Under the pieces are notes generated by a model. That model made no database searches. It saw nothing but the letters and a program-made list of their open reading frames with translations, and was not told the DNA's origin. A DNA stretch of 64,000 nucleotides from Eubacteriales bacterium (lineage in GTDB: Bacteria > Bacillota > Clostridia > Oscillospirales > CAG-272). Of this stretch, positions 1 through 64,000 are shown one piece after another (positions within the stretch are counted from its first letter, which is position 1; every line of letters starts with the position of its first letter). The position numbers and the translations under genes were made by a program. The stretch spans positions 15,735 to 79,734 of the forward strand of contig JAZONS010000052.1 of the NCBI GenBank assembly GCA_045654585.1, read 5' to 3'.

Positions 1-2607
1 AATTTTCTTAACAGCCTTGGTATCAGTGAAAACGCAAAAACAGAACTTGAAGATATGAAATTTGCGAAAGTACTCAATAACAGCAGAGTAAGCTACACAT
101 TCACCGTCGAGGATAAAAATGAGGTAAACTCCGGAGATGTTCTGCTTTTCTCTTTTGTAGTTAAGGCAAAGGACAAATCTGTTCCTCTAAATATCAAGGC
201 TGACTTAGGAACCGTAATAAATAAAAATCCTAACGAAGATTCCAAATCTATGACCTATTACGTGCCTGTTCAGTGGACCCGTATTTATATGCCTATCAAA
301 AATAACGGTATGAAAGACGTTACTCTTGAAACTGACGGTACGGTATATATTGCAGAAGCTAAATTTGAAAACTGCGGCAACGTATCTGTTAGTTCTCTTT
401 CTCTCAAGAGCGGTATGTGGATGATTGACGATTTTGAGAAGATAGCAGTAACGGAAACTATGAGTTCTGACGCTAACTTCAAATGGCCGGCAGCTCTTGA
501 ACTTTCAAAGGATGGCAAATACTTATACAGTATCCAATATGGAAATAACGGTACTTTCAGTATCACTAATCTGGAAGACGGAACCTCCGAGCATATAACA
601 GGCGTAGGCGACGAAATCAGACAGCTCGCTATTACGGAAGATGAAAAATATGCTATAGTTACTGCCCGTTCATCGGGTGCCTCTATCATTGATATAGCTT
701 TGAGCGACGAGGAAAAAGCACAAGGAATAACAACTCCCACACCCGAAATCGTTTCGTCTTATAATACGGTAGAGCTTGCTACAGGACTTTATGTAAGCGG
801 AAATTATGCATTTATCACCAACAGATACCACGGTGTTGAAGTAGTTGATATAACAGATCCCGAAAAACCCGTACAGAAAGCGAATATTTATACGGGCGGT
901 GAGGTTCAGTCCTGCGTAGTTTATAAAAATATTCTATACTGCGGTGTATGGGGTGAATTGGGTGTTTATATGTATGACCTTACGGAGCTTGAAACAGCAA
1001 CTTCCGACATTACGATGATAGGTAAAGTTGCCTGCAACGGTAAGGGTGACGGTCTTACAGTTACCGAAATCGGCGGCAGAACCTATGTCTTTGCTGCTAC
1101 AGGTCATCACTCTTACGGTGCCGGTTTTGATACGGAAACCGAGGTATCTCATCAGAATCTTCCTTACGGACAGGGTAACGGTATGGATATATTTGACGTT
1201 ACCGACCCAAGCAATCCCAAACACGTCTCAACGTCAAAAATTGACGGTAGATATTACTATTCTTTGCACGATTTTTGGGAAACCGAAGTTTCTTACGCTA
1301 ACGGAAAATACTACGCATATCTCGTTAATACCTACAACGGAGTGTACGTATATGATGTAACTAACCCCGAAGCTCCTATCAGACTTGCTCATATTACTGT
1401 CCCTGTAAATCCCACCACATTAACGCACGCTTCTCGAGCTGTACTCACTTCTTGGGATCAAACTAAAGAGGGAAGAAGCCCTGTAGGCTCAATTGCAGTT
1501 AAGGACGGTATTGCTTATATCGGAGGTATAAATACTTCGATACACGTATACAGAAACTCTTCGCTCTTCTATGAACATACCGAAAGCGAAGATACTTCTG
1601 TGAGAGACCTTGATATTAACGGATTCTACTCGAACCTTGATACCGGACTTGATAAGGGCTATACCTTCTGGCATGAAAACTTTGGTCAGGTTCTCTCTGT
1701 GGCTACCACTGACAAATATATATATCTTGCGGCGGGCAGCGAGGGTATAATCGTTTTGGATAAGGATTACAGTAAAATACAAACTATTACTCCTCAAAAA
1801 GTAGGCGGCAGAGTAGGATTTGCTTCTTCTATTGAAATCAATGGCGATAAGCTTTACTGCGCCGAAGACGTTGCAGGACTTGGTGTTTACACTATCAATA
1901 CTGACGGTACTCTTGAAGAAATCGAAGGACTCAGATACCGGAATTCTTCTCAGATTATAAGCCAGGTAAGATTATCTCCTTATGGAACTTACGCTGTTGT
2001 TCATATCAACGGTAATATGTACGGTATTGTACAGTTCGACTATGAAGCGGGTACAAGCAGCATAATTACAGCCGATAAGCTTGATACCATCAACGGTAAT
2101 ATGTATCACAGAAACCTCTCCGAGCTTATAAACGGAAGATATATTCTTGTTTGGAATCACCATGGCAGTATGTGCTGGATAGACTTCAATCCTCAGAACG
2201 GATCTGACTCTGCTCCTACTTGTAAGCTCACTACCGACAAGTATATGGCAACAATGACTAACGGTATAGCTGCTTATGGGGATAAGGCTCTCTTTATTGG
2301 TTCTGACAACTACAGACTTTACAGTGATATAGGCTCTAATACCGACAACTATGCTGACGCAAGTAATGAAAAATTCAGCGGTAAGCCCACAGTTTGCGGT
2401 AATTATCTCGTAGTTACAAAGCATGACAGCGGTATGATTTATATCCTTGATATATCCAATATTGATAACCCCGAGGTAATACACGTCATCAACGCGCTTG
2501 GTAATCCCGATATAGCATACTATGACGGCAGCGGAACGGTTTATATTCCGCTTGGAAATCAGGGCTTACTTACAATTAACTTAAATGAAGCATTTGCGGC
2601 TGAATAA
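1..2607 (+). CDS. LVIVD-repeat beta-propeller protein; 5' end probably lies outside the window
   Basis: The frame is open from nt 1, with no stop before the ATG at 55. Recurrent motifs GVEVVDITDPEKP, GMDIFDVTDPSNP, GVYVYDVTNPEAP and MIYILDISNIDNP fit the LVIVD beta-propeller repeat. Confidence 0.6.
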   Translation, partial: NFLNSLGISENAKTELEDMKFAKVLNNSRVSYTFTVEDKNEVNSGDVLLFSFVVKAKDKSVPLNIKADLGTVINKNPNEDSKSMTYYVPVQWTRIYMPIKNNGMKDVTLETDGTVYIAEAKFENCGNVSVSSLSLKSGMWMIDDFEKIAVTETMSSDANFKWPAALELSKDGKYLYSIQYGNNGTFSITNLEDGTSEHITGVGDEIRQLAITEDEKYAIVTARSSGASIIDIALSDEEKAQGITTPTPEIVSSYNTVELATGLYVSGNYAFITNRYHGVEVVDITDPEKPVQKANIYTGGEVQSCVVYKNILYCGVWGELGVYMYDLTELETATSDITMIGKVACNGKGDGLTVTEIGGRTYVFAATGHHSYGAGFDTETEVSHQNLPYGQGNGMDIFDVTDPSNPKHVSTSKIDGRYYYSLHDFWETEVSYANGKYYAYLVNTYNGVYVYDVTNPEAPIRLAHITVPVNPTTLTHASRAVLTSWDQTKEGRSPVGSIAVKDGIAYIGGINTSIHVYRNSSLFYEHTESEDTSVRDLDINGFYSNLDTGLDKGYTFWHENFGQVLSVATTDKYIYLAAGSEGIIVLDKDYSKIQTITPQKVGGRVGFASSIEINGDKLYCAEDVAGLGVYTINTDGTLEEIEGLRYRNSSQIISQVRLSPYGTYAVVHINGNMYGIVQFDYEAGTSSIITADKLDTINGNMYHRNLSELINGRYILVWNHHGSMCWIDFNPQNGSDSAPTCKLTTDKYMATMTNGIAAYGDKALFIGSDNYRLYSDIGSNTDNYADASNEKFSGKPTVCGNYLVVTKHDSGMIYILDISNIDNPEVIHVINALGNPDIAYYDGSGTVYIPLGNQGLLTINLNEAFAAE

Positions 2608-2627
2608 TCAAAGGAGGCATGAAATAA

Positions 2628-2744
2628 GTGAAAAAATATGAAACTCCGATAATCGAAGTTATAGTTATAGAATCAACTGATATTATACGTACCAGTCCCG
2701 ATACACCTATAATAGATTTTGATGATTTCTTGGAAATCAATTGA
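2628..2744 (+). CDS. 38-aa acidic small protein, member of a three-copy small-ORF family
   Basis: GTG start lies 10 nt after AAGGAGG. Product is VKKYETPIIEVIVIESTDIIRTSPDTPIIDFDDFLEIN. It aligns with the small ORFs at 54235 and 61394 (KKY-x-x-P-x-[LI]-EVI-x-[LI]-x-x-x-DII-x-TS). It is shorter than the ORF-track cutoff. Confidence 0.55.
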   Translation: MKKYETPIIEVIVIESTDIIRTSPDTPIIDFDDFLEIN

Positions 2745-2781
2745 TTATAGTTGACGCATTTATGCATAAACAATCAAAAAA

Positions 2782-2821
2782 ACAGTGGTATTGCATTCAA
2801 ACGCAGTACCACTGTTTTTTG
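2782..2821 (+). terminator. Rho-independent terminator after the LVIVD gene and small ORF
   Basis: Stem acagtggta (2782-2790) pairs with taccactgt (2807-2815), followed by TTTTTT. Confidence 0.8.
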
Positions 2822-2941
2822 TTGAAAACCTACGGTTCTTTTCATATTGCATTCGCTTTATGATTTATTCCCGTTTGCTCCTTCTATATGTACTTTTGCA
2901 CACCTTCGGTTACGCCTAAATACATAATCTTCTTTGTCTTT

Positions 2942-4639
2942 TTACTCAGCAAATTTATGATAAAGCTCACGTACCTTATAGTAAGCCGCCTTCGGCTTTC
3001 TCTGCTCGTTAAGAATACCCTTGTTGTTGAAGCCTCTTGCGCGGTTGATGCCTGCCTCAAGACAGGTTCTTATATCGCAGAACTGCCAGATATAGAAGCC
3101 GCAGCACATAGGATCGCGGTGGAATAGCTCCAGCGCGTGCTCGAGCACGTTTGCCTGGTATTCTTCCGTCCAATGAATATTGTCAAAGGTGTGGTGTCCG
3201 TAAAGCGCTGCAGCGCCGAATTCGCTGATGATAACCGGTTTATGCTCCATACCGAGAGCGGCGCGTTTTTCCCTGAATTTCTCAAAGAACTTTTCCCACT
3301 CGTACATATCGCCCTCATACCAGCCGAAGTATGAGTTTATAGAAATGAGATCGCAGTATTCAAGGCAGAGATCCTTCAAGGGCTTATCCGTCGCGTAGGT
3401 AACGATCCTGTTACCGCCGCCCGCCTTGAGTATATCGTAATATTTCTTGGTCAGAGGTATCGAAACCTCGCACTCGGTGTGTATCTCGTTGTGCATACCC
3501 CAGATTATTATCGAGGGATGATTGTAGTAGTATTTCAGCATCTCGCGGTGCATCTCGGCTCCGCGCTCGATAACGCCGGGATCACCGAGAGCTTCGGTAG
3601 AGAAGCCCCAGCCCCACATTGGTATCTCGGACCAGTAGAGCAGACCCACCTCGTCAACCATATCCATAAATCTGCGCGAGGCAGGGTAGTGCGAGCCGCG
3701 GATAGCATTGCAGCCGAGATCAAATATAATATCAAGATCGCGCTTCATAAGCGAGGGCGGGAATGCAAAGCCGAACTCTGCGTGCTCCTCGTGTCTGTTT
3801 ACACCGCGTATCTCGATGAGCTTTCCGTTAAGAACGACGCCTTCGGGGGACACTCCGACTTGACGGAAGCCTACCTTATCATAAAGGTCATCTGTCTCGG
3901 TCTCGATCTTCACTGTGTAAAGATTCGGTGCGCCGATATCCCAAAGCTTGATATTATTGATGTATACGTCGGATGAGGTCACCGTTTGATATTCGTGCGC
4001 CGCGAGAGTTATATCATCTGAGTAGATAACAGTATCTCCGACAGTATAGGTAACTTTTGACGTAACCGCAATATCATCCGCGTTATAAAGGTCAATAACC
4101 GCGTGAGCCTCAGCGCCTTCAAATTTCTTATCAAGAGTGTATTCAAATCTGTGATTTATCGCCGTGATACCGACGAGTCTTTCCGCCTCAACATCGCGAA
4201 TGATACCGCCGTAGTGATACCAGTCAACTTTCGCCTGAGGTATAGATTGCTTATCAAAGCTGTTATCGACGGAAAGCGTGAGCCTATGCTCACCCGCGGT
4301 CACGTTGGGAATTATAAACGAAAACTCTGAAAATCCGCCGTAATGGCTGCCTATGTACTCGCCGTCAAACCAAACGCGGCACTCGGTCATAACCGCGCCG
4401 AAATTAAGTCTTAGGTTACCCTCAAAATGAAAACTCTTCTCATACCAGCATACGCCCGTATAGCCGAGAAGACCGAACTCAGTATTCCATACCGACGGAA
4501 TATTTACGGTTTCGGCATCGGTAAGTCCGAGATACCATCTCTCGTCCTCTCCGCTCCTTTTTTTATCGACCTTAAAGCGCCACGCGCCGTTAAGCGAGCG
4601 AACGCTTCTTTTTATATGCTCGTCAAATAATCTTGCCAT
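2942..4639 (-). CDS. uidA: GH2 beta-glucuronidase
   Basis: 565 aa with GH2 signatures NHPSIIIWGMHNE and NSYFGWY. The C-terminal FNNKGILNEQRKPK matches the N-x-K-G...RKPK signature seen in E. coli UidA. Confidence 0.75.
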   Translation of the reverse strand: MARLFDEHIKRSVRSLNGAWRFKVDKKRSGEDERWYLGLTDAETVNIPSVWNTEFGLLGYTGVCWYEKSFHFEGNLRLNFGAVMTECRVWFDGEYIGSHYGGFSEFSFIIPNVTAGEHRLTLSVDNSFDKQSIPQAKVDWYHYGGIIRDVEAERLVGITAINHRFEYTLDKKFEGAEAHAVIDLYNADDIAVTSKVTYTVGDTVIYSDDITLAAHEYQTVTSSDVYINNIKLWDIGAPNLYTVKIETETDDLYDKVGFRQVGVSPEGVVLNGKLIEIRGVNRHEEHAEFGFAFPPSLMKRDLDIIFDLGCNAIRGSHYPASRRFMDMVDEVGLLYWSEIPMWGWGFSTEALGDPGVIERGAEMHREMLKYYYNHPSIIIWGMHNEIHTECEVSIPLTKKYYDILKAGGGNRIVTYATDKPLKDLCLEYCDLISINSYFGWYEGDMYEWEKFFEKFREKRAALGMEHKPVIISEFGAAALYGHHTFDNIHWTEEYQANVLEHALELFHRDPMCCGFYIWQFCDIRTCLEAGINRARGFNNKGILNEQRKPKAAYYKVRELYHKFAE

Positions 4640-4734
4640 AATATAAATGCTCCAAAAATCAATTTAGCCGTGAGCGCATTGTCTCACGGCTAAATTATAG
4701 CATAAGAAAATATTTTTTTCAATAATTATTTTGT

Positions 4735-6219
4735 TTAGAATATTGCGCCGTTTTCTTTTAGCTTTCCCTGAAGAACGCCAATATCAATATCGCGTGCCGC
4801 ACCGCTTGTATTATTAAGTATTGCTGCTGCAACGCCTGCCGCCTCACCTAGTGCCATGCACTGCGCCGTGGGACGGATAGCGCCCGATGCCATTCTTGTT
4901 GCGGATATGGCTCTTCCCGCGACGAGAAGATTGTCAATACCCTTCGGGAGCATAACTCTGTAGGGGATATAGAATCGCCAGTGGTTAAGATCAATATTTT
5001 CGATTTCCGGGGGTAGGGGATGAATGTCAATAGGATGACCGCCGCAGGCAACCGAGTCCTCAAACCTCTTACTTGAGAGAACGTCTATCTCTGTGATAGT
5101 GTATTCACCCTCAATGTGCCTTGTTTCTCTTACTCCCACGTCGGGAATATAGGTAAATTCAAGATTTTCAAGACCGGGAATAGCTCTCAGATATTCGAGC
5201 ATTTTCTTAGTGTTAAGCTGTAAGGTTTTCTGCCCCTCACTAAGAGATTTGGCATTTGTTCCGTCACCGTTATAAGCCGCGTGATGCCCGAGAACGATAG
5301 CCTCGCCCTTGCCCGGGAGATTATAGAACTGTACGGGACGGAGCACCGAAACACCGGGAACGTCGGCAAGCACGCGAAAAACGCACATTTCTCCGTTTCT
5401 GTAGCTTGTCTTTACGTTCTCAAGCGACATTACGCCGAACTCGTGCTGAACGAACCTGTCGGGATTTTCTTCAAGGTATTTAAAGAGTCTTTCAAAGTCA
5501 ACTCCGCGCACTCTGTGCATAGCTCCCATATGCTGAAGCTCGCCTACAGCTCTTGCGCCGCCCTTTTTAACGTCATACTCGGATGCGCCGAGTCTGAAGG
5601 AAACTCCTGCGAGAGCCGCAACGTCGGCGTCACCCGTGCAGTCAATAAAATACTTAGCTCCTATTTCAGAGAAGCCTTCCTTGTTGCAGACTACAACCGA
5701 GCGCAAAACTCCGCTCTCGGCATTGGCAAGGCATACCCGTGTGTCGTAAAGTACCTCTACTCCTGCTTCGTCAAGCATCTCGATAAGAGTCAGCTCAGCC
5801 GCCGCCTTTTCCGAGAATATGTAGCTTCCCGCAACGCCGTGAGTGCCCACAGCTCCGCCTCTTTTAAGAAGCCTGTCTACGAATTCGTGCGGAATACCGC
5901 GCACTACCTGAACACGCTCGGGTTCTGTTCCAAGCACGTCAAGCACCTCGGACTTGTAGATGTCAACGTCGCGGCAATGCTCGGTGAATTTCGTTATACC
6001 CGCGTTACCTACGGTGAGCATACCGCCGAGCTTGAATGATCTTTCGATGAGGAGAGTCTTCGCTCCGCCTCTTGCCGCGGCAATTGCCGCGAAGCATCCC
6101 GCAGTACCGCCGCCGCACACGACTACGTCGTACGCGCCGAATTCTTTTGTTTGTATTTTGTATTCATTCGTCATAAAAATGTAATCTCCATCCTCGTTAT
6201 TTCTAACATTTATGTACAT
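4735..6219 (-). CDS. FAD-dependent oxidoreductase
   Basis: N-terminal dinucleotide-binding motif YDVVVCGGGTAGCFAAIAAARGG. An alternative start at 6174 (MTNEYK) is possible. Confidence 0.7.
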   Translation of the reverse strand: MYINVRNNEDGDYIFMTNEYKIQTKEFGAYDVVVCGGGTAGCFAAIAAARGGAKTLLIERSFKLGGMLTVGNAGITKFTEHCRDVDIYKSEVLDVLGTEPERVQVVRGIPHEFVDRLLKRGGAVGTHGVAGSYIFSEKAAAELTLIEMLDEAGVEVLYDTRVCLANAESGVLRSVVVCNKEGFSEIGAKYFIDCTGDADVAALAGVSFRLGASEYDVKKGGARAVGELQHMGAMHRVRGVDFERLFKYLEENPDRFVQHEFGVMSLENVKTSYRNGEMCVFRVLADVPGVSVLRPVQFYNLPGKGEAIVLGHHAAYNGDGTNAKSLSEGQKTLQLNTKKMLEYLRAIPGLENLEFTYIPDVGVRETRHIEGEYTITEIDVLSSKRFEDSVACGGHPIDIHPLPPEIENIDLNHWRFYIPYRVMLPKGIDNLLVAGRAISATRMASGAIRPTAQCMALGEAAGVAAAILNNTSGAARDIDIGVLQGKLKENGAIF

Positions 6220-7781
6220 TTCTCGGGGAAAATATCAATATAATCAATAAGAATATTCCTCGAGAGCTCTTCTGACTTGAACGTCAGAGTGAAAAAGTTT
6301 TTGCCATCTTTCACAGCCTTAAGCGGAACACGGAACGCTCTTGCCAACTCTTCTGTTGCATGCAATGGCGGATACTTATTATCTTCTTCATAGGGTTCGC
6401 TTATATCTTCACACGGGTATGCGTCAATTCCATTAAACTGCAGCTTGAATTTTCTATCCCCAAGTGACTCGCGGGCTATTATTCTGAATCTGAAATCATC
6501 TTTCCACTTCCCGGGAGGCTCTGCCATATAAATTTCAAGTTTATGCTCGGTACCGGGCGCAAAGGACTTTCCTCGAAGCTGTGATTTATGCTCCCAGCCC
6601 TTTGCTATAAAGAAATGCTGCGGCGCCGAAGATATAAACTCTACGTCTTTAGCGTTTCCGATAACCTCAAACGGTGGCTCGTTAAACGGACCTCGCCCCT
6701 CTACGCCATGCTCGCGGTAATAAACGAAATTGAAATAACTCATTCCCTGCGCACCGGCCTTATGAGCCATGTATGCTGCCGTGTATATTTCATTTTCGCT
6801 TGCTCTGCGGAAGGTATCGTTATCGTAGCAGCCTTCTTTCAATGCTACGCCTTGATACGTGCAGTGGCACGCCTCGAAATAAACCGCCAGATTTGGCATT
6901 CTGGTTGTAAATGCTTTAAAATCGGTCCATTGGTCAGTATAATAATGAGTTGAAACGTTCACCATTTCCACACCGAGTTTTTCCATATTTTCGGGTAATA
7001 GTCCGAGCTCATTCCACATTTCTAATTTTGACGGAACTCTTACGCATAAGTATCTGTGCTTGCCGTCTCGCTCGGTTCTATCTAAAATAGCTCTTACTTT
7101 TTTAATAAAGCGTTCGGTTATAGTCTGTCTTTCTTCAAACGTAGTGGCACTCACGTCAAACATATGCGGATGGCGCATAAAATCAAGCTCAAATCCGTCT
7201 ATATCGTAATTTTCGCATTGTTCACAAATAAGCTTCAACAGATACTCGGTAACCTCGGGATATATCCAGTTATGGCAACGGTTATTCCACGATTTTAAGT
7301 CTCCGCCAAACATATATTCTTTATGCTCCATCATGAAACGGCAAACGCTGTGTATTCCGCGGACGTGATGCTTTGTGTCGCTCCATTCCACGTGATGACC
7401 GTCGTTCAGCCGTAGAGATACGAAGGCAGCCTGGCCGAACTCACGGCATGCAGCAATAAAATCCGCAAGAATATCTCCGCCGTCGCGCACGTAGCCGTTA
7501 ATGCCTTTTAATTGCATCAGCTCTTCATACGGAACCTCAAAATATTCGCTCCACCACTTTAAATGCTCAACAAATGGATAAAAGCTGCTTTGATACCAAG
7601 GCACTCTGCCGTGAGCAAGTTGAATAAAATGAGCGTCGGCGAGTCCTTTTACCTCCTTTACCGCTTCGCGCAAGAAGCTCGGCTTGTAGCTTTCGCCTTT
7701 TTTGCGGTAGGGACTCGTGCAGTTTTCAAGATTCGTGGTGTCGTTACTGTATATATTCTTGAACGGAACTTCACGTCTCAT
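6210..7781 (-). CDS. Hypothetical protein, possibly a TIM-barrel glycoside-hydrolase-like enzyme
   Basis: 523-aa ORF whose ends overlap both neighbouring genes, suggesting translational coupling. The motif DGFELDFMRHPHMF resembles GH-like TIM barrels. The family was not identified. Confidence 0.45.
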   Translation of the reverse strand: MRREVPFKNIYSNDTTNLENCTSPYRKKGESYKPSFLREAVKEVKGLADAHFIQLAHGRVPWYQSSFYPFVEHLKWWSEYFEVPYEELMQLKGINGYVRDGGDILADFIAACREFGQAAFVSLRLNDGHHVEWSDTKHHVRGIHSVCRFMMEHKEYMFGGDLKSWNNRCHNWIYPEVTEYLLKLICEQCENYDIDGFELDFMRHPHMFDVSATTFEERQTITERFIKKVRAILDRTERDGKHRYLCVRVPSKLEMWNELGLLPENMEKLGVEMVNVSTHYYTDQWTDFKAFTTRMPNLAVYFEACHCTYQGVALKEGCYDNDTFRRASENEIYTAAYMAHKAGAQGMSYFNFVYYREHGVEGRGPFNEPPFEVIGNAKDVEFISSAPQHFFIAKGWEHKSQLRGKSFAPGTEHKLEIYMAEPPGKWKDDFRFRIIARESLGDRKFKLQFNGIDAYPCEDISEPYEEDNKYPPLHATEELARAFRVPLKAVKDGKNFFTLTFKSEELSRNILIDYIDIFPEKCT

Positions 7782-8665
7782 AACGTCTCTCCCATAGCAT
7801 TGTTGTAAATTTCTACAAATCGACTAACGCTTTCCTCGGCACTGAAACCAATTACCCTTCTCATTTCAAATGATATCGTATTGTTATCCTTTTCGGTATA
7901 TCCTATTTTTCGGAGCATTTTAAGAAAACGCGCTCCGTCCGCTGACGAATATTCACCGCCGGGATAATCCCAAGCCGGATGCTTATCGCCATAAAGAGCA
8001 TCCTTTTCGTCCTTTATCATACAGTTGCCGAGATGGATATGAACAAGAGTATCAAAACTCTTGCTGATAGCGGAATCGAGAGTCTCGTGCATAAGCGGCA
8101 CGTGGCACATATCGAGTAAAAGTCCGAAGTTATCATATCCCGCACCTCTTACTCTCTTGATGAACGATACGGTTTCGTCAAGAGGTCCTAAAAGGAAATG
8201 CTTGTCTATATCTCTGTCCGTCGGTTCAAGCGCGAGGGTAACGTCCTTTGGTATCTCGCGAAGAAGTTTTGTAACAAATTCAAAGAATCTTTCCGTCGCT
8301 CTCGTTCTGTCAAGAGGGAAGTCGGGTCCGCTCGCGAATACAATCTTTTTAGAGCCAAGGGAAAGCGCGTATTCTATCTCTCGCATTATGGTGGAGTAGG
8401 CGTAGTCTCGCTCCGCCAAAGATGCTGACGCAGGACGGCAGACCGCCTCCCCGAATCTATCACCGATATTGTAGTTTATAACCTTTCCCGAATCGAGAAG
8501 TATCTTTGCCTCTTCCTTTGCGCTCTCACCGCGCCAGAGCCAGCAGTCAAGCGCGTCAACGTTGTCAAACGAGGATAATTCCTTAAGGCTCTCGGTATGA
8601 GCCGCAGCATTAACCATAGCTTCAGGATAGAGAAATTGATGATTTATGCCAAGTATTGTTTTCAT
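7778..8665 (-). CDS. Sugar phosphate isomerase/epimerase (xylose isomerase-like TIM barrel)
   Basis: 295 aa with TIM-barrel-like pattern LALEPTDR...LLLDMCHV...HIHLGN. Confidence 0.65.
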   Translation of the reverse strand: MKTILGINHQFLYPEAMVNAAAHTESLKELSSFDNVDALDCWLWRGESAKEEAKILLDSGKVINYNIGDRFGEAVCRPASASLAERDYAYSTIMREIEYALSLGSKKIVFASGPDFPLDRTRATERFFEFVTKLLREIPKDVTLALEPTDRDIDKHFLLGPLDETVSFIKRVRGAGYDNFGLLLDMCHVPLMHETLDSAISKSFDTLVHIHLGNCMIKDEKDALYGDKHPAWDYPGGEYSSADGARFLKMLRKIGYTEKDNNTISFEMRRVIGFSAEESVSRFVEIYNNAMGETL

Positions 8666-9453
8666 TTTGATACCATTTCCTTTTCATACGCAAGGTATTC
8701 CGACCAGGTTTTGAGAAGATTATCGCCCTTCATAACCACGGTATCCTCGCTCGCAAATATCTCGGGGTGGATTTCTTTCATCGCTCTAAGATAATCGCAG
8801 TCGGAGAACTTTATTTTTATTTCGTAAGGGGGCAGTATAACGAATGGCTTAACCTCTCGTTCTACCGCCGTCATAGCCGCATCGTAAAGTTTATCGTACG
8901 TAACCTTCGGGGGATAGCATATAGCGGTATCGTCACCGAGGGATTCCTTTACGGCATAGGTGACTATACCTGGAATAAGTTCTTCTGCCTCGCGGCAGCC
9001 CATATCGTCGCCCGAAACGAACTTCAGCGGTATTCCAAGCTCGCCTGCAAGAGCGGCTTCCATTCCTATCTCGCCGACGAGTATTCCGTTTAGGTGGATA
9101 GAGTCATATTCCTTAAGATAACTGTGCGCAAGGAGCGCGCCCGTGTGCTGCATTGTGTGAAGTCCCACCATATAAAGACCGTCAAATTCCGCGCCGCCGA
9201 CGCCTCGCCAATTGTCCTCGAGTATAGGCTTACCGCGCACCACGGGAACGTAGAGCTCGGACAGATCGATATTCCTTCCGTCCGTATGCATATCGTAAAC
9301 GACAGCCTCGGCGCCTGCCTTCCAAATACCGTTAAGTACGGCATTAAGATCGTTCATAAGCATATCTCTGCCGAGCTGGCTGTTTTCCGCCTCTGCAAAG
9401 GTCGTAACGCCCGTTACGCCCTCGATATCCGTCATAACAAGAAATTTTTTCAT
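8662..9453 (-). CDS. M55 family (DppA-like) D-aminopeptidase
   Basis: The N-terminus MKKFLVMTDIEGVTGV is typical of peptidase M55. Length is 263 aa. Confidence 0.65.
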   Translation of the reverse strand: MKKFLVMTDIEGVTGVTTFAEAENSQLGRDMLMNDLNAVLNGIWKAGAEAVVYDMHTDGRNIDLSELYVPVVRGKPILEDNWRGVGGAEFDGLYMVGLHTMQHTGALLAHSYLKEYDSIHLNGILVGEIGMEAALAGELGIPLKFVSGDDMGCREAEELIPGIVTYAVKESLGDDTAICYPPKVTYDKLYDAAMTAVEREVKPFVILPPYEIKIKFSDCDYLRAMKEIHPEIFASEDTVVMKGDNLLKTWSEYLAYEKEMVSK

Positions 9454-9460
9454 AAAAATT

Positions 9461-9518
9461 CTCCCGTATTTATTGAATTAGTTTATCACTCAAGCTAATT
9501 GTACAATAAATACGGGAG
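9461..9518 (-). promoter_or_regulatory. 15-bp perfect hairpin whose 3' arm contains the Shine-Dalgarno of the M55 gene
   Basis: ctcccgtatttattg (9461-9475) pairs with caataaatacgggag (9504-9518). On the mRNA strand GGGAG lies 7 nt before the ATG at 9453. Confidence 0.5.
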
Positions 9519-9570
9519 TCTTTCAAGTAAATGGCTGAAATGTATAAAAAATGTCCGTTTTTTGCAAAAA

Positions 9571-10416
9571 TCACGTCTGATTGTTTTTTCTGTATTCTCC
9601 GGGGGATATGCCCGTGTGCTTTAAGAAAAATTTATTGAAATACTGTACGCTCGAAAAACCGAGAGACAGCGCGATGCTTTCCTGAGGCTCACCGCTCTCG
9701 GTAAGCCTTTTCTTCGCAAGCTCGATCTTTTGCTCGTGAATATATACGAGCAAGGATCTGCCCTCATATTTATAAAACAGTCTTGCCATTTGCTTTTCAC
9801 TGATATGGCAAAGCGCCGAGAGCTCAGCGCAGGTGAAGAGGCTTGAAGGGTTATCTTCGATATATTTTTTTGCTCTGGAAATTCTGCCGTCGTATTCGTC
9901 AAAGCTTCTCGCGCCGCGCACGGATACCGCGTCGGCAATAATATATACTATCTCCCGAAGCCTTGATTCAATTATATCCTCGGCGTATGCACCGAAATTT
10001 TTCCTTGATTCCGCAATAAAGTCGATGCTGCTTTCTATTTCCTTAGGAATGCTAAGCAAAAGGCTTTCTTTATCAAAGCCACCGCCGAAAAATTCATTTT
10101 TGCCGTCAACGTTGAAGGAAATTGTAATTTTAAAGAAGTCGTCGCTATGCGTGATGACTCGGTGAACTAAACGCGGCTCTATGACAAAAAGATTTCCTTT
10201 CGTCACTCTTATCTCTCTGTCGCCTATCCCGTACGTGACTTCGCCCTCGCGGATGATATGTATCTCGTAGAATGCATGGCTGTGGTTTCTGAACGTAAGC
10301 GTGTCGCGGTTTTCGCCCATTGCCGCCGTTATCCAATAAACGTAGAGCTCGTGTTTTCTTTCACGCTCGGGATTGATATTTATCTTATTTATCTTTTCAA
10401 GTGTTGAATGGCTCAT
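9571..10416 (-). CDS. AraC family transcriptional regulator (cupin + HTH)
   Basis: Cupin-like N-terminus HSHAFYEIHIIREGEV and C-terminal AraC HTH LGFSSVQYFNKFFLKHTGISPGEYR. Confidence 0.85.
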   Translation of the reverse strand: MSHSTLEKINKININPERERKHELYVYWITAAMGENRDTLTFRNHSHAFYEIHIIREGEVTYGIGDREIRVTKGNLFVIEPRLVHRVITHSDDFFKITISFNVDGKNEFFGGGFDKESLLLSIPKEIESSIDFIAESRKNFGAYAEDIIESRLREIVYIIADAVSVRGARSFDEYDGRISRAKKYIEDNPSSLFTCAELSALCHISEKQMARLFYKYEGRSLLVYIHEQKIELAKKRLTESGEPQESIALSLGFSSVQYFNKFFLKHTGISPGEYRKNNQT

Positions 10417-10569
10417 TTCCTTCTCGCTTTTCTTTTTTCTACGTACATTTTATCATCTTTTTTGCCTAAAATCAATATTTATGTCCGATTTTTACAAACG
10501 GTTTTTGATTTTTGTATATACTTCGGGATCTGACAATATTTACGTTTAATAATTAATTGATGATAATAC

Positions 10570-10598
10570 TTGACTTTTATAAAAGAAAAGAGTACAAT
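10570..10598 (+). promoter_or_regulatory. Sigma-70-type promoter of mscL
   Basis: TTGACT, 17-nt spacer, TACAAT, located about 40 nt upstream of the mscL start. Confidence 0.6.
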
Positions 10599-10638
10599 AA
10601 AATAAGCAAATCGACAAAATAAAACAAAGGAGAAATAA

Positions 10639-11274
10639 ATGAAAAAGTTTTTTGAAGAATTCAAAAAGTTTATAACGCGCGGCAACGTAGTTGATATGGC
10701 TGTCGGTGTTATCGTAGGTAGCTCGTTTACCGCAATCGTAAACGGACTCAGTAACTTCGTGTTAAAACCCATCATTAACTGGCTTCTTGCTGTTATTTTT
10801 GGCAAGGATTCACTTTCCGATCTTCATACCTTCCTTGTTAGAGTAGAAAAGGATATTCTTGATGAGGCAGGCGCGGTTATCGGAAAAGAGGTTGACCTCG
10901 CAAATTCTATTTACATAGATTGGGGTAGCTTCATCAATGCTATAATTAACTTCTTCCTTGTAGCTCTTGTTCTCTTCTCGATAGTTAAGATCTTTAATAG
11001 GTTCAGAGAAGAGCATAAGGAATTCAGCGAAATGCTCAACAAGGGCAGACTTACCAAAGCTCAGAAAAAGGAGCTTAAGGAGAAGGGTATTAATAAGTAC
11101 GACAGAGTTGCAGTTGGTATCTATTTCGCAGAGAAGAAAAAGGCTGAGGAAGAGGCTGCTGCGGCAAAGGCTGCCGAGGAAGCTGCGGCTGCAGCTGAGG
11201 CTGCAAGACTTGAGCGCGAAGCAAATCCGACGACGGAGGACCTGTTGAAGCAGATTCTCGCAAAAATGAACTAA
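10639..11274 (+). CDS. mscL: Large-conductance mechanosensitive channel with Ala/Glu-rich C-terminal extension
   Basis: The N-terminus MKKFFEEFKKFITRGNVVDMAVGVIVGSSFTAIVN is the canonical MscL TM1 region. Confidence 0.85.
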   Translation: MKKFFEEFKKFITRGNVVDMAVGVIVGSSFTAIVNGLSNFVLKPIINWLLAVIFGKDSLSDLHTFLVRVEKDILDEAGAVIGKEVDLANSIYIDWGSFINAIINFFLVALVLFSIVKIFNRFREEHKEFSEMLNKGRLTKAQKKELKEKGINKYDRVAVGIYFAEKKKAEEEAAAAKAAEEAAAAAEAARLEREANPTTEDLLKQILAKMN

Positions 11275-11276
11275 TT

Positions 11277-11800
11277 CGGCTCGTGATTTTTGGTAGAATC
11301 GCAAGCAAAAAAGAGGAACGGAGATTACTCTGTTCCTCTTTTTAACTTATAAGTTATTAAATTGATAAGGTTGAAAACCAAAGGTTTTCTTCCAATTTTT
11401 ATATTTTTTGCTTGCTATCTCCGTTTTCACGCCTCGACGTACATGTGTACGCCTCACGGCGCGAAGAACGAAGATTTCTCCACAAAACTCACTTTGCCGC
11501 GGCTCGTGATTTTGGTATAACCGAACAAAAAAACGGTAGAAGTACAGAACATTGTACCTCTACCGTTAAATTTTAACTTTTCTGAGAAAATCAAGGTTGA
11601 AAACCTTCAGTTTTCTTCGTTTTATTATAGTTTTTTGTTCTATCTCCGTTTTCACGCCTCGACGTACATTTGTACGCCTCACGGCGCGAAGAACGAAGAT
11701 TTCTCCACAAAACTCACTTTGCCGCGGATCGTGATTTTTGGTATAATCGCAATCAAAAAAGGAACGGAGATTTTACTCTGTTCCTCTTTTTGTTTTTTAA
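11277..11800. repeat. Tandem ~224-bp structured intergenic repeat (two full units plus a partial third)
   Basis: Units start at 11277, 11501 and 11725. Each holds a terminator-like hairpin, AAGGTTGAAAACC-N3-4-GGTTTTC, CGTACA-N2-TGTACG, and a promoter-like TTGCCG-17-TATAAT/TATAAC/TAGAAT. Confidence 0.85.
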
Positions 11801-11812
11801 TAGATGAGAAAA

Positions 11813-12943
11813 TTAATTTTCCTCAAACTTTATATTAATTCCGTTGACCTCGACGCCCTCGGTTGCGCGGATCATTATGTACTGCACGCCGCCGATTATC
11901 TGAGTTGAAACAAGCTCTCGGTGCTCGGGATTGACCTTTATCGTAACGTCGGGGGTGGTAAGCTCAAACTTTTTTGTGTCAACGATGTTCTTCGGGGTAA
12001 GCGATGCGCCTACGCCGAAGCTTTCGTCCATAGCTTCGCCAACCCGCTCAACCTTTTCTTCGGCGATTCCGCAGCCCTCGAGCACGCTTTTGACCGTGGC
12101 TTTCGTTATAACTAAGGGCTCGGGGTCCTTTGATTCCTTGTGCGACTCAACGATTTCGGCAAACTGCGTATGCACAGAGCGAACGACCTCAAAATCAAGC
12201 TCGTCGGAAAGAGCTTCCGCTAAGCATTCGTTGAAGGTTGCCTTCTGAATCTTTGGCGGCATAGGCGAGGACTTACCGAATACGTTATCGGTAAACTCGG
12301 GATAAGACTCTGATAGGCTTCTCGTGTAATAAAGCGCGCCGTATATATTTGTTTTCCTGTCATCAAAGAGAGGGAACATAAATCCAAGCTCAACCGCGCC
12401 GAGAAGTCCCGATGCGCTGACAGTGTGAAAGAGGCTGTCTGCCTCACGGAACGTGAGAGCCTCGGGGATATTTTTGATAGGGCAAACTGCGGAAACTATG
12501 TACGAAAATCTCTCTGACGAATCGGCTTCCTCACCGTCAATACCCTTCGTGAAAACGTCGTATATATCGTTCGCAAGCAAAATAACGTAATTGCTCTCGA
12601 ACTTCACACTTTCGATAACCTTCGCATAGTATGCCGAAAGAGCCTCTTCATCGCGAAGCTCGCTGTCGCGGAGCTTCATAAGCAGCAAGTGCTGCTCACT
12701 GTTCGTTACGTCCGCCGTGCTGAACGAGATCTCGTTCAGGTTGGTGCCGAGCGTGCCCGAAAGCGTCTTTTTCATAACGCCGAGCAGCTTCTCGGAAACG
12801 ACCGAGTCGGATGTGCCGAGCGGCTGCGATATTTTTGATAAAATTTCTCCGTTTTCGTTAACGAAGCAACCGACTATTCTCGGAATGTTGCTGTGCTCGG
12901 GGCGGAAACGCCTTTTTATTTCTCTGAGTTCTCTTTCTGTCAT
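11813..12943 (-). CDS. DUF4317-like conserved hypothetical protein
   Basis: The start MTERELREIKRRFRPEHSNIPRIVGCFVNENGEI follows a GGAG RBS. It resembles the Firmicutes DUF4317 family from memory, not from a search. Confidence 0.55.
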   Translation of the reverse strand: MTERELREIKRRFRPEHSNIPRIVGCFVNENGEILSKISQPLGTSDSVVSEKLLGVMKKTLSGTLGTNLNEISFSTADVTNSEQHLLLMKLRDSELRDEEALSAYYAKVIESVKFESNYVILLANDIYDVFTKGIDGEEADSSERFSYIVSAVCPIKNIPEALTFREADSLFHTVSASGLLGAVELGFMFPLFDDRKTNIYGALYYTRSLSESYPEFTDNVFGKSSPMPPKIQKATFNECLAEALSDELDFEVVRSVHTQFAEIVESHKESKDPEPLVITKATVKSVLEGCGIAEEKVERVGEAMDESFGVGASLTPKNIVDTKKFELTTPDVTIKVNPEHRELVSTQIIGGVQYIMIRATEGVEVNGINIKFEEN

Positions 12944-13042
12944 AACTGTTCTCCGTAAAAAAAGCAGCACGTGTTTGTGGCTGCTCGTGTGAATTTTTGC
13001 TGTTTTTTAGTGTACCTAGGGAAGGGCGTGGCGTGGTTTGTA

Positions 13043-13134
13043 CTTTGCCTACCCGTTTGGCCTGCCGTGGTGGATACCTTGCCTGCCCGTTTGGCCTGCC
13101 CGGTGCATATCTTGCCTGCCCGTTTGGCCTGCCC
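13043..13134 (-). repeat. Three direct repeats of the tRNA-Arg 3' acceptor end plus trailer (24-nt cores, period 33-35 nt)
   Basis: cttgcctgcccgtttggcctgccc occurs at 13111-13134 (overlapping the tRNA 3' end) and identically at 13078-13101. A degenerate copy lies at 13043-13066. Confidence 0.85.
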
Positions 13135-13201
13135 GCGCGGACTCGAACCGCGGACCTTCAGAGTCGGAGTCTGACGCACTATCCATCTGTGCAACGGGCA
13201 G
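13125..13201 (-). tRNA. tRNA-Arg (anticodon CCG) with encoded CCA
   Basis: Manual cloverleaf: acceptor CTGCCCG/CGGGCAG, D stem GCAC/GTGC, anticodon stem TCAGA/TCTGA with loop CTCCGAC, T arm CGCGG-TTCGAGT-CCGCG, discriminator G, then CCA. Confidence 0.9.
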
Positions 13202-13442
13202 GTATTAAGTTGTATTTGCAGAGTTTGCCGCTCGGGCTTATACTCTACGGTAGGCAATTTGTCTGTAAAAATGATAACTGCCATCTCCGAGCTGGCAATA
13301 TTCCAAAGCTACGCTTTTGGAATGCGGAGTCTTGTGCGTTTTCCCGTCCGATCGCATAGTCGTTCATTGTCGGGGCAGAGCCCCTTCTCGAACTCGTTGC
13401 TCTCGGGACTTCCGTCACGAAAAACAACATTTAGTTGTTTTT

Positions 13443-13470
13443 CGCTCGTCACCAGCTACGCTACGGGCAG
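13443..13470 (-). pseudogene. tRNA 5'-half-like fragment
   Basis: The minus strand reads CTGCCCGTAGCGTAGCTGGTGACGAGCG. It has the same acceptor 5' strand and the same 5 upstream nt (AATAC) as the real tRNA, plus a degenerate D-arm. No matching 3' half was found. Confidence 0.35.
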
Positions 13471-13481
13471 GTATTGTATAT

Positions 13482-13616
13482 GTAATGCAAAGCATTACGT
13501 GATATGTTTGCTGGTGCAAACGTGATATGTCACCATAGGTGACGCGATATTCTCGCTATGCGAGAGCGATATATGCCGCGAACTGCGCGGCGTGAAAAGA
13601 GATGCGTTTGGCATCT
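13482..13616. repeat. Array of six perfect 6-7 bp hairpins of unique sequence separated by a conserved GYGATAT linker
   Basis: Hairpins start at 13482, 13506, 13529, 13551, 13575 and 13600. Their stems are gtaatgc, gtttgc, gtcacc, tctcgc, gccgcg and agatgc. The linkers are GTGATAT, GTGATAT, GCGATAT, GCGATATAT and GTGAAAAG. Confidence 0.8.
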
Positions 13617-13878
13617 AAAAAGCTTTTTCGATTTTTTGTGAACTGCATGGCTGTTTTTTCAAAAAAGCGCTTATTAATTTTATCATTTTTCTTTTTGTTT
13701 GTCAAGAGAGTCAGTGGGATAAAAAGGAAAGAATTGAGAAATACAGAAAAACGAGTGAGAAATCCTGTAAAAAACAAAAAGTAACTATCCCGAAAAAGTG
13801 TTACGCCATATAGCTTTTTGCACAATTTTTGCTTAATTATTTTTAATAATTTTCCCGAAAAAAAGTTTTAAAAAACTA

Positions 13879-13907
13879 ATGACAAACAAAAAAATATATG
13901 TTATAAT
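13879..13907 (+). promoter_or_regulatory. Promoter with extended -10 for the lipoprotein genes
   Basis: ATGACA, 17-nt spacer, TGtTATAAT. Confidence 0.6.
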
Positions 13908-13964
13908 TGTCATAGTAAAGTAGGTCGTTGCTTTACAACCAAAATAAAAAAGGAGACACAAAAC

Positions 13965-14348
13965 ATGAAAAAAATCACGACACTATTATTAGTATGCGTA
14001 CTCCTTATAGGATGCGTATTCACCCTTGCTTCTTGTGTATTTTCCGCAGGCCCGATCACTATTATTTCAGGTGAATATGAGGTAGATCTTGCATTGGCAG
14101 AGTATGAAATCAGCTTTTCGCCTCTTGGTAAGATAACTGTTGTTGAAGATCCCATCATCGGTGATTCTAACACTTACGAAGGAAAATATAAGGTTAACAG
14201 CGAAACCAAAGAGATCACTCTTACTTGGAAAGGCGATGCTCCTACAGAGCTCGTTTTACCCAATGGAACAGAGTCATTCTCGTATGGTGAAAAAGACGGT
14301 GCTGAGTATATTCAGATCGGTTTGATCACATTCAAGGCAGCTGACTAA
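13965..14348 (+). CDS. Small lipoprotein, unknown function
   Basis: Signal peptide with lipobox: MKKITTLLLVCVLLIGCVFTLASC. Confidence 0.7.
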   Translation: MKKITTLLLVCVLLIGCVFTLASCVFSAGPITIISGEYEVDLALAEYEISFSPLGKITVVEDPIIGDSNTYEGKYKVNSETKEITLTWKGDAPTELVLPNGTESFSYGEKDGAEYIQIGLITFKAAD

Positions 14349-14405
14349 TTTACTTATAATTCAAGTTTAACTTGTATTAAAAAATATTTAAGGAGCAAAA
14401 ACACA

Positions 14406-14765
14406 ATGAAAAGAATCATTTCCACCCTTCTTGTGTGCGTTCTTCTTGTAGGTTGCGTAGTTGCGATGGCTTCCTGCAGCAAGGTTTCCGAATCTTATGC
14501 AGAAAAGATCAACAAGGCAGCAGATAAAGATGAGCACTACACCGTTGATGAGGTTCTTGACGATCTTGGCGATGAGGCTATTGATGATTTCTATTTTCCT
14601 CTTCTCAAATCAGGCATAATTATTGCAGTTAAGGGTTGCGAGAATTATGACGAGATCGAAGACAAATGGGATGAAGGTAAAGAAGTTAAAGGTATTGTAA
14701 TTACTATCGCAGGTGGCAAGGCAATTAAGGCTGAGTACCGTGTAATTACCGATAAGGATAAATAA
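14406..14765 (+). CDS. Small acidic lipoprotein, unknown function
   Basis: Signal peptide with lipobox: MKRIISTLLVCVLLVGCVVAMASC. Confidence 0.7.
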   Translation: MKRIISTLLVCVLLVGCVVAMASCSKVSESYAEKINKAADKDEHYTVDEVLDDLGDEAIDDFYFPLLKSGIIIAVKGCENYDEIEDKWDEGKEVKGIVITIAGGKAIKAEYRVITDKDK

Positions 14766-14774
14766 TCATCCAAA

Positions 14775-14808
14775 ATAAAAAGGGAGTTGCAAAACTCCCT
14801 TTTTATTT
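14775..14808. terminator. Bidirectional terminator
   Basis: agggagtt-gcaa-aactccct, flanked by an A-run and a T-run, between convergent genes. Confidence 0.75.
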
Positions 14809-15141
14809 TGTGCTTTCCGTAATCAAAATCATTCTTTTTCCAATTTTTGTGACGTAGTCTATTGTATGCTTGGTTCCTTTTGAAGAGCCATCCCAAATTA
14901 TCAAGGCTATATCGCAAAGCTCTACCATTTTTTCATTACGCTTAAGCGGGGCAGCCTTTCCGTAAAGATCATAATGTGGGCGCAGGATCAGTTTGGATAG
15001 GCGTTTTTTATCTGCATAGTTTTCCGCAATCGTATCTATTCCGTCAGCTCCGCCGGTAATTATTAACGAAGTATCGTTTGGGATATATTTTTCAAGGTCA
15101 AAATCATTAATACTTCTCGATCCTGCAATAAGTAACTTCAT
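14803..15141 (-). CDS. SLOG-fold (DUF2493/YspA-like) protein
   Basis: The start MKLLIAGSR follows a GGAGGTG RBS. The motif ITGGADGIDTIAE is typical of SLOG/DprA-like Rossmann domains. Confidence 0.55.
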   Translation of the reverse strand: MKLLIAGSRSINDFDLEKYIPNDTSLIITGGADGIDTIAENYADKKRLSKLILRPHYDLYGKAAPLKRNEKMVELCDIALIIWDGSSKGTKHTIDYVTKIGKRMILITESTK

Positions 15142-15297
15142 AGGCACCTCCGAGTTCTCTATAAACCTTATAAAATACATAATGTTTACTATATTATACC
15201 ATATAACAATTAAATTGTAAATAAGGTAAAATATTTTTGTTGATAATATTATAAACTGTAATCAACGTTTATTATGTATTTCGATTTCGGAGGCAAT

Positions 15298-15534
15298 ATG
15301 GTAGAGAGTCAGTATAAAATGAATTTAATCAAAATAGGCTTGAAAATTGCTTATTACAGAAAATTACAGGGAATGACGCAGGAGGAGCTTGCGGAGGCTT
15401 GCGATTTATCTTCCGGTTACATCTCGCAGCTTGAAGCGCCGAATTGCTTTTTCTGTCCCTCGCTGAAAACCTTATTTAATATCGCGGAAGTTCTTGGTAC
15501 TACGGTTTCTAAGCTTACGGATATAGAAGATTAA
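15298..15534 (+). CDS. XRE family helix-turn-helix regulator
   Basis: HTH motif MTQEELAEACDLSSGYISQLE. The ATG at 15298 follows GGAGG. Confidence 0.7.
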   Translation: MVESQYKMNLIKIGLKIAYYRKLQGMTQEELAEACDLSSGYISQLEAPNCFFCPSLKTLFNIAEVLGTTVSKLTDIED

Positions 15535-15694
15535 ATATTAATGTGTTTTCTCAATTAAGTGGTTCTATAATAAATGTTGGGGTAAGTGCTCAATTAAGTT
15601 TTCGAAAAAATATTATAATACAAAACGAGAGTAGCTTTTAGCGTTGAGCTACCCTCGTTTTGCATTATTTTATATTATATAGATTGTTATTTAA

Positions 15695-16654
15695 TTATTC
15701 CGTAAGCGTAACTTCCTCTTTCGTATCGTCTGCGTTAGCTTCGTGGATTACCGATTCAGCTTCGCTGACTGTGGCCGCTTTTTTTGTTTTTGATGAAATA
15801 AATGCGCAAACCTTAGCCCTAAGAAGCTTGACGTCGGAAACGAAGCTCTTGTGGTCAAATATAAGGCTGATAAGGAAGCAAAGGAGGGGAACTATGAGAT
15901 AAACGGGAACGATGAGCCAGAACCAAGGCCAATACTTTTCCTGACCTGCGTATTCTCCGACGGGAATCGTCTTGAAGAATTTCGGGCAGAATGCCGCGAG
16001 GAAATCTCCTATTGCATCGTCGGTGCCGGGGCCCCATATATATGAGCTGTTCTTATAGTTGATATCGAAGAAGTTCGTGTTATCACGAAGAGGAATAAAT
16101 CCAAGCTCGGACTGGAAGATCTGGTTGAGCATAATGAAGAGCATAAGGCAGAGAAGTCCCGTAGGCGCAGAGTAGATCTTCTTGTATGAGATCTTATGAT
16201 GCTTGAAGAGCACCATAAGAAGCGGTACTGCGAGAAGCATCCAATGATGGAAGTAGAATCTTATGATATCAAGCTGCTCACCGAGCTGATCGACCTTTGC
16301 AAGGGGCTCTTGAGGATAGAAGAGCGCGATAAGTCCGCTGATAACGCCTATGTAAAACATATAGTTCTTAACCTTCTCGTTCTTCATAAAGAACATAAAG
16401 GGGAAGAGAGCTATATTCGCGCCGCAGATATTGACAAACCAAGAGTCTCTGAGCATTCTCGCCTCATCGGTAGAGTATGGCGGATAGTATACTTTTGTGA
16501 AGTGAGCTATAAGACCGAGCACGAGAAGTGAAAACAGAACTGCCTTCTGTATCTTAACGCTCTTGTTACGTAAAAGAAAATAAAGTCCCGTGGTAATTCC
16601 GCCAAGCAGGAGCAGCCAGAAGAAATACCAACCGTTAAACATTCCTATAATCAT
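15695..16654 (-). CDS. Polytopic integral membrane protein, unknown function
   Basis: Multiple hydrophobic helices. The likely start MIIGMFNGWYFFW follows a GGAGAG RBS. Confidence 0.6.
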   Translation of the reverse strand: MIIGMFNGWYFFWLLLLGGITTGLYFLLRNKSVKIQKAVLFSLLVLGLIAHFTKVYYPPYSTDEARMLRDSWFVNICGANIALFPFMFFMKNEKVKNYMFYIGVISGLIALFYPQEPLAKVDQLGEQLDIIRFYFHHWMLLAVPLLMVLFKHHKISYKKIYSAPTGLLCLMLFIMLNQIFQSELGFIPLRDNTNFFDINYKNSSYIWGPGTDDAIGDFLAAFCPKFFKTIPVGEYAGQEKYWPWFWLIVPVYLIVPLLCFLISLIFDHKSFVSDVKLLRAKVCAFISSKTKKAATVSEAESVIHEANADDTKEEVTLTE

Positions 16655-16937
16655 AAAAACTCTCCAAAAACAATTTGAAATATTAAAAAAGTAAAGGATC
16701 AGTTTGTCGAATATTTGTTCCAACACTTACATAATAGCACTTATTCAAGAAAAAGTCATGTTTTTTAAGAATGTTTAATAATACTTAATAATTTAAAGTA
16801 ATAATGAAAAGTAAAGAAAGATAAAATAAGCTATTCGTAGATTTTCGAAGGAAGCTTTTGAAAATAAAAAAGAAAGGGTAGAAGCACCGATATACAATAC
16901 TTCTACCCTTTTGCGGAGTTGTTAAAAACAAGAATGC

Positions 16938-17681
16938 TTATAATATTTTTGAGAGGAATCCGCGAGTTCTCTCCTGCTTGGGATTGCTGAAGATCTCATC
17001 GGGTGTTCCTTCCTCTAGGATATAACCGCCGTCCATAAAGATAACTCGGTCGGAAACCTCACGTGCAAAGCCCATCTCGTGGGTAACGACGATCATTGTG
17101 TATCCCGCCTTGGCAAGACTCTGCATAACCTCAAGCACCTCACCGACCATTTCGGGGTCGAGAGCGGATGTAGGCTCGTCAAATAGGATAACGTCGGGAT
17201 TCATCGAGAGTGCACGCGCGATAGCGATTCTTTGCTTCTGACCGCCTGAAAGCTGAGCCGGCTTCGCGTTTACGTATGCGCTCATACCAACCTTTTCAAT
17301 ATACTCGCGCGCGATTTTTTCCGCCTCTTCGCGAGTTCTCTTAAGAACGATCATCTGCGGCTTAACGCAGTTGTCAAGCGCGGTCATATTATTGAAGAGG
17401 TTAAACTGCTGGAATACCATTTCAACCTTGGAACGGTAAGTGGTAAGCTTGATATCTTTTCCCTGGATATCCTGTCCCTCGTAAAAAATGTTACCGCCAG
17501 TGGGCGTTTCAAGAAGGTTAATGCATCTGAGCATCGTGCTTTTACCCGAGCCCGAAGAACCGATAACCGATATAACCTCACCGCGATAAACGGAAAGGTT
17601 AATGTCACGAAGAACCTCGTGGTCACCGAAAGACTTTTTTAAGTGGGAAAGCTCAATGATTGGCTTGTTGTTCTCGTTCAT
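16938..17681 (-). CDS. Amino acid ABC transporter ATP-binding protein
   Basis: Walker [10 protein letters not shown], signature LSGGQKQR and Walker [12 protein letters not shown]. GlnQ-like, 247 aa. Confidence 0.9.
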
Positions 17682-17682
17682 A

Positions 17683-18444
17683 TTATTCGACCTCCTTTAT
17701 GTGAATTTCAGCCGCAGGGTCGGATTGTGATCCGCAGATGGTATAGGAATCCTTGCCGGCGAGCTTTTTCTCGCATAAGCGAAGAAGTCTTGTGACAGAA
17801 TAGGTCATTACGAAGTACATAACGCATATGATGAGATATGTCTCGAAGATGGCCCACGTCATGGACTGTACCTTTCCTGCCATATAGTAAAGCTCCATAA
17901 CTCCGATAACGTTAAGAACTGAGGTATCCTTAATATTAATAACGAATTCGTTGCTGATAGAGGGAAGAATATTGCGGAGAACCTGAGGTATGATAACGTG
18001 TATCATAGCCTGCCAGTGAGTCATACCAACGGAGTATGCTCCCTCAAACTGTCCCTTGTCGATAGAGATTATACCGCCGCGGACGATCTCTGCCATATAT
18101 GCACCCGTGTTAATAGAAACAATAAATATACCGGCGGGAATGAGAGGAAGAGTGATTCCGTCGTTCATAAACGCATAACCCCAGTATATAACCATCGCCT
18201 GAACCATCATAGGTGTTCCGCGGAATACTTCAACGTATATTGCAATAATAACGTTAACGGTTTTTTGGATATAATAAATAGCTTTATTTTTGGAAAGAGG
18301 AATAGTTCTCACAATTCCGGTAAGAAGACCGATAAGAAGTCCGATAACAGTACCCGTCAGGGCTATCAGCATCGTATATCCTAATCCGGAAAGCAGATAT
18401 GACCAATACTTCGAGATAATATTGCCAACAGTTTCAAAAAACAT
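17683..18444 (-). CDS. Amino acid ABC transporter permease
   Basis: Polar amino-acid permease family features ([22 protein letters not shown]). Confidence 0.85.
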
Positions 18445-18558
18445 TATTAATGACCTTTCTAGCTTGATATATAAACGACTAATTGTAAATAAAGAATTAC
18501 TTTTTACTGCAAAACAGGTTTCGGTAAGGCTTTTGCATTACCGAAACCTACTTTTATT

Positions 18559-19437
18559 TTATGCCTGCTTCTTATAGATAATTACAAGATTCGAGTTGTA
18601 GTAGCAGTTAGTGAAGTCAACCTTTTCTTCTCTCTCTGCTGTGGGGCTCATACCTGCGATGATTCCATCGTATGTGCCTGCGTTGAGACCGGGGATAAGG
18701 CTATCCCATTCAACAGCGTGAACCTCAAGTGCCATACCGAGCTCTGCTGCGATATACTTTGCGATCTGAACGTCGTAGCCGTTAGCGTAGAGGGTGGAGC
18801 CATTGATCTTAACCGCGCCGTTAGCATCATTTGTCTGCGACCAGTTGAAGGGCTCGTAAGCGCACTCCATAGCGATCTTAAGAGTACCGTTTGCGGTTGA
18901 GGTCTTATCGGAAACGAGAACAAGCTCTTCGGTAAGTGCAGTTTCGGGATCGGAGCTCATCTTAACAACCTGCTCCATAAGAGCAGAACGTGTGTCGGAA
19001 GAAATAGCATCGATGATTGCATTAACGCTTGCAACGTAAGAGCTGCCTGTCTTGAAAGCAACTGCGATACCGGTATCCGCATCGGATGCGGTGAAGCCTG
19101 TGGTGTTATTCTTGAGAGGAATATAATCAAGACCTTCGTTCTGAGCGACAACGGAGAATGCGGTGGGCTCTTCTGCTACGTAACCGTCAATAGTACCTGC
19201 TTTAAGTGCAACGAGAAGCTGATCGAAATCGGCGAGCTCTTTAACGGTTACATCAGTGGTCTGAGACTCAAGAGCCTGAAGGTGGAAGGTACCGGTCTGA
19301 GCGGCGATTGTTGCGCCCTTAAGATCCGCGAGCTTAGTTGCGGTCGAGAGGTCAACTTTTTCCTGCTTGTTGTTGCAAGAAATGAGTGCTCCGCAGAGCA
19401 TAACAAGTGTGAGGACAAGTGCGATAATTCTTTTCAT
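18559..19437 (-). CDS. Amino acid ABC transporter substrate-binding lipoprotein
   Basis: Lipobox LISC. A periplasmic-binding-protein-like sequence encoded as the first gene of the operon. Confidence 0.8.
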   Translation of the reverse strand: MKRIIALVLTLVMLCGALISCNNKQEKVDLSTATKLADLKGATIAAQTGTFHLQALESQTTDVTVKELADFDQLLVALKAGTIDGYVAEEPTAFSVVAQNEGLDYIPLKNNTTGFTASDADTGIAVAFKTGSSYVASVNAIIDAISSDTRSALMEQVVKMSSDPETALTEELVLVSDKTSTANGTLKIAMECAYEPFNWSQTNDANGAVKINGSTLYANGYDVQIAKYIAAELGMALEVHAVEWDSLIPGLNAGTYDGIIAGMSPTAEREEKVDFTNCYYNSNLVIIYKKQA

Positions 19438-19487
19438 GGTTTCTCCTTTTGCCGTTTTCTTACGGCGTTTAAAAAATATTATTTAAA

Positions 19488-19734
19488 ACTAAAAAGGTCG
19501 AAGCAAGTGCTTCGACCTGATAAAAGCAAAAAATATATGCTTAACTATCAATCGAATATAGCACTCCACAGAACCCTGTGACAGTCGTACGGATATTCTC
19601 CGTGCGCCCAACAAAAAGTCTCTTAAACGACCTTTTATTTCGGCGGAAATACCTTTTACCAATCCTTTATGCGACGTTTAAGCGTCTTTGGAATGGCTAC
19701 TTTTTATTACCGCGCCTCTAATTCTTTGATTCGA
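19488..19734 (-). promoter_or_regulatory. Lysine riboswitch (L-box) with terminator
   Basis: The minus-strand leader contains AGAGGCGCGGTAA, GCCGAAA, CTGTCACAGGG and TGGAGTGCTA, with P1 tcgaat/attcga (19552-19734). A terminator hairpin at 19495-19518 is followed by a U-run. Confidence 0.75.
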
Positions 19735-19754
19735 CTATTCAGTTTTATGCAGCT

Positions 19755-19783
19755 ATTATAGCACCCGTTTTATGCATTGTCAA
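19755..19783 (-). promoter_or_regulatory. Consensus promoter of the riboswitch-ABC operon
   Basis: TTGACA, 17-nt spacer, TATAAT on the minus strand. Confidence 0.7.
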
Positions 19784-19858
19784 TACCTTTTTGAAATTTT
19801 TTTGAAATATTTTTCGAGGGTTACTGCAAATGCTTTGCGAAACGGGAAAATCGGTGCA

Positions 19859-20425
19859 TCAGAAGATTTTTTTGAGGATAGCGTCGATCTTTTCTATAAT
19901 CTCGTTCTCTGTCGTACGGTTATCCTTGAACGCTGAAATGAGCAGAGTTGCAATTCCGCCGTTGACAAAGCTCGAGAAGGTTGCCGCATCTGTAGGGAAG
20001 GATGCGCCCGCTTGAATCTCGTCCTCAAGGTGCCTTTCAAGTGATTCGTGCGTGCAGCTTGTTATAATATCGAACATAACGGGGAATGCGTTGCTGTTCA
20101 GAATATTCGAAAGTATCTCGGGGCGCGCGTTAAGGTAGGCAATTATTTCCTTAACAAATATAATAATATAATCGGTGGTTGAAGCCAACTTTGTGCGTGC
20201 GCTTACTTTTTTATCTATATTAGTAAGTATGATATTAACAAGATTCTTGAAAAAATCATATTTATCGTCAAAGTGCTTATAAAAAGTAGCGCGCCTTACC
20301 TCTGCCTTTTCGCAAAGGTCAAAAACGGTTATCTCGTCAAAGGAAACCCTTTTCATCATATCACCGAAGGCAACCGTAAGCTTATTATAGGTCTTAATTA
20401 TTCTTAAATCGATCTTTTTGTCCAT
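19859..20425 (-). CDS. TetR family transcriptional regulator
   Basis: N-terminal HTH ITVFDLCEKAEVRRATFYKHFDDKYDF. Length is 188 aa. Confidence 0.85.
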   Translation of the reverse strand: MDKKIDLRIIKTYNKLTVAFGDMMKRVSFDEITVFDLCEKAEVRRATFYKHFDDKYDFFKNLVNIILTNIDKKVSARTKLASTTDYIIIFVKEIIAYLNARPEILSNILNSNAFPVMFDIITSCTHESLERHLEDEIQAGASFPTDAATFSSFVNGGIATLLISAFKDNRTTENEIIEKIDAILKKIF

Positions 20426-20638
20426 TTTCTTTCCTTATAGAATTTCGTAATCAAAAGCATCTCTATAAATTTTAAATGATAAAAAGAAAAAAGTCAAGTG
20501 TCAATTAAAATTCTTTTGATTAAAAATTATTAAATACGCTTAAACGCGGTTAAGGTTAAATAAAAAACTGCCATCAAAGAAGCAAGGCTCGGAGAATCAG
20601 TCCGATGGAGCTTTATTAATGGCAGTTCAGGAGAGTAT

Positions 20639-23116
20639 TTATTTAGCCTTTCTTGATTTTGAGCAGGTAAAGTAGAATATCTGCCTCTTATCCGAAAGCT
20701 TTTTCATAACCGAAACGGCTCGGTCTATGTGCTTATCGTCAAATGCGATAAACGGATCGTCAAGAATGAGCGGTGGAAGCTCGTCCTCGTAAAGAGCGTC
20801 TATAAGTGAAAGGCGTACGGCAAGCGAGTGAAGATCGCGCGTTCCTCGGCTGTATGCTTCTGCTTGCCTTGTCTTTCCAAGATCGGTCTTGCTTACCGTG
20901 AACGAGGTATCCATAGTGAATTCACCGCATTCATCGTCAATAAGAGTAACGTATTTTTTGAAGCCCTGACGTGTCTTATCAAGATATTTTGCCGTCATAC
21001 TGTCCCTTGCGGCAGCAAGAATATCTTTAGCTTTGTTGATAACCCTGAGGTTGTCGAGATATACCTCGACGGTTTCGTTCTTTTCGTAAAGCTTCTCCTC
21101 GATCTCGTCGATTCTTTCGGTCTCGGCAAGCGCGGCGTTATAATCAAGAACGAGGCGGGATTTTTCTCGCTCGGCTGAAATAAGCTCCTCGTCGACCTCG
21201 GCTAACATTTCTTTGAAATTAAGCGATGTCGGAAGCTCGTCGGGCGCCGCTGAGGCTTCGCTTATTCCGTGAGATTCGGCAAAGCGCTTTGCGTCATCTC
21301 TGCGCCTTGATAGGGAAGAGCGCAAAACGTCAAATTCAGCAAGATTGCGTCTTATCTCTCCGATAGGATCGGGAGTTGATGTTTTAAATAAAGAAAGGAA
21401 GGAATTAACGTATTCGTGAAGCTTCTTAATCTTTTCTCTCTCGACTCCGCGCTCACCGTCGCGCTCGCGCTCGTATTCGAGAAGAAGCATATATCTCTGA
21501 TATTTTCTCGATATATCCGTTGTAGCTTCATCGAATGTAAGTGCATCGGTCCTTGGGAACTTCGAAAGGAAGTCCCTTATCTCTCTTTCCGTACGTGAAA
21601 TCGATGATTCAAGCAGAGCAATGCCTTCTTCGTTTGCGTCGGCTTCGGTTATAGCAGCATGGTAGCGGTCAAGCTCGGAGCGCATAGAAATGAGGAGTGA
21701 GAGTAGATTGGTATCCGCAATAGGACGGTTGTAAACTCTCATAATAAACTGCAGAGCGTCATTGTTCGCATCTGAAGCAGAGCGTGCGCGCTTAGGTATA
21801 AACAACGCGGAAATGCCAATAATTATTAGCAAAATTCCGGGAATTGCAGAGGCATAGTAAGCAACCTGGGATATTCCCTTACCGAGAGTGAGTCCGAATG
21901 CAAGAAGTAATGCTCCTATTATTGCAAGCAATGCGCCAATGCCGCGATAGGATCTGTTTTTCGTTGATGCAGAGCCTATAGCCATTGTGTGTGTGTCGAT
22001 TTCCGCATACGTAGGCTCTTGTGCGAAAGGAGATTTTACCGCCTTTGATACTTCTTTTTTTGAGAAGAGGAGGTTTTTATCTTCTGTGAGTCTGTGCGCC
22101 TTTGTGCTCATCGCCTGGCACTCCTCGGCGCTTGTTCCCGCGGCAAAGAATGCGGATAACTCTGCCAGTTCTCTGTTTTCGGAAATAGAAGCAAGATTTC
22201 TTTCTATTCTCCGAAGCTCGGAATAGCTTTCTGCAACCGAGGCTATCTCGGCATTTGTCGGTATCCTTTTTTCAAAGAACGAGATGAGCTCTGCCTCGCG
22301 CCCTTCGTCTATTCTGAGCGCTCCGAGCATCTCGGAATACTGCACCTCGTAGCCGCGCTTCTCCCGCGCAAGCATTTCACGGCGCTCATCCTCGAGTATT
22401 TTTTGCTTTTTGAGTTTAATTTCGGTAATTTTCTCTGAAATTTTCGCGGTTTCTTCCGCAACAGAGGCAAGACTCTCTTTTTTTGCTCTGAGTCTTGCGA
22501 TCTCATCTTCGAGCTCGCTTATATCACGTCTTGCATCGGCAATCTCTCCCGCGCCGCCTTTTTTCTGGTAGAAGCGTCGTCTGTCCTCAAGGAGCTTTAT
22601 AGCCTCGTCAAAGCCGGCGATATCACCCTCTGTTCCAACGAGGTTTGAGAGCTTTGCGGAGATCGTCGGGTTTGTGTTCTTTCCGGAAAGGTTCTTCTCG
22701 GAGAGAAATACTGTTCTTTCAAATCCGTCCGAGTCAATACCGAAAAGCGATTCTCCGAGTGGCTCTTCAAAATCGGAGCACACCGTACCCGTGTCAAGAT
22801 CGTAAAGGGTAAACGTATCGTCGGATGACTTAGCGCCGAAGCTTCTTTCAACTCTGTAATTCTTATCTCCTATACTGAATGAAAGCCAGCCGCCGAATGC
22901 GCCACCCTGCCAGGGCGTGTACTTCTTTCTGTCGTTCTCGTCAAGACTATGTCGTCTTGTTTCATCAAATCCGTAAAGCATGGTTTTAATGAACACGGTA
23001 AGTGTCGTTTTTCCAAATCCGTTGTCCTCGACGAAGTGATTTAAACCGTCGGAGAAGCTTTTATGATATTTTGAGAGCTTACCGAAGTTTTCAATATATA
23101 ATTCTCTTATTATCAT
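20639..23116 (-). CDS. SbcC/YhaN-like SMC-type ATPase with central transmembrane hairpin
   Basis: N-terminal MIIRELYIENFGKL...GFGKTT (Walker A), long coiled-coil segments, two hydrophobic helices (GALLAIIGALLLAFGL, AIPGILLIIIGISALFI), and C-terminal LILDDPF (Walker B). Confidence 0.75.
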   Translation of the reverse strand: MIIRELYIENFGKLSKYHKSFSDGLNHFVEDNGFGKTTLTVFIKTMLYGFDETRRHSLDENDRKKYTPWQGGAFGGWLSFSIGDKNYRVERSFGAKSSDDTFTLYDLDTGTVCSDFEEPLGESLFGIDSDGFERTVFLSEKNLSGKNTNPTISAKLSNLVGTEGDIAGFDEAIKLLEDRRRFYQKKGGAGEIADARRDISELEDEIARLRAKKESLASVAEETAKISEKITEIKLKKQKILEDERREMLAREKRGYEVQYSEMLGALRIDEGREAELISFFEKRIPTNAEIASVAESYSELRRIERNLASISENRELAELSAFFAAGTSAEECQAMSTKAHRLTEDKNLLFSKKEVSKAVKSPFAQEPTYAEIDTHTMAIGSASTKNRSYRGIGALLAIIGALLLAFGLTLGKGISQVAYYASAIPGILLIIIGISALFIPKRARSASDANNDALQFIMRVYNRPIADTNLLSLLISMRSELDRYHAAITEADANEEGIALLESSISRTEREIRDFLSKFPRTDALTFDEATTDISRKYQRYMLLLEYERERDGERGVEREKIKKLHEYVNSFLSLFKTSTPDPIGEIRRNLAEFDVLRSSLSRRRDDAKRFAESHGISEASAAPDELPTSLNFKEMLAEVDEELISAEREKSRLVLDYNAALAETERIDEIEEKLYEKNETVEVYLDNLRVINKAKDILAAARDSMTAKYLDKTRQGFKKYVTLIDDECGEFTMDTSFTVSKTDLGKTRQAEAYSRGTRDLHSLAVRLSLIDALYEDELPPLILDDPFIAFDDKHIDRAVSVMKKLSDKRQIFYFTCSKSRKAK

Positions 23117-23131
23117 ATCTTCGCATCCTCC

Positions 23132-24202
23132 TTATTCGTCGAACGCCTCGCCCGCAAGAGCTGAGAGTCCGCAGTGTATGATCTTTTCCTTTTCCTCGTC
23201 GGAGAGAGTTTCGTCAGCAAGGCAGAGTCTTATAAACTCACCCTTGAGCGATTTATCAAATCTGTAATCCTCCGCTCGCGTGAGGAGCTTTGAGGAATCC
23301 TTTATTTCGAAGTAATAAAACCTTTCCGAAAATCTATCAGTAAGGAACGCCTTATCGCATCTTAGCTCAAGCTCACGTTCACCGATAAAGTTAACACGGA
23401 TAAGGTGCTCCGAGCCGATCTCGGTGGTAGCTTCGGAGATCTTGCGCTCAACGTCCGTCGTTCTCAGAGCCCCCGTGATATCAACGTCGGTTATGTAAAG
23501 CTTTCTTTTTGCGAAGGGAACAAATCTGTGTCTGACACCGCCCTCATCGCAAGAAATAAGTGAGAAGCCCATCTCACCCACCTCGTCAAAGCCGCGTCCC
23601 TCGGGGGTTCCGGAGTAGACGGCAACGCCGCGTCGGTCTATCGGCGTTTTTCCGTAGGTGTGATAATGACCGAGTGCCATGTAGTCGATATTTTTATCTG
23701 CCGCATCGGTAAGTCCTATCACGCCGTTTTCGGCAGATCTATCTCTTAGCTCTCCGTGCAGAACGACGATGTTTTTGTCGTAGGGAGAAAGCTTCAGCGT
23801 ATCAAACATATCTGCTGCCGTTTCGCTTCTTCCGACAACGGTGATATCACCGAGCTTATAGTATGTCCAATCCTTATCGAAAAAGATTAGATTTTTCGGC
23901 AACTGCTCTCCGGATGCTGCAAGCGCATCACGCTCGTGATTTCCCGGCAGATAGAAGAAGGTCATGGTTTCGGCTCTCTCAATTATTGCGAGAAGCGAGT
24001 CGAGCTCACGGCGCGTTATCTTTTCCGTATCGAAAAGGTCACCTGCGATTATCATAGCGGATGCGCCCATATTCATTCCCTCGCTGCACATACGAAGAAA
24101 ACTCTGCGTAAGCTCGCGCCTTCTTGATGCAACCTTCGACGAGGGGAGTCTTGATGTGAGCTTTGATGCGAGATGTATATCCGAGGTGTGTATAATTTTC
24201 AT
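23132..24202 (-). CDS. SbcD/YhaO-like metallophosphoesterase (DNA repair exonuclease)
   Basis: Calcineurin-fold nuclease motifs MKIIHTSDIHL, AGDLFD, PGNHE and LHGEL. Confidence 0.8.
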   Translation of the reverse strand: MKIIHTSDIHLASKLTSRLPSSKVASRRRELTQSFLRMCSEGMNMGASAMIIAGDLFDTEKITRRELDSLLAIIERAETMTFFYLPGNHERDALAASGEQLPKNLIFFDKDWTYYKLGDITVVGRSETAADMFDTLKLSPYDKNIVVLHGELRDRSAENGVIGLTDAADKNIDYMALGHYHTYGKTPIDRRGVAVYSGTPEGRGFDEVGEMGFSLISCDEGGVRHRFVPFAKRKLYITDVDITGALRTTDVERKISEATTEIGSEHLIRVNFIGERELELRCDKAFLTDRFSERFYYFEIKDSSKLLTRAEDYRFDKSLKGEFIRLCLADETLSDEEKEKIIHCGLSALAGEAFDE

Positions 24203-25020
24203 CGTTTTTCGTCCCTTCTGTATTCCGTCGGTGTGATTTTGTATTTTGCTGAAAATACCTTAGAGAAGTATGATTGGTCGGAGAATCCGCACTCGAGCGC
24301 AACCTCGTTTATTGTGGTATTTTCGTTTTCGAGCATTTTCTTTGCGCGCTCAAGTCGCATATTCGTAAGATATGAATTGATGGTAGTTGAAAATTCTTTT
24401 TTGAATGAGGAAAGAACGGTCGATTTTGAATAACCTATCGCATCGCAGATATCCTTGATACTTATCCTGTCAGTATAATTTTCACTTATGTATCGCATAG
24501 CCAGCTGACCGATCGTAGCTTTTGAGCCGGTTACGGCATTGGAAAGAGTCAGATAGCTTGCGCAGATCGTCATAATCTTAACGTAGGATTCTATCATATT
24601 ATGTTTAACGGAGGGGATAGCGGCAGAGATCTCTCTTGCCTCGAAATCCACCTTGCCTAATTTCGCAAGAGCGAGAAGCATCGGGTCAATTCCTTCGCCC
24701 TCTACTCTGACTTGCCCCATCATCAAAAATCCCGTGAGTGCCCCGAAATTATACAATGGACTTACCGCTTCAACCAGATTGTGGTGGCACTTGTATATAA
24801 TAGGCTTGCCCGTTTCAAGCACCTGCTCGCACGCGCGCCTGTCGCAGGTGCGGCAAAGCTCGTACTCACGAGAGCTTGCGTTATGTAAGAAGCTGCAAAA
24901 CTCGAGCTTTTTTTCAGGGTACGCCGCTATCTCTTCAAAATTGGTATTGTGAAGTGATACGCGGAAGCCGGAAATGTTGTAAAGCTCTTTTAGGGTAGAG
25001 GTTATTTTTTCTTTATTCAT
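24199..25020 (-). CDS. AraC family regulator with PocR-like sensory N-terminal domain
   Basis: The likely start MNKEKITSTLKELYNISGF follows GGAG. It has a Cys-containing PocR-like region (FCSFLHN...CRTCDRRACE) and a C-terminal AraC HTH. Confidence 0.7.
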   Translation of the reverse strand: MNKEKITSTLKELYNISGFRVSLHNTNFEEIAAYPEKKLEFCSFLHNASSREYELCRTCDRRACEQVLETGKPIIYKCHHNLVEAVSPLYNFGALTGFLMMGQVRVEGEGIDPMLLALAKLGKVDFEAREISAAIPSVKHNMIESYVKIMTICASYLTLSNAVTGSKATIGQLAMRYISENYTDRISIKDICDAIGYSKSTVLSSFKKEFSTTINSYLTNMRLERAKKMLENENTTINEVALECGFSDQSYFSKVFSAKYKITPTEYRRDEKR

Positions 25021-25208
25021 AAAAATCTCCGTTTGTTTTACGAATCGGGAATTTATCTCGGGATACCGTAAATTCAAGCTTGATTTGTAAAAATGTTCAG
25101 CAAAATGTACTATTCTACAAAACATTATACTATTTTCCCTTGCAATTGTCAATATAATATTTTAAAATAATATTATAACTTATCAACCAAAGCCGGAAAG
25201 AGAAAAAT

Positions 25209-27272
25209 ATGAAATACTGTATAGGTGTTGACCTTGGCGGAACTACCGTTAAGGTTGGTTTTGTGAATATAGAAAATGCCGAAATATTGGTATCGGGGTC
25301 GATACCGACAAGGGCGCCGCGCGAGGCGGAGAGTGTTGCCGTCGATATCGTTAAGCTGATACGTCAACTTGCGTCGGAGTCCGGATACGCCATGGAGGGA
25401 GCGCTATGGATAGGCGTTGCAACAGCGGGTATCGTAAAGAACGGCACCGTTCTTGCGGCAACCAATCTCGGTTGGAATAACGTACCGCTCTCAATGCTCC
25501 TCTCGAGGATGACGGGTATGCAGGTATACCTTGCCAACGATGCAAACGCCGCGGCATACGCAGAGGCGCTCTTCGGAGTAGGCGAGGGAAAATCGACTCT
25601 CGTTGCGCTCACCCTCGGTACGGGGGTCGGCGGAGGAATCGTTATAAACGGCAAGATATTTGACGGATTTAACGGCTTTGCGGCAGAGATGGGGCATATG
25701 ATAATCAATTCGAGCGGCAGAGAATGCGGCTGCGGAAAGCGCGGCTGCCTTGAAGCTTATGCTTCCGCAACGGCGCTTGTTAAGGAGAGCCGCCGAGTGA
25801 TGAACCTTTATCCCGACAGTAAGATGTGGGAGCTTGTCGGTCACGATGCGGATAAGGTTACAGCGAAAACGCCCTTTGACGCGGCAGGCTTAGGTGATTA
25901 CGCCGCCCTTTCGGTAATAGACGATTTTATAAATAATCTTGCTTACGGTGTTTCAAATGTCATAAATCTCTTCCAGCCCTCCGTGCTGTGTATCGGCGGC
26001 GGAATATCCGCGCAGGGAGATGCGCTTATGATACCTCTCAGAGATAGGGTATCGAGGCTTTCTTTTGGCAGAAAGAACATAAGAACGAAAGTAGCAGCCG
26101 CAAGATTCAAAAACGATGCGGGCATCATAGGAGCATCAATGCTCGGTCTGCAGGAAAAGGATAAAGAGAATATGAGTATTGCGGAAAAGATTTCCGAAAA
26201 CTTTAAAACAGAGGGCGAGGTTATATCTTCCGTGCCGTACGGAAACGGGCATATAAACGATACCTTCCTCATAACAACACGTGTTAACGGCGGAGAGAAG
26301 CAATACGTCCTGCAGAGAATAAACAAAAACGTATTTAAGAATCCCGACCTTCTTATGAAGAACTTTGCTCTCGTTACGGAGCATCTTGCAAAGAAGATAA
26401 AGGCGGCGGGCGGTAATCCCAAAAGAGAAACTCTCACCATTATCAAGACCTTTGACGGATTGGATTATTACGAGAGTCCCGAGGGAGATTTCTGGAGAAT
26501 GCTCGTATTCGTCACGGGCAGTAAGTGCTACGATAAGGTAGAGGCTCCCTCCCAGTTCTACGAGAGCGCCGTTGCCTTCGGTAATTTCCAGCGTTTGCTC
26601 GAGGATTTCCCTGCGGAAACACTTGTTGAAACCATACCTAACTTCCATAACACGCCCGATAGATTTAAAAATCTTATGGCGGAGGTTGAGCGCGATAGCT
26701 TCGGCAGACTTTCGGAGGTTATGGCAGAGGTCGAGTTTGCTCGAGCAAGAGAGGAGTTCGCAGGCACTCTTGAAAGAGAGCACGCCGCAGGCAGACTTCC
26801 CTTAAGAGTTACGCATAACGATACGAAGCTTAATAACATTCTCTTTGACGAGCAGACCGATAAACCCGTATGCGTGGTAGATCTTGACACGATTATGCCG
26901 GGCTATTCCGTCAACGATTTCGGTGACTCGATACGCTTTGGCGCATCGACTGCTGCAGAGGATGAAAGAGATCTTTCCCTCGTTAATTTTGATATTGGGC
27001 TCTACGAGCTTTACGTAAAGGGCTTCATCGAGGGTACGGGGCATTGCCTTACCGAGGGAGAATTGAAAATGCTTCCCATCGGCGCTATTATGATGACGTT
27101 TGAATGCGGAATGCGCTTCCTTACCGACTATCTTGCAGGTGATACTTACTTCAAGACCAGTCGCCCGAAGCAGAATCTCGATAGATGCAGAACGCAGTTC
27201 AAGCTTGTTTCCGATATGGAAGCAAATCTCGATAAAATGTACGAAATTGTAAACAAATACGCTCAAAAATAA
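25209..27272 (+). CDS. Fusion protein: ROK family sugar kinase + N-acetylhexosamine 1-kinase (NahK/APH-fold)
   Basis: The N-terminal half has ROK motifs (GVDLGGTTVK, CGCGKRGCLE). The C-terminal half has YGNGHINDTFLI...QRINKNVF...HNDTKLNNILFD...VDLDT, like Bifidobacterium NahK. Confidence 0.75.
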   Translation: MKYCIGVDLGGTTVKVGFVNIENAEILVSGSIPTRAPREAESVAVDIVKLIRQLASESGYAMEGALWIGVATAGIVKNGTVLAATNLGWNNVPLSMLLSRMTGMQVYLANDANAAAYAEALFGVGEGKSTLVALTLGTGVGGGIVINGKIFDGFNGFAAEMGHMIINSSGRECGCGKRGCLEAYASATALVKESRRVMNLYPDSKMWELVGHDADKVTAKTPFDAAGLGDYAALSVIDDFINNLAYGVSNVINLFQPSVLCIGGGISAQGDALMIPLRDRVSRLSFGRKNIRTKVAAARFKNDAGIIGASMLGLQEKDKENMSIAEKISENFKTEGEVISSVPYGNGHINDTFLITTRVNGGEKQYVLQRINKNVFKNPDLLMKNFALVTEHLAKKIKAAGGNPKRETLTIIKTFDGLDYYESPEGDFWRMLVFVTGSKCYDKVEAPSQFYESAVAFGNFQRLLEDFPAETLVETIPNFHNTPDRFKNLMAEVERDSFGRLSEVMAEVEFARAREEFAGTLEREHAAGRLPLRVTHNDTKLNNILFDEQTDKPVCVVDLDTIMPGYSVNDFGDSIRFGASTAAEDERDLSLVNFDIGLYELYVKGFIEGTGHCLTEGELKMLPIGAIMMTFECGMRFLTDYLAGDTYFKTSRPKQNLDRCRTQFKLVSDMEANLDKMYEIVNKYAQK

Positions 27273-27292
27273 GTAAAAAAGAGGTAACGCTA

Positions 27293-28051
27293 ATGAAAAT
27301 CTTTTATTCTAAGACTAAAGAAGAAGCAGGAAAGAAAGCCGCGATGAGTTTTGCGGATGTACTTAAAAACAAACCCGATGCTGTTCTCGGACTTGCAACG
27401 GGATCATCTCCCGAGCCTATGTATCTTTCGCTTGCGGAAATGTATAACGCGGGCGAGGTATCATTTGCGAAGGCGCGCAGCGTAAACCTTGACGAATACG
27501 TGGGACTCTCTGCCGATCACGATCAGAGCTACGCCTATTTTATGAGAAAGCACCTCTTTGATAAGGTGGATATTGACCTCGCAAATACTAATCTGCCGAA
27601 CGGTCTTGCTACCGACTATGCTGCAGAGTGCGCCCGCTACGATGCGCTCTTCGATTCCTTCGGCGCAACCGACCTTCAGATACTCGGTATCGGACTTAAC
27701 GGCCATATCGGCTTCAACGAGCCCGCCGATGAATTCACTAAGGGCACGAACGCGGTAAAGCTTACCGAGTCCACCGTTAAGGCAAACTCGAGATTCTTTG
27801 CATCCGAGAGTGACGTTCCCACTATGGCGTTCTCTATGGGTATCGGTCAGATAATGCGCGCAAAGAAGATAATCCTTCTCGCAAACGGCAAGGCTAAAGC
27901 GGATATCCTCGAGGCGGCTCTTTTCGGAAAGGTAACTCCTACCGTCCCCGCATCTATCCTTCAGTTTGCCGCTGACGTTGAGGTATACGCAGACGAGGAC
28001 GCGCTTTCGGTTATCATCGAAAAGCACGGCAAGGACGCTGTTATATACTGA
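27293..28051 (+). CDS. nagB: Glucosamine-6-phosphate deaminase
   Basis: LGLATGSSP, GIGLNGHIGFNEP. Length is 252 aa. Confidence 0.9.
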   Translation: MKIFYSKTKEEAGKKAAMSFADVLKNKPDAVLGLATGSSPEPMYLSLAEMYNAGEVSFAKARSVNLDEYVGLSADHDQSYAYFMRKHLFDKVDIDLANTNLPNGLATDYAAECARYDALFDSFGATDLQILGIGLNGHIGFNEPADEFTKGTNAVKLTESTVKANSRFFASESDVPTMAFSMGIGQIMRAKKIILLANGKAKADILEAALFGKVTPTVPASILQFAADVEVYADEDALSVIIEKHGKDAVIY

Positions 28052-28160
28052 AATTAAGACTGCTTTCATCTTTGAACATGAAAATGAGGTTTTATTGAAC
28101 AAAAATACCTCTTTGTGTTTAGTATTTATGACGAAATATAGCAGTAAAGGATAGTTTTCA

Positions 28161-28189
28161 TTGACAAGTCTTTCGTTATATAGTAAAAT
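28161..28189 (+). promoter_or_regulatory. Promoter preceding a ~200-nt structured leader
   Basis: TTGACA, 17-nt spacer, TAAAAT. Confidence 0.55.
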
Positions 28190-28394
28190 AAAAGTGTAAG
28201 TACGTATACGTGTTTTTGACATTGCGGTAGATTTGATACGTACAGACTTAAAGTTGCTTTCAGCCGACGGAGCTTGCTTAATTATAAACTGCATCGGTGA
28301 ACATTTTAATAGAATCAAAAAGCGCATAAGACCGTCGGTATTGTACCGCCCATCTTATGCGTTTTTATATTTTGAATAAAAGAGGTAAACGGAT

Positions 28395-29102
28395 ATGACA
28401 TGGTTTGAAAAAATATATGCTGTAATAAAGGGTCTTTTTATAGCTGTATATGTAGTTTTTGGGGTAATTTTTTCTTCAATACAATCCTTATATAATACAG
28501 CTATGTACGATGTTTTGGGATTCGCAAGGCCGCCCATTACCGTATTTTCATCGGGATCCAGTCAACTAGGTATGATTAGCTTTTCCGACATTGGTATGCA
28601 AAGGATATTAGTCGAATCTGATAAAGATTTATTTGATATTGATGACGTGAGTTTTGAAGTAAAGTACGGCACCTATTTAATAGATGAAAAGGAAAAGTAT
28701 GAAAACAAATATTATGATAATGATTTTTTTGCTCTTTACGCATGCGAAGAAAAATATCAGTATGGAATTGCAAGTATCGACATAAACGATTACAAGTCGA
28801 TTCCTAATTGGTACTATTTGTTTGAAGTACCTATGGGAGTAGCTTTTAAGGAAGAATATAGTTTTGATCTGAAAGGTTTGTTTAGAAAAATTGAGTATCA
28901 ACGCAGAGTTACCGTAAAAATTCCAAAGGAGATTTTCAGCGAAGAAAAAGGTGTTTTTTATCTCAAGTTTATCCCCCTTGAATATTACAACGACGGTTTA
29001 AGTAATTCATTCGGCTATGGTTACTCGTATAACGTACGTTTTTCTTATGAAAAGATGGATGAAAATACGGTTGATATATTCTTTAGAAATGAAGATCGTT
29101 AA
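28395..29102 (+). CDS. Membrane-anchored hypothetical protein (paralogue of the next gene)
   Basis: N-terminal TM helix. It shares motifs with the ORF at 29193, for example FFALYACEE vs FFVLYASES and IFSEEKGVFYLKF vs VFSKEEGKFYLLL. Confidence 0.6.
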   Translation: MTWFEKIYAVIKGLFIAVYVVFGVIFSSIQSLYNTAMYDVLGFARPPITVFSSGSSQLGMISFSDIGMQRILVESDKDLFDIDDVSFEVKYGTYLIDEKEKYENKYYDNDFFALYACEEKYQYGIASIDINDYKSIPNWYYLFEVPMGVAFKEEYSFDLKGLFRKIEYQRRVTVKIPKEIFSEEKGVFYLKFIPLEYYNDGLSNSFGYGYSYNVRFSYEKMDENTVDIFFRNEDR

Positions 29103-29192
29103 GACTTCGTTATAAAATATGATCCTTCGTCTGCAAAGGGAAATATTACGTTTTTTGAATATTTCTATATATCCCAAAAAGAGGTGAATCGA

Positions 29193-29909
29193 ATGAACAG
29201 ATTAACAAATTTAATATGCAAGCTTCTTTTCGTTTTGGTCATAGCTTCAATTTCGCTTACGGGATGCACTTTGAGGGTAAGAACGAGCTTATACGAAGCA
29301 GGGGTGTTTCGGGTTCCCGGATTTTTTGAGCAAAATCGTGATTACGTTGCTGTAAAATCCAACAGGAAAGTATTCGATAAATCGGGAGTTAAAATGAGAT
29401 TTATGGCAGGTCTTTATGAGTCCCGTGATAAAGATCCCGAAAGCGATTATTCACGTCGGTCGTTTTTCGTTCTTTACGCATCTGAGAGCGCTGATGACGA
29501 AGAGGAAATGATTTCCTTCCTTAATGAATTCAGAAAAAGAAACATAAATGATGGTAATTACGGTAAAAGTCATACTTTGAAAGATTATAAAAACGTTAAT
29601 AGTCATTTTTTGATACGTGAATTTTCGGGTGAAGAAGCTTTTTCGGGAATATTTGCATACGAAACCCATTATCTTCCGCTTTTTCATTCCGGTGTGTCTT
29701 ATAAAGACTCGATAGAAATAACGGTACCCGAATCGGTATTTTCAAAAGAAGAAGGAAAATTTTACTTATTGCTCCAGGGATTCGGATATAATTTGAATAT
29801 ACCCGAGAGATATGTATGCGGTTATAGCGGACATGTGACTCTCGGCTATAAAATGATTGATAGCGAAACCGTAGAAATTAATTTTAATGTTGAACAGTTA
29901 GAATCGTAA
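29193..29909 (+). CDS. Hypothetical lipoprotein (paralogue of the previous gene)
   Basis: The ATG at 29193 follows AGAGGTG. The lipobox-like sequence SLTGC is present. Confidence 0.6.
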   Translation: MNRLTNLICKLLFVLVIASISLTGCTLRVRTSLYEAGVFRVPGFFEQNRDYVAVKSNRKVFDKSGVKMRFMAGLYESRDKDPESDYSRRSFFVLYASESADDEEEMISFLNEFRKRNINDGNYGKSHTLKDYKNVNSHFLIREFSGEEAFSGIFAYETHYLPLFHSGVSYKDSIEITVPESVFSKEEGKFYLLLQGFGYNLNIPERYVCGYSGHVTLGYKMIDSETVEINFNVEQLES

Positions 29910-29970
29910 ACTTTACTATATAAAGAATGCATAGCAGAGTCATTTTTCCGCTATGCATTTTTTGTATTTA

Positions 29971-30123
29971 TTAAGCTCCCGTAGCGACTGCGAACACAAG
30001 GAAGAGAACGAGCAGCGCCGAGAGAGTTATAACGATAATATCCGCGCCGCGCTCGGTGAGCTTTATTCCGTCGTAAATGCTTCGCTTTTCAGTTTTGTTT
30101 TTTTCGTTTTTTGTTTCGTTCAT
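29971..30123 (-). CDS. Possible 50-aa single-pass membrane protein
   Basis: MNETKNEKNKTEKRSIYDGIKLTERGADIIVITLSALLVLFLVFAVATGA has a Lys-rich N-terminus and one TM helix. The RBS is weak and no homology evidence is available. Confidence 0.3.
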   Translation of the reverse strand: MNETKNEKNKTEKRSIYDGIKLTERGADIIVITLSALLVLFLVFAVATGA

Positions 30124-30228
30124 AGCCTTTTGCGCCACCCTTTCCCGAGATAAGCTCGGAGAGCCAAGCTTTCATGTTTTTGAACGCTTTTTTCATTTTC
30201 TTCGTAACTTTTTCGCTTTTCATCGCTT

Positions 30229-31344
30229 TCACTTTCTCGCAAGATATTTTCTCATATCAATAGCGCAGGCAAGAAGAATTATCAAGCCCTTTATGATATA
30301 GAGCAGATTCTGATCGACGGAGAGGAAGTTGAGACCTACGAAAATGATCTGCAAAAGAAGAACTCCGATAACGATACCGCCGATCTTACCCGTACCGCCG
30401 ACGAAGGAAACTCCGCCGATAACGCAGGCGGCGATGGCGTCACTCTCGTAGTTGAGTCCCGTATACGAAGCCGCCGAGCCTATTCGCGCGCCCTCGATAA
30501 ATCCCGTTATCGCGTACATTATACCCGCAAGCACGAAAACTCCGATGACCGTAAGAAATACGTTAACTCCCGAAACGTTTGCCGCCTCTTCGTTCGAGCC
30601 TACGGCAAACATATTTTTACCGAAGGTCGTTTTATTCCATATTACCCACATAACTGCCGTGAGAATAACGGAGTAGAGAACGTACTTAGGTATGGCAATA
30701 CCCCCAACCTTGAAGAGGGGTCCCGCGATAAAGTCAAGATATTTTCCGTCAAGTCCCGAGAGAGTCTGACCGCCGTTCGAGCCTATCTGCAGGAAAAGAA
30801 GGATAAGTCCGTAGATTATAAGCTGAGTCGATAGCGTTACGATAAACGGATGAAGTTTGAACTTCGCAACGAAAAATCCGTTGACAAAGCCGATAGCCGC
30901 GCCGACCAGTACGACCGCAAGGATAACGACGGGGATAGGCAGGGGATCGAGTCCCGGGAATATCTTTGCAGAATAGCCTGCGCTTTGAAGGAATGCGGCT
31001 GTGATACAAGCAGTAAGACCGACCGCGCGGCCTGCCGAAATATCCGTACCCGTAAGAACTATCGCTCCCGCTATACCAAGAGCTATCGGAAGTCTTGCCG
31101 CGGTCAAGGATATTATGTTTATAACCGAAGCTGTCGAGAGAAATCTCGGCTTCATTATGGCGATAACGATAACCGCGAGAATTATCATTATAAACATTGC
31201 GTTATTGAGAAGAGTGTCAGTTATTTTCTTTCTCTTATCCTCACGCGAAAGCGAGTTGAAATCTTTGAACTTATCCTTAACGTTGTTTCCCATACCGTGA
31301 AAAGCACCCGCTATTTTTTCTCGGTAGCTTTTGTTTTCTTCCAT
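30229..31344 (-). CDS. mglC: Sugar ABC transporter permease (CUT2, MglC-like)
   Basis: 371-aa polytopic permease downstream of the mglA-like gene. Confidence 0.7.
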   Translation of the reverse strand: MEENKSYREKIAGAFHGMGNNVKDKFKDFNSLSREDKRKKITDTLLNNAMFIMIILAVIVIAIMKPRFLSTASVINIISLTAARLPIALGIAGAIVLTGTDISAGRAVGLTACITAAFLQSAGYSAKIFPGLDPLPIPVVILAVVLVGAAIGFVNGFFVAKFKLHPFIVTLSTQLIIYGLILLFLQIGSNGGQTLSGLDGKYLDFIAGPLFKVGGIAIPKYVLYSVILTAVMWVIWNKTTFGKNMFAVGSNEEAANVSGVNVFLTVIGVFVLAGIMYAITGFIEGARIGSAASYTGLNYESDAIAACVIGGVSFVGGTGKIGGIVIGVLLLQIIFVGLNFLSVDQNLLYIIKGLIILLACAIDMRKYLARK

Positions 31345-31369
31345 ATAAACTCCTGATATGATTTGAGAT

Positions 31370-32869
31370 TCAGACGTATTTTGCAGCGAGGCTCATTATT
31401 TCCTCTTGCGAGGCAGATGCCTCGACCGTACCCGCAAGTCTTCCGCCCGACATTACCATAATTCTGTCGCAAAGGCCCAGAAGCTCGGGCATCTCGGATG
31501 AAACGAGTATCACTCCGCATCCTCGCTCCGCAAGCTCGCCGATAAGCTGATATATCTCGTATTTTGCTCCGACGTCAATTCCTCGCGTCGGCTCATCGAG
31601 CAAGAGCACCGTCGGTTCTGTGAGCAGCCACCTCGCGAAGATTACCTTCTGCTGATTACCGCCCGAGAGCGAGCGTATTTTCGTTTCCTCGCTCGGCGTT
31701 TTTATATTTAGACGTTTTATATATTCCTTAGTCTTTTCGTTCATCATTCTTTTCGAGAGCAGAGGACCGCGCAAAAACGACGAGAGGGAAGATATGACCG
31801 TGTTTTCCCTTATACCGAGAATACCGAATATACCTGCCGAGCGGCGCTCCTCTGTAACGAACGCGAAGCCGTTTTTTATGGACTCGCGAGGGTTTTCGTT
31901 CTGTATTTTCTCACCGTCGAGGAAAAGCTCGCCACTCCTTCTCGTTGCCGTGCCGAAGATATTCTCAAGCAGCTCGGTGCGCCCCGCGCCGTCGAGCCCC
32001 GAGATACCGAGTATCTCGCCTCGGTGAAGCGTAAACGAAACGTCGGAAAGGTGAGAATATTCGGCAGAGATTCCACGAGCCTCGAAGAGCGGCTTGCCGA
32101 TATTCCTTTTTCGCTCGGGATATCTCTCGGTAAGCTCGCGCCCGACCATAAGTCTGATTATCTCATCGGTGGTGATGCTCTTCGCATCGCGAGTCGCAAT
32201 GTGCACCCCGTCACGCATAACCGTGACCTCGTCGGAGATGCGGAGAATCTCTTCCATCTTGTGCGAAATGTAGATGATACCGCATCCGTCAGACTTGAGC
32301 TTTTCTATGATAGCGAAAAGCTTCTCTGCCTCCTCGCCGTTAAGGGAGGACGTGGGCTCGTCGAAAACGATGACTCTCGCGTTATACGATACCGCCTTTG
32401 CGATCTCTATCATCTGCCTCTCGGAAACAGACATCCTTTCCATCTTCGTCTCGGGATCAGTGCCGATACCGAGAGAGAGAAGTACTTCCTTCGTTTTTCT
32501 TATCATCTCACGTGTGTTGACAAAGGGGAGAGCTTTCGCATATTTTGGAAATCTGCCGAGCCACATATTTTCCGCAACTGTAAGCTTCAGTGCCTGATTT
32601 AACTCCTGGTGCACCATAGCAACGCCGTGAGTCAAGGCATCCTTCGAATTTTTGAACTCGACAGCTTCTCCGTCAAGATAAATTTCCCCCGAGTCCTTTT
32701 CGTAAACACCGAAAAGGCACTTCATAAGAGTTGATTTACCTGCTCCGTTTTCACCCATAAGCGCGTGCGTTGTACCGCTCTTCAGCTCGAAGGATACGTT
32801 GTTCAGCGCACGCACTCCGGGAAAGCTTTTAGAGATGTTCTCCATACGGAGAAGAACGTCATTTTTCAT
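31370..32869 (-). CDS. mglA: Sugar ABC transporter ATP-binding protein, duplicated ABC domains (MglA-like)
   Basis: The sequence closely tracks E. coli MglA (SFPGVRALNNV, HALMGENGAGKSTLMKCLFGVY, LSGGNQQKV). The ATG at 32869 overlaps the end of the binding-protein gene. Confidence 0.8.
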   Translation of the reverse strand: MKNDVLLRMENISKSFPGVRALNNVSFELKSGTTHALMGENGAGKSTLMKCLFGVYEKDSGEIYLDGEAVEFKNSKDALTHGVAMVHQELNQALKLTVAENMWLGRFPKYAKALPFVNTREMIRKTKEVLLSLGIGTDPETKMERMSVSERQMIEIAKAVSYNARVIVFDEPTSSLNGEEAEKLFAIIEKLKSDGCGIIYISHKMEEILRISDEVTVMRDGVHIATRDAKSITTDEIIRLMVGRELTERYPERKRNIGKPLFEARGISAEYSHLSDVSFTLHRGEILGISGLDGAGRTELLENIFGTATRRSGELFLDGEKIQNENPRESIKNGFAFVTEERRSAGIFGILGIRENTVISSLSSFLRGPLLSKRMMNEKTKEYIKRLNIKTPSEETKIRSLSGGNQQKVIFARWLLTEPTVLLLDEPTRGIDVGAKYEIYQLIGELAERGCGVILVSSEMPELLGLCDRIMVMSGGRLAGTVEASASQEEIMSLAAKYV

Positions 32870-33938
32870 TTTTATCGGTGCCGTCCTGAGTATAAGGCGC
32901 ATAAGGGATGTTAACTCTCCAATTGCCTACAACGTTATCCTTGTCAATAGTATCAAAATAGGACTTTGCGCTGAGCATATTCTGCGCCACCTTCACGATA
33001 ACGTCTGCCATACCCTCGGCATCTTGCTTGATAGTTCCTGCCATTGAGCCGTCTTTTATCTTAGATATCGCGCCTTCGGTTGCATCAATGCCGAAAACGG
33101 GAATAGTCTTACCGCCCGATTTGTTGTAACCAATCTCTTGTAATGCGGAAATTGCGCCGAGCGCCATTTCATCGTTATTTGCTATAACGAGCTCAACCAT
33201 ATTGCCGCCCTTTTCACTGTAAGCGGAAAGGATAGTTTTCATATAATCGTTTGCCGCCTGAGCAGACCAGTTTCCGCCCTGGTCAACGAGATATTTGCCG
33301 TTGTTATTCGCATCGTAGAAGACGAGTCCCGACTTTCCCGCATCGGTGAGTATCTTGTTTGCGTCCTCAGCGCCGTATTTTGTACGCGCCTCAGCCTCGG
33401 CGTTGCCTTGCTCGCCCTTGAACATAACGTAGGATATCTTACCGTCACCGTTAAGGTCACAGGCAGCATAGTTTTTCAAAATATAGTTGCCGATAAGCTC
33501 GCCCTGCATATGACCCGCCATCTCATAGTCCGTGCCGACGAAAACGCACTTTTCATAGCTCGAAACTACCTCCTCACTAACGGAGCGGTTAAAGAATATA
33601 ACGGGGATATCCGCCGCTCGAGCCTTACCGATTACGGTTTTAGCGGCATCGTCGGAGCCTGTGTCAACTATATTGACGATAAGCAAGCGCGAGCCCTTGG
33701 CTATGGCGGTATCGATCTGCTCGGTCTGCGTTGTCTGATTGCTGTTTGCATCATAATTGTTGTAGTCAAGTCCCGCGGCCTTCAGCATTTTATCAATAGA
33801 GGAACGGACGGTCGAAATGTACGTATCACTGTAGGTATAGTAGAATACGGATATCTCGCCCTCACCCTTACCGCCGCACGAGGTAAGGCAGAATAGCAAA
33901 GAAGTTATAACAAGAAGCAGACAAATTGTTTTTTTCAT
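32859..33938 (-). CDS. mglB: Sugar ABC transporter substrate-binding lipoprotein (MglB-like)
   Basis: The likely start MKKTICLLLVITSLLFCLTSCGG carries a lipobox. First gene of the mgl-like operon. Confidence 0.7.
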   Translation of the reverse strand: MKKTICLLLVITSLLFCLTSCGGKGEGEISVFYYTYSDTYISTVRSSIDKMLKAAGLDYNNYDANSNQTTQTEQIDTAIAKGSRLLIVNIVDTGSDDAAKTVIGKARAADIPVIFFNRSVSEEVVSSYEKCVFVGTDYEMAGHMQGELIGNYILKNYAACDLNGDGKISYVMFKGEQGNAEAEARTKYGAEDANKILTDAGKSGLVFYDANNNGKYLVDQGGNWSAQAANDYMKTILSAYSEKGGNMVELVIANNDEMALGAISALQEIGYNKSGGKTIPVFGIDATEGAISKIKDGSMAGTIKQDAEGMADVIVKVAQNMLSAKSYFDTIDKDNVVGNWRVNIPYAPYTQDGTDKNEK

Positions 33939-33994
33939 CTTTGATCTCCCTTCGATCTCAGTATGCTGTCTCAAATGCGATTTTGAGACAACCA

Positions 33995-34135
33995 CGCCTT
34001 GGGGAAAGGCAGATTTAGGCGAGAATCGTTGTTTCTCAAGGCGTGAGGCGTACGAGTGTACGTCGAGCCATGAGAGGCGCGGTAGAAAAAATCCATAAAA
34101 ACAGAAGAAATTCGTAGAATTTCAACCTTTTATTG
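33995..34135 (-). repeat. Copy of the dispersed structured repeat, lying in the mglB leader
   Basis: The minus strand reads AAGGTTGAAATTC-TAC-GAATTTC ... CGACGTACACTCGTACGCCTCACG. The order matches the 11277-11800 units, with compensatory changes in the first hairpin. Confidence 0.7.
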
Positions 34136-34328
34136 TCTCATTTATATTTTTTGTTCAGTTGAAGGTTGTTTTTATACCCTCTTAGGATTTTTTCGGTCTC
34201 GTCAAATGTGACATCCCCGGCATAACTGTATTTTTTTCAAACTTTACGTATTTTATTCAATGAGTTTGCTTGCAAAAGAGAGAATTGTATGATAAAATAA
34301 ATTAAAACGCAAAAAAGGAGGCAAGGCT

Positions 34329-35909
34329 GTGATTAAAACGGAAATAACAGTAGATATAAATTATAATACAGAAACAATTAAAGATTCTATTTGCAAAGCT
34401 TTGCCCGTTTCGCGCGAAGAGATAGGCGAAGTCAGAATTTTAAAAAAGACGCTGAAAATAGAAGAGCGAAAATATTTTGCGCTCTCACTCGGTATAGAAT
34501 TTTCAGCCGAGAGGGAAGCGGGGCTTCTCAAAATGAGAAAAAAGGTCTCTCCTTGCCCCGACTATGACCTGAAGCTCCCCGAGGTTAAGGGAGGCACACG
34601 ACCTGTAGTTGTAGGCGCAGGTCCCGCGGGACTCTTTGCAGCGTTGACCTTAGCGGAGTCAGGGTTATCCCCAATAGTCCTCGAGAGAGGGGACCGTGTT
34701 GAAGAAAGACGTAAAAAGGTATCGGTATTCTTTACCGCAAAGGAACTTGATACCGAGTCGAATATTCAGTTCGGAGAAGGAGGCGCCGGCGCATTTTCCG
34801 ACGGTAAGCTAAAGGTCGGCGGTATGGATAAGTATAAATATAAGGTGCTGGAGGAATTCGTCAAGGCGGGCGCACCCGAGGATATTATTTATACCGTAGG
34901 CGCGCATCTCGGAACGGATAAGCTCCCTACTTACGTTAAAAATATAAGAGAAAAAATCATCTCCCTCGGCGGTGAATTTATATATCGAGCAAGGCTCACC
35001 AAAATAGAAAATAAAAACGGCTCCGTTACGGGAGCTGTATACGAGAAGAACGGCAAAGAAGAGAGAATAGATACCGACCGTGTTATTTTAGCAACCGGGC
35101 ATAGCGCAAAGGATAGCTTTGAGATGCTGAAGGAAATGGGCGTTCCGATGGAGTCGAGGGGATTCGGTATCGGTGTCCGTCTTGAGCATAAAAGAGAGTA
35201 TATAAACGAGCTGATACTTGGTGAGGCAGAGCCGCCTATCGAGATCGGAACTGCGAGCTACCACTTAGTTACGCACCTTCCTTCGGGCAGGAGCGTGTAT
35301 AGCTTTTGCATGTGTCCCGGGGGAACTGTCGTTGCGGCGGCAAGCGAAAGCTTTGGTATCGTAACGAACGGTATGAGTGAAGAGGCGCGCCTTGCCGATA
35401 ACTCGAATGCCGCAATTCTCGTGTCTGTAACTCCTTCCGACTTCGGCTCGGATGACGTACTCTCGGGTCTTGAGTTCCAAAGAAAAATAGAGCGCGCGGC
35501 ATTTACCTCGGCGGGCGCGGATTATACCGCTCCGTCCATTGAGCTCGATTGCTTTATGAAAAACGAAAGACCAAGACTTTCGAAATCCGTTGGAGCAAGC
35601 TACCCGTGCGGAGTTTTACCCGTATTGGCTGAGGAGTATCTCCCGAGCTTTGTCACGGATTCGTTAAGAGCCGCTATGACCGATTTTGACGATTATCTTC
35701 GCGGCTTCTATTGCCCCGAGGCGCTTATTACGGGCGCGGAAACGCGCTCCACCTCACCCATACGTGTTTTAAGAGATGATAATTTCGTATCTCCGTCACT
35801 CTCGGGACTTTACCCGATAGGTGAGGGTGCAGGCTATGCGGGCGGTATCGTTTCCTCGGGAGTTGACGGCGTCAGATGCGCGGAGAAAATCATTTTTGAG
35901 CTTCTTTAA
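34329..35909 (+). CDS. FAD-dependent protein (COG2509-like NAD(FAD)-utilising dehydrogenase)
   Basis: GTG start after AGGAGG. Dinucleotide motif VVVGAGPAGLFAAL. Confidence 0.7.
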   Translation: MIKTEITVDINYNTETIKDSICKALPVSREEIGEVRILKKTLKIEERKYFALSLGIEFSAEREAGLLKMRKKVSPCPDYDLKLPEVKGGTRPVVVGAGPAGLFAALTLAESGLSPIVLERGDRVEERRKKVSVFFTAKELDTESNIQFGEGGAGAFSDGKLKVGGMDKYKYKVLEEFVKAGAPEDIIYTVGAHLGTDKLPTYVKNIREKIISLGGEFIYRARLTKIENKNGSVTGAVYEKNGKEERIDTDRVILATGHSAKDSFEMLKEMGVPMESRGFGIGVRLEHKREYINELILGEAEPPIEIGTASYHLVTHLPSGRSVYSFCMCPGGTVVAAASESFGIVTNGMSEEARLADNSNAAILVSVTPSDFGSDDVLSGLEFQRKIERAAFTSAGADYTAPSIELDCFMKNERPRLSKSVGASYPCGVLPVLAEEYLPSFVTDSLRAAMTDFDDYLRGFYCPEALITGAETRSTSPIRVLRDDNFVSPSLSGLYPIGEGAGYAGGIVSSGVDGVRCAEKIIFELL

Positions 35910-36035
35910 GTTAGTATTTTATAATTTACTTGCTGCGTTTATTAAGAACGGATCGTGCAATACAATGTAATACAATAGAAATTATGCTGCAGTAAAATGC
36001 AATTAATTAAAGAAAAGTACAATATTACAGCAAAA

Positions 36036-36074
36036 TAAAAAAGCGGACTTTCAATTGCGAAAGTCCGCTTTTTG
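36036..36074. terminator. Bidirectional terminator
   Basis: gcggacttt-caattgcg-aaagtccgc, flanked by A- and T-runs. Confidence 0.75.
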
Positions 36075-36106
36075 TAAACAATTGTTTTAAATACGGTTAT
36101 ATTTAA

Positions 36107-37330
36107 TTAAAATGCCCACTCGCCGTTATCGAAGATCTTATGCTCTTTACCGTTCTTATCAATACCGATAATGGAAAGATCGCGAGTTCCGATCATAAAG
36201 TCAACGTGGCTGACCGAGTCGTTGATGCCCATTGCGTGAGCTTCGTCGTCAGTGTACTTCTCAAAGTCGCGGAGAACGTTTGTGAAGCCCATACCTACCG
36301 CAAGGTGGCACGCCGCATTCTCATCGTAAAGAGTGTTGTAGAAGAGAACGCCGCTTTGTCTGATAGGAGAGGAGTAGGGAACGAGAGCGCATTCGCCGAG
36401 GTAGCACGCGCCTTCGTCAATAGAAAGCATTTCACCAAGGAGCTCGCCGTTCTTTTCAGCGCCCGACTCGACTACCTTACCGCCCTCAAACCTCATCCAG
36501 AAGTTTTCGATAAGCTGACCGCCGTAGGAGAGAGGAAGAGAGGAATAAACGATACCTTCAGCCTCACCCTTCATAGGAGATGTGAATACCTCTTCTGTGG
36601 GGATATTGGGATTGAAATAAACGCCCGAGAGTGTTGTATCACCGCCGCCGCAGAAGAGCGCCTCGGGAATAAGACCAACCGTAAGGTCGGTTCCGTTTGC
36701 CGAGTGATAAACGAGCTTTCTGAGCTCAAGTGAGTTGATGTAGTCGCATCTTTCCTTGAAATTCTTGTTGTGCTTATCCCACTCAGCGATAGGATCGTCG
36801 TAAACGCGTGAGGTATCAAGAATAGCCTCCCAGAGCTTTTCAATAGCGGTAGAAGTTCTCATACCGGGGAACACCTTCTTTGCCCATTCGGGACCGGGAA
36901 CACCCGCGATACACCACTGATAGCGGTTTTCCATCTGACGTCTGATAGGCTTTATAGCGAGAGCTCTGGCAGATCTTGCCTTTGCGTACTTCTTCTGATT
37001 GATACCCTTAAGACCGTCGGGGTCCTCCGAGGTGAGGTATATCTTTGCAGGGAGAACCTCAAGCTGATGCTCCCATTTTTTCATTACCCAATCGTCAAGA
37101 GTTGCGAGAGTCTTTGAGCTCTGGTATCTGATAGCGAGCTTCTCAAGCGGCTGATAGCTCCAATCTACGTTGACTTTCTTTGCGCCGAGCTTGTAGCACT
37201 CCTCAACGAGTATCTTAACGAACTCGGGCTGATCAAGCTCGGCGGAGATTATAACCTCCTGTCCCTTCTGTATATTCGCACCCTGTTTTGCGATGAGCTT
37301 TGCATATTTTCTGAGTCTTGTCTTATTCAT
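36107..37330 (-). CDS. M29 family aminopeptidase (AmpS/PepS-like)
   Basis: The N-terminus MNKTRLRKYAKLIAKQGANIQKGQEV is typical of aminopeptidase II. Length is 407 aa. Confidence 0.75.
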   Translation of the reverse strand: MNKTRLRKYAKLIAKQGANIQKGQEVIISAELDQPEFVKILVEECYKLGAKKVNVDWSYQPLEKLAIRYQSSKTLATLDDWVMKKWEHQLEVLPAKIYLTSEDPDGLKGINQKKYAKARSARALAIKPIRRQMENRYQWCIAGVPGPEWAKKVFPGMRTSTAIEKLWEAILDTSRVYDDPIAEWDKHNKNFKERCDYINSLELRKLVYHSANGTDLTVGLIPEALFCGGGDTTLSGVYFNPNIPTEEVFTSPMKGEAEGIVYSSLPLSYGGQLIENFWMRFEGGKVVESGAEKNGELLGEMLSIDEGACYLGECALVPYSSPIRQSGVLFYNTLYDENAACHLAVGMGFTNVLRDFEKYTDDEAHAMGINDSVSHVDFMIGTRDLSIIGIDKNGKEHKIFDNGEWAF

Positions 37331-37355
37331 TTTAATTCTCCCTTTTCAAGAATAT

Positions 37356-38780
37356 TTATATTTCCTTTAAAACGTTAATGAGGTAATCCCATACGCGTGC
37401 GGTTGAGCTTATCGAAAGATGCTCCTCGGTCGTATGGATATCATAGTTGTCGGGGCCGAGTGAAATGCAATCAAGTCCCTCAATCTTATCGGAGAAGATA
37501 CCGCATTCAAGACCCGCGTGGATCGTGATGACCTTTGCTTCCTTGCCGTACATTTCATAGAATACTCGGCAGGCGATCTCTCTTATATGCGACTCTGCCT
37601 TGTACTCCCAAGCGGGGTATTCACCTCTTGTGGAGATAGCCGCGCCGTTCCTCTCGGCGATACCGCGCAGATTTGCGATAAGAGCCGCCTTGGCGTCAGC
37701 CTTTGCGGAGCGCACGGAAACCGTCATATGGAAAACTCCGCCCTCGAGCCTTACGATACCGATATTCTCGGAGCTCTCCGGGAGTCCTTCGATCTCGCGG
37801 CTCATAGCGATAACGCCCGATTCGGTTTCGTTGATAATAGCGAGAACAGTGTCGCTCGACGCCTTGTCAAGTATGGGGGTATCAAAGCTTACAGCTTCAA
37901 GCGTAAGAGTAACGCCGCCGTCGGTGTCACGGTATTCCTTCTTGTATTCGGCATCTGCCGCACGTACGACGGAAGCTACGTCGCAGTCCGAGGTAAAATA
38001 TGCCGTGCATTCTCTCGGTATAGCATTATCGGCGTTTCCGCCGCATATATCTGCAAGGCGCACGTCGGAGATAGAACCGAGCACCCTTGCGAGAAGCTTT
38101 ATTGCGTTAGCTCTGCCGCGGTCGATCTCAACGCCGCTGTGTCCGCCGAGCAGACCCGATACGGTGAGCTTATACTGCTTGCCGCATCCGTCGGCAGTAC
38201 TTACGGGAAGTGTTATATCGTTTCTCGCGCCGCCAGCGCAGCCAACCGTAAAGATGCCCTCGTCGTCAGAGTCGATATTTATCATTATCTTACCGGAAAG
38301 CACAGATGCGTCGAGCGCTCCCGCGCCGAGAAGACCTATCTCCTCGTCCGATGTAAAGAGGCATTCGAGCGCAGGATGAGCGATAGTATCGGAATCGAGA
38401 AGTGCCAAGCAGTAAGCAACGGCAACGCCGTCATCACCGCCGAGCGTTGTTCCGCGCGCCCTGAGGAAATCTCCGTCGCGGTAAACCTCGAGTCCTTCTG
38501 TCTGCATATCCTTGTCCGAGTCGGGGAGCTTTTCAGCAACCATATCGGTGTGTCCCTGAATAATAACGGTGGGGCGGTTCTCAAAGCCTGCCGTTGCGGC
38601 TTTTTTAATAACTACGTTATCTGCCGCATCGCGGTAGTATTCAAGTCCGCGCGCCTTTGCGAAATCAACGAGATAATCTGCGATAGGCGCGGTATTACCC
38701 GAGCCGTGAGGTATTTTCGATATCTCGAGAAAATATCCGAATACGGCTTCGGCATTTTTATGATCACTGAAGTTTATCAT
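37356..38780 (-). CDS. pepD: Xaa-His dipeptidase (M20C, PepD)
   Basis: The start MINFSDHKNAEAVFGYFLEISKIPHGSGN follows an AAGGA RBS. IIQGHTDMV and DEEIGLLGA are M20 motifs. Confidence 0.8.
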   Translation of the reverse strand: MINFSDHKNAEAVFGYFLEISKIPHGSGNTAPIADYLVDFAKARGLEYYRDAADNVVIKKAATAGFENRPTVIIQGHTDMVAEKLPDSDKDMQTEGLEVYRDGDFLRARGTTLGGDDGVAVAYCLALLDSDTIAHPALECLFTSDEEIGLLGAGALDASVLSGKIMINIDSDDEGIFTVGCAGGARNDITLPVSTADGCGKQYKLTVSGLLGGHSGVEIDRGRANAIKLLARVLGSISDVRLADICGGNADNAIPRECTAYFTSDCDVASVVRAADAEYKKEYRDTDGGVTLTLEAVSFDTPILDKASSDTVLAIINETESGVIAMSREIEGLPESSENIGIVRLEGGVFHMTVSVRSAKADAKAALIANLRGIAERNGAAISTRGEYPAWEYKAESHIREIACRVFYEMYGKEAKVITIHAGLECGIFSDKIEGLDCISLGPDNYDIHTTEEHLSISSTARVWDYLINVLKEI

Positions 38781-38977
38781 ATAGTATTCCTTTCGTTCGG
38801 AAGAGGCATTCTGTGCGTAAAACACGCGCGAATCTGCGTGCCGTTCTGTGCGCAAAAAAGCCTCATAAAATAATCACTCCTTTATTTTATCTTATTTTTT
38901 CTATAATTTCAACAGTAAAGTTGACTTTTATTAAAAAAAGTTGTAAAATAATTAAAAAACTATTGTATGGAGCAATT

Positions 38978-40249
38978 ATGAAAAAAGATATTAAAGAACT
39001 TTGCGAGTTTTTGAAAAAAGCAAAAACGCAGTACCACGCGGTAAACGAAATAGCCAAGGTGCTTGACTCCGAGGGCTTCGTAAGACTCTACGAGCACGAG
39101 CCTTGGGAGCTTAAGATAGGCGAGCTTTACTACGTTGTCCGTGACGGCTCGTCGCTCATAGCTTGGAGAAATACCTTCGGTGGCTTTATGATATCTGCGG
39201 CTCATACCGACTCGCCCTGCTTCAGAGTTAAGGGCAGCGTTCAGTCGGGTGCATACGTCAAGCTCGATACCGAAAAGTACGGCGGTATGATAAACTATAC
39301 CTGGCTCGATAGACCCTTGACTGTTGCGGGCAGACTTGCCTTGAAAACCGAAAAGGGCGTAATTATGAAGCTCTGCGATATAGGTAAGACAGAGGTAGTT
39401 ATACCCAGCCTTGCAATACACATGAACAGAACGGTAAACGACTCATTGAAGCTCAACCCCGCAGTTGACCTTCTTCCTCTCGCGTCTCTTACGGGCGGCG
39501 CTGATATATTCGAGCTTGCCGCTAAGTCCGTAGGCGCGAAAAAATCCGAGATCGTATCTCACGAGCTTTTCCTCGTATCTGCGGAGGAGCCGAGAGTGTT
39601 TGGCGCGTCGGATGAGTTCCTTCTCTCCCCAAGACTTGACGATCTTTCGTCCGTTTATGCGGCGTTTGAGGGCTTCCTTGGAATGGATGCGGGACTTGCA
39701 ACGCCCGTATTTGCGATCTTTGACAACGAGGAGGTAGGCTCGGAAACGAAGCAGGGCGCAGGCTCGACCTTCCTCAGAGATACCCTTCGCCGCATCTCGG
39801 AGAGCGAGGAGCATTATCTTGAGCGCGTCGGCTCATCCTTTATGATCTCGGCGGACAATGCTCACGCGGTCCACCCCAACCACCCGGAGCTTGCGGATAA
39901 AAATAACGCCCCCACTCTTGGCGGAGGCGTAGTTGTAAAGTATAACGCAAATCAGCGTTATGCAACCGATGCGCTCTCGGACGGACTTCTTCGCCGTATA
40001 GCAGAGAAGGCAAACGTAAAGCTTCAGAACTACTTCAACAGAGCGGACCTCCCGGGTGGGTCGACTCTCGGCTCGATTTCCGATACGAGAGTATCTGTCG
40101 CAACCGTTGATATAGGACTTCCTCAGCTCGCGATGCACTCGGCAAACGAAACGATTGCCGTAGCCGACTATGCCGAGATGAGAAAGCTCTTCTCCGAGTT
40201 CTTTGCGGCAAACCTGGTTATTGAAAAGGACTTTATCAGCATCTTTTGA
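38978..40249 (+). CDS. M18 family aminopeptidase
   Basis: The start MKKDIKELCEFLKKAKTQYHAV follows GGAG. AHTDSPCFRVK and MHSANE are M18 hallmarks. Confidence 0.75.
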   Translation: MKKDIKELCEFLKKAKTQYHAVNEIAKVLDSEGFVRLYEHEPWELKIGELYYVVRDGSSLIAWRNTFGGFMISAAHTDSPCFRVKGSVQSGAYVKLDTEKYGGMINYTWLDRPLTVAGRLALKTEKGVIMKLCDIGKTEVVIPSLAIHMNRTVNDSLKLNPAVDLLPLASLTGGADIFELAAKSVGAKKSEIVSHELFLVSAEEPRVFGASDEFLLSPRLDDLSSVYAAFEGFLGMDAGLATPVFAIFDNEEVGSETKQGAGSTFLRDTLRRISESEEHYLERVGSSFMISADNAHAVHPNHPELADKNNAPTLGGGVVVKYNANQRYATDALSDGLLRRIAEKANVKLQNYFNRADLPGGSTLGSISDTRVSVATVDIGLPQLAMHSANETIAVADYAEMRKLFSEFFAANLVIEKDFISIF

Positions 40250-40333
40250 TTTTTCTCAAAACGTAAACTGTTTGTTCATTGACCAAAAACAACAACTCAA
40301 ATAAGCTTTACCCTAAATTTGCTTTCGGGGTTT

Positions 40334-40665
40334 AAAGGGGCTGTCTCATTTAGGCGTAAACGAACAAAAACGGCAGAAGCATTGTCAAAAAACAGTGCCT
40401 CTGCCGTACTTTTATGTAATTTAAAAGAATTCAAGGTTGAAAACCCTTGGTTTTCCTCGTTTTTATTAAAGTTTTTGTTCTACCGCCGTTTGCTGAACTC
40501 TCGTCGTACCCTTGTACGCCTTCGGTCGCAAACGACGCTTTCCGCTCTAAATCAGTTCGCCCCACGGTTCTGTTCTCATTAAAAATTCGCTAAAACTGTA
40601 TTTCTTACTGAATTTTCTATAATTATGCCTTGATATCATTGAATTTTTAATGAGACAGCCCCTTT
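40334..40665. repeat. MITE-like copy of the dispersed repeat, bounded by 17-bp perfect inverted repeats
   Basis: aaaggggctgtctcatt (40334-40350) and aatgagacagccccttt (40649-40665). The interior has the family hairpins AAGGTTGAAAACC-CTT-GGTTTTC and CGTAC-CCTT-GTACG. Confidence 0.7.
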
Positions 40666-40677
40666 ATTATCGTTTAT

Positions 40678-41349
40678 CTATCTGACTGCAACGTCTGTAA
40701 CGGTGAGCAGATCATCCTCGACCTTGAACGAGATTTCATAGTCTGCGAATGAGAATGTGTAGATCCTATCTCCGTCTGCGATATAAGACGGGCGCGGGTC
40801 GTCGGCAAGCAAGCGATGGAGGCTATCCCTCTTACCCGTGTCAACTTTTGAGAGGAGCTCCTCGGGAAAGCTTACCTCAAGCGAATACCCCTTCACCTCA
40901 TCCGCAAAACCGCACACGGCATCAGGGTGAGAGTCTGTAAATGATAAATACGGCTTGATATCATAAATAGGCGTTCCGTCGAGTAGGTCTGCTCCGCTCA
41001 CGATAAGAACAGTACCCTCATCCGTTGTGTCGATAACCTCGAGCAGCTTCACTGAGGAAAGTCCTATCGGGTTGGGTCGGTACGGAGAACGCGTCGCAAA
41101 AACACCCATCCTTCTGTTTCCGCCAAGCCTTGGCGGACGCACGGTAGGTGAGAAGCCCTCGCGTTTAGCCTCGGAAAACTCCCATATCAGCCAAAGGTGA
41201 GAATAACCTTCGATTCCGCGCAGAGCCTCTTTAACTCTGTACTCGGGCTCGAAGACTATCCTTGACTTAAAGCCGTCAAGTATCCCACTCTGGCGCGGAA
41301 TTCCGAATTTTTCTTTAAAATCATTCCTTATCCTTGCGATTATCTTCAT
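40678..41349 (-). CDS. trmO: tRNA (t6A37-N6)-methyltransferase TrmO (TsaA/YaeB family)
   Basis: MKIIARIRNDFKEKFGIPRQSG and the motif FATRSPYRPNPIGLS. Confidence 0.8.
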   Translation of the reverse strand: MKIIARIRNDFKEKFGIPRQSGILDGFKSRIVFEPEYRVKEALRGIEGYSHLWLIWEFSEAKREGFSPTVRPPRLGGNRRMGVFATRSPYRPNPIGLSSVKLLEVIDTTDEGTVLIVSGADLLDGTPIYDIKPYLSFTDSHPDAVCGFADEVKGYSLEVSFPEELLSKVDTGKRDSLHRLLADDPRPSYIADGDRIYTFSFADYEISFKVEDDLLTVTDVAVR

Positions 41350-41694
41350 TTAGAAGTTTTCTCCCGCAAAGCCCCAGTGCTCGCATTCCTCATATTTTAC
41401 GTATATTCTGTCGTAAGGCACGCCGAGTGTGCCCGAAACCGTGTCGCAAATAGCACGTGTCAGCTTGTCATAAACGGCATTCGTCGTGCTGCCGAGAAGC
41501 TCAACGTTGATATACGCGGTGTCCGCATCGGCATTACCACCAAAAGCCATTCTGCATCCATCGCTGAAATTAAGCATAAGCCATCTCTCGGTCTTTCCGG
41601 GAATAAGGGTGATTATCTTTCCGAATTCGGCTCTTAAAATAGCTTCCTTATCGTCGGAAATTTTGGCAGTTGTTTTTAAATCAATAAAAGGCAT
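41350..41694 (-). CDS. MIF/tautomerase superfamily protein
   Basis: 114 aa starting MPFIDLKT (catalytic Pro1 after Met removal), with MIF-like length and pattern. Confidence 0.6.
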   Translation of the reverse strand: MPFIDLKTTAKISDDKEAILRAEFGKIITLIPGKTERWLMLNFSDGCRMAFGGNADADTAYINVELLGSTTNAVYDKLTRAICDTVSGTLGVPYDRIYVKYEECEHWGFAGENF

Positions 41695-41742
41695 AGCTTT
41701 TCTCCTTTAAATAAAATCAGCATTAAATGTAAACGATTGTTG

Positions 41743-43011
41743 TCAAATCTTCATTTTTTTGCACTCGGCGAAGTCTTTATAGAGATATAATGAGCCGCAA
41801 ACTACCACGAGATTGCCGTGCGATAAAGCATACTTGTATGCATCCGCTATCTCATCAAACCACATACCCTCATACCCGAGCTTTTTTGCCTTCGTTGCAA
41901 GCTCGGACGCACCCATAGCGCGCGGATTATCCTTTACCGTGGTATAGATAAACTTAGTATTGTTTTCGCCGAGCATTTTAAGTGACTCGGCAATCTCCTT
42001 GTCCTTCATGCAAGCGAAAATAACCGTTTTGTCAGCCTTGCCGAAGTAGCGCTCGAGGGAAGCGGTGAGCGCGGCAATGCCGTTCTCATTATGACCGCCG
42101 TCGTAAATAACGGTCGGATTTTTGCGGATAACCTCAAAGCGCGCGGGATTCTTTGCCCTTGCAATACCGCGTCTGATAAAGCCCTCTTCAATGCCAAGTG
42201 CCTTAGCGGCAAGAACGGCAAGAGCGGCGTTTTCAATCTGGTGAAAACCGGAAATGCCCGTCATAAGTCGGTCAAGATTTCCGAGCGAGAAGCACTCGTG
42301 CGTTCCGGTCACGTAAAGTGAAACAGGCTTTGCGACCTCAAGCGTGCAACCCTTTTCCTCAGCCGCAAGGCGAAGAATGTCCATAGCCTCGGGCTCTTGT
42401 TCTACCGTTATAACCGCACCCGTTCGCGAATTTCCCTTAATAATACCTGCCTTTGCCTTAGCAATTTCGGCAATGGTTGTACCCAGATAACCCGTGTGGT
42501 CAATGCCGAGCCGCGTGATTATTGCAACCTCGTTAGCCTTTATAACGTTCGTCGCATCGAACTCACCGCCAAGACCTACCTCCAGAACAACGTAATCGCA
42601 TTTTTGCTCGGCGAAGTAAACGAAAGCTGCAGCCGTCCAAATCTCAAACTGTGTTGGCGGAACGGATAGCTCTTGTTCGACCTTATTTGAAATAGGCTCT
42701 ATTGTGTTAAGAATCCTTGAGAGATCTTTATTGGAAATATCAGTGCCGTTGATACTTATGCGCTCGTTTACGCGGATAAGATTCGGAGAAATATATTTTC
42801 CAACCGTGTATCCCGCTTCCTCAAGTATGCAAGCGACGTTTGCGGAGGTTGAGCCCTTGCCGTTCGTTCCGGCTATATGAATAAATTTTAATTTGTCCTC
42901 GGGGTGACCGAGAAAGTCGAGAAGTCTTGAGATACGCTCGAGCCCGGGAACGGTAACAGCCTGAAAGCTGTTAGCATATGATTTGAAATCAGAGGTATTC
43001 ATATTATTCAC
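41743..43011 (-). CDS. folC: Folylpolyglutamate synthase / dihydrofolate synthase
   Basis: IHIAGTNGKGST P-loop, Mur-ligase-like architecture, 422 aa, downstream of folT. Confidence 0.85.
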   Translation of the reverse strand: MNNMNTSDFKSYANSFQAVTVPGLERISRLLDFLGHPEDKLKFIHIAGTNGKGSTSANVACILEEAGYTVGKYISPNLIRVNERISINGTDISNKDLSRILNTIEPISNKVEQELSVPPTQFEIWTAAAFVYFAEQKCDYVVLEVGLGGEFDATNVIKANEVAIITRLGIDHTGYLGTTIAEIAKAKAGIIKGNSRTGAVITVEQEPEAMDILRLAAEEKGCTLEVAKPVSLYVTGTHECFSLGNLDRLMTGISGFHQIENAALAVLAAKALGIEEGFIRRGIARAKNPARFEVIRKNPTVIYDGGHNENGIAALTASLERYFGKADKTVIFACMKDKEIAESLKMLGENNTKFIYTTVKDNPRAMGASELATKAKKLGYEGMWFDEIADAYKYALSHGNLVVVCGSLYLYKDFAECKKMKI

Positions 43012-43013
43012 CG

Positions 43014-43547
43014 TTATTCTGAATTTTTTGTTATCTTATCCATTTGATCCTTGAGCAACCTGATGAAAAGGTAGAAGGTTACAGAACGAATCACAAAATT
43101 GATAGCTCCGTTTATAGCTCTTGTAGCAAGAGTAAATTCCCAGGTCCAGTCATACATTAAAACAAATATCGGTGACTTGAGAAATAGATCGATAATCAGC
43201 GCTACAGAACCGAAGCAGAGAAGTATCTTTGAAAGAGATATTTTCTTTCTATGGAAGAAAAGACCGAAGGCGGCACCTGTCGCAAATTGGCAAAGGGAAA
43301 TCCAAACGTTTGGCGCATACCCCGAGAAGAGTGAGCCGATAACGTCGGCAACGAGATATCCGAGCCCTGCATAGACGGGACCGAGCATATATCCGACGAA
43401 TGCTATTGGCAGAAAACCGAACTCAAATCGGAACGGCGTTCCCTCAGGCGAGAAGCCGACGAATCTGCAAAGCACAACAGACATTGCAACCATAACTGAG
43501 GTACTTGTCAGTGCGAATATTTGTTTTTTTGCTTTTTTGTTTCTCAA
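43014..43547 (-). CDS. folT: Folate ECF transporter S component
   Basis: Six-helix small membrane protein behind a THF riboswitch. The proposed TTG start at 43547 lies 8 nt after GGAGGTG. The ORF track extends to 43589. Confidence 0.7.
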   Translation of the reverse strand: MRNKKAKKQIFALTSTSVMVAMSVVLCRFVGFSPEGTPFRFEFGFLPIAFVGYMLGPVYAGLGYLVADVIGSLFSGYAPNVWISLCQFATGAAFGLFFHRKKISLSKILLCFGSVALIIDLFLKSPIFVLMYDWTWEFTLATRAINGAINFVIRSVTFYLFIRLLKDQMDKITKNSE

Positions 43548-43668
43548 AATAAAAACACCTCCATAGAACAGATTTACATCTTGTGTCACAGGAGGCAGCA
43601 GAGTATCGTAAGCTGAGCAAGTTAAAGCTGCTGCCTGGCGAAATCATCTGCAATATTATTCCTTCGGA

Positions 43669-43790
43669 ACAGTGGGATGCGGAAGATAAACCGTAGAGCA
43701 AAGGCAGAGCTTCTAACCCGATTGCTCACTTCGTCCCTGCGGCAACTCCCCGTCCGCTGAGCACTTAAACGCTTATCATCCTACTCTGTT
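43669..43790 (-). promoter_or_regulatory. THF (tetrahydrofolate) riboswitch
   Basis: The minus strand AGAGTAGGATGATAAGCGTTTAAGTG...ACGAAGTGAG...GCATCCCACTGT parallels the E. siraeum THF aptamer (AGAGUAGAUGAUUCGCGUUAAGUG...ACGAAGCGAG...GCAUCCGCUC). Confidence 0.75.
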
Positions 43791-44290
43791 AATGTATGAA
43801 CCTATTCTAGCACAAACCTTCTCGGAAATCAATATTTATTTAAAAAATAATAATAAATGTTTTAATTACCATAGCAACAAACTCGTAAAGGTAGTCGAAA
43901 TGCTGCTGCTTGCGTAGTTATTTTTCGCAATGCGTTACGGAAATATGAAAATATAATTTTATCGTCAAAAATGTAAAGAAATAACGGGAAATATTGTATA
44001 AAACAAAGATTTTTAAAATCACGGTACGAAAAATAGTGATGATTTTTATATATTCTCGAAAAATAATAAAAATGCTCGAAAAATAGTATTTATCAAAGTT
44101 AATCTGCCCGAAAACAAAGGAGAAATCGTACTTTTTCAAAATAAAATGGGAAAATATGATTTTTCAGAAAAATTCCCTGTATTTGTACGGAATATTTGAA
44201 TTATCTTTGCAAAAGCTTCCGGAATGCTTGAAAAATAAGGATTTTTCTGCTAATATAGTATTGTAAAAAAGGAAATGAGGTTATTAAAAT

Positions 44291-45040
44291 ATGAAGTTTG
44301 TTTCATGGAACGTTAATGGTTTTCGCGCCGTTTTAGGAAAAGGCTTTGCCGATATTTTTTCTTCTCTCGATGCAGATTTCTTCGCTCTTCAGGAAACTAA
44401 AATGCAAGAGGGGCAGGCGGAGTTTTCTCCCGAGGGTTATTACAGTTATTTGACTTATGCTGAGAAAAAAGGCTATTCGGGTACCGCGATATTTACAAAG
44501 CACGAGCCGCTTTCCGTCGCATACGGCATCGAAGGAAAGCACACCGATGAGGGAAGAGTCATAACTCTTGAATACGAAGATTTCTATTTCGTTTGCGCCT
44601 ACGTTCCCAATGCGCAGGACGAGCTTAAAAGGCTTGATTACCGTATGGAATTCGAGGACGATATGCGCAACTACCTTATGAAGTTGAATTGTGAGAAGGG
44701 TGTCATCTACACAGGTGACCTCAACGTCGCGCACGAGGAAATAGATATCAAGAATCCGAAGGCAAACCGCGGTAAGGCAGGCTTCTCGGACGAAGAACGC
44801 GCGAAGATGAGCGAGCTTCTCGCATCGGGCTTTTCGGATAGCTTCAGAAGGCTTTATCCCGATACTGTGCTATACTCGTGGTGGTCGTATAGATTCCGCG
44901 CAAGAGAGAATAATGCAGGCTGGCGTCTTGACTATTTTATTGTGTCTGACGATCTTATGGAAAAGGTAAACGATTCAAAGATCCATACCGATATATTAGG
45001 CAGCGATCATTGCCCCGTTGAGCTTGATATTAATATTTGA
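44291..45040 (+). CDS. xth: Exodeoxyribonuclease III
   Basis: MKFVSWNVNGFRA, LQETK and SDHCPV are ExoIII/APE family motifs. Confidence 0.9.
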   Translation: MKFVSWNVNGFRAVLGKGFADIFSSLDADFFALQETKMQEGQAEFSPEGYYSYLTYAEKKGYSGTAIFTKHEPLSVAYGIEGKHTDEGRVITLEYEDFYFVCAYVPNAQDELKRLDYRMEFEDDMRNYLMKLNCEKGVIYTGDLNVAHEEIDIKNPKANRGKAGFSDEERAKMSELLASGFSDSFRRLYPDTVLYSWWSYRFRARENNAGWRLDYFIVSDDLMEKVNDSKIHTDILGSDHCPVELDINI

Positions 45041-45042
45041 TA

Positions 45043-45126
45043 AAATCTACCGATAGTAGTAAAACGGCTGAAGTTATAATACTTTCAGTGCTAAAATCTA
45101 CTGTCGGTAGGTTTGTTTTTTATTTT
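45043..45126 (+). terminator. Long-stem terminator after xth
   Basis: 17-bp stem (two G-U pairs) between 45043-45059 and 45098-45114, followed by a T-rich run. Confidence 0.65.
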
Positions 45127-45176
45127 TTATATGATATAATAATGTTATATACATTAAAATAAAGTGAGGTTACCTT

Positions 45177-46385
45177 ATGGATTCAAAAAGCATAGGTAAG
45201 ACCATTGCGGCGCTGCGAAAGAAGAGCGGACTTACGCAAAGTGAGCTTGCCGAGCGGTTGAACGTGAGTAATAAGGCTGTCAGCAAGTGGGAGAACGGTC
45301 AGGGTTATCCCGATATATCGCTTTTTCCCGCGCTTGCGTCGCTATTCGGTGTTTCCATTGACTATTTGATGCTCCAGAAGAAGGGTATTGCAATAGCCGG
45401 AAATATCGTTACGGATATAGTAAAAAATATCGAGAGATATCCCGAAGCGGGAACGCTTGTCAATATATCCTCGCTTGCGCCTGCTATCGGCGGCTGTCCT
45501 CCAAACGTCGGCGTTGATCTTGCAAAGATGGACCCCCGTCTTTCGGTATATGCTTACGGAAGGGTAGGTACCGATGAGAACGGAAGATTTATTCTGTCAA
45601 AGCTTGCCGCATACGGAATAAATATTGACGGTGTGGTATACTCCAAGGATCAGCCGACGAGCTTTACCGACGTTATGAGTGTTCCCGGTGGAGAGCGCAC
45701 CTTCTTCCACGTTAGAGGAGCGAATGCGGAATTTTCTCCCGAGGATATAGATATTAAGGCTCTTAATTGCGATATACTTCATATAGGATACATACTTCTT
45801 CTTGATAAGTTTGATGCTCCCGATTCCGAATACGGAACTGCGATGGCGAGGTTTTTAAAGAACGTGCAGAGCGAAGGTATACTTACCTCGGTCGATATGG
45901 TCAGCGACAGTGCGGGTAACTACGGAGCAAAGGTGCTCCCCTCGCTTAAGTATTGCGACTACCTCATCGTAAACGAGCTTGAGATATGCGAGATCTTCGG
46001 TCTTTCTCCAAGGAAGGAGAGCGGCGAGATAGATAAGGAAAACGTTATCCTCGCAATGAACAAAGCTGCGGATGCGGGAGTTGCTCGCAAGGTCATAGTG
46101 CACGCAAAGGAGATAGGTTTCCTTCTGGATGTAAAGTCGCGTGAGGTAACCTATGTGAATTCTCTTAAAATACCTAAGGAAATGATAAAGGGAAGTGTTG
46201 GCGCGGGTGATGCATTCTGCGCAGGATGTCTTTACGGCCTTTATCATCATTACAAAGATCGACAGATACTCGAATTTGCCTCTGCCGCCGCGGCGTGCAA
46301 CCTGTTTTCCGCAAATTCGATAGACGGAATGCGCTCGGCAGATGAGATCGTCGAGGTCGCAAAAAAATACGAAAGATTACGTTAA
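45177..46385 (+). CDS. Fusion of XRE-type HTH domain and PfkB-family carbohydrate kinase
   Basis: N-terminal LTQSELAERLNVSNKAVSKWENG, then ribokinase-like motifs ending GAGDAFCAG. Confidence 0.75.
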   Translation: MDSKSIGKTIAALRKKSGLTQSELAERLNVSNKAVSKWENGQGYPDISLFPALASLFGVSIDYLMLQKKGIAIAGNIVTDIVKNIERYPEAGTLVNISSLAPAIGGCPPNVGVDLAKMDPRLSVYAYGRVGTDENGRFILSKLAAYGINIDGVVYSKDQPTSFTDVMSVPGGERTFFHVRGANAEFSPEDIDIKALNCDILHIGYILLLDKFDAPDSEYGTAMARFLKNVQSEGILTSVDMVSDSAGNYGAKVLPSLKYCDYLIVNELEICEIFGLSPRKESGEIDKENVILAMNKAADAGVARKVIVHAKEIGFLLDVKSREVTYVNSLKIPKEMIKGSVGAGDAFCAGCLYGLYHHYKDRQILEFASAAAACNLFSANSIDGMRSADEIVEVAKKYERLR

Positions 46386-46416
46386 AAAATGAACTATACG
46401 AAAGGAAAAAAACAAA

Positions 46417-47265
46417 ATGCTTGCAAATCTTAACGACGTATTACTTGACGCGCAGAAAAACAAATATGCGGTAGGTCTTTTCAACACTACCGATACCGAT
46501 ATGCTCGAGGCTGTTATCTCAGCTGCCGAGGAGCTCCGCTCACCGGTGATCATAGGAACGGCAGAGGTCCTTCTTCCGTACGGAGAGCTCAGCCTTATTG
46601 CTCCCTCGCTTATTGAAGCGGCGCGCCGCGCAACCGTTCCGGTAGTAGTTCACTACGATCACGGCATAACCTTTGAGCGTTGTCTTGAGGCAATGAAGCT
46701 GGGCTTCACCAGCGTTATGTTTGACGGCTCGGCAAATGCCGCCTCCGAAAACCTCAGAGCTACCCGTGAGATAGTAAAAATCGCTCATGCTCTCGGAGTT
46801 ACGGTTGAGGGTGAGATAGGTCACGTTGGTCAGGCAGATAGCTCGGATAACGAGATAACAGATATGTATACGACGCCCGAGGAGGCTGTATCCTTCGTTG
46901 AGAGCACGGGCGTTGATGCTCTCGCTATTGCAATAGGCACGGCTCACGGAGCATATAAATCCAAGCCAAAGCTTGATATAGGCAGACTTCAGAAGATCAG
47001 AGCAGCTCTCGATACGCCCCTCGTGCTTCACGGCGGCTCGGGACTCTCGGATGACGATTTCAGGGATACGATAAAGTACGGTATCGCAAAGGTGAATATC
47101 TTCACCGATCTTTGTTTTGCGGGTGAGCTTGCAATGAAGGAGAACGCTACAAATGCCGAGCGCGGTATGTACGGTTATCTCGATACAAGAAATGCCAAGG
47201 TTGCCGCAATGAAGGAAGCTGTTAAGCAAAAGATCCTTCTCTTCGGCTCGAACGGAAGAGCATAA
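46417..47265 (+). CDS. Class II ketose-bisphosphate aldolase (FBA/tagatose-bisphosphate aldolase family)
   Basis: VVVHYDHG, EGEIGHVG, AIAIGTAHG and LVLHGGSG are class II aldolase motifs. Confidence 0.85.
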   Translation: MLANLNDVLLDAQKNKYAVGLFNTTDTDMLEAVISAAEELRSPVIIGTAEVLLPYGELSLIAPSLIEAARRATVPVVVHYDHGITFERCLEAMKLGFTSVMFDGSANAASENLRATREIVKIAHALGVTVEGEIGHVGQADSSDNEITDMYTTPEEAVSFVESTGVDALAIAIGTAHGAYKSKPKLDIGRLQKIRAALDTPLVLHGGSGLSDDDFRDTIKYGIAKVNIFTDLCFAGELAMKENATNAERGMYGYLDTRNAKVAAMKEAVKQKILLFGSNGRA

Positions 47266-47307
47266 TATGTCAAAAAACAGACGTATCCCCATTTTTTTAT
47301 TTTTCTA

Positions 47308-47337
47308 TTGACATATAAATATTTATTATGCTATAAT
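47308..47337 (+). promoter_or_regulatory. Promoter of giant gene 1
   Basis: TTGACA, 18-nt spacer, TATAAT. Confidence 0.6.
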
Positions 47338-47393
47338 TCAGGTGTGGTAAAAATTACAAATTATATATTATGCACAAAAAAGGAGAAAAACAA

Positions 47394-50300
47394 GTGAAAA
47401 AGACTAAATTAATTGTTGCTCTTGCAGCTGTACTTTGCCTGCTTGTTTCGATGCTTGCAGTTCATACGTTTGCAGCTGATGGCTCCGCGAGCTACGGCGG
47501 TCTTGCCTTAAGCGGAGGAACCGATGAAGTGACCGGCAAAAAATTTGCAATGGATTCTTATCATACCTGTAAGGATACCGAAACTATGCCGGTAACACTT
47601 GAGGCGTGGGTGTATATTCCCGATTCGCTTAAGGGCGAGGCGGTTGGAACGCTTTACGGTAATTACTGGGCCGCATCAAAATACGGCAATGCGTTTATCA
47701 ACTGGGCAATAGCTAAAGATGCTACGCCGAGACTTGTATGGAGCAGCTCTCTTGACGGAGAGATGTATGACGTGTACTTCAATGAGTCTCGCCTTCCTAC
47801 CGATGCATGGTCGCATCTTTCGCTCGTTTACGACGGAGATACGGGCGTTATATCCTGCTATGTAAACGGAGTGCTCACCGAAACGAAGTACTATTATCCC
47901 GCGATCGATCCCGACGTTCTCGAGCTTCCGATGATACTTGGCGGCGATAACAGAACGATGAATGCAAGCTATTTCAAGGGTGAGATAGGAGATATAACAG
48001 TTTATTCCGACGTAAGAGATGCCGATGAGATCAGCGCGGATTACGCAAAGGGAATGGATATGACTGTGGCGACGGCAGATCTTACCGATGCTATCTGCTA
48101 CTATGATTTGGATTCCGAAGATATAGGAAAGAACATCGTTGATGAAACCGGAAACGGATATGATATCATATACAGCAAAACATGGCTCACCGAGGCTGAA
48201 ATGGAAGCTATAAGAAGCGCATCCGGATTCAAGCCCTCATATTCCTTTGCTGTTATGGGAGATACTCAGATGCTGGCGGATTATTATCCCGAAAAGATGC
48301 CCACTCTTTATCAGTGGATAGCGGATAATGCTGCCGCGGATAAAAAGAATATCAAGTTTGCTATCGGTCTTGGCGATATAACCAACGATAACGGCAGAGA
48401 TGACAGATATGAGTACGACGAAGTAAACAAGGTATATTATAAGGTAAGTTCAACGGCTGACAGTACTGCTCCTTATACTCAGTGGGACGTGGCTTACGAT
48501 GCAATAACACTCCTTGACGGTAAAGTCCCTTATGCTCTTGTAAGAGGTAATCACCACGTATACCCCGATTATAACGGTGTAAGAATTGAAGGCTTCAATA
48601 CATATTTTGAAAACTCCGAATGGTTTACCGCGCAGTTTACCTCGGAAAACGGCGGCGGTCTTTATACTACGGGATCCGACCCCGTTACGGGTTATAAGGT
48701 ATCCTATGCGAATACGTATCAGACTCTGACGGTAAATGGTACAAAGTATCTGTTCTTGAATCTTGACTGGAAAATAACCGCAGATATCGTCAGCTGGGCG
48801 GAGCAGGTTATTAAAACTCATCCCGATCATAGCGTTATAGTCAGCACGCACTCTTATCTCGAGTGTGACGGAAACACCGAGGACCTCGGAGATACCACCC
48901 CGAGATCCAGCTATAACGGAGACGTGCTTTGGGATATTCTCTTCTCGAAGTATGCTAACGTTAAAATGATACTTTCGGGACATATAGACAGAGAAATGAT
49001 AGTAACCACTCAGGTTAAGGGAGATCACGGTAACACCGTTACGCAGATGCTTATCAATCCTCAGGGCTTTGACTCCAACCTCGGCGGAACCGCTATGATA
49101 GCTATGTTCTATTTCAACGAGAGCGGAGATGAGATCTTCGTTGAATGGTATTCACCAACGAAGGATAGATATTACAAAAACATTAATCAGTATGCAATAG
49201 ATCTTAATGCCGACGTGGAAAATGAGGCAACGCCTGCTTGGGACGGAGCGAACGTTGAAACGCCTGCAGGCTCGGGAACCGAGGCTGATCCTTACCTTAT
49301 AGCCAACGCGAAAAATCTTGCTTGGATCAGCACGAAGATCACCGATGGCGGCGTATCCTTCGCGGGTAAATACTTCAAGCAGACAGCGGATATAGACCTT
49401 GGTGAAAACATACTTACATCTATTGGTAGATATTACATAAACTCTACGAATATGGCAGCGTTCGGAGGCATTTACGACGGATGCGGTTATTCTATAAAGA
49501 ACGGAACTATAACGGGTGGCAAGCTTTATACCAGCACGAACAGTCCCGCCCCTGAGCGCTATTTCGATTACAGCGAGGGATACGGTCTCTTTGGTGTAAT
49601 TTACGGCGCAACCATTAAGAATATCATCCTTGATGACGTTCAGGTTGTAGGTAGAGGCGTAACGGGTGCTATCGTAGGCCGTGCGGCTGCTCCCGAATTA
49701 ACAAACACCGAGCTTGCGGGCTTCAACACTATCACAGGATGTGAGATCACCGATAGCGTAAGAATAGTAACTCTTCTTCCTACAACCGGTGGATCTGCTC
49801 CCAGATCGTCGGATGACGGACTCAGAGCGGGCCGTGTCGGATCTATATGCGGTATGGCTTACTCGACTAACATCAACGGATGTAAGTCGGCTGCAGAATT
49901 CAGCCTTTCGGGTGACTTCACTCTCGCAGGCGGTATAGTCGGAACAGCGGGACTTAACACCAGAATAGAGAACTCTGCATTCACGGGCGGCATAACGCTT
50001 GCCGAGTCTGCGAGTGGTCTTGTTTCTTATATCGGTGGCATAGTCGGTGCAATTTCTCCCTCTCTTAGCAGTATGGATATGATCGGCTCAAAGCTTAATA
50101 TAAGCGGTCCCTTCTATATAGGCAATTGCTACAACAGCGGTTACTTCACATATCTTGCGAATGAGGCTACTGACGTTTATTACGGCGGTATTATAGGCTT
50201 CTTCGGAGATCTTCCCGACGTAGATGACGATTCTATCGAGTATCCGTATCTCATCGAAAACTGCTATAACCTTTATGAAGCTTCAAAAACAGCTTCCGGC

Positions 50301-53300
50301 GTGAAGCTTTCGGGACTCGTGGCTTACGCTGTTCCCGGAGAAAAGACTCTTTACGTAAAGAATTGCTACTCCGTATCGGTTGAAGCGGAAGAGGGTGAGA
50401 GCAACGAGTTCAGATTCGAAGCCGGTGCTACCTCTATCGACGGTCTTGACGCTATCGCTTGGGAGAATTGCGGAACTCTTGCAAAGACTGATATGAGCGG
50501 CTACGTTTCCGCAGTGGATGCAAGAATTTCATCCGTAAGAGCAAACGGTGTATCTACTGTCTGGATCGTAGGCTCGGGAGCTCCCACCGTAACGGCTACC
50601 GAAGGACTTAAGTATCTTGACACCGCAAGTAACATATATTACGTTTATGAAAACGGCGCATGGGTTGCGGTAAAGAATATAACCATCACCGATAACTCTC
50701 TTGAGACCGAGTACGGTACTATTCCCAACAAGTATATGACCAATACTATGGTAGTATTTTCAAAATCAGGAAACACGTATACCTGTGTTGGTGGATTTGA
50801 TAAGCTTTCCGAGGCTGTCAGCTGCGCTATTAATTCGAAGTATGGACTGACGTACGATCCGAATGGCGAGTCTGTTATCTATTTCAGAGCCGACGTTACT
50901 ACTAAGGATAATATAAGCGGTAACCTCGGATATATCGTAGGTACGGTAGTATTTGACCTTGGCGGTCACACGTTGACTCAGGCAAACAGCGAGCCTATAT
51001 TCAGAGCTTATTCGAAGTATTTGAACGGAACGGCGGAAAGCTATCCCGACGTTTTCTATCTCCCTTCATACTACGTTGTAAAGAACGGTGATATAGTTCT
51101 TAATACAAACGGATTGTTCTATTTCGGTACGGACGGTTCGGGATACAATCTCTTCACAGGTCCCGCTCCTTACGAAGTAAAAACTCTTAACTGGACTCTT
51201 GACGGAGTTAATATATCTCTTGCGAGAGGCGCAACACTGAATAGCCTCCTCGGAAAATATAAGGAGAGCGCAGATCACAAGGTGGATAAGGCTACTCACG
51301 TGAACCTTACTATCAAGGATAACTGCGTACTCGATATAACCAACGCTCCTTCGAACTTCGTTCTCTTCGATGCAAATGATCCTATCACCGAAGGTATGAT
51401 AAACAGCGTATCCTACAATACCAACTCGATCGTTAACGTTGAGGTCGGTGCGTGCGATATTATCGCATCGAACAGTAAGTTTACACTCCAGTCTGTTCAC
51501 CCGAACAACGGATCGTCGGTGACGTACACCGAGGATGAAAACGGTAACGCGCTTACTCTCAGCATTGGAGGCACCGAGTATAATCACGAGGATCTTTATA
51601 CTCCTTACGGATATATAAACACCGAATATTCCAACGTTGCTTCGCACCCCATAATAGAATTCACCTATTCAAACGGTAAGTACACTTGCTATAAGTCGTA
51701 TACCGATCTTGGAGATGCATTATCGGGTAACAGCGGTGCAAGAATCCGTTGCAGAGACGAGGGAACTCTCGCTGTCGTTTATGTGCGTGACAATATCACT
51801 GTTTCTTCGACTATGAGCGGTAATATGGGTTATATCTGCGGAACGATGGTCATTGACCTTGGCGGAAATACCATTACTCAGACAAACAGCGCTCCTCTCT
51901 TCAAGGCGTTTGCCAAGTATGACGGATCCCGTATCGGAAATTCCAACTTCAAGCTCATAAACGGCGAAATAAAGCTTACGAATCACAGCTTGTTCCAAGT
52001 AAGTATTGAGGGTACACCTTATGCTAACGATATCACAAACGTGAAAAACGTTAACTGGACTCTTGATAATCTTACTCTTACTGTAGGATCTGGCGTTGCA
52101 AACGCATTTACGGAATTTAGCGATTACGGCTCGAGCACATACGACGGAAGAAAGATGGTGTTCAATCTTAATATAAGTGATAACTGCGTAATTGATATGA
52201 CAAATGCTGACGCAGGCACGCTTCTCTTCGGCGCAAACGATCCTGTTATTAAGAATACCGCCGGTACGACAAAGTGCTATACCGATTCCGAAGTAAATAT
52301 CAATGTTGGAGCTTGCAGTATACTTGCTGCGAGCGGTAAGGATCCCGTATGGCTTTCGGTAAATAAAGATAACGGCTCATCCGTAACCTTCACCAAGAAT
52401 GCGGAAAACGAGGGAGCTACCGTAACGGTCGGCGACGTGACCTGCACTTATGAGAGTCTCACCACGCCTTACGGATACGTTCCTCTTAAGTATGCGGCTT
52501 ATCCTATTGCCGAGTTCAAGGTTGTTGACGGTGAATACGTCTTTAACAAGGGTTACACTTACCTAAACCAGATATATTCAACGGCTAATCTTTGCTTAAC
52601 TAAAGGTTCGAAAGCTGTACTCTGTTTCAGAGATGATATCAAAACTTCCGATTATACAGGAAGTGGCTCTTACGTATCCGGAAACTTCGGATATAATATG
52701 GGCACTATTATAATAGACCTTAACGGTCATACTCTTACTCAGGATGCTCCTAACCCCATTCTGAGAGCGTACGCAAAGCATAATTCAGCGACTGCAACGG
52801 CTGAGGCAGGGTACTATGAGATCATTAACGGTAATATCGTTCTCAACTCCTATGGAATATTTGACGTCGGCGCTGAGGGATCACAATATCAAAGCTCAAC
52901 TGTCGATAAAACACTTTATTGGACGTTTGATAATATCAATATCTCCTTCGGCAAGAACGCAACCGTGACCTCGCTTATTCAGTTTACCGAGAAGCTTAAG
53001 GTTGCACGCAATATGGGTATGAACGTAACCATCAAGGAGAATTGTGAAATAGACTTGACAAATGCTCCCTCGAACTTCCTTCTCTTCAATGCAAACGAAA
53101 CCACGTCTAAATATACCAATTCCATTGTAACGTTTAACATCGAGGGCTTGCAGATAATTGGCGGTGCCAAGAGCTTCAAGTGGTTTGACGTTCACGCAAG
53201 CAACGGCTCGTCCGTAATATTTAGCAGCTCCGATAACGGATACGTTCAGCTTGAGCTTTCAAAGAAAGCAGCTTCCGGTCTTGATACTTCGGTAGTATTC

Positions 53301-54221
53301 AAGAACTCGAAAGGTGCAGCTCTTACTCTTGTAAAGATTTTCGAGGGAGAGGAAACCACGGTTTATACTCTTGCTCCCGCAAGCATAAAGAGCTTCGTTC
53401 CAAAGATGAGCTTAACGCTTGACAGAAATCTTATAATGAACGCCTACGTACCCGTAAATAACCTACAAAAGTTTACATTTGATGGTGTATTGTACGACGA
53501 TCTTACCGCATTATCCGAAAATAAGATAACGCTTGACGACGGTAACGACTACTATCTCATCACGATTTCTCTCGATGCGAAAGAGGCGGCAAGAACGGTT
53601 AAGCTCGTGGCAACAGTTGATATAGGCGGCAAGAGCGCAACGGCAACCTTCACCTTTAGCATACCCAAGTATGCAGAGAAAATTATAGATAGCGGAACCG
53701 ATACCGAGGTAACTCTTATCAAGGACGTACTTGCATATATCAAGTCGGCTTACACCTACTTCGGCACGAATGATCCCGAGGCTATCTCGAAGATCGATGC
53801 GATTCTCGGTAACTATTCCGCAAAACCCACCGTCGAAGGTGACTCTCTGGCAAGTGTCTCGGGCTTCAAGTCGGTAACCTTCATTCTCGACGGAACGCCT
53901 TCAATGAGATTCTATCTTGCAGACGGCGCGAATGCTGAGAACTATGCGTTCTACGTAGGCATCAAGAAGGTGGCAACCGAGGTATCGGCAGACGGTAGTT
54001 ACGTTGATATCGACGTTTATGCGTACGCACTCTGCGAGACCGTATCGGTAAAGGTCGGTGGAGTTGACGCGGGAAGTTTCCATATCAACAGCTATTATAC
54101 CTACGTCAGCGGTGACAAGTATACCGCAGAAAATAAAGCCGAGCTCGTGGCACTTACAGAATGCTTCTGGAAGTATCTTCAGAGCGCAAGAGCATACAGA
54201 GAGTCGGTAATCGAAGGATAA
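47394..54221 (+). CDS. Giant secreted modular protein 1: LamG + calcineurin-like metallophosphoesterase + GLUG-type region + three ~290-aa modules + conserved C-terminal domain
   Basis: GTG at 47394 lies 7 nt after AAGGAG; the ORF-track ATG at 47370 has no RBS. It has a signal peptide and a LamG motif WSHLSLVYDG...CYVNG. MPE motifs are FAVMGDTQ, GLGDIT, VRGNHH, STHSYL and SGHID. The GLUG-like region is GGIVG/GAIVG. Confidence 0.8.
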   Translation: MKKTKLIVALAAVLCLLVSMLAVHTFAADGSASYGGLALSGGTDEVTGKKFAMDSYHTCKDTETMPVTLEAWVYIPDSLKGEAVGTLYGNYWAASKYGNAFINWAIAKDATPRLVWSSSLDGEMYDVYFNESRLPTDAWSHLSLVYDGDTGVISCYVNGVLTETKYYYPAIDPDVLELPMILGGDNRTMNASYFKGEIGDITVYSDVRDADEISADYAKGMDMTVATADLTDAICYYDLDSEDIGKNIVDETGNGYDIIYSKTWLTEAEMEAIRSASGFKPSYSFAVMGDTQMLADYYPEKMPTLYQWIADNAAADKKNIKFAIGLGDITNDNGRDDRYEYDEVNKVYYKVSSTADSTAPYTQWDVAYDAITLLDGKVPYALVRGNHHVYPDYNGVRIEGFNTYFENSEWFTAQFTSENGGGLYTTGSDPVTGYKVSYANTYQTLTVNGTKYLFLNLDWKITADIVSWAEQVIKTHPDHSVIVSTHSYLECDGNTEDLGDTTPRSSYNGDVLWDILFSKYANVKMILSGHIDREMIVTTQVKGDHGNTVTQMLINPQGFDSNLGGTAMIAMFYFNESGDEIFVEWYSPTKDRYYKNINQYAIDLNADVENEATPAWDGANVETPAGSGTEADPYLIANAKNLAWISTKITDGGVSFAGKYFKQTADIDLGENILTSIGRYYINSTNMAAFGGIYDGCGYSIKNGTITGGKLYTSTNSPAPERYFDYSEGYGLFGVIYGATIKNIILDDVQVVGRGVTGAIVGRAAAPELTNTELAGFNTITGCEITDSVRIVTLLPTTGGSAPRSSDDGLRAGRVGSICGMAYSTNINGCKSAAEFSLSGDFTLAGGIVGTAGLNTRIENSAFTGGITLAESASGLVSYIGGIVGAISPSLSSMDMIGSKLNISGPFYIGNCYNSGYFTYLANEATDVYYGGIIGFFGDLPDVDDDSIEYPYLIENCYNLYEASKTASGVKLSGLVAYAVPGEKTLYVKNCYSVSVEAEEGESNEFRFEAGATSIDGLDAIAWENCGTLAKTDMSGYVSAVDARISSVRANGVSTVWIVGSGAPTVTATEGLKYLDTASNIYYVYENGAWVAVKNITITDNSLETEYGTIPNKYMTNTMVVFSKSGNTYTCVGGFDKLSEAVSCAINSKYGLTYDPNGESVIYFRADVTTKDNISGNLGYIVGTVVFDLGGHTLTQANSEPIFRAYSKYLNGTAESYPDVFYLPSYYVVKNGDIVLNTNGLFYFGTDGSGYNLFTGPAPYEVKTLNWTLDGVNISLARGATLNSLLGKYKESADHKVDKATHVNLTIKDNCVLDITNAPSNFVLFDANDPITEGMINSVSYNTNSIVNVEVGACDIIASNSKFTLQSVHPNNGSSVTYTEDENGNALTLSIGGTEYNHEDLYTPYGYINTEYSNVASHPIIEFTYSNGKYTCYKSYTDLGDALSGNSGARIRCRDEGTLAVVYVRDNITVSSTMSGNMGYICGTMVIDLGGNTITQTNSAPLFKAFAKYDGSRIGNSNFKLINGEIKLTNHSLFQVSIEGTPYANDITNVKNVNWTLDNLTLTVGSGVANAFTEFSDYGSSTYDGRKMVFNLNISDNCVIDMTNADAGTLLFGANDPVIKNTAGTTKCYTDSEVNINVGACSILAASGKDPVWLSVNKDNGSSVTFTKNAENEGATVTVGDVTCTYESLTTPYGYVPLKYAAYPIAEFKVVDGEYVFNKGYTYLNQIYSTANLCLTKGSKAVLCFRDDIKTSDYTGSGSYVSGNFGYNMGTIIIDLNGHTLTQDAPNPILRAYAKHNSATATAEAGYYEIINGNIVLNSYGIFDVGAEGSQYQSSTVDKTLYWTFDNINISFGKNATVTSLIQFTEKLKVARNMGMNVTIKENCEIDLTNAPSNFLLFNANETTSKYTNSIVTFNIEGLQIIGGAKSFKWFDVHASNGSSVIFSSSDNGYVQLELSKKAASGLDTSVVFKNSKGAALTLVKIFEGEETTVYTLAPASIKSFVPKMSLTLDRNLIMNAYVPVNNLQKFTFDGVLYDDLTALSENKITLDDGNDYYLITISLDAKEAARTVKLVATVDIGGKSATATFTFSIPKYAEKIIDSGTDTEVTLIKDVLAYIKSAYTYFGTNDPEAISKIDAILGNYSAKPTVEGDSLASVSGFKSVTFILDGTPSMRFYLADGANAENYAFYVGIKKVATEVSADGSYVDIDVYAYALCETVSVKVGGVDAGSFHINSYYTYVSGDKYTAENKAELVALTECFWKYLQSARAYRESVIEG

Positions 54222-54234
54222 GGAGGTAGAGAAA

Positions 54235-54366
54235 ATGAAAAAGTATATAATCCCCGAGCTTGAAGTAATCGAGCTTGAAGCAGAAGATATCATCACTACC
54301 TCGCCGGGTACGGAAACGACACCGAAAGAGGATAACGACGGTATCTGGGACTTCGATTTTGCTTAA
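54235..54366 (+). CDS. 43-aa acidic small protein (family member)
   Basis: The ATG lies 8 nt after AAGGAGG and 13 nt after the giant gene stop. Product is MKKYIIPELEVIELEAEDIITTSPGTETTPKEDNDGIWDFDFA. Confidence 0.65.
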   Translation: MKKYIIPELEVIELEAEDIITTSPGTETTPKEDNDGIWDFDFA

Positions 54367-54621
54367 TGTCAGAATTGTCCCTATGAAAACACCTCATCCA
54401 CCACTAAAGTGGTCCCCCTATACCTGACCACTCCCGTGTCGCGAACTTTCGCGAGGCGTTGCTCGCTCGGTTTGCTCGCGTTTGTGGGACTTCGCTTCAA
54501 AAAACAATACTTAATCGTTTTTTGTGCGCTCACCCACTGGGGAAGGCTAGAGGTATCCGGGACTTCGATCTCAGTTAATTTAAACCGAATCAAGAATAAC
54601 TGATTCAATATTTATAAAGCG

Positions 54622-54664
54622 ACAAGGCTTACCCGAGTAATCTTGGGTAAGCCTTGTTTTTTTG
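54622..54664. terminator. Bidirectional terminator between the giant gene 1 unit and araC
   Basis: 13-bp stem acaaggcttaccc/gggtaagccttgt followed by a T-run. Confidence 0.8.
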
Positions 54665-54737
54665 TCCTATATGTAAACTATTGTATTCAAAAAAGCAGTT
54701 ATTCGATGCATAGATAATAAAAAAGCGAAGCGAGATA

Positions 54738-55562
54738 CTACAAAACTGCATCGTTGATGACAATCTTCTTGGGGTAAAACATACGGTAATCGTTTGGAGT
54801 GTATCCCGTGAGCTCCTTGAAGCTTCGGTAAAAGCTTCGTTCGCTTCCGAAGCCGCATTCGATGGCAATATCAACTATCGTTCTGTCGGTGTTTTTTAAA
54901 AGGTGTCTGGCTGATTCAAGACGCAACATTGATAAGAGCGTGGAAAAACCAAATCCTGCCGCGCTGTTGATGCATCTTGAGAGATACTTTTCGTTGTATC
55001 CGAGCGCGGAAGCGGTTTTTGTGATAGTGATACGTTCGCTTTTATGGGAATCGATATAAGTTATAACCTTGCTTAAAACGTTATCGTCAATGTGCTTTTC
55101 TATGAGCGATACGTTATTAGAATAGTCGCCGACAATGTTGTATAAAAATCCTTTTACTTTGTACAGTGTAAGATTTCCGGTGCGTACTGTGTCTAAAAAA
55201 GCCGCGTATTCATCGATATTCAGCGGGAATACCGAGCGCTCGCCCGTATTCTTTTCGTTGGGAGCAAAAAATGATTGGATGAGTGATGGTAAAAAGTTAA
55301 ATCTAAAGTATTCCGTGCCCTCGGGTCTGTCATACGCGTGGGACTGAAAAGGGAAGAGCAGAGCGCAACTTCCTGCCGGGATCTTCTCGGAATTCTTGCC
55401 GAGAACGTGCAGAGTCAATTCTCCGGATGTAACCAGAAGGAGCTCTGCCGATGGGTGTATATGAAAATGCATTTTGCATTCTTCCGCGTTTCCGAGTTTG
55501 ATACTGTGCTCTTTTGCGATAAAAGATGTGGAAATTTCCTGCAAACTGTTGAAATATTTCAT
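54738..55562 (-). CDS. AraC family transcriptional regulator (cupin + HTH), divergent from giant gene 2
   Basis: Cupin-like N-terminus HFHIHPSAELLLVTSGEL and C-terminal HTH CGFGSERSFYRSFKELTGYTPNDYR. Confidence 0.85.
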   Translation of the reverse strand: MKYFNSLQEISTSFIAKEHSIKLGNAEECKMHFHIHPSAELLLVTSGELTLHVLGKNSEKIPAGSCALLFPFQSHAYDRPEGTEYFRFNFLPSLIQSFFAPNEKNTGERSVFPLNIDEYAAFLDTVRTGNLTLYKVKGFLYNIVGDYSNNVSLIEKHIDDNVLSKVITYIDSHKSERITITKTASALGYNEKYLSRCINSAAGFGFSTLLSMLRLESARHLLKNTDRTIVDIAIECGFGSERSFYRSFKELTGYTPNDYRMFYPKKIVINDAVL

Positions 55563-55586
55563 AAAAACCTACCTTTATGTAACCTT

Positions 55587-55616
55587 ATGGCATATATAAT
55601 ACCATATAATGGCATA
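55587..55616. promoter_or_regulatory. Candidate operator: ATGGCATA direct repeat (22-nt spacing) with inverted TATGGTAT between the copies
   Basis: ATGGCATA occurs at 55587-55594 and 55609-55616. ATACCATA lies at 55599-55606. The site sits in the araC / giant gene 2 divergent region. Confidence 0.35.
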
Positions 55617-55744
55617 AGTTGTCAAGAAGGTTATGCTATAATAAAGTCGAACGTACACGTATTTTCTATTTAATTATTATAATAGATACGTGAATTTTGT
55701 ATCATTTGAATTAACCAAATCAAGTATTCAAAAGGAGAATGGAA

Positions 55745-58700
55745 ATGAAAAAGAGAAGAATTTTGTTAATTGCTCTCTCATTGGTGCTCTTTGTTGGACT
55801 TGCGGTCTGTGCTTCGCTTTCGGTTTTTGCGGATAGCACTGTTACAGAGTCAACCTGGATATCTGCACCTGAGAAAACAATGGTAAAGTGCGCAGGCGCT
55901 AACTGCAATCACAAGGAATGTAATTACGTATATTCCTTCGCTGTTGTCGGCGATACGCAGAACCTTAATATCTATGACGTTAATAATAAGACGGAGCATA
56001 TGAAAGGACTTTACAACTGGTTACTTGCTAACAAGGAGAGCAAGAATATTCAGTACGTTTTAGGTCTTGGAGATATCACCCAGGCTTATTACAGGGGATA
56101 CCAGAGTGGTGTCTGGGAGCAGGAATGGGTTAATGCCAAGGAAGCGATATCCTTGCTTGACGGCAAGATTCCTTATTCTCTTGTAAGAGGTAATCACGAT
56201 ATCACTGCCGGCTTCAACGGAGCATTCGGTGTCGGCAATAAGTATTATACCGATCTTTCCGCGCTCGCTGCGACGAAGGACAGCGCAGATGAAAACGGCA
56301 GACCCATGGCGGGCTTCCTTAACGAGAATAAAATCGAGGATACCTACCGCAAGGTTATCATCGGTGACCATAAGTACATAATTTTCACTCTCGATTGGCA
56401 CCCTACGGAGGCATGCCTTGACTGGGTAGATACGATACTTGCCGAGAACTCTGACTATCAGGCTATAATAACGCTCCATTCGTTTATTTACCGTGACGGT
56501 TCTATCACGGACGATTACGAAGATACCTTCCCTTATGAAAATCTTTCGGGTACCCGTCCCAATTGGGAAGAGGTTTCAAATTCGGGCGGTAACGTTTTCC
56601 CGAAGGTTCTCTGGCAAAACGTTCTCTCAAAGCATAAGAACGTAGAGATGATCCTTTGCGGTCACATAGATGAAGACAATATCGTAACGACTCAGCTCAA
56701 GGGTGAAAACGGAAATACCGTTACCGCTATGCTCATAGACGGACAGACGATAGACTCTACCGTCGAGCCTGTTGGTATGGTAGCGATGTTCTACTTCTCG
56801 GCAGACGGCAAGGTTATGAACGTTGAGTACGTTTCAACAGTAAGAGAGGCTGCAGATAAAAACGCTTATCTTGGCAGTCAGAATCAGTTTGAGGTTTCTC
56901 TTGATTATACCGTATCAGAAACGGACAGCGGTTGGACTGAAACTGCTCACGGAAGCATTTTGACCGAGACTTATAACGCATATCCCTTCCACGTCCTTAT
57001 GGACGATGACTCGGACGAGAGCACGGATGCAATCCTCTTTGGCAGCTATTCGAGCTGGGAGGAAACGCTAAAAGCTATTCACGATTTCTGCGGCAATACA
57101 AGACCTTCATCGCACAAGAAGATGAAGACCTATTACATAGTTATGTCGAAGGACTATACCGATACATATGTTGGTATTCACGATAACCGCGCTGCTTACA
57201 ACTTTGGTAAAACCGTTCTTGATCTTAACGGAAAAACGCTGACCCTCGCATCGACTGACGGCGTATTTCTTCCGTTCTACGTAAATTCGAGCGGAAAATA
57301 TCCGAGATTTACAATCACGAACGGAAACATTGATATTACGGGCAAGGTTAAGCTTGTTGCGCTTCAGAGCGGATCTTCGGCTCAGGGAGAGACCGGTACG
57401 CTTGAGCTTTCTAACCTTAATATCACTTATTCTTCCGGTGCGACCGCAACGCCATTGATCACAACTTATAACGGTTCCGGCACGGGAAGCTACGTTGACT
57501 TTAAGGTTTCGAACTGTAATATAGATTCGTCTGCCGTAAACGGCGCTATGACACTGTTCGGTCTTAACGATACTAATAATAACAATCACGTGGCTTTGAA
57601 TATAACCGGCGGTAGCATCAAGGGATCAACCTTGGCTAACACTACTGTTTTCGCACTCAATAACCTGTCCGATAAGGTTACCTTCACTAAGGATTCCGAC
57701 GGTAATTATATGACCTTGACTCTTTCTGACAGTGCGACGTTTGACGGAGTGTTCTATTCCGACGTTAAGGATACGTATCTTGAGTTTGGTACGCCCGTTG
57801 CCGACGGAGATTCTTATCTCTATTCTCTTGAAAAATCGGGAGACGTTCTTACAGATTACGGAATTATACCCGAAAGCGCAACCTCGTATCCCTTCGTGCT
57901 CTTCAAAAACGGCGAGATGATTCATAAATCTTCGGACTGGAAGACTCTTATTGATACCGACTTTAAAGACACGGCAAATTATCAGTCGGGATGCACACTT
58001 CTTTTAAGAAGTGATTACACCACAAGCAATTCTTCAGGAGCTCCCTCTTATTTTGCTCGTATTGATGACTTGACGATAGACCTCGGCGGAAATACGTTGA
58101 CCCGTGGTTCAAAACATCTGTTCCAGATATTTGGAACGGAGTCTACAGCTCACTCTACTTCTATAAGGTTTATAAACGGAACGATAGCATCGGGAAGCAG
58201 CACAGCTCCCATAGCATTTAATAACTCAGATACTAATACCAATACCGATACGTTTGACTTCACCTTTGACGGCGTCAGATTCGACCTTAGCGCTTCAGTA
58301 ACCGGATCGCAGGGAATCGTAGTATGCTTCGGCGACGGTACTCAAAAAGGTGTCGATGCTACGATAACTCTCAATGACTGCACGATCTACCGAGGCTCGT
58401 CGACGAGAAAAATGACTCTCTTCGCACTTATCGACGAAAAAGATGGCAAGGTTAATAACAAAACAGACGTTAACGTAGTAATCAACGGCGGAGAGCTCGT
58501 TGCCGATACTATGTCGGGCATAACCCTTGCGACTTATAGCCCTGTGCGTGAAGGTATGACCGCCTCTGCGGACAGTCTTTCGTTAGGTAAGGGAAGTGAC
58601 GGTAAATACCTTATTGCAAAGCTTCCTGCGTCTTATACCGTTCCTACGACGACGTATGCTTTGCTTGACGGTAATTATGCTGTTGGAAAGGATTCGGATG

Positions 58701-61378
58701 ACGGCACGACTGCATATTGCAGCTTCAATAAGCTTACCACTCCTTACGGTGACATTTCAGCAAAGTATGCATCTATTGTAAATTATCCGTTTGCTGTATT
58801 TTATAACGGTGTATTCAAGAACGTATACAGCTCTTATAACAAGGCTATCGGCGGCGCGGTCGCTCTTATCGATACTGATGCCGAGGTAGCGGTATGCGAT
58901 ACTGCGTACGTAGTATTGAGAAGTAATTTTGTTGCAACAGATAACGGATTCTTCTCGGGAGCAAGAGGTAACTTGATCGTTGATCTTCAGGGTTACACTA
59001 TCAGCTCCTCTACTGCAGCTCTTGCGAGCATCAGTATGAATTATAACAACATAACCGATGAGGCTGCGGTGGAGAAGAATCTCAGCTTCACCTCAAATAT
59101 CACGTTCAAAAACGGTACCATCAAAAACGACAGATCGGGACTTCCGATCATCGCAATAGACCAGACGAACGGAAGCGTAACGACAGTTCCGGGCGCTACG
59201 GCAAAGAAGATCTACTTTGGATTTGATAACGTAACCTTCAGAACGGCAAGCCAGCCTGTTTTACATAATTATGACAAAACGTCCTCTCACGGACTTGAAA
59301 TTACCGTTTTTGCAAAGGATTGTACCTTTGACTTTACTGGGGCTACCGAAGGCGTAGCAATGATCTCGCTCTTTAACAAGCTTGTAAAAGCAAATATAGA
59401 GCTCGTTGGATGTAATGTAATTGCGAGCAAGCTTGATAGCTTCAACGTTTATAAGATCGGTTCCGACGATACCGCAAAGATCACCAAGGGCGATAACGGT
59501 GTTTATATGACCGTAACTCAGTCAACTGAGGCTCTTCCTACTACGGTATATAGTTTGTCTGACGGTGGAAGCGCATCCTTCTATCTCACATCAAGCTCCG
59601 GTGGAAAATACGTTTATGATCTTGGCGCTGATGAGTTTATAGACGGATATGGAACTATCCCTGCTCAGTATACCAACAAAGAGACCTATCCCGTAGTTCT
59701 CTTCGGCAACGGTTCTGTTACCGGATACACTACAGTAGCGAATGCATTTGCGGCTTTACCTACAACAGGTAACTATACCATTCTTGTAAGAAGAGACGTA
59801 GTCAAAGATACCAAGAAGGCTGTAAGTGCCTTCAGAGGAAATCTTACGATTGACCTTGATGGACATACGCTGACGGTAGCTGTTGACGGAAACTATCTCA
59901 TAGATATAACGCTCAGTGATGTTGGTACGGGCGCATCGGCAGGCTTCAGCTTTAAAAACGGTACGCTTAAGAAGGAAGGCGGACGCGGACTTGTTCTTTA
60001 CAACTATAATTCGAGCTTGAACGGAAGTGCAAATTATACGTTCGATTTCGATAGCGTAACGTTTGTTTCAACGGACTCCACCTATACACCTAACGTAATA
60101 TTCAATACATGGGAAGACGGTTTTACGAATGCAACTGTTGCGGCAAGTGATTATAAGCTCGTTGCAAATTCAACGTTCACGGACTGCGTATTTGATTTCG
60201 CAAGCTCAATAGACGGTGCGGTAATGCTTCCTCTTAACCATAGCAGTAACACGAGGGACAGAGTCGTGCATAACGTTACCGTTAACGGAGGTACTGTTCT
60301 TGCCGATACTGCGGCGGACTTTGCGGATAGATTCGTAAAGCTCGACGGAAACACTAACGGAAGAGCGGATTCTATCACCTTCTCAAAGGTAAACGGCGGT
60401 AATTACACGGCGCTTACTCTTCCTTACGGAACAGAAGCTCCTGCTGCAGAGTATAACGGACTTGTATTCGTCAAGATCTCCGATAACGGAACAGACGTGA
60501 CCTACAGACTCAGACCCGTAGAATTTGCTAATTTGAATTATGCGCCTAAGATGAGTCTTACTATTGACAGAAACCTTATAATGAATGCGTATATTCCTGT
60601 AAACTTTACACAAAAGTTTACATTTGATGGTGTAGAATATACAAATCTTACTGCGTTTGACGGTAAAACGGTAGAGATAGACGGCGCAATGTACTATCTT
60701 GTATCGGTAGAGCTTTCTGCAAAGGAAGCGGCAAGAAACGTTATTCTTGAAGCAACGGTTATGGCTGATGAGAATACCGCAACCGCAACGTTCACGTTCT
60801 CAATTGTGAAGTATGCCGAGAAGCTCCTTGGCGATTCCGCAGTTACGGAAACCGAAAAGACTCTTGTTCTTGACGTGCTTCAGTATATCAAAGCCGCATA
60901 TACCTACTTCGGCACTACCGATGCCGAGCAGATAGCAAAGATCAACAGCCTTCTCGGTGATTACGCATCGAAGCCTACCGTAGAGGGAAGTGCAACGGCT
61001 GAAACAACGGGAATGAAGAGCGCAACTCTCGTTCTCTCGGGCAAGCCTAGCATCAGGTTCTATCTTGCAGACGGTGCTGACGCTTCGGCGTATAAGTTCT
61101 TCATCGACGGAAAGCAGGTTAAAACCGTAATTTCCGATGACGGAGCATATGTTGATATAGACGTATACGCATATGCGCTCTCTGAAACCGTAACCTACAC
61201 GGTTGACGGAGAGAATGCGGGTAGCTTTCATATCAACGCGTACTACGCATTCGTCAGCGGCACGGGAGAAAACTCTTACGCCGGCGAAGATAAAGAAGCT
61301 CTCACCACTCTTACCGAGTGCTTCTGGAAGTATCTGCAGAGCGCAAGGGCGTACAGAGAGTCGGTTGTTGAAAACTGA
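55745..61378 (+). CDS. Giant secreted modular protein 2: metallophosphoesterase + four ~295-aa modules + conserved C-terminal domain
   Basis: The ATG at 55745 lies 7 nt after GGAG. Signal peptide is MKKRRILLIALSLVLFVGLAVCA. MPE motifs are FAVVGDTQ, GLGDIT, VRGNHD, LHSF and CGHID. Modules start near 56960, 57852, 58735 and 59642. Confidence 0.8.
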   Translation: MKKRRILLIALSLVLFVGLAVCASLSVFADSTVTESTWISAPEKTMVKCAGANCNHKECNYVYSFAVVGDTQNLNIYDVNNKTEHMKGLYNWLLANKESKNIQYVLGLGDITQAYYRGYQSGVWEQEWVNAKEAISLLDGKIPYSLVRGNHDITAGFNGAFGVGNKYYTDLSALAATKDSADENGRPMAGFLNENKIEDTYRKVIIGDHKYIIFTLDWHPTEACLDWVDTILAENSDYQAIITLHSFIYRDGSITDDYEDTFPYENLSGTRPNWEEVSNSGGNVFPKVLWQNVLSKHKNVEMILCGHIDEDNIVTTQLKGENGNTVTAMLIDGQTIDSTVEPVGMVAMFYFSADGKVMNVEYVSTVREAADKNAYLGSQNQFEVSLDYTVSETDSGWTETAHGSILTETYNAYPFHVLMDDDSDESTDAILFGSYSSWEETLKAIHDFCGNTRPSSHKKMKTYYIVMSKDYTDTYVGIHDNRAAYNFGKTVLDLNGKTLTLASTDGVFLPFYVNSSGKYPRFTITNGNIDITGKVKLVALQSGSSAQGETGTLELSNLNITYSSGATATPLITTYNGSGTGSYVDFKVSNCNIDSSAVNGAMTLFGLNDTNNNNHVALNITGGSIKGSTLANTTVFALNNLSDKVTFTKDSDGNYMTLTLSDSATFDGVFYSDVKDTYLEFGTPVADGDSYLYSLEKSGDVLTDYGIIPESATSYPFVLFKNGEMIHKSSDWKTLIDTDFKDTANYQSGCTLLLRSDYTTSNSSGAPSYFARIDDLTIDLGGNTLTRGSKHLFQIFGTESTAHSTSIRFINGTIASGSSTAPIAFNNSDTNTNTDTFDFTFDGVRFDLSASVTGSQGIVVCFGDGTQKGVDATITLNDCTIYRGSSTRKMTLFALIDEKDGKVNNKTDVNVVINGGELVADTMSGITLATYSPVREGMTASADSLSLGKGSDGKYLIAKLPASYTVPTTTYALLDGNYAVGKDSDDGTTAYCSFNKLTTPYGDISAKYASIVNYPFAVFYNGVFKNVYSSYNKAIGGAVALIDTDAEVAVCDTAYVVLRSNFVATDNGFFSGARGNLIVDLQGYTISSSTAALASISMNYNNITDEAAVEKNLSFTSNITFKNGTIKNDRSGLPIIAIDQTNGSVTTVPGATAKKIYFGFDNVTFRTASQPVLHNYDKTSSHGLEITVFAKDCTFDFTGATEGVAMISLFNKLVKANIELVGCNVIASKLDSFNVYKIGSDDTAKITKGDNGVYMTVTQSTEALPTTVYSLSDGGSASFYLTSSSGGKYVYDLGADEFIDGYGTIPAQYTNKETYPVVLFGNGSVTGYTTVANAFAALPTTGNYTILVRRDVVKDTKKAVSAFRGNLTIDLDGHTLTVAVDGNYLIDITLSDVGTGASAGFSFKNGTLKKEGGRGLVLYNYNSSLNGSANYTFDFDSVTFVSTDSTYTPNVIFNTWEDGFTNATVAASDYKLVANSTFTDCVFDFASSIDGAVMLPLNHSSNTRDRVVHNVTVNGGTVLADTAADFADRFVKLDGNTNGRADSITFSKVNGGNYTALTLPYGTEAPAAEYNGLVFVKISDNGTDVTYRLRPVEFANLNYAPKMSLTIDRNLIMNAYIPVNFTQKFTFDGVEYTNLTAFDGKTVEIDGAMYYLVSVELSAKEAARNVILEATVMADENTATATFTFSIVKYAEKLLGDSAVTETEKTLVLDVLQYIKAAYTYFGTTDAEQIAKINSLLGDYASKPTVEGSATAETTGMKSATLVLSGKPSIRFYLADGADASAYKFFIDGKQVKTVISDDGAYVDIDVYAYALSETVTYTVDGENAGSFHINAYYAFVSGTGENSYAGEDKEALTTLTECFWKYLQSARAYRESVVEN

Positions 61379-61393
61379 AAGGAGGAGTGATTA

Positions 61394-61573
61394 ATGCAGA
61401 ATTCAAAATGCAGAATGCAGAATGAAAAGAATGAATTAGTGGTTATGAGTTATATAGCTCCCGAGCTTGAAGTGATCGGGCTTGACGCAATGGATATCAT
61501 CACTACCTCACTCGGAACGGAAACGACTCCGAAAGAAGATAACGACGGTATCTGGGACTTTGACCAAGGTTAA
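61394..61573 (+). CDS. 59-aa acidic small protein (family member with N-terminal extension)
   Basis: The ATG lies 7 nt after GGAGGAG. Product is MQNSKCRMQNEKNELVVMSYIAPELEVIGLDAMDIITTSLGTETTPKEDNDGIWDFDQG. The conserved core could alternatively start at the ATG at 61445. Confidence 0.6.
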   Translation: MQNSKCRMQNEKNELVVMSYIAPELEVIGLDAMDIITTSLGTETTPKEDNDGIWDFDQG

Positions 61574-61585
61574 TACTTGATTTAC

Positions 61586-61635
61586 CTGTACCGCGAAGTA
61601 ATAATTTTCTTCGCGGTACAGAACTTTATTTTTTC
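61586..61635 (+). terminator. Terminator after small ORF 2
   Basis: 13-bp stem ctgtaccgcgaag/cttcgcggtacag followed by a T-rich tract. Confidence 0.75.
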
Positions 61636-61667
61636 TAAAACTTGATTATTTAAAAGGAGAAAATGAA

Positions 61668-64000
61668 ATGAAAGCGTTGCGCATAAGAAAAATAACAACA
61701 GTCGCTTTTGTTCTTATCGCTGTTTTGATTTCGCTGCTTTTTGTTCTTGATTCTGCGGCTGCAGAATCAGAGAGTGGCGTTACAGCGGGCAGCAAGGGCG
61801 AGATCGACGTGTGGCTTATCGCAGGTCAGTCAAATGCGGTTGGCTTTGGAAGTGACGGCTTGTCGGCAAAGTATCTTGAAGACAAAAGATATACCGAGGG
61901 ATTTGATAACGTTCTTTTCTGGGGTAAGTATGAATCAACGTACAATCCCGAGGCTTTCGTTCCCGTAACGGTCGGACTTGGAAAGCAGTCAGCAACGAAT
62001 ACCGCAACCGTAGGCGCTGAGATAGGAATGGCGGCGGCACTTGACGGTAACGGAAGAATGAATGCGATAATCAAACGTGCTGTCGGTGGTTCTTACCTTT
62101 ATCCGACGACTTATAGCTCGGTATCGCAGAATTCGGGTACGTGGACGTCCCCATCTTATTTGGAAAAGTATTCGATAGATACCGAGGGAAATAAGCTCGG
62201 TAAACTCTACACAGAATTTATACAGACCACAAAAGACGGTATAGATATGCTTATTGCCGACGGTTATACTCCGGTCATTAAGGGCGTCTGGTATATGCAG
62301 GGCGAGGCGGAAACACCGACTCAGCTTTATGCAGATGCATACGCGGAGCTTCTGACTATGCTTATCGGCGATATGAGAGAAGACCTTGGAGAGATAGTCA
62401 ACAAGGACCTTTCGAATCTTCCGTTTGTAATGGGAAAAATAACGAGAAATCCCGAATATGATATTCCGGAATTTATCGACACCGTAAATGATGCTCAGGT
62501 AGCTGTAAGCTCAACTGTTGCGAACTCTTATATAGTTGACACAACGGGAATGCCGCAGATAGACGGATGGCATTATACCGCCGATTCTCAGCACGAGATT
62601 GGCGTTCAATTTATAAACACCGTCATCAATTCGTCGGGTAAATACAGTGTTACCGCGAGCGGAAACGGCGTGAGTCTTAGCGGCGGCGGAGCAAAATCGG
62701 TAGGTGATGAGGTGACCGTTACGTTTACCTCTCTTGATGGTTTTGAGTTATCATCCGTAGCTATGAAGGTTGGTGCGGGAGAAGCTGTTGATATTACGGA
62801 TGCTCTCACGAAGGACACAGAGAACTCCGATGTTTATTCGTATACGTTCGTTATGCCTTCAGGCAACGTTGCGTTTCTGATAAATGCTACGGACCTTAAT
62901 GCGGAGTCCACCGAATACGGTCTTATTCCCTCAATGTTTACAGATGCGGAACAGTATCCGTTCATTCTCTTCAAGAGCGGAGAATTTGTATACGCCTTTG
63001 ATGATTGGTGCGATTTTGTAAACAGTAACAGTATCATGGGTTGTACTTTGCTTCTCAGAAGAGATTATGATACTTCGGAGTCCTCGGGAAGTCCTTGGGC
63101 GCTTTGCCATAGCGACGAACTCACTATAGACCTCGGAAACCATATCTTCACTCGCGGAATGTACCATATGTTCCAGTGCCTTGGCAGAGATGAGAAGGTA
63201 TATACCTCAACTATAACGGTTAAAAACGGAACTCTCAAGTCTACGTTCTCATACGTTAACGCATCGGGTACGACGACGGGAGCATCTCCACTTATCGTTT
63301 TCAACAATTCCGCAAGCTCAACAACCGTTGATAACTTTAACTTTATTTTTGACGGAGTAACCTTCGACGTAAGCTCGGGCAGAGGTATTGTAGCAAGCTT
63401 CACGGACGGAACGTGCGGTACTGACAATACAATAACGCTTAACAACTGCACGATATACAGAGGAGCATCTACCTCGGCTATGACTCTTTTCGCCCTTGCG
63501 GAAACGAGCGGTAATAAGAATGATATTAAAGTTACTATAAACGGCGGTAAGCTTGTCGCTGATACTCTCTCAAAGCTGACCTTCGCTACGTATGACGTTG
63601 AGCGTGAGACGGGCGAGGGAAGTCCCGACAGTCTTACGCTTAATACAGACTCAAGCGGTAATAAATTTACCGTTGAGCTTCCTGTAAGCGCGGGAACACC
63701 TTCGCAGATGTTTGCCTTTACGAAGGGCGGTTATGCAGCTGTAAAGCTTTCGGATGATGGCACGACCGCAAAATATACTCTCGAATATCTCGGCACTCCG
63801 TATGGAAATATAGACGCAAAATACGCATCTGCAGCCGATTATCCGTTTGTATTATTTAAAAACGGAGCTGTACTGACCGCATTCTCTAACTGGAAGACGT
63901 TTATTGATTCGACGATGTATAATTCCGCAGATTACAAGACGGGATGCACGCTTCTGCTCCGCAGAGATTACAGCACGTCGGAGGCGTCCGGAAATGCGTG
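61668..64000 (+). CDS. Giant secreted modular protein 3 (3' end outside window): SGNH/sialate-O-acetylesterase-like head + the same ~295-aa modules
   Basis: The ATG follows AAGGAG and the frame is open to the window end, so it is absent from the ORF track. Signal peptide is MKALRIRKITTVAFVLIAVLISLLF. The motifs IAGQSNAVG, WYMQGEAE and DGWHYTADSQ fit the SASA/DUF303 esterase fold. Modules start near 62910 and 63792. Confidence 0.75.
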   Translation, partial: MKALRIRKITTVAFVLIAVLISLLFVLDSAAAESESGVTAGSKGEIDVWLIAGQSNAVGFGSDGLSAKYLEDKRYTEGFDNVLFWGKYESTYNPEAFVPVTVGLGKQSATNTATVGAEIGMAAALDGNGRMNAIIKRAVGGSYLYPTTYSSVSQNSGTWTSPSYLEKYSIDTEGNKLGKLYTEFIQTTKDGIDMLIADGYTPVIKGVWYMQGEAETPTQLYADAYAELLTMLIGDMREDLGEIVNKDLSNLPFVMGKITRNPEYDIPEFIDTVNDAQVAVSSTVANSYIVDTTGMPQIDGWHYTADSQHEIGVQFINTVINSSGKYSVTASGNGVSLSGGGAKSVGDEVTVTFTSLDGFELSSVAMKVGAGEAVDITDALTKDTENSDVYSYTFVMPSGNVAFLINATDLNAESTEYGLIPSMFTDAEQYPFILFKSGEFVYAFDDWCDFVNSNSIMGCTLLLRRDYDTSESSGSPWALCHSDELTIDLGNHIFTRGMYHMFQCLGRDEKVYTSTITVKNGTLKSTFSYVNASGTTTGASPLIVFNNSASSTTVDNFNFIFDGVTFDVSSGRGIVASFTDGTCGTDNTITLNNCTIYRGASTSAMTLFALAETSGNKNDIKVTINGGKLVADTLSKLTFATYDVERETGEGSPDSLTLNTDSSGNKFTVELPVSAGTPSQMFAFTKGGYAAVKLSDDGTTAKYTLEYLGTPYGNIDAKYASAADYPFVLFKNGAVLTAFSNWKTFIDSTMYNSADYKTGCTLLLRRDYSTSEASGNA

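Follow-up and report, generated by a model that had tools for sequence, protein, structure and literature searches.

The array of small hairpins at positions 13482 to 13616 of the window, the stretch of 64,000 nucleotides analyzed here, is very probably a diverged member of the Gut-1 class of mini-hairpin arrays (Rfam RF01706), as judged from its sequence. The best explanation overall, to which we assign a probability of roughly 0.45, is that it is a Gut-1-class array whose units fold as DNA hairpins. The original prediction held that the array could be matched to no known class of element. This proved incorrect, as the architecture is that of Rfam Gut-1, in which hairpins of free sequence are joined by GUGAWAU.

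Inspection of the window bore out the predicted anatomy of the array: six perfect stem-loops, each at its predicted start, have stems of 6–7 bp and loops of 3–5 nt, six differing stem sequences (gtaatgc, gtttgc, gtcacc, tctcgc, gccgcg, and agatgc), and spacers that read GTGATAT, GTGATAT, GCGATAT, GCGATATAT, and GTGAAAAG. On the + strand, hairpin 1 (13482..13498; GTAATGC-AAA-GCATTAC, a perfect 7-bp stem) is joined by linker 1 (13499..13505), GTGATAT, which is the family consensus heptamer, to hairpin 2 (13506..13521; GTTTGC-TGGT-GCAAAC). Linker 2 (13522..13528) is again GTGATAT and leads to hairpin 3 (13529..13543; GTCACC-ATA-GGTGAC), which is separated from hairpin 4 (13551..13565; TCTCGC-TAT-GCGAGA) by linker 3 (13544..13550), GCGATAT, a form also present in the orthologues L422 and L424. 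Linker 4 (13566..13574) is GCGATATAT, which we take to be derived from the heptamer because the orthologues carry canonical GTGATAT at this point. Hairpin 5 (13575..13591; GCCGCG-AACTG-CGCGGC) is the terminal hairpin of the array proper and is followed by a degenerate linker (13592..13599; GTGAAAAG). Hairpin 6 (13600..13616; AGATGC-GTTTG-GCATCT), also on the + strand, lies past the end of the array, at the position where relatives have a terminator or an extra hairpin; in L269 a canonical terminator is found there.

No other chain of three or more adjacent perfect hairpins is present in the 64-kb window, and the longest chain found in 60 dinucleotide-preserving shuffles of the window comprised two hairpins. 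Folding of the array as RNA gave z-scores of −6.0 (+ strand) and −4.9 (− strand), and folding as DNA gave −6.3 (+ strand) and −7.0 (− strand); all six hairpins formed in the folds of both strands. The window array is a real, selected structure. It has a period of 22–25 bp, and an A+T-rich region lies to its right. Elsewhere in the window the heptamer shows no enrichment (51 matches versus 52 expected). A scan for intrinsic terminators, that is, a G+C-rich hairpin followed by a U tract, flagged only hairpin 1, and that weakly, and none of the hairpins has a T run after it.

A permissive-threshold Rfam scan of positions 12800–14100 on both strands returned the tRNA and a sub-threshold match to Gut-1, with no match to ROOL, GOLLD, or raiA and none of note to a riboswitch or ribozyme. 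Gut-1 was the top non-tRNA match, at 13520–13603 on the + strand, with a score of 22 bits and an E-value of 0.17 over the 1.3 kb scanned. When the search was restricted to the array (176 nt), Gut-1 was again the top non-tRNA match, with an E-value of 0.023. The score of 22 bits does not reach the Gut-1 gathering score of 50 bits. Among 18 loci tested with Rfam, Gut-1 was called at gathering thresholds on 11 arrays, with scores of 50–74 bits, and the heptamer-linked family is identified with Gut-1 because these arrays have the same linker and reach the gathering score.

The window array is related in sequence to members of this family. Hairpin 5 and its GTGAA tail (GCCGCGAACTGCGCGGC-GTGAA) are homologous to the module that closes the arrays in L220 and L286, in which the terminal hairpin is GTCGCG-AACTG-CGCGAC, and the L220 array itself scores 54.7 bits to Gut-1. 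Hairpins 3–4 are 81% identical over 52 nt to the array in L269. The proteins encoded beside the window array have their best matches in Ruminococcaceae and Clostridia metagenome-assembled genomes (MAGs). Features of the Gut-1 class are present in the window array at the levels of architecture, linker, covariation, taxon, and homology to scoring members.

Literature searches on RF01706, on the linker heptamer, and on elements of the REP type in these taxa brought up the 2010 Gut-1 paper alone. The published consensus consists of three hairpins with stems that begin with AU and end with GU and with GAA between them, giving GUGAAAU linkers (PMC2864571). The seed includes members linked by GUGAUAU, several of which lie just downstream of a tRNA or a terminator, and the authors rated Gut-1 as certainly an RNA while considering its occurrence in human gut metagenomes the only statement that could be made (PMC2864571). 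The window array and Gut-1 share consecutive short hairpins with freely covarying stems, GUGAAAU or GUGAUAU linkers, and an origin in gut Clostridia and metagenomes. The two differ in that Gut-1 has three hairpins, whereas the window has five array hairpins and one extra. The window array also has one or two GCGATAT linkers, has loops without the U..C bias of the family, and occupies a divergent intergenic region, in which it is antisense to a local promoter-like site. The Rfam model misses the larger architecture of the family, which comprises arrays of 3–19 units and bipartite tail-to-tail elements with a 10-bp long-range helix.

The extent of the family was established by scanning one genome per GTDB species with a pattern of three heptamers separated by unequal gaps, which excludes plain tandem repeats. 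The unequal gap lengths were needed, because without them the viral scans were swamped by tandem repeats of giant-virus contigs. Heptamer-spaced arrays, for which the original prediction had proposed a search of related genomes, proved numerous: at least 108 arrays were found at a minimum of 95 loci, in addition to four viral contigs. The linker-pattern scan listed 120 loci, and 95 of these contained true hairpin arrays, 108 in all. Among the matches listed, almost all hosts were Oscillospiraceae, Acutalibacteraceae, Christensenellaceae, or Eubacteriales or Clostridia MAGs, and the array-bearing MAGs came from animal and human guts. At least 12 loci of 8 kb or less contained two or more arrays. 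In one of the viral contigs, two arrays flank the gene of a Prp protease inside a late operon and lie on its coding strand; a BLAST search of a phage array region against cultured phages gave no match. As a family, the arrays are extragenic repeats found in multiple copies in gut Clostridia (Oscillospiraceae, Acutalibacteraceae, and relatives) and also in some of the phages of these bacteria.

Two architectures were distinguished. The commonest form among the matches listed, type A, is a bipartite element of ∼170 nt in which a forward array is arranged tail-to-tail with a reverse array; the latter has linkers of the ATATCAC type and matches Gut-1 on the opposite strand. The window copy belongs to type B, in which a single array closes with a degenerate linker (GTGAAGG, GTGAAAAAAGG, GTTATGG, or GTTTCGG instead of GTGATAT) followed by a further hairpin or a terminator. 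Arrays are enlarged by tandem duplication of units, as in L247 and L269. The heptamer is exactly GTGATAT in 426 of 462 linkers among the matches listed. Two short matches of this motif were also seen and are given no weight, namely the complementarity of GUGAU to the 3′ tail of 16S rRNA and a resemblance of the heptamer to an extended −10 element. Pairing of forward with reverse linkers, which appeared in single-sequence folds of the bipartite elements, was rejected because the reverse linkers degenerate (for example, to ATAGAAC and ATACCAC) without compensating changes.

Single arrays typically follow a long ORF of the GTGATAT strand, 2–100 nt past its stop codon, and the upstream gene is on the same strand in 17 cases and on the opposite strand in 6 (p = 0.03). 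Bipartite elements are found between convergent genes (24 versus 6 for the left neighbor and 31 versus 13 for the right). A divergent intergenic location is rare (4/113). The neighbors are ordinary genes, such as those for ThrRS, an O-antigen ligase, HerA, and a serpin. The array in L269 is situated between a stop codon and a same-strand terminator; same-strand terminators also come after the arrays in L217, L224, and L310, and many type-A elements are positioned directly behind a terminator. Canonical terminators were not consistently seen before or after arrays. Among the matches listed, an array lies within 300 nt of a tRNA, tmRNA, or SRP RNA gene in 9 of ∼95 loci. The GC skew of the flanks (positive in 23 of 35) showed nothing beyond gene orientation. 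The window and ∼0.8 Mb of array flanks yielded no Y1 transposase or RAYT, and an IS200-type copy in L410 had no arrays around it.

The anatomy of the units was derived from 215–237 distinct hairpins of the family. Stems are of 5–7 bp, and only 10 of 1436 pairs are non-Watson-Crick; read on the GTGATAT strand, these include six A.C or C.A pairs and one G.T pair. The pair closing the loop is 5′-C...G-3′ in 191 of 215 hairpins, and loops are most often of 3 nt (111 cases) or 4 nt (78 cases). A clear strand asymmetry is present in the loops. On the GTGATAT strand, 121 of 206 are of the form T..C and none is of the form G..A, and neither GNRA/GNA nor UNCG loops occur among the 206. The T..C loops therefore correspond to cGNAg triloops and cGNNAg tetraloops on the other strand, where the tetraloops comprise 28 GNRA and 24 GNYA. 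This loop bias tracks the orientation of the linker, even in arrays antisense to the neighboring gene, and 33 ordinary terminators taken from the array loci had neither it nor the closing-pair bias.

When 40 type-A elements were aligned, 93.5% of cells were paired, compared with 36–46% after sliding of the partners. Two-sided changes were present at 25 pairs (174 cells), one-sided (wobble) changes were rare, and none of 500 shuffles reached the observed values. The 10-bp long-range helix of these elements, formed by TNTATTCGCC with GGCGAATANA, is 98% paired and has one covarying position. A 3-bp mini-hairpin, TGC-GNA-GCA, is present in 38 of the 40 bipartite elements. With a stem of this length it is too short to be stable as RNA, but the GCGNAGC type of 3-bp mini-hairpin is the classic stable mini-hairpin of DNA. 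Triloops of the d(GNA) type closed by C:G are exceptionally stable in DNA (PMC3201870). Each unit of the family is selected for folding, and the heptamer is conserved. The proposal that the array reflects selection on folding rather than simple tandem duplication thus stood as far as selection for pairing is concerned, on the strength of a compensatory stem swap and of the family covariation, and the array is not the product of simple tandem duplication. The covariation is strong in the family, and at the locus itself it amounts to one compensatory stem pair.

The array lies in a region (12944–13964) of ∼1 kb that contains no convincing ORF, as predicted, and that is flanked by a gene for a DUF4317 protein (11813–12943, − strand) and by two small lipoprotein-like ORFs (from 13965, + strand). 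Other neighbors encode an SLOG-like protein, TMEM164, MscL, and an AraC regulator. The distance from the array to the tRNA-Arg(CCG) gene (13125..13201, − strand; detected by ARAGORN and with an Rfam tRNA score of 57.9 bits) is 281 nt, in agreement with the predicted ∼280 nt. A few bases from hairpin 1 is a copy of the 5′ end of an ancestral-type tRNA-Arg (13452..13475, − strand; direct repeat D5), which is 83% identical to the 5′ end of the real tRNA, and in L422 a longer 5′ half of the tRNA lies 10 nt from the array. On the far side of the array is a σ70-type promoter-like site, TTGACA-17-TAAAAT with a TG (13677..13705, − strand), which has 11 of 12 consensus positions and points through the array, read as AUAUCAC, to the tRNA-Arg fragment and then to the tRNA gene. 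The promoter-like hexamers are conserved in L412, L413, L422, and L424, in which the array may be present or absent. The orientation of the window array relative to this predicted transcription unit is the less common one.

Homologues of the DUF4317 protein with 86–97% identity were found in metagenomes, the contigs of the 97% relatives ending immediately before the point where an array would lie. At the syntenic loci L412 (89%) and L413/L414 (86%), the tRNA-Arg gene, both lipoprotein genes, and the promoter-like sequences are present and the array is absent. Upstream of DUF4317 homologues of 70% identity or less, no array was present in 80 metagenome loci, and exact-protein look-ups for two window proteins returned no match. 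A search based on the lipoprotein, on the other side of the array, revealed an orthologous array in two lineages, L422 and L424; the array is absent from the more distant relatives L425–L429.

The three orthologous copies differ in their stems solely by a compensatory swap from T-A to C-G in hairpin 1, which in L422 reads GCAATGC-AA-GCATTGC. The stems of hairpin 2 (in L422 and L424) and hairpin 4 (in L422) are unchanged, and hairpins 3 and 5 are identical in L422 and L424. Differing loops are those of hairpin 1 (AAA/AA), hairpin 2 (TGGT/TGGC/CAAG), and hairpin 4 (TAT/TGT, the latter in L422). Variation affects 2 of 62 stem columns, 6 of 18 loop columns, and 3 of 35 linker columns (stems versus loops, Fisher p = 0.0013). 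Past GTGAA the tail differs among the copies, and hairpin 6 is confined to the window, being absent from L422 and L424. Given its absence from L425–L429, the array is a gain restricted to particular lineages, in which selection for pairing has since maintained it. The suggested connection with the tRNA stood in part: the locus does contain a conserved promoter-like site, the array, and a tRNA remnant, but such a link does not define the family.

The mechanism that we favor, put at somewhat short of even odds, is one of DNA hairpins on the ATATCAC strand. Units would fold independently in single-stranded nucleic acid and would present the heptamer between them to a putative sequence-specific partner, and the differing stems would keep the units from mispairing with each other. 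The hairpins that matter would be those of the ATATCAC strand, forming in single-stranded DNA or extruded under supercoiling in the manner of REP/BIME elements, and would not belong to a classical small RNA. DNA-type hairpins are favored because of the C:G closing pairs, the restriction of GNA/GNNA loops to the ATATCAC strand, and the near absence of wobble pairs. Further support comes from the GNYA loops being as common as GNRA on that strand, from the inverted halves of the bipartite elements and the many elements behind terminators, and from the conserved 3-bp mini-hairpin and the lack of the loop signature in terminators. Several observations argue against a role as DNA. The gene that ends just upstream usually has GTGATAT on its sense strand, and the arrays in L269 and in the phage late operon (L116) must, from their position after a stop codon or between cistrons, be transcribed as GUGAUAU RNA. 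No partner protein was found, the ∼0.8 Mb of flanks contained no Y1 transposase, and a mechanism linking DNA hairpins of the template strand to the 3′ ends of genes is not known to us. The T..C/G..A loop signature is lacking in the window copy and in its orthologues L422 and L424, and the short stems may forbid wobble pairs in RNA also, which would weaken the argument for DNA.

The most serious alternative, which we regard as a real possibility while doubting it on the sequences in hand, is an RNA element, with GUGAUAU-linked hairpins residing in mRNA 3′-untranslated or intercistronic regions or in a separate small RNA. Such an element might act as an exonuclease barrier or as processing punctuation, or might, as a multi-site platform or sponge, capture an RNase or RNA-binding protein that recognizes the heptamer together with the U..C loops closed by C:G. 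The sense orientation of arrays just past stop codons, the four same-strand terminators after arrays, the intercistronic positions in the phage late operon, and the rating of Gut-1 as certainly an RNA by its authors (PMC2864571) are consistent with this, as is the ability of the linker ends to add an A-U and a U.G pair to each stem on the GUGAUAU strand only. The loop signature, however, is the complement of the most stable loops, with 0 of 206 GNRA/GNA or UNCG loops on the GUGAUAU strand, and only one G.U is present in 1436 pairs. Moreover, many bipartite elements come so soon after an intrinsic terminator that there is no room for a promoter, any transcript of the bipartite form would contain half of its hairpins inverted, and the conserved mini-hairpin would not be expected to fold as RNA. 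An RNA role specific to this locus, in which the array is an AUAUCAC-linked structured 5′ leader of the tRNA-Arg precursor, transcribed from the predicted promoter (13705–13677), that protects the precursor or times its processing, is improbable. The retention of the promoter-like hexamers in all relatives, the 10 nt between the array end and the 5′ end of the tRNA half in L422, the stem conservation in three lineages, and the 9 of ∼95 listed loci with a stable RNA gene nearby would fit such a leader. Against it, L412, L413, and L426–L429 keep the promoter-like site and the tRNA without an array, the adjoining tRNA copy is only a fragment, and most members of the family are not beside tRNAs. 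The window copy sits in a predicted leader, between the promoter-like site and the tRNA-Arg remnants, and its role there is probably that of the other copies in the genome rather than one tied to the tRNA.

Two further explanations account for the repetition itself. Heptamers about two helical turns apart beside an A+T-rich stretch could be iterons bound as duplex by a replication initiator, a partition protein, or a ribbon-helix-helix (RHH) repressor, and conservation of the heptamer far beyond that of the stems would agree with this, as would the 22–25-bp period. The reverse complement of the heptamer, TATCAC(T), also agrees with WATCACW, the heptad to which the omega protein of pSM19035 binds, but omega heptads are contiguous and not spaced. 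Duplex binding would leave the perfect free-sequence palindromes, the compensatory changes, and the strand-asymmetric loops unexplained; only 7 of ∼23 bp per unit are conserved, with the heptads separated by palindromes, no rep, par, or RHH gene is nearby, and the arrays are scattered behind housekeeping genes. Iterons are thus very improbable. Least credible of all is a guide-RNA array of the CRISPR or TIGR kind. A tandem array that alternates a short conserved element with variable segments invites the comparison, and the stem-loop type of TIGR is the nearest candidate: TIGR systems occur in phages and in Flavonifractor (Oscillospiraceae), and one type has variable palindromes that replace the edge repeats (PMC12045711). 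Units of 22–25 nt are, however, too small for two spacers of 8–12 nt, and their variable arms complement each other. Neither a second conserved repeat nor a box C/D pair is present, no cas gene or gene for a Nop-domain protein (Tas) adjoins the array, and many copies lie behind ordinary genes. TIGR, CRISPR, iterons, omega-type heptads, and terminators each fail on their defining features.

REP/BIME elements of Enterobacteria and Pseudomonas are the nearest functional analogue of the arrays. They are likewise clusters of small palindromic units in extragenic DNA, present in many copies per genome, concentrated at gene 3′ ends and in convergent intergenic regions, with few in divergent ones, and their hairpins can act as DNA and as RNA. 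They differ in host phylum and in being built from one imperfect palindrome of ∼35 nt per genome with a GTAG head, whereas the arrays described here share only the 7-nt linker. The RAYT/Y1 transposase associated with REP elements had no counterpart in the ∼0.8 Mb of array flanks. A shared palindrome is absent: the six stems in the window all differ, and 237 family hairpins are nearly all distinct. The promoters of the phage N4 virion RNA polymerase are small hairpins with a 5–7-bp stem and a 3-nt loop. Compared with these and with DNA mini-hairpins of the d(GCGAAGC)/d(cGNAg) kind, which have the geometry, C:G closing pair, and one-strand GNA loop of the family (PMC3201870), the arrays are chromosomal, lie after genes, and have a conserved linker, whereas the known examples are single hairpins with a defined partner. 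TIGR stem-loop arrays resemble the family in alternating variable palindromes with short conserved motifs and in their occurrence in phages and gut Clostridia, but have a period of at least 36 nt in contrast to 22–25 nt, and spacers, a box C/D pair, and a Tas gene are absent here (PMC12045711). CRISPR arrays have repeats of 23–50 nt, unique spacers, and cas genes, as against a 7-nt element, palindromic spacers, and no cas gene nearby. In CsrB/RsmZ, many hairpins with free stems similarly display a short conserved motif repeatedly, but that motif is GGA in the loops and the partner is CsrA, whereas the linker plays that part in the arrays.

Since 2010 Gut-1 has remained an orphan motif, described previously as just three hairpins from gut metagenomes. 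The locus studied here and its relatives indicate that Gut-1 represents what was visible of a far larger repeat system of 3–19-unit arrays or 170-nt bipartite elements, which is placed mainly at gene ends, recurs many times per genome in abundant gut Clostridia, and extends to their phages. Gut-1-type arrays are recognizable in annotation and need not be flagged as unknown. The window instance is in itself unsurprising; it is the findings at the level of the family, namely its size, distribution, bipartite form, placement at gene ends, presence in phages, and loop code, that merit follow-up.

A more far-reaching interpretation, which is speculative and on present indications unlikely to hold in full, is that Gut-1 arrays are not small RNAs but a new kind of element acting at the level of DNA. 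It would consist of strings of cGNAg/cGNNAg mini-hairpins on one strand, with free stems and a heptamer linker, located where transcription units end and next to stable-RNA genes that are highly expressed. Their hairpins would arise by supercoil-driven extrusion or during replication and would be read by a putative host or phage factor, making the arrays a Clostridial counterpart of REP/BIME elements with a different logic. The strand-asymmetric, DNA-like loop signature makes the choice between RNA and DNA directly testable. If the element acts as DNA, major gut bacteria would possess in it a new class of structured genomic punctuation; if it acts as RNA, it would be a widespread 3′-end or protein-binding RNA module.

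The tRNA region of the window, which lies beside the hairpin array, is duplicated and rearranged, and a tandem duplication of ∼280 nt is found in the corresponding tRNA region of one relative (L412). Inspection of the window between 13340 and 13476 reveals, in the minus sense, the 5′ portion of a tRNA-Arg of ancestral type (CTGCCCGTAGCGTAGCTGG...), which is broken after the D-loop by ∼110 nt that include an 11-bp hairpin at 13418-13444. Intact tRNA-Arg of the ancestral type is present in relatives, and the body of the working tRNA-Arg(CCG) of the window differs from this type. Directly downstream of the working gene, in its own sense, are three 33-nt tandem repeats (13035-13134), and within each of them the sequence of the 3′ acceptor strand of tRNA-Arg (plus strand, CCTGCCCG) occurs twice. 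These repeats look like repeated attachment-site scars; similar ones were observed at the related DUF4317 loci L410-L413. In L410, from the relative with 97% identity, a Y1 transposase of the IS200 type (1995-2465) has inserted immediately downstream of the DUF4317 gene. This insertion is flanked by hairpins of its own, and no GTGATAT arrays were found around it.

A near-consensus promoter-like site (TTGACA-17-TAAAAT, extended TG) is located on the minus strand at 13677-13705 and is kept in all relatives. This site probably serves as promoter for the tRNA-Arg unit, with a predicted leader whose length would range from 170 to >450 nt among lineages. On the plus strand, Rfam returned a weak match to the SAM-III (SMK box) riboswitch at 13896-13967 with a score of 20 bits versus a threshold of 45, which is most likely due to chance. 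The matched segment overlaps with the expression signals of the lipoprotein-like gene, its promoter and its ribosome-binding site.

Among ∼95 loci with true arrays, a stable-RNA gene was found within 300 nt of the array in nine, the neighbor being a tRNA in seven (L215, L226, L238, L254, L265, L266, and L306), tmRNA in L300, and SRP RNA in L248. This is more often than we would expect from random intergenic placement; some of the loci are mutually orthologous. On the viral contig L116 (3740-4420, minus orientation), two arrays lie on either side of a Prp cysteine-protease gene, in the interval that separates a portal-like gene from the late gene that follows. Here, the arrays are on the coding strand, with ribosome-binding sites immediately after them.

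Expansion of arrays by tandem duplication is indicated by a 19-unit array in L247 (about 2540-2950), which is made of a 68-nt three-hairpin super-unit, and by the re-use of identical hairpins within and between the arrays of L269 (4060-4200 and 4743-4960). In L266, a second bipartite hairpin element (2556-2760) adjoins the GTGATAT-type one. Its linker is different (TGATGATATA/TATATCATCA) and its halves are in reverse order relative to its neighbor, and the two elements share the 40-nt leader and the terminator that frame them. This pair of elements suggests the existence of linker “specificity classes.”

Follow-up and report, generated by a model that had tools for sequence, protein, structure and literature searches.

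Three giant genes lie in tandem on the plus strand of the 64,000-nucleotide stretch of DNA analysed (the window), and the two that end within it are each trailed by a tiny, very conserved peptide gene. Together, giant gene and peptide gene form a two-gene arrangement that has not been described before and is frequent in gut Clostridia. We think it rather probable that the giants are sugar-induced, secreted and probably surface-retained modular hydrolases, with a C-terminal tail domain and the peptide as a shared sorting or retention device.

Three paralogous giants with different heads

From ORF prediction and translation, all three genes had signal-peptide-like N-termini. The first, g1 (47370..54221, +; 2283 aa from the first ATG; ORF, translation and Pfam), encodes a signal peptide, a LamG domain (aa 72–222), a metallophosphoesterase (MPE, aa 292–539), GLUG-like Gly-rich repeats (aa ~636–1110), three body modules and a C-terminal domain. 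The second, g2 (55739..61378, +), has 1879 aa (1877 aa if counted from the third codon, the length of its 100% identical database copy P0001), with a signal peptide, an MPE (aa 66–310), four body modules and a C-terminal domain. For g3 (61668..64000, +) the first 777 codons were available, the gene running past the window end; they cover a signal peptide, a SASA/SGNH esterase (aa 46–320), a small beta-sandwich (aa 326–412), module 1 and the start of module 2.

The similarity of the bodies is far beyond chance, with 31% identity across 1267 aa between g1 and g2 (E 2e-118), 40% across 444 aa between g2 and g3 (E 1.5e-82) and 24% across 459 aa between g1 and g3 (E 7e-10). A preliminary description of this DNA had proposed three consecutive giant paralogues with a common body, which these alignments bear out. 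Compared with a goat-colon relative, dN/dS was 0.14 for g1 and 0.12 for g2 (0.11–0.14 for the giants overall, 0.11–0.13 for every g2 domain), indicating purifying selection.

Different hydrolase-type heads on one scaffold, also proposed earlier, were recovered by Pfam as LamG plus MPE in g1, MPE alone in g2 and SASA in g3. Laminin_G_3 scored 64 bits in g1, and Metallophos (PF00149) 30.1 bits in g1 and 29.7 in g2, both above the cut-off of 21.5. The GLUG part of the proposed g1 head stayed sub-threshold: one weak PF07581 repeat scored 14.6 bits (E 0.046), below the cut-off of 20.5, while a related protein from locus L100 reached 29.7 bits. The SASA assignment of g3 (PF03629) was firm, at 79.5 bits against a cut-off of 24.8 and with the GQSN (aa 53), QGE (aa 211) and DGWH (aa 299) blocks intact, but its beta-sandwich resembled Flg_new_2 only weakly (17.2 bits, cut-off 23.6).

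Metallophosphoesterases bind metal through five motifs, DxH / GDxxD / GNH[DE] / H / GHxH. The MPE heads here read GDTQ / GLGDIT / GNH[DH] / H / GHID, with Gln in place of the motif I His and Asp in place of the second His in motif V. With these two canonical ligands missing, catalysis is not guaranteed; the variant set (GDTQ / GDIT / GNH[DH] / H / GHID) was almost unchanged across 66 relatives, suggesting that the active site is maintained.

Body modules, tail domain and relatives

The body module, of ~295 aa (about 290–300), was delimited from internal repeats and an alignment that took in eight modules of the window. There are three copies in g1 (50700–51593, 51594–52460 and 52461–53339, +), four in g2 (56939–57847, 57848–58735, 58736–59638 and 59639–60529, +) and at least two in g3 (module 1 at 62904–63791, +). 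The AlphaFold model of the fourth g2 module was confident (pLDDT 90.9, pTM 0.91) and predicts a compact all-beta fold that has an N-terminal cap and a C-terminal hairpin of its own. No match was found in Pfam, NCBIfam or PDB, and no Foldseek match was significant (best E 1.1 in PDB and 0.13 in BFVD, TM 0.32 or lower). The weak, non-significant neighbours were mostly beta-helix stalks and enzymes: pertactin, autotransporter passengers, the Lactobacillus reuteri SRRP, phage tailspike depolymerases and a PL3 pectate lyase. These neighbours, and a rung-like periodicity that we read in the sequence (IDLGGxTLT / KNGTI / FDNVTF / NCxID / INGG), hint at a beta-solenoid. Unlike the beta-helix proteins, the module is predicted to be a discrete repeat unit.

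The C-terminal domain of g1 (53340..54218, +; ~290 aa) is 60% identical to that of g2 (60530..61375, +; E 7e-107). In the AlphaFold model of the g2 tail (pLDDT 90.6), its ~280 aa are predicted to form two Ig-like beta-sandwiches plus five helices, the best Foldseek match being the Ig-helix-Ig of myomesin (E 1.4e-3). The tail had no match in Pfam, NCBIfam or PDB. The by-eye impression that LPXTG, SLH, dockerin and choline-binding anchors are absent held up: Pfam and NCBIfam gave no match to these, to CWB2 or to LysM, even with E up to 10 on the tail, and the giant proteins end in ...AYRESV(I/V)E(G/N), without LPXTG and without a hydrophobic tail. Equally, modules and tail fell in no described family by Pfam, NCBIfam, PDB or predicted-structure comparison, in agreement with the earlier failure to match the locus to a described system. 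As modelled, each would contribute a fold for which no solved relative is detectable.

Relatives were found in metagenome-assembled genomes (MAGs) of ruminant-gut Clostridia, with different heads on the same tail. Their heads and other domains included GH95, GH20, CBM32, MucBP, BD-FAE, LRR_5, DUF285, Beta_helix_3, esterase and metallophosphoesterase. Module-bearing architectures, with one to six module copies in family members, were MPE-modules-Cterm, LamG-MPE-GLUG-modules-Cterm and MPE-module-SASA-modules-Cterm; GH95-CBM32-Cterm, BD-FAE and LRR architectures also carried the tail. Distant SASA-headed relatives (30–35% identical, 1595–1952 aa) ended in the C-terminal domain, followed by the peptide gene. 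Elsewhere in Clostridia, SLH (P0100) or dockerin (P0120) replaced modules and tail behind a g1-type head block. Head and scaffold combinations thus vary between relatives, a check that had been suggested. The idea of a cassette system that swaps heads on a scaffold stands as to the swapping; it is not specific to this locus, the family being large, with hundreds of metagenome clusters and, in a single related MAG, at least 15 loci that carry the peptide, many of them adjoining AraC-type regulators.

These domain contents bear on a different reading, in which the giants are mainly non-enzymatic adhesins or structural proteins of the envelope, with modules that bind host or plant glycans and heads that are degenerate binding domains. 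The weak module neighbours (pertactin, autotransporter passengers, the SRRP binding region and tailspikes) would suit it, as would the missing His ligands of the MPE heads and the MucBP, FIVAR, Flg_new_2, LRR and DUF285 domains of relatives, which are typical of adhesins. We nevertheless consider it unlikely, because the catalytic motifs of the SASA head are intact, the variant MPE motifs hardly change over the relatives, and GH95 and GH20 heads of relatives scored 118–354 bits.

A conserved peptide gene behind each giant

The preliminary description named the body module as what the genes share and mentioned the small ORF partner in passing, thereby underplaying it. The truly constant unit is the C-terminal domain together with a 43-aa acidic peptide gene, 13–16 nt 3' of the giant gene end and apparently translationally coupled to it. 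The first, pep1 (54235..54366, +; 43 aa, acidic), starts 13 nt after the g1 stop and has its own GGAGG ribosome-binding site. The second, pep2 (61394..61573, +), is a 59-aa ORF 15 nt after the g2 stop, with the conserved 42-aa part from 61445. A distant 38-aa superfamily member, pep3 (2628..2744, +), lies 20 nt after an 850-aa beta-propeller ORF (55–2607).

There were 931 near-identical clusters for pep1, and 929 clusters at 50% identity for the peptide superfamily. Codon differences in the peptide core averaged 8.4 synonymous against 1.3 non-synonymous per pair, which points to strong purifying selection. Across the superfamily, Y4-x-x-P7-x-L9 shows little or no variation; the N-terminal half is otherwise variable, and the C-terminal half is invariant, with the conserved core GTETTPKEDNDGIWDFD. 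The peptide hardly differs between paralogues whose heads are different and whose tails have diverged.

On related contigs, a peptide gene followed every giant. In a metagenome sample of 67 peptide genes, taken with distant superfamily members, 43 lay no more than 60 nt behind an ORF of 250 aa or longer on the same strand, compared with 2.6% of random positions. The tail HMM matched about half of the proteins upstream of sampled peptides (30 of 57), ending within 6 aa of the C-terminus in 21 of the 30. Superfamily members usually trail a secreted protein; some, such as those behind window ORF 55–2607 and in L034, trail proteins without the tail domain. In relatives L016 and L030 the tail is internal, yet the peptide gene is still 3' of the gene end. 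The peptide itself has no signal peptide, so extracellular action with a Sec-exported partner is hard to picture, which counts against a sorting role.

Alternatively, the small ORFs could be RiPP precursors, with a YxxPx[L/I] leader bound by an RRE enzyme encoded elsewhere and cut near the TTS–PG junction; the core (GTETTPKEDNDGIWDFD) would be modified and exported, and linkage to the giants would reflect co-expression (e.g., of a signal or an enzyme cofactor), not sorting. Lasso precursors have a YxxPxL leader, Thr at −2 and a core Gly1 with Asp/Glu at 7–9, next to B (RRE plus protease) and C (cyclase) genes. The YxxPxL start of the peptide resembles RiPP leaders, and the close peptide family has Gly and then Glu/Asp at positions 8–9, as a lasso ring needs. 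With the core taken from Gly25, Glu8/Asp9 fit, but Ser takes the place of Thr at −2, the leader exceeds the canonical spacing by 4 residues, and the Gly...Asp/Glu spacing is not kept across the superfamily. Single members gave sub-threshold NCBIfam matches to StsA sactipeptide (E 0.003) and a paeninodin-family lasso peptide (E 0.19). In Bacillota, [Y/W]xxPx[L/V/I/F/A] is the leader motif that discrete lasso-peptide RREs and the LPP family recognise (PMC13381572, PMC10368454). Leaders of such RRE-dependent Bacillota RiPPs (paeninodin lasso; linear polyphosphorylated peptides, PMC13381572) are likewise ~35–60 aa, with a [Y/W]xxPx[L/V/I] start and a beta-strand-like stretch. However, the 64-kb window held no RRE/PqqD, lasso cyclase, protease, radical-SAM enzyme, kinase or dedicated transporter, and none recurred in the flanks of 28 + 50 related loci; this includes lasso B and C genes, absent from the window and not recurrent in the 78 loci. 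Conservation is also reversed relative to most RiPPs, the N-terminal half varying and the would-be core being invariant, and a genome has at least 17 copies of the peptide, every one linked to a secreted protein. A RiPP precursor is therefore improbable.

The layout, a large secreted protein with a tiny ORF directly behind it, would also suit a reading in which the giants are polymorphic toxins or factors of contact-dependent competition and the small ORF encodes the immunity protein. Such a pair has a variable C-terminal toxin that co-varies with its immunity gene; here the variable part is N-terminal and of carbohydrate-active or esterase type, the C-terminus is conserved, and near-invariance of the peptide across heads and tails is the opposite of co-variation. 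Pfam and NCBIfam gave no toxin, RHS, LXG or T7SS domain either, and we consider this candidate very improbable.

Proposed role of tail and peptide, and transcription units

Under the sorting or retention reading, the three giants would belong to a large family of paralogous multi-modular hydrolases that an uncultured ruminant-gut Clostridia bacterium secretes through Sec. The signal peptide would be cleaved, and the modules may act as spacers that hold the head away from the cell, where it would be displayed: an MPE with an unusual conserved metal-ligand set, with or without LamG, or an SGNH/SASA acetylesterase. The giant gene is probably co-transcribed and translationally coupled with the very acidic 43-aa peptide. 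Tail and peptide, made 1:1, could then be a device for sorting, assembly or cell-surface retention, by analogy in the role of the SLH, dockerin or LPXTG modules of other Firmicutes.

Surface enzymes anchored in these ways (cellulosomal and S-layer glycoside hydrolases) likewise have a signal peptide, interchangeable catalytic or carbohydrate-binding heads and one constant C-terminal module common to many paralogues of a genome, and P0100 and P0120 link them to the g1 head block. Unlike SLH, dockerin, CWB2 and sortase signals, to which it has no sequence or significant fold similarity, the tail comes with a coupled peptide gene, to which nothing in those systems corresponds. In type IX secretion of Bacteroidota, unrelated secreted enzymes and adhesins also share a terminal C-terminal beta-sandwich sorting domain (CTD); phylum and envelope differ, and that CTD is ~80 aa, is read by an outer-membrane machine and has no partner peptide. 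Tentatively, the constant tail and the coupled YxxP-type acidic peptide may represent a two-gene system, not described before and widespread among Clostridia of gut and rumen, that would sort, assemble or anchor surface enzymes and adhesins in place of sortase/LPXTG, SLH or cohesin-dockerin. One possible origin is that a RiPP-leader-like peptide was co-opted to serve a secreted protein as chaperone or stoichiometric partner.

Gut and rumen Clostridia degrade complex glycans. The locus points to a tail domain and an obligatory partner peptide serving dozens of enzymes and adhesins per genome, and bears on how these bacteria keep hold of enzymes that lack a dockerin, an SLH domain and a sortase signal. 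Should the pair prove to serve in sorting or retention, it would account for a large set of giant proteins that are labelled ‘hypothetical’ in MAGs from ruminants, provide a sequence tag to predict the surface proteome of these Clostridia, and supply a function for a small-protein family that is among the larger ones still unannotated in the gut microbiome.

The AraC regulator and small ORFs described earlier are present. The regulator (54738..55562, −; cupin and HTH_18 by Pfam) is divergent from g2, and AraC-type genes lay near 11 of 28 related loci; such neighbours may switch individual enzymes on in response to a particular substrate. The giant-peptide transcription units are based on the promoter, ribosome-binding sites and terminators. 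A terminator-like hairpin (54621..54658, +; 17-bp stem and T run) closes the g1-pep1 unit, and another hairpin, read from the sequence, follows pep2 (61586..61634, +; 13 bp, CTGTACCGCGAAG / CTTCGCGGTACAG, 10-nt loop, T-rich tail). Before g1 lies a promoter-like site (47308..47337, +; TTGACA-18-TATAAT with TG), assigned by its consensus match (12/12 to sigma-70). Its −35 box is at position 47308, where the preliminary description had set the start of the array.

Gene layout, catalytic heads and selection

The three giant paralogous genes are located on the plus strand, g1 at 47370-54221 (2283 aa), g2 at 55739-61378 (1879 aa) and g3 from 61668 to the window end, where it is incomplete after 777 codons. 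The contig of the closest relative likewise stops within g3. All three N-termini were signal-peptide-like. The preliminary description had proposed a shared, repeated body, and BLASTP matches between all three pairs agreed with it: g1 and g2 were 31% identical over 1267 aa (E 2e-118), g2 and g3 40% over 444 aa (E 1.5e-82), and g1 and g3 24% over 459 aa (E 7e-10).

At 13-16 nt 3′ of each giant gene there was a 43-aa ORF, found for g2 as a 59-aa version enclosing the same 42 residues (pep2). Both small ORFs, pep1 behind g1 and pep2 behind g2, are real ORFs, each with a GGAGG ribosome-binding site. A putative promoter with a 12/12 consensus match was found at 47308-47337, exactly where the array had been said to start. 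A terminator-like hairpin with a 17-bp stem (54621-54658) lies 3′ of pep1, and one with a 13-bp stem and a T run (61586-61634) 3′ of pep2. From this arrangement, each giant gene and its own peptide gene look like one operon. Between g1 and g2, on the minus strand, there is an AraC gene (54738-55562).

The variable N-terminal domains, or heads, named earlier by eye were recognized by Pfam as Laminin_G_3 plus Metallophos in g1, Metallophos in g2, and SASA, a sialate-O-acetylesterase-like domain, in g3. For g1 the LamG and metallophosphoesterase (MPE) assignments stood, and the GLUG region remained below threshold (14.6 bits, cut-off 20.5). In g3, the small sandwich bore a weak resemblance to an InlB B-repeat. 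The SASA head had the motifs GQSN, QGE and DGWH, and the MPE heads GDTQ / GLGDIT / GNH[DH] / H / GHID. In the MPE heads, one His of the canonical DxH...GHxH set is replaced by Gln and another by Asp. These residues were nearly invariant among 66 relatives, suggesting that the heads likely keep a metal site, although a non-canonical one. It is conceivable that the MPE paralogues are mainly adhesive and non-catalytic.

For selection analysis we used the closest relative, the goat-colon metagenome-assembled genome (MAG) “Clostridia bacterium RGIG2037” (locus L001), which is 80-95% identical to the source organism. The dN/dS values of the three giants were 0.11-0.14, similar to the neighboring aldolase gene (0.09). 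Within g2 every domain, including the four body modules and the C-terminal domain, had values of 0.11-0.13. The giants are thus maintained genes, with the scaffold constrained as much as the catalytic head. Synonymous divergence from the same locus (window 46417-64000) jumped sharply between neighbors, being 0.84 for g1, 0.86 for AraC, 0.52 for g2, 0.49 for the aldolase and 0.27 for g3, which suggests a mosaic history within the array, e.g., by recombination or gene conversion.

Body module, tail domain and their relatives

Motif mapping and the alignment of eight copies from the window gave a module length of ~290-300 aa, with three copies in g1, four in g2 and at least two in g3. Searches of Pfam, NCBIfam and PDB sequences with single sequences, a 66-member family profile and a module profile gave no real match for either the module or the constant C-terminal domain (the tail), bearing out the view that both fall outside the described families. 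Antibody VH matches to the module in the PDB sequence search (E ~0.01) were judged to be chance. A homologue search with the tail profile returned mainly short fragments and little new.

AlphaFold2 with the family alignment modeled the module alone with a pLDDT of 90.9 and a pTM of 0.91, as an almost all-beta structure. A periodicity of ~35 residues could be read in the rung-like elements IDLGGxTLT, KNGTI, FDNVTF, NCxID and INGG. Foldseek found no significant neighbor (best E 1.1 in the PDB and 0.13 in BFVD). The non-significant neighbors were mostly right-handed beta-helices, including pertactin, autotransporter passengers, tailspike depolymerases, a PL3 pectate lyase and the SRRP binding region. 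Together with the all-beta model and the periodicity, they indicate that the module is probably a compact beta-solenoid, in no known family. A phage origin was rejected, the window having no phage genes and the viral fold matches being non-significant. The last module plus the tail was modeled with a pLDDT of 90.6, the tail being predicted as two Ig-like sandwiches, joined and then followed by five helices. The structure that it matched best was myomesin with its Ig-helix-Ig arrangement (E 1.4e-3, low TM).

We found 205 relatives of g2. Nearly all came from gut metagenomes, of ruminants and others, and belong to uncultured Clostridia. When tiled with the window domains, they followed the order head(s), one to six modules, and the tail at the extreme C-terminus. 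Head and scaffold combinations varied, with several head types on modules plus tail. SASA took either the N-terminal position seen in g3 or a place behind MPE and one module; g3 itself was colinear with residues 692-1420 of one relative (P0045, 1926 aa), with 40% identity. The MAG RGIG2037 carried the system at 15 or more loci, with heads such as a GH95 fucosidase with CBM32-type domains, a BD-FAE esterase, LRR_5 plus DUF4886, and a triple LamG with MPE and SASA. In related contigs the gene order was AraC, MPE giant, peptide, SASA giant, peptide, sometimes with a third pair. The AraC-type regulator was the sole other gene family recurring beside related loci (12 copies, 11 of 28 loci).

As the preliminary description had noted, the giants lack known anchors: no SLH, dockerin, LPXTG, CWB or choline-binding match was found. 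In two relatives such anchors replaced the modules and tail, the g1-type LamG-MPE-GLUG block being joined to SLH in P0100 and a LamG-MPE head to a dockerin in P0120. Modules and tail therefore stand where known anchors stand. The tail is in last position, is common to many unrelated heads per genome, and takes the place of the SLH or dockerin of homologues. From these positional arguments we infer that it may be a sorting or retention element.

A peptide family behind putative surface proteins

The first peptide, pep1 (MKKYIIPELEVIELEAEDIITTSPGTETTPKEDNDGIWDFDFA), has a net charge of about -9 and lacks a signal peptide. A profile search returned 931 clusters of near-identical peptides, and the best matches were 72-95% identical, far above the conservation of the giants (30-50%). 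The 90%-identity cluster containing pep1 (54235-54363) is headed by a ~800-aa Zobellia restriction endonuclease, evidently a database clustering artefact. Members of the close family shared an almost invariant C-terminal half, DIITTS(P/L)GTETTPK(E/D)(D/E)NDGIWD, even beside tails only ~40% identical, and had a variable N-terminal half. Over 24 core codons, pairs differed by 8.4 synonymous vs 1.3 non-synonymous codons, showing that selection acts on the peptide itself and not on the DNA or RNA.

When 1.8 billion representatives were searched exhaustively with an HMM, 929 clusters at 50% identity were obtained, all of free-standing proteins of 30-85 aa. The superfamily consensus was MKKYxxPE(L/I)E(I/V)(I/V)xFxxxD(V/I)ITTS, followed by an acidic tail, often with Trp or Phe. 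The family is missing from Pfam and NCBIfam, and a literature search for the motif and for small ORFs 3′ of surface proteins returned nothing relevant. TRAP/MtrB matches in the PDB sequence search (per-domain E ~5) were judged to be chance.

We fetched 80 metagenome loci with distant superfamily members. Here 43 of the 67 peptide genes followed an ORF of 250 aa or more on the same strand by at most 60 nt (median 17 nt), compared with 2.6% of random positions. Nearly all complete upstream proteins passed a simple signal-peptide heuristic. The tail-domain HMM matched 30 of 57 upstream proteins, and 21 of these matches ended within six residues of the C-terminus. The heads were GH20 with CBM32, MucBP and FIVAR, and further Beta_helix_3, GLUG, Flg_new_2, DUF285 and LamG with CBM32, the set typical of Gram-positive surface enzymes and adhesins. 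No additional accessory gene recurred in the flanks of these loci. Four distant loci had a small lipoprotein-like gene 3′ of the peptide gene, with a signal peptide ending in Cys and a Thr-rich linker (e.g., L042 6264-6698 and L115 6147-6635). The window itself has a distant member, pep3 (2628-2744, MKKYETPIIEVIVIESTDIIRTSPDTPIIDFDDFLEIN), 20 nt 3′ of the ORF 55-2607. This ORF encodes an 850-aa LVIVD/beta-propeller protein without body module, tail domain or obvious signal peptide, thus the peptide family is not strictly bound to the tail.

The peptide is unlikely to be a RiPP precursor, for which we considered the lasso type. RiPP enzyme genes were absent from the 64-kb window and not recurrent in 78 related loci, the conservation pattern is the inverse of that in most RiPPs, and the copy number is high. 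In favor of a RiPP, single members had sub-threshold matches to sactipeptide and paeninodin models, and the YxxPx(L/I) start is the motif that RRE domains bind when lasso peptides and LPPs are made in Bacillota (PMC13381572, PMC10368454). Alternatively, a peptide resembling a RiPP leader may have been co-opted as a binding partner. A polymorphic toxin-immunity reading was rejected on the conservation pattern.

One peptide half being invariant and the other variable suggests an adaptor, with one side toward the individual protein and the other toward a single common cellular partner. In the mechanism that we propose, the giants would be secreted modular hydrolases. Their variable heads would cut glycan-associated ester or phosphoester bonds, and glycosidic bonds in paralogues, and the beta-rich modules would serve as spacers or binding surfaces. 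Translational coupling would yield peptide and giant in a 1:1 ratio, and tail and peptide would serve a common step: export competence, folding/assembly or cell-surface retention. The main difficulty of this tail-peptide mechanism is a peptide without an export signal. Surface enzymes of modular build that exchange their heads are already known. What is undescribed is the module, the tail and, most of all, the tail-peptide gene pair conserved across gut Clostridia. There is a real, though less than even, chance of this pair being a new sorting or anchoring system.

Other features of the window and related loci

The low-GC stretch at 28001-30000 (34%) contains two ORFs (28395-29102 and 29184-29909) without Pfam match. 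Two fusion proteins are encoded in the window. In one (25209-27272, 687 aa) a ROK-family domain is joined to an APH phosphotransferase domain, and in the other (45177-46385, 402 aa) an XRE-type HTH is joined to a PfkB sugar kinase. The latter lies just upstream of the class II aldolase gene and the promoter of g1. Beside related arrays, L003 and L004 encoded at 18271-20132 (-) a 1762-aa product with TIR_2, SecA DEAD, P-loop and SEC-C, by its domains an unusual SecA-TIR fusion. The two riboswitches and the single tRNA (13128-13201, -) of the window are ordinary. A lysine riboswitch (19551-19728, -) precedes an amino-acid ABC transporter, and a THF riboswitch (43668-43790, -) precedes an ECF S-component and a Mur-ligase-family (Mur_ligase_M/C) gene.

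Follow-up and report, generated by a model that had tools for sequence, protein, structure and literature searches.

The repeat-bearing genes

Three open reading frames on the + strand of the window, by which we mean the whole stretch of DNA analysed (64,000 nt), carry a protein repeat of about 295 residues; they lie at 47370-54221, at 55739-61378 and from 61668 onward. Gene 1 encodes a signal peptide followed by a Laminin_G_3 domain, a metallophosphoesterase domain, a Gly-rich region that is GLUG-like but has no match in Pfam, three copies of the repeat (hereafter modules) and a C-terminal tail. The signal peptide is followed in gene 2 by a metallophosphoesterase head, four modules and the tail, and in gene 3 by a SASA esterase head, three modules and the tail. 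The remainder of module 2, module 3 and the tail of gene 3 are on the contig, beyond the end of the window. The features are as follows, with module boundaries taken from profile envelopes and, in gene 1, backed by DNA repeats.

47370-54221, + strand: gene 1, 2283 aa
50703-51602, + strand: gene 1 module 1 (aa 1112-1411)
51597-52460, + strand: gene 1 module 2 (aa 1410-1697)
52461-53387, + strand: gene 1 module 3 (aa 1698-2006)
53388-54218, + strand: gene 1 conserved C-terminal tail, 277 aa, without a Pfam match
54235-54366, + strand: small acidic ORF of 43 aa, just 3′ of gene 1
54738-55562, − strand: AraC-family regulator, between genes 1 and 2
55739-61378, + strand: gene 2, 1879 aa
56939-57847, + strand: gene 2 module 1
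57848-58735, + strand: gene 2 module 2, of a type ('type 2') common to SASA-type proteins
58736-59638, + strand: gene 2 module 3
59639-60529, + strand: gene 2 module 4
60530-61375, + strand: gene 2 C-terminal tail, 282 aa
60843-61584, + strand: putative conversion or recombination tract, 743 nt, 89% DNA identity to the end of gene 3
61668-64000, + strand: gene 3 (locus L001), truncated here by the end of the window, 1581 aa when read on the contig
62907-63791, + strand: gene 3 module 1 (type 2)
63792-64000, + strand: gene 3 module 2, start only, continuing past the window

The 43-aa ORF that follows gene 1 is a paralogue of a small ORF that follows gene 2 (DNA repeat, 83%). A search of the region 54200-61700 against Rfam gave no match.

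An earlier note, made from the sequence, had counted at least nine modules. This count was borne out but is too low, because gene 3 runs beyond the window and has a third module there; the three genes hold 10 modules (three, four and three, respectively) and the genome holds 50. The module starts given in that note agree with the profile envelopes to within 0-21 nt at all nine positions, and its period of roughly 860-925 nt compares with 861-909 nt between envelopes and with DNA-level repeat spacings of 900, 861 and 858 nt. The YG and DLxG motifs that it quoted are also present: Y4, G5, D78 and L79 are at least 90% conserved across the 50 modules, a level otherwise reached only by G111, C178 and G214, with G111 and C178 invariant. 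All 10 modules have a length of about 295 aa, a YG...YPF cap, a DLxGxT first rung and an NxC turn, and successive envelopes adjoin without linkers.

The repeat signal is far above chance. The 10 modules score 270-337 bits against a profile that was built from these very modules; against this profile, modules of independent paralogues at other places in the genome reach 50-214 bits, and shuffled modules (n = 200) at most 7.4 bits. Modules within gene 1 share 34-41% identity with each other, and gene 2 module 2 and gene 3 modules 1 and 2 share 47-53%; all remaining pairs are at 19-29%. The module is a real and hitherto undescribed repeat, of a familiar kind.

Fold, tail and distribution of the module family

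The confident AlphaFold2 model of a single module (gene 2 module 2; pLDDT 92.1, pTM 0.92) agrees with the earlier delimitation of the repeat as a self-contained unit. In this model a small hairpin/helix cap is followed by about five rungs of three strands each and, C-terminally, by a β subdomain; the predicted secondary structure consists of a hairpin, a helix and a strand followed by five triplets of short strands spanning residues 74-229. We refer to the module as a predicted β-solenoid. The earlier suggestion of a small cap plus a parallel β-helix fits the predicted secondary structure, and it fits the weak rows of the fold search and the neighbours in the language model, almost all of which are β-solenoids; none of the fold matches is significant, however, and the final ~55 residues make up a β subdomain of their own with no further rungs. 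The weak rows, from PDB and BFVD, are mostly β-solenoids (best E-value 0.13, TM-scores of 0.31 or less), and include 7jvi, Awp3b, Ag43, a PL6 lyase, pectate lyases, tailspikes and pectin methylesterases. When a 90% identical orthologue was used as the query, the protein Atlas returned unnamed clusters only, and the nearest named clusters were Beta_helix/NosD, Pectate_lyase_5, Chlam_PMP and Glug.

Sequence searches gave no family name for the module. The whole proteins of the three genes have no Beta_helix or pectate-lyase-like match in Pfam, and a Pfam scan of the 50 modules at E <= 1 yielded no family match, with stray single rows only (Beta_helix_3 at 0.018 and Pertactin at 0.058, in one member each). 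NCBIfam gave sub-threshold noise, and PDB no significant match. Among PDB sequences, the profile aligned with 60 residues of an engineered pilin T-antigen chain (E = 1e-6); this match is weak and partial, and it was taken as compositional rather than as a sign of homology.

The predicted core of the module resembles the right-handed parallel β-helix/pectate-lyase-like superfamily (PF13229, NosD, Pectate_lyase) in its approximately five three-strand rungs and its Asn/Gly/Cys turns, and its weak fold rows and nearest named Atlas clusters fall there. Unlike the Beta_helix and pectate-lyase families, whose profiles match none of the 50 modules, it has no conserved catalytic residues, and instead of a single long helix it forms a 295-aa supermodule (cap, solenoid and β subdomain) repeated head to tail. 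The β-helix is the fold of PL1/3/6/9, GH28 and CE8, and the modules could on this ground be catalytic domains (polysaccharide lyase, GH28-like or esterase-like) that make the giant proteins multi-enzyme chains. Such a role is in line with the weak fold rows, which include a PL6 alginate lyase as well as pectate lyases and pectin methylesterases, and with the carbohydrate-active enzymes that form the heads. We consider it very unlikely, because no catalytic-family profile matches the 50 modules even at E <= 1, neither NCBIfam nor PDB sequences provide a match, and no Lys/Arg/Asp/Glu constellation is conserved across the 50 modules, in which D78, in the DLxG turn, is the sole conserved charged residue.

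The 50 modules found by a profile search of the 2.6-Mb genome reside in 14 giant ORFs with apparent signal peptides, which make up 3.45% of the genome and carry two to five modules each. Pfam identifies their enzyme heads, one or two per protein, as SASA esterase, metallophosphoesterase or purple-acid-phosphatase-like, GH95 and LamG. A phage tail-fibre origin was considered and rejected, as each of the 14 genes combines a signal peptide with enzyme heads and is located amid housekeeping genes.

Beyond this genome, 707 representative proteins among 1.84 billion match the module at E <= 1e-3, with three to six matched stretches each among the 150 listed. Including these metagenomic homologues, the family consists of arrays of two to six modules followed by the conserved tail, and its taxonomic distribution is patchy. 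A MAG from goat colon is the nearest relative; it carries the three genes in the same tandem arrangement and was also the only match in a related-locus search with a single protein. There the contig breaks off within module 2 of the orthologue of gene 3, and the 3′ part was not found. Sequences of a bovine gut metagenome extend over most of the locus, and contigs of a bovine metatranscriptome fall on genes 1 and 2. The bacterium is an uncultured member of the Clostridia from the ruminant gut (hindgut). Small word shares were also seen with 'skin' and other metagenomes, and these were set aside as evidence of habitat.

The tail, of about 275 residues, is kept in all 14 module paralogues, and in 155 of 199 homologues it lies at the very end of the protein. 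It is also present, without modules, in at least seven further large secreted proteins of this genome, including four with GH95 heads (one architecture being GH95+F5/8-C) and one with a GDPD head, such that at least 21 proteins share it. Structure prediction for the gene 2 tail gives an Ig-like sandwich, helices, a second sandwich and a long helix, a model that matches tandem Ig folds; no named family was found for it. These two β-sandwiches plus helices include no C-terminal β-barrel translocator, and the protein end, ...FWKYLQSARAYRESVVEN, has neither LPXTG nor a hydrophobic stretch. Module and tail are two confidently foldable domain families without a name in Pfam, NCBIfam or PDB.

Module evolution and exchange between paralogues

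We built a quick tree of the 50 modules, with SH-aLRT support only, in which the modules do not cluster strictly by gene; strict clustering was the outcome that the earlier note had named as contrary to its proposal of module shuffling between paralogues. Exchange between paralogues is real, but not at the place where it was first argued. That argument relied on the likeness of gene 2 module 2 to gene 3 module 1, and the same subtype is present in many other MAGs, at position 2 in metallophosphoesterase-type orthologues and at positions 1-3 in SASA-type orthologues. The two modules are therefore representatives of an old shared module type.

Much of the tree could be produced by duplication of genes, together with tandem duplication inside them, and no exchange at all. 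The three modules of gene 1 group together in a single clade (SH-aLRT 100), and in-gene clades are also formed by the modules of paralogues L007, L009 and L010. Many other clades pair equal positions of two paralogues (L011 with L012, L003 with L006, and module 1 of gene 2 with module 1 of L005), and in the metallophosphoesterase type such grouping by position extends across species, gene 2 module 1 having positional orthologues in other MAGs. The old subtype that links gene 2 module 2 to gene 3 modules 1 and 2 is likewise compatible with duplication.

Four further observations make an origin by duplication alone highly improbable. First, gene 3 module 3 falls together with the final modules of proteins that have a metallophosphoesterase head (SH-aLRT 99), and its best nine BLAST HSPs, from seven proteins, are all to proteins with such heads, whereas the third module is of type 2 in all 19 of the full-length gene 3-like SASA-headed three-module proteins tabulated. 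An AU test rejects its placement with the SASA/type-2 clade (p = 0.00026). It is 58% identical to module 4 of homologue P0024, which is at the level of orthologues (gene 2 module 2 and P0024 module 2 are 59% identical). Module 3 and the tail of gene 3 derive from the metallophosphoesterase lineage. Second, the sharply bounded 743-nt tract of 89% identity has its counterpart in the 3′ end of gene 3 and the region downstream, with flanks only 39-44% identical; we read it as a probable gene conversion or recombination between genes 2 and 3. Third, module orders among homologues are non-collinear, as in P0019. Fourth, the tail of L014 is 85% identical to that of gene 3, yet it stands behind unrelated modules.

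On our preferred reading, the family evolves in three ways: by duplication of whole genes with module positions kept, by duplication or homogenisation inside genes, and by recombination in which paralogues trade heads, modules and tails with one another. A chimera of this last kind is seen in gene 3. With its positional orthology, in-gene homogenisation and inter-paralogue swaps, the family provides a clean natural case of cassette evolution.

A proposed role in enzyme display

In the explanation that we favour, with a probability of roughly 0.6, the arrays of solenoid modules and the tail are non-catalytic stalk or display parts of giant secreted enzymes that evolve by cassette. The array would act as a rigid stalk that keeps the enzyme heads at a distance from the cell surface, and its positions may each bind a ligand of their own; the tail would serve a common function in surface attachment or sorting. 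We view the modules as probable stalk or binding parts of a system that displays enzymes at the surface.

The modules at positions 1-4 of the metallophosphoesterase type share only about 20-27% identity, and yet each type is kept at 43-92% in orthologues of other MAGs, as a position-specific function predicts. If each position bound a different glycan, in the manner of an adhesin or a CBM, the array would target the heads to their substrates, and the β-solenoid adhesins (SRRP, Awp) among the weak fold rows are consistent with this. No recognisable binding site or CBM family was found, however, and the modules of gene 1, L007, L009 and L010 are near-copies, which better fits a role in length or as a stalk. 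We regard a mainly ligand-binding role as a less likely alternative, and favour the stalk.

Among known systems, the adhesin stalks are likewise extracellular, non-catalytic solenoids that present functional parts, and several of them (the Lactobacillus reuteri SRRP binding region, 5nxk; the Candida Awp A-domains, 7o9o; the autotransporter passengers Ag43, pertactin and Hbp) are among the top weak Foldseek rows. The E-values of 0.4-8 and TM-scores of 0.1-0.25 do not establish homology. Unlike these adhesins, the module proteins have no β-barrel translocator, serine-rich repeats or LPXTG, and their solenoid carries enzymes. Giant repetitive β-solenoid surface proteins are common in gut anaerobes, and for this reason the module family opens no new mechanism. 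A further likeness is to the large families of giant, repetitive surface proteins, termed adhesin-like, that have been described for the small genomes of gut and rumen methanogens (PMC11532034); these belong to another domain of life, and the likeness is one of description.

The cellulosomes and SLH-anchored enzymes of Clostridia also combine varied enzymes with a shared non-catalytic module at the C-terminus, which presumably anchors them. In contrast to these, the proteins studied here have a tail of 275 aa with Ig-like sandwiches and helices, and no dockerin, cohesin, SLH or CWB2 match to Pfam was obtained in the 20 proteins scanned. It is conceivable, but rather unlikely, that module and tail constitute an unrecognised enzyme-display system on the surface of uncultured gut Clostridia, a functional analogue of display based on dockerins or SLH domains. 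Such a system would have a new wall-anchoring or sorting tail on more than 20 exo-enzymes per genome, modules that recognise host, plant or bacterial glycans in a position-specific manner, and cassettes that recombine and spread horizontally between distant families.

Module and tail decorate the fucosidases, O-acetylesterases and phosphoesterases of this genome, enzymes that probably set which glycans the uncultured hindgut bacterium harvests. Naming the two domains would improve the annotation of several hundred protein clusters that are now labelled 'metallophosphoesterase' or 'hypothetical'.

Repeat modules in three neighbouring genes

The last 17 kb of the window is occupied by three plus-strand ORFs (genes 1, 2 and 3), whose products all start with a signal-peptide-like N-terminus that is Lys-rich and hydrophobic.

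Giant secreted enzyme genes in the window
47370-54221, + strand: gene 1, 2283 aa
55739-61378, + strand: gene 2, 1879 aa
61668 onward (cut by the window), + strand: gene 3, 1581 aa on the contig

Gene 1 matches Pfam Laminin_G_3 and Metallophos, gene 2 matches Metallophos alone, and gene 3 matches SASA (sialate or carbohydrate O-acetylesterase), which leaves 60-70% of each protein without a Pfam match. An AraC-type regulator lies on the opposite strand between genes 1 and 2, and genes with housekeeping functions (class II aldolase, PfkB kinase, Mur ligase) lie upstream.

An earlier note had described a module repeated at least nine times across these genes, an observation that alignment of the same stretches confirms and extends to ten units, each 288-305 aa long. 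Gene 1 holds three of them, gene 2 four and gene 3 three, the third gene 3 unit being outside the window. A profile unites all ten, far above shuffled modules, which score at most 7.4 bits; some distant pairs are missed by BLASTP alone. Profile envelopes agree with the proposed module starts to within 0-21 nt, and consecutive modules abut without linkers. The motifs first quoted map to Y4, G5 and D78-L79, which are nearly invariant, and to the invariant G111 and C178. Identity is 34-41% among the gene 1 modules, whose copies are still detectable in DNA (spacings of 900, 861 and 858 nt), 47-53% among gene 2 module 2 and gene 3 modules 1 and 2, and 19-29% for the remaining pairs.

Gene 1 also carries a Gly-rich region (aa 610-1111, window 49200-50702) in which G(G/A)I(V/I)G motifs recur and which resembles GLUG-type beta-helix repeats. 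It has no Pfam match at E <= 0.01 and is kept, at 46-52% identity, in three other metagenomic homologues (P0149, P0181 and P0196).

A genome-wide family with a common tail

Profile search of the genome (G000; 2.6 Mb, 75 contigs, 81% complete; window at C52:15735-79734) located 50 modules on ten contigs, distributed over 14 ORFs of 1197-2825 aa. Each ORF has a signal-peptide-like start, and the 14 together occupy 3.45% of the genome. The N-terminal enzyme domains (heads) of paralogues elsewhere are SASA, Metallophos or purple-acid-phosphatase-like, GH95 and Big_5, with a sub-threshold match for a BD-FAE-like head. Two paralogues carry two heads.

Two-headed paralogues
G000:C63:21020-28621: L002, Metallophos, module, SASA, four modules
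G000:C52:94658-101764: L009, SASA and purple-acid-phosphatase-like heads

These chains look like fusions of the gene 2 and gene 3 architectures, which are adjacent in the window. Both heads are present in 14 of 199 homologues.

A conserved tail of ~275 aa with 26 invariant positions ends all 14 module proteins. It also ends at least seven large module-less proteins of the same genome (loci L019, L020, L021, L022, L023 and L024, on contigs C58, C47, C70, C33, C75 and C26): four GH95 enzymes (F5/8-type-C domains are present in two), one GDPD phosphodiesterase, and two proteins of 1.7 kaa without any Pfam match. The tail is therefore an independent unit, common to at least 21 secreted proteins. 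In L011, L019 and L024 it is followed by ~410 more conserved residues without a Pfam match.

AlphaFold2, supplied with gene 2 module 2 and the 50-module alignment, returned a model with mean pLDDT 92.1 and pTM 0.92. Residues 16-53 form a cap (hairpin, helix, strand), residues 74-229 form five consecutive short-strand triplets with a period of ~30-35 residues, and residues 243-295, after one lower-confidence loop, form a five-strand beta subdomain. Neither PDB nor BFVD gave a Foldseek match at E <= 1e-3. Beta-solenoids make up most of the highest-ranked weak rows, all above that threshold (a capybara-gut beta-helix domain, Awp adhesins, PL6 lyase, Ag43, Hbp and pertactin, as well as tailspikes, pectate lyases and pectin methylesterases). 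Among language-model clusters, the named ones closest to a 90% orthologue are Beta_helix/NosD, Pectate_lyase_5, Chlam_PMP and Glug. No Pfam family recurs among the modules even at E <= 1, and no NCBIfam or PDB sequence relative was found. Given the confident model and the weak solenoid rows, we infer that the module is a beta-solenoid-like domain. The tail model (pLDDT 92.1, pTM 0.89) runs from one beta-sandwich through three helices to a second sandwich and closes with a long helix; its only matches are generic tandem Ig folds, myomesin My9-11 among them (E = 1e-4, low TM-score). Module and tail are unnamed so far; their kind is familiar, that of giant modular beta-solenoid surface proteins.

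Module lineages and exchange between paralogues

In the 50-module tree, some clades are confined to one gene (gene 1, L007, L009 and L010; SH-aLRT 98-100), and others pair equal positions of different genes (L011/L012, L003/L006, L004/L008, and the first modules of gene 2 and L005). Another clade, with support 98, unites gene 2 module 2 with gene 3 modules 1 and 2. Because of these between-gene clades, the modules do not cluster strictly by gene; strict clustering would have been at odds with the shuffling proposed in the earlier note. That proposal drew on the likeness of gene 2 module 2 to gene 3 module 1, which is real but is not evidence of exchange between these two genes: gene 2 module 2 lies inside a 21-member 'type 2' clade (support 95) that takes in most modules of the SASA-type proteins sampled, so the resemblance is that of an ancient subtype. 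With orthologues from other MAGs added, the four positions of the metallophosphoesterase-type protein form separate, old clades kept across species.

The shuffling idea is borne out in part, with exchange apparent instead at the 3′ end of gene 3. Gene 3 module 3 groups with the last modules of metallophosphoesterase-headed proteins (support 99) and is 58% identical to module 4 of the homologue P0024; a true orthologue pair, gene 2 module 2 and P0024 module 2, stands at 59%. Its best nine BLAST HSPs, from seven proteins, are all to metallophosphoesterase-headed proteins, and the third module is type 2 in 19 of the 19 full-length gene 3-like, SASA-headed, three-module proteins tabulated. Forcing it into the SASA/type-2 clade, a grouping defined after the tree was seen, costs 75.8 log-likelihood units (AU p = 0.00026). 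The gene 3 tail is closest to metallophosphoesterase-type tails. Finally, the last 535 nt of gene 2 and the next 206 nt, which contain a small trailing ORF, match the gene 3 counterpart at 89% identity; the flanks fall to 44% upstream and 39% further downstream. Together, these affinities, the AU test and the 89% tract argue that gene 3 is a chimera of a SASA head, two type 2 modules, and a last module and tail of metallophosphoesterase lineage. Module orders vary among homologues, some being non-collinear, and one tail in a goat MAG (L014) is 85% identical to the gene 3 tail yet stands behind unrelated modules. Cassette exchange is, to judge from these comparisons, part of the family's evolution.

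Distribution and putative role

Searching 1.84 billion representative proteins yielded 707 matches at E <= 1e-3, of which 393 also pass E <= 1e-30; the 150 matches listed show 3-6 matched stretches per protein. Three to five modules occur in 187 of 199 homologues and the tail in 155, where it is followed by a median of 0 residues. The sources are metagenomes, and the sole name given is 'MAG: metallophosphoesterase [Clostridia bacterium]'. The nearest genome, the goat-colon MAG RGIG2037, has the identical tandem order of genes 1, 2 and 3. Strong matches occur in only one of 24 other species of the genus. A separate sample of 300 further genomes from the order gave strong matches in only two, G118 and G186, which belong to a single genus in another family and carry three-module genes with E ~1e-60. 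This patchy distribution in the genomes searched fits loss or horizontal spread, and strong matches in a genus of another family, set against absence from 23 of 24 other species of the window's own genus, suggest horizontal transfer. In a bovine gut metagenome, sequence with 90-99% identity spans most of the locus, and 285-721-nt bovine metatranscriptome contigs on genes 1 and 2 hint at their expression there.

No catalytic-type residues are conserved across modules, the arrays are linker-free, and heads of several classes, including carbohydrate-active families, share a common body and a terminal domain. These features suggest a rod or binding array without catalytic activity that would present exo-enzymes, and the tail, as the terminal domain common to all, may serve in attachment or sorting. 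Since conservation is specific to position, individual modules could also bind ligands. The combination of GH95 fucosidase-type enzymes, O-acetylesterases and phosphodiesterases suggests hindgut foraging on fucosylated, acetylated or phosphorylated glycans as putative substrates.

Small acidic ORFs lie directly 3′ of gene 1 (window 54235-54366, 43 aa) and gene 2 (61394-61573, core from ~61446, up to 59 aa) and have the common motif ...PELEVI.L.A.DIITTS.GTETTPKEDNDGIWDFD; the latter falls inside the 89%-identity conversion tract that is shared with the gene 3 downstream region. Just 3′ of the gene 2 stop, 33 nt of GCAGAAT-like repeats (61393-61425) reach a summed contig depth of 190-510x in gut metagenomes vs ~8x in the flanks, and many different loose ends adjoin them on either side. 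This peak could come from a short repeat with wide occurrence or be an artefact of low complexity; a weaker one lies at 54371-54937.

Follow-up and report, generated by a model that had tools for sequence, protein, structure and literature searches.

Are the very short open reading frames found immediately downstream of genes for giant secreted proteins in gut Clostridia real genes, and if so, what kind of peptide do they encode? The question was raised by three such ORFs in a 64,000-nt stretch of the genome of Eubacteriales bacterium (assembly GCA_045654585.1, contig JAZONS010000052.1, positions 15,735 to 79,734), called the window below. The analysis shows that they are real members of a very large unnamed family of gut-Clostridia peptides whose conserved N-terminus resembles a lasso-peptide leader. 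In relatives, the peptide genes sit beside a set of candidate peptide-processing and export genes, which points to an undescribed peptide system tied to cell-surface proteins.

Small ORFs downstream of giant genes

All three ORFs lie on the forward strand and exist as the initial annotation had described them. The first (2628-2744) has a GTG start and encodes 38 aa, MKKYETPIIEVIVIESTDIIRTSPDTPIIDFDDFLEIN, with the same leader-like N-terminus as the other two but a different tail, PDTPIIDFDDFLEIN. The second (54235-54366) encodes 43 aa, MKKYIIPELEVIELEAEDIITTSPGTETTPKEDNDGIWDFDFA, a 23-aa leader-like N-terminus followed by the tail PGTETTPKEDNDGIWDFDFA; its exact sequence is present in public data. 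The third (61394-61573) encodes 59 aa, a 17-aa N-terminal extension made of MQN-type repeat units followed by MSYIAPELEVIGLDAMDIITTSLGTETTPKEDNDGIWDFDQG, with the tail LGTETTPKEDNDGIWDFDQG. A six-frame motif scan finds exactly these three copies in the window. By inspection, the conserved part contains no signal peptide, transmembrane segment or cysteine, in agreement with the initial annotation.

The ORFs start 20, 13 and 15 nt after the stop codons of large genes on the same strand. All are preceded by strong Shine-Dalgarno boxes. AGGAGG (2612-2617) lies 10 nt before the GTG of the first ORF, with a mini-ORF ATG-AAA-TAA (2619-2627) in between. AAGGAGG (54220-54226) lies 8 nt before the ATG of the second ORF and overlaps the stop codon of the giant gene, and AGGAGG (61380-61385) lies 8 nt before the ATG of the third. 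The ORFs are not read-through extensions of the giant proteins, as the second is out of frame and the third is separated by two in-frame stops.

The claim that each ORF is followed by a terminator needs correction. The terminator-like structure after the second ORF is 255 nt downstream, at 54621-54658 (54621-54668, forward strand, for the intrinsic-terminator-like hairpin plus T-run that would end the transcription unit). A repeat element (54424-54578) has been inserted in between, at the 3' end of the peptide gene, followed by a decayed duplicate of the last codons of the peptide (GIRDFDLS*, 54552-54578). Hairpins followed by T-runs are visible by eye after the first ORF (2782-2821, 9-bp stem and long loop) and the third (61586-61635, 13-bp stem and 10-nt loop). 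However, the terminator scan did not call them, as their loops are too long for it.

The second ORF follows a gene for a 2283-aa giant secreted protein (47370-54221) with a signal peptide, LamG and metallophosphoesterase domains, repeats and a C-terminal domain. The third follows a gene for a 1879-aa giant secreted protein (55739-61378) with a signal peptide, metallophosphoesterase domain, repeats and a C-terminal domain. The first follows the 3' part of a giant gene (1-2607) open to the window start, 89% identical to residues 1068-1919 of a protein from a related locus (L098) that has a signal peptide. Its C-terminus is of the beta-propeller/LVIVD type, and it does not share the C-terminal domain of the other two. 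A homologue of the first peptide (P0134) lies behind a gene for a 1919-aa secreted protein. The 5' part of a fourth giant gene (61668-64000; signal peptide, SASA esterase) runs off the window, and in syntenic loci this gene is followed by a peptide gene. An AraC-family regulator (54738-55562, reverse strand) is divergent from the giant gene at 55739, and this arrangement recurs in relatives.

The peptide family

A profile of the three peptides hits 918 proteins in one collection and 649 clusters at 50% identity in an exhaustive library, all of them small peptides of 29-89 aa. The family occurs in hundreds of gut and rumen Clostridia, including cultured Ruminococcus, Coprococcus, Roseburia and Lachnospiraceae, where the genes are annotated only as hypothetical proteins or not called at all. 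Cultured carriers include Ruminococcus flavefaciens ND2009, Coprococcus ammoniilyticus H1_22 and Clostridium sp. AM49-4BH, and carriers of the window-type peptides include GCA_017411605.1 (MAG RGIG2037). It was indeed unnamed, as had been supposed: Pfam and NCBIfam scans gave no hits, a PDB profile search gave nothing, and literature searches, covering also the DIITTS and ELPFVP motifs, ScmA/B/C and PF14907 with PqqD and HPr kinase, found nothing relevant.

Coding-type conservation and the presence of homologues had been set as tests beforehand, and both were found. Fourteen distinct DNA copies give pS of about 0.57 and pN of 0.14, so that pN/pS is 0.245, and 0.075 for the C-terminal tail alone. 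A chance ORF within a conserved 3' untranslated or terminator region could be suspected, as the ORFs are short and the family is unannotated. However, this is refuted by the codon-level conservation (pN/pS of 0.075-0.41 with near-saturated synonymous change), the conserved Shine-Dalgarno boxes, and hundreds of divergent homologues with conserved length and frame; no Rfam family matches there.

The members have a conserved 23-residue N-terminus, MKKY-x-x-P-E-[LIM]-E-[VI]-I-x-[LF]-x-x-x-D-I-I-T-T-S, followed by a variable, acidic, aromatic or proline-rich tail. Conservation is 98% for Y4, 94% for P7, 89% for L/I/M at position 9, 93% for E10, 96% for I20 and 92% for T22, and D18 and S23 are invariant in an unbiased alignment. 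The tails are diverse and 5-66 aa long; some are Cys-rich and sit beside radical SAM genes. Thus the family has the conserved leader-like region joined to a variable region that is expected of RiPP precursors. However, within the window's clade the tail is far more conserved than the leader-like region, which is unusual for a RiPP and fits a protein-binding peptide that needs no processing.

The N-terminus carries the YxxPxL motif, the conserved leader motif of lasso precursors (PMC10368454), which PqqD-type recognition elements (RREs) bind in lasso-peptide biosynthesis. It lies 20 residues before the conserved TTS junction, whereas the lasso motif occupies positions -17 to -12. The leader HMM scores published Firmicutes lasso precursors (sequences from PMC7533575) above 197-200 of 200 shuffles, but at only 1-9 bits.

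Pairing with giant secreted proteins

In 79 GTDB Clostridia loci, 73% of the peptides directly follow a gene for a signal-peptide protein of at least 500 aa (58 of 79 follow a same-strand ORF of this size within 250 nt, against a background of 20%). Most of these proteins end in a shared, unannotated C-terminal domain (CTD) of about 275 aa, and 63 of 70 CTD genes are followed by a peptide gene. The loci were retrieved through the peptide motif, so the neighbourhood frequencies are conditional on that.

The CTD always ends 0-7 aa from the C-terminus. In the window it is encoded at 53394-54218 (HMM hit ending 5 aa from the C-terminus of the 2283-aa protein) and at 60551-61375, the two copies being 60% identical. 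An AlphaFold2 model of the latter (pLDDT 88.4) predicts a beta-sandwich, three helices, a second beta-sandwich and a long terminal helix. A Foldseek search of this model against PDB gave only generic Ig-like matches with TM below 0.25, and there was no Pfam or PDB sequence match.

The interpretation in the initial annotation, that the peptides are dedicated partners of the giant proteins, is partly supported: the genetic pairing holds far beyond this genome, but a physical interaction remains inferred. An AlphaFold2 run on the CTD concatenated with the third peptide, using an unpaired alignment, gave pLDDT of 31-63 for the peptide and no confident docking. The suggested roles of chaperone, inhibitor or regulator are conjectural on present evidence.

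One possibility is that the peptide is an unprocessed cytoplasmic partner, translated right after the CTD leaves the ribosome and binding it as a holdase, export chaperone or plug, for example by beta-strand addition, and never modified or exported in this clade. The spacing of 13-20 nt with a separate Shine-Dalgarno box, the position of the peptide gene behind the 3' end that encodes the CTD, the absence of processing genes from the window-type loci examined, the very strong purifying selection on the tail, nearly identical among paralogues behind different giants, and the alternating pattern of the N-terminus typical of beta-strands agree with this. On the other hand, the positions that define the RRE motif stay conserved, relatives with the same leader and the same CTD proteins do carry a PqqD, peptidase and exporter set, no confident docking was obtained, and the first peptide follows a protein without the CTD. 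Thus this explanation is possible but rather unlikely.

Candidate processing genes in related loci

About 30 of the 79 loci contain, in a conserved order, genes for a PqqD-family RRE, an HPr-kinase-like kinase, a cytoplasmic S24/S26-type serine peptidase, an ABC exporter, an NTP_transf_5 nucleotidyltransferase and a lipoprotein. The PqqD protein, present in 24 related loci, hits PF05402 at 2e-11; its best NCBIfam hits are lasso PqqD chaperones, at 25-30 bits, below their cut-offs of 70-80. The kinase gives weak HprK_rel and ScmC hits and has a Walker A motif. The 140-aa peptidase hits signal peptidase I and SipW models and carries GDSM. The nucleotidyltransferase hits NTP_transf_5 at 3e-40. 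The ABC protein (about 570 aa) has only ABC_membrane and ABC_tran domains, without a peptidase domain. In two loci (L050 and L089) the giant gene and the peptide gene lie downstream of the processing genes in one same-strand cluster. Ruminococcus flavefaciens ND2009 and one other genome have one locus with processing genes plus orphan giant-plus-peptide pairs elsewhere. A radical SAM/SPASM gene lies upstream of the AraC, giant and peptide genes in two loci (L007 and L008), but does not recur and was not counted as linked.

The lipoprotein has a long Thr/Ser/Glu-rich stalk ending in [IV]ELPF[VI]Pxx. Of the 27 lipoprotein HMM hits, 24 end in ELPF[VI]Pxx or a close variant. The related pattern [LT]P[FILVM][IVL]P occurs in 12 of 250 unique peptide tails, against 0.18 expected, and one locus (L055) holds a natural lipoprotein-peptide fusion.

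The initial annotation had faintly compared the N-terminus with leaders of Firmicutes RiPP precursors, and this comparison is now the best-supported lead. Its statement that no maturase is nearby is true for the window and for every close relative examined. No PqqD, kinase, peptidase or NTP_transf_5 gene was found by Pfam scans of 36 window ORFs, by local HMMs at E below 10 on the window and 16 related loci, by inspection of further gene neighbourhoods, or in any of about 25 loci carrying the window-type (GTET...W) peptides, even at relaxed thresholds. A JGI metagenome scan, which returned only contigs of 2.8 kb or less, also gave none. Thus processing in this organism is inferred, and the genes would have to act in trans from elsewhere in the genome, if at all.

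Other peptide classes fit less well. True lasso precursors, with a cyclase encoded elsewhere and an incidental link to the giant genes, are very unlikely. In the window peptides the ring would run from G25 to E/D32 with W38 as the plug, and in the GTET subfamily Gly25, an acidic residue eight positions later and a Trp are conserved. The leader resemblance also agrees with this, and the accessory genes (PqqD, HPrK-like, NTP_transf_5, ABC) are those of paeninodin- and pseudomycoidin-type lasso clusters (PMC9266682). However, none of about 30 clusters has an asparagine-synthetase-like lasso cyclase or a transglutaminase-type B2, nor does the window; among 52 further neighbours the only Asn_synthase hit carries GATase domains and looks housekeeping. 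An S24/S26-type peptidase sits where B2 would be. If cleavage is after S23, T22 is at -2 as in lasso leaders, but a lasso core begins with Gly/Ala/Ser/Cys and has Asp/Glu at position 7-9, whereas the first tail residue is Pro in 31% and Gly in 21% of 260 tails, the window tails start with P, L and P, and many tails are only 5-12 aa long. Only with a one-residue shift does the GTET subfamily give G1...E/D8; for that cleavage the residue before Gly25 varies, Thr is not at -2, and the motif spacing is -21, not -17.

Graspetide precursors are also not supported: although the tail is rich in T, K, D and E, no ATP-grasp gene recurs in the clusters and none lies near the peptides in the window. Neither are double-glycine leader peptides, as there is no GG motif at the junction and no C39 domain in the ABC protein.

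Possible function

The most likely explanation, with a probability of about 0.5, is that the three ORFs encode precursor peptides of a large, undescribed RiPP-like family of gut and rumen Clostridia, genetically coupled to giant surface proteins. In this view, residues 1-23 form the leader and the tail after Ser23 is the functional part. PqqD would bind the leader, the kinase and the nucleotidyltransferase would decorate Ser or Thr, the peptidase would remove the leader near TTS, and the ABC transporter would export a linear tail. However, Pro, the commonest residue after Ser23, blocks classical signal peptidase I, and thus the cleavage site is uncertain. The peptide gene would be co-transcribed with the giant gene, and the exported tail would work together with the CTD at the cell surface, most simply as a ligand or docking element, the ELPFVP end of the lipoprotein acting in the same way. 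Each surface protein would thus bring its own partner peptide. The coding status of the ORFs, the extent of the family, the pairing with giant genes and the gene neighbourhood in relatives come directly from the sequence analysis, whereas translation into a processed product, modification, leader removal, export, CTD binding and the biochemical role as a whole are inferred.

Alternatively, the tail could be an exported signalling peptide that reports expression of its giant protein and is sensed by a neighbouring regulator, AraC-type in the window's clade and two-component systems elsewhere. Indeed, an AraC regulator sits next to almost every giant-plus-peptide unit of the window type, histidine kinase and response regulator genes lie near some clusters, and short exported tails resemble Gram-positive pheromones. 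However, AraC regulators with cupin domains usually bind sugars, and the giant proteins look like glycan-active enzymes. Further, the near-identical tail behind many different giants in one genome carries no gene-specific information, and the lipoprotein with the same C-terminal motif is not explained. Thus this prediction is weak.

A more speculative extension, for which the evidence is slender, is that the peptides, the CTD, the ELPFVP-ended lipoprotein and the PqqD/kinase/peptidase/ABC/nucleotidyltransferase genes form a previously unrecognised cell-surface display system of Clostridia. RiPP-type machinery would make small exported peptides, possibly phospho-linked to the wall, that serve as docking sites or release factors for the CTD, and each giant surface enzyme gene would therefore carry its own anchor-peptide gene.

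If the main reading is right, it defines a cyclase-less offshoot of lasso-type biosynthesis with a different leader peptidase, an unannotated C-terminal domain that marks many of the largest surface proteins of these bacteria, and a one-to-one genetic coupling between a ribosomal peptide and a giant secreted enzyme. To our knowledge, there is no precedent for the latter. The gene set would be a concrete candidate for how these bacteria hold giant glycan-active enzymes on their surface without LPXTG, SLH or dockerin modules, which is unresolved. The leader motif is also a simple handle for finding small genes that gene callers miss.

Comparison with known systems

By functional analogy only, the CTD can be compared with C-terminal sorting or anchoring modules and their partner systems (LPXTG-sortase, dockerin-cohesin, T9SS C-terminal domain). 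There too, a conserved domain sits at the extreme C-terminus of many otherwise unrelated multidomain proteins with signal peptides, and a dedicated small gene set is encoded nearby. However, there is no sequence or specific fold relationship, the partner here is a small leader-bearing peptide encoded behind each gene, and a role in anchoring is conjectural.

The uncharacterised PqqD/HprK-related cassettes defined by NCBIfam (HprK-related kinase A/B systems; SynChlorMet cassette protein ScmC) also have an HPrK-like P-loop protein next to a PqqD-family protein in a presumed peptide-modification cassette. The best hits of the 245-aa kinase-like protein are to TIGR04249, TIGR04355 and TIGR04352, but they are weak, far below the curated cut-offs (12-26 bits against 125-200). 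Those cassettes occur in other phyla and are not known to have this precursor family, the S24/S26 peptidase, the lipoprotein or the link to giant proteins.

The closest systems are Firmicutes lasso-peptide clusters of the paeninodin/pseudomycoidin type (A precursor, B1 PqqD RRE, B2 protease, C cyclase, D ABC exporter, K HPr-kinase-like kinase, N nucleotidyltransferase). They share the short precursor with an MKK-[YW]-x-x-P-x-[LIM]-E-V leader, in which the YxxPxL motif is present but at another spacing, the occurrence in Firmicutes and, in the related loci with processing genes though not in the window, a separate PqqD-family RRE that matches the lasso PqqD models only below their cut-offs, an HPrK-like kinase, an NTP_transf_5-type nucleotidyltransferase and an ABC exporter. 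The clusters described here differ in having no asparagine-synthetase-like cyclase and a 140-aa S24/S26-type serine peptidase in the place of the transglutaminase-type B2. The tails often lack Gly1 and Asp/Glu 7-9 or are too short to form a lasso, there is no conserved C-terminal Ser for the kinase, and the leader is 3-4 residues longer. Finally, the peptide gene is coupled to giant secreted-protein genes and to a lipoprotein with a shared C-terminal motif.

Small genes downstream of giant secreted-protein genes

The initial annotation described three small ORFs following very large secreted-protein genes, and this observation holds. Peptide gene 1 occupies positions 2628-2744 (GTG start, 38 aa), peptide gene 2 positions 54235-54366 (43 aa), and peptide gene 3 positions 61394-61573 (59 aa). 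They begin 20, 13 and 15 nt after the stop codons of large plus-strand genes, and each has an AGGAGG-type Shine-Dalgarno site 8-10 nt upstream. A six-frame motif scan of the window finds only these three copies. In the case of peptide gene 1, a mini-ORF ATG-AAA-TAA (2619-2627) sits between the Shine-Dalgarno site and the GTG codon, and the true start, or a coupling mechanism, may differ from the other two genes.

The genes preceding peptide genes 2 and 3 are 47370-54221, encoding a protein of 2283 aa with LamG and a metallophosphoesterase domain, and 55739-61378, encoding a protein of 1879 aa with a metallophosphoesterase domain (giant gene 3). Both proteins have clear signal peptides. The ORF upstream of peptide gene 1 is open to the window start and ends at 2607. 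Its product is 89% identical to the last 852 residues of a 1919-aa signal-peptide protein in a related contig, and that protein is also followed by a 38-aa homologue of the peptide. A fourth giant gene (61668-64000), encoding a signal peptide, a SASA sialate O-acetylesterase domain and then the same repeat modules, runs off the window. Family member P0067, from a contig of 106,063 bp, may be its trailing peptide. The window also contains three AraC-family regulators (54738-55562, 9571-10416 and 24199-25152, all on the minus strand), one of which is divergent from giant gene 3. In relatives, almost every unit of a giant gene and a peptide gene has its own AraC gene next to it. In two related loci, L007 (6184-7047) and L008 (1-810), a radical SAM/SPASM gene encoding 287-297 aa lies directly upstream of an AraC regulator, a 2724-aa giant gene and a window-type peptide. 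However, it does not recur in other loci, and thus any link is uncertain.

The claim that each ORF is followed by a terminator needs correction in two details. The terminator of the second unit lies 255 nt downstream, at 54621-54658, and a repeat element has been inserted at the 3' end of the peptide gene. The hairpins after the other two ORFs are seen only by eye. The inserted element (54424-54578 in the window) is about 115-190 nt long and is followed by a decayed duplicate of the last codons of the peptide (GGTATCCGGGACTTCGATCTCAGTTAA, encoding GIRDFDLS and a stop). The same element lies just after peptide genes in related contigs (L001, positions 4807-4965 and 10173-10286, and the equivalents in L002-L006), in both orientations, and in L001 it is followed by an intact duplicate (EDNDGIWDLDLG and a stop). 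This looks like a small mobile or recombining element that targets the conserved 3' end of these genes. Its RNA fold is not significant (z = -1.8).

The N-terminal extension of peptide 3 (61394-61444) is built from units of about 21 nt (ATGCAGAAT...). Homologues exist as 52-, 59- and 73-aa forms that differ by whole MQN(S/E)K-type units. This suggests copy-number variation of a tandem repeat between the Shine-Dalgarno site and the conserved region.

Other elements of the window are a lysine riboswitch (19551-19728, minus strand) upstream of an amino-acid ABC transporter operon, a THF riboswitch (43668-43790, minus strand) upstream of genes for an ECF-type transporter S component and a Mur-ligase-family (folylpolyglutamate-synthase-like) protein, and a tRNA-Arg(CCG) gene (13125-13201, minus strand).

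Coding potential and size of the family

Fourteen distinct DNA copies of the window-type peptide, taken from the window and related contigs, were compared. Synonymous divergence is about 0.57 and non-synonymous divergence is 0.14, resulting in pN/pS of 0.245. For residues 1-23 the ratio is 0.41, whereas for residues 24-41 it is 0.075. No Rfam family matches these regions. Thus these are real coding genes, and a chance non-functional ORF is extremely unlikely. Two of the three exact sequences are already present in public data, on an NCBI contig of 106,063 bp. Close copies are annotated as "hypothetical protein" in the metagenome-assembled genome GCA_017411605.1 (goat colon, "Clostridia bacterium" RGIG2037), which is syntenic with the window. 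The 90%-identity cluster that holds the 43-aa peptide (54235-54363) also lists BsuBI/PstI restriction endonucleases of Zobellia roscoffensis of roughly 800 aa, evidently a clustering artefact of the database.

The family is very large. A profile of the three peptides finds 918 proteins at E of 0.01 or better in a word-indexed protein collection and 649 clusters at 50% identity in an exhaustively searched library, all of them 29-89 aa long. Searches of Pfam, NCBIfam and PDB gave no match, and no paper on the family was found, in agreement with the initial annotation, where it was not recognised as a named family.

The members share a 23-residue N-terminus with the pattern M-K-K-Y-x-x-P-E-[LIM]-E-[VI]-I-x-[LF]-[ED]-x-x-D-[IV]-I-T-T-S. 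The most conserved positions are Y4 (98%), P7 (94%), E10 (93%), I20 (96%) and T22 (92%), and D18 and S23 are invariant in an alignment that was not built by a motif filter. After Ser23 the sequences diverge. The tails are 5-66 aa long (median 19), rich in D, G, E, T and P, and often carry W or F. The two long peptides of the window belong to a subfamily with the tail x-G-T-E-T-x-x-x-[DE]-[DE]-x-D-G-x-W-[DE]. A few members (loci L027, 9974-10156; L056, 2630-3068; L039, 7192-7434) have Cys-rich tails, for example CLAFVCNSVETCPNDCKDCKFEMCSGDVVG, and sit near radical SAM genes. One possibility is that the same leader also serves sactipeptide- or ranthipeptide-like maturation.

Similarity to lasso-peptide leaders

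The conserved N-terminus looks like a lasso-type leader. The YxxPxL motif is conserved in leaders of lasso-peptide precursors at positions -17 to -12 (PMC10368454), and published predicted Firmicutes lasso leaders, such as MKKDWTIPTLEVLDINMTMA and MKAWNTPVIETLEINETAA, have the same start (PMC7533575, Table 3). An HMM of the family's leader scores nine such precursors above 197-200 of 200 shuffles each. However, the absolute scores are only 1-9 bits. This is a resemblance rather than membership.

Gene neighbourhoods in other genomes

A scan of GTDB for [FL][ED]xEDIITTS returned 79 loci from Lachnospiraceae, Ruminococcus (including R. flavefaciens ND2009), Roseburia, Coprococcus, Oscillospiraceae and others. 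Firstly, the peptide genes are coupled to genes for large secreted proteins. Of 79 peptides with usable upstream sequence, 58 follow a same-strand ORF of at least 500 aa within 250 nt, whereas the background in the same loci is 20%. Most of these proteins have signal peptides. By BLASTP, 60 of 94 upstream proteins, including the two complete giants of the window, share their last 250 residues or so. A local HMM finds 70 such proteins away from locus edges. In all but four of them the match ends 0-11 residues from the C-terminus, and 63 of them are followed by a peptide gene. This C-terminal domain has no sequence match in Pfam, NCBIfam or PDB. The AlphaFold2 model (pLDDT 88.4, pTM 0.85) consists of a beta-sandwich, three helices, a second beta-sandwich and a long terminal helix, and Foldseek finds only generic Ig-like matches to it.

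Secondly, in about 30 of the 79 loci the peptide gene is followed by a candidate processing gene set, usually in the same order: a lipoprotein-like protein of about 155 aa; an HPr-kinase-related P-loop protein of about 245 aa with weak ScmC and HprK_rel hits; a PqqD-family protein of about 86 aa (PF05402, 2e-11), whose best NCBIfam hits are lasso PqqD chaperones, although below their cut-offs; a protein of about 140 aa with a GDSM motif, which hits signal peptidase I and SipW models and has no N-terminal membrane segment; an ABC exporter of about 570 aa with no peptidase domain; and an NTP_transf_5 nucleotidyltransferase of about 367 aa. In loci L050 and L089 the giant gene and its peptide lie downstream of these genes, in the same same-strand cluster. 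Some genomes have one such locus plus orphan pairs of a giant gene and a peptide gene elsewhere, as in R. flavefaciens ND2009 (locus L074 against L026). A Pfam survey of 52 further neighbours found ABC transporters, three radical SAM proteins and a single Asn_synthase with GATase domains, but no recurrent lasso cyclase and no transglutaminase-type B2.

A shared C-terminal motif

The lipoprotein-like proteins have a lipobox, a long Thr/Ser/Glu-rich low-complexity stalk and an almost invariant end, [IV]ELPF[VI]Pxx. The same motif occurs in peptide tails, for example ...NPELPFVPVSGK, ...YDLPFVPAD and ...GETPFVPI. The pattern [LT]P[FILVM][IVL]P is present in 12 of 250 unique tails, compared to 0.18 expected from shuffles, and a looser form is present in 46, compared to 7 expected. 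In locus L055 (2510-2971) there is a natural fusion, where a lipoprotein signal and a Thr-rich stalk continue in frame into a full leader motif (KEEYITPEIEVTEFDEEDIITTS) and a tail that ends in IELPIIPIR. The tail of window peptide 1 (PDTPIIDFDDFLEIN) resembles the IDFDDNELPLVP tail of family member P0263. Therefore the peptide tails and the lipoprotein end seem to present the same kind of short C-terminal epitope.

Possible mechanism

The analysis shows that the genes are real, that they form a large family with a conserved N-terminus, including the YxxPxL motif, and a variable tail, that their position behind giant secreted-protein genes, most of which encode one shared C-terminal domain, is conserved, and that in relatives a PqqD, kinase, peptidase, ABC and nucleotidyltransferase set is adjacent, without a lasso cyclase. 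The functional scheme is, on the other hand, inferred. In this view, PqqD would bind the leader, and the kinase and the nucleotidyltransferase would decorate Ser or Thr; in paeninodin and pseudomycoidin clusters the related K and N enzymes phosphorylate, and then glycosylate, a C-terminal Ser (PMC9266682). The S24/S26-type peptidase would remove the leader near TTS. Thr at -3 and Ser at -1 fit the small-residue rule of signal peptidases, but the frequent Pro at +1 argues against a classical enzyme. The ABC transporter would export a linear tail, and the tail would act with the C-terminal domain of the giant proteins at the cell surface. The last step rests only on gene order and the shared motif, and AlphaFold2 on the domain concatenated with peptide 3 gave no confident docking.

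Thus the interpretation in the initial annotation, a dedicated partner of the giant proteins whose start faintly recalls RiPP leaders, is partly supported. It also mentioned that no maturase is nearby, and indeed no processing gene was found in the window or in any of about 25 loci with window-type peptides, so that any processing of the window peptides would have to occur in trans. In the window's clade the tail is almost invariant between paralogues behind different giants, and it is more constrained than the leader. This pattern fits a conserved binding partner, but it equally fits a model in which the peptide binds the newly made C-terminal domain in the cytoplasm without any processing. 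We assign a probability of about 0.5 to the RiPP-like, trans-processed reading. The unprocessed partner is a less likely alternative, and a signalling peptide is rather improbable.

Comparison with known systems

The nearest known system is the Firmicutes lasso cluster with K and N tailoring genes. The class-defining cyclase and B2 were looked for and are absent from the clusters of the relatives and from the window, so a true lasso peptide is very unlikely. To our knowledge, and as far as could be found, three features have no precedent: a different candidate leader peptidase, a lipoprotein with the same C-terminal motif as the peptide tails, and one-to-one coupling to giant surface-protein genes that carry an unannotated C-terminal domain. 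The candidate system is best described as a new variant of RRE-dependent ribosomal peptide systems.
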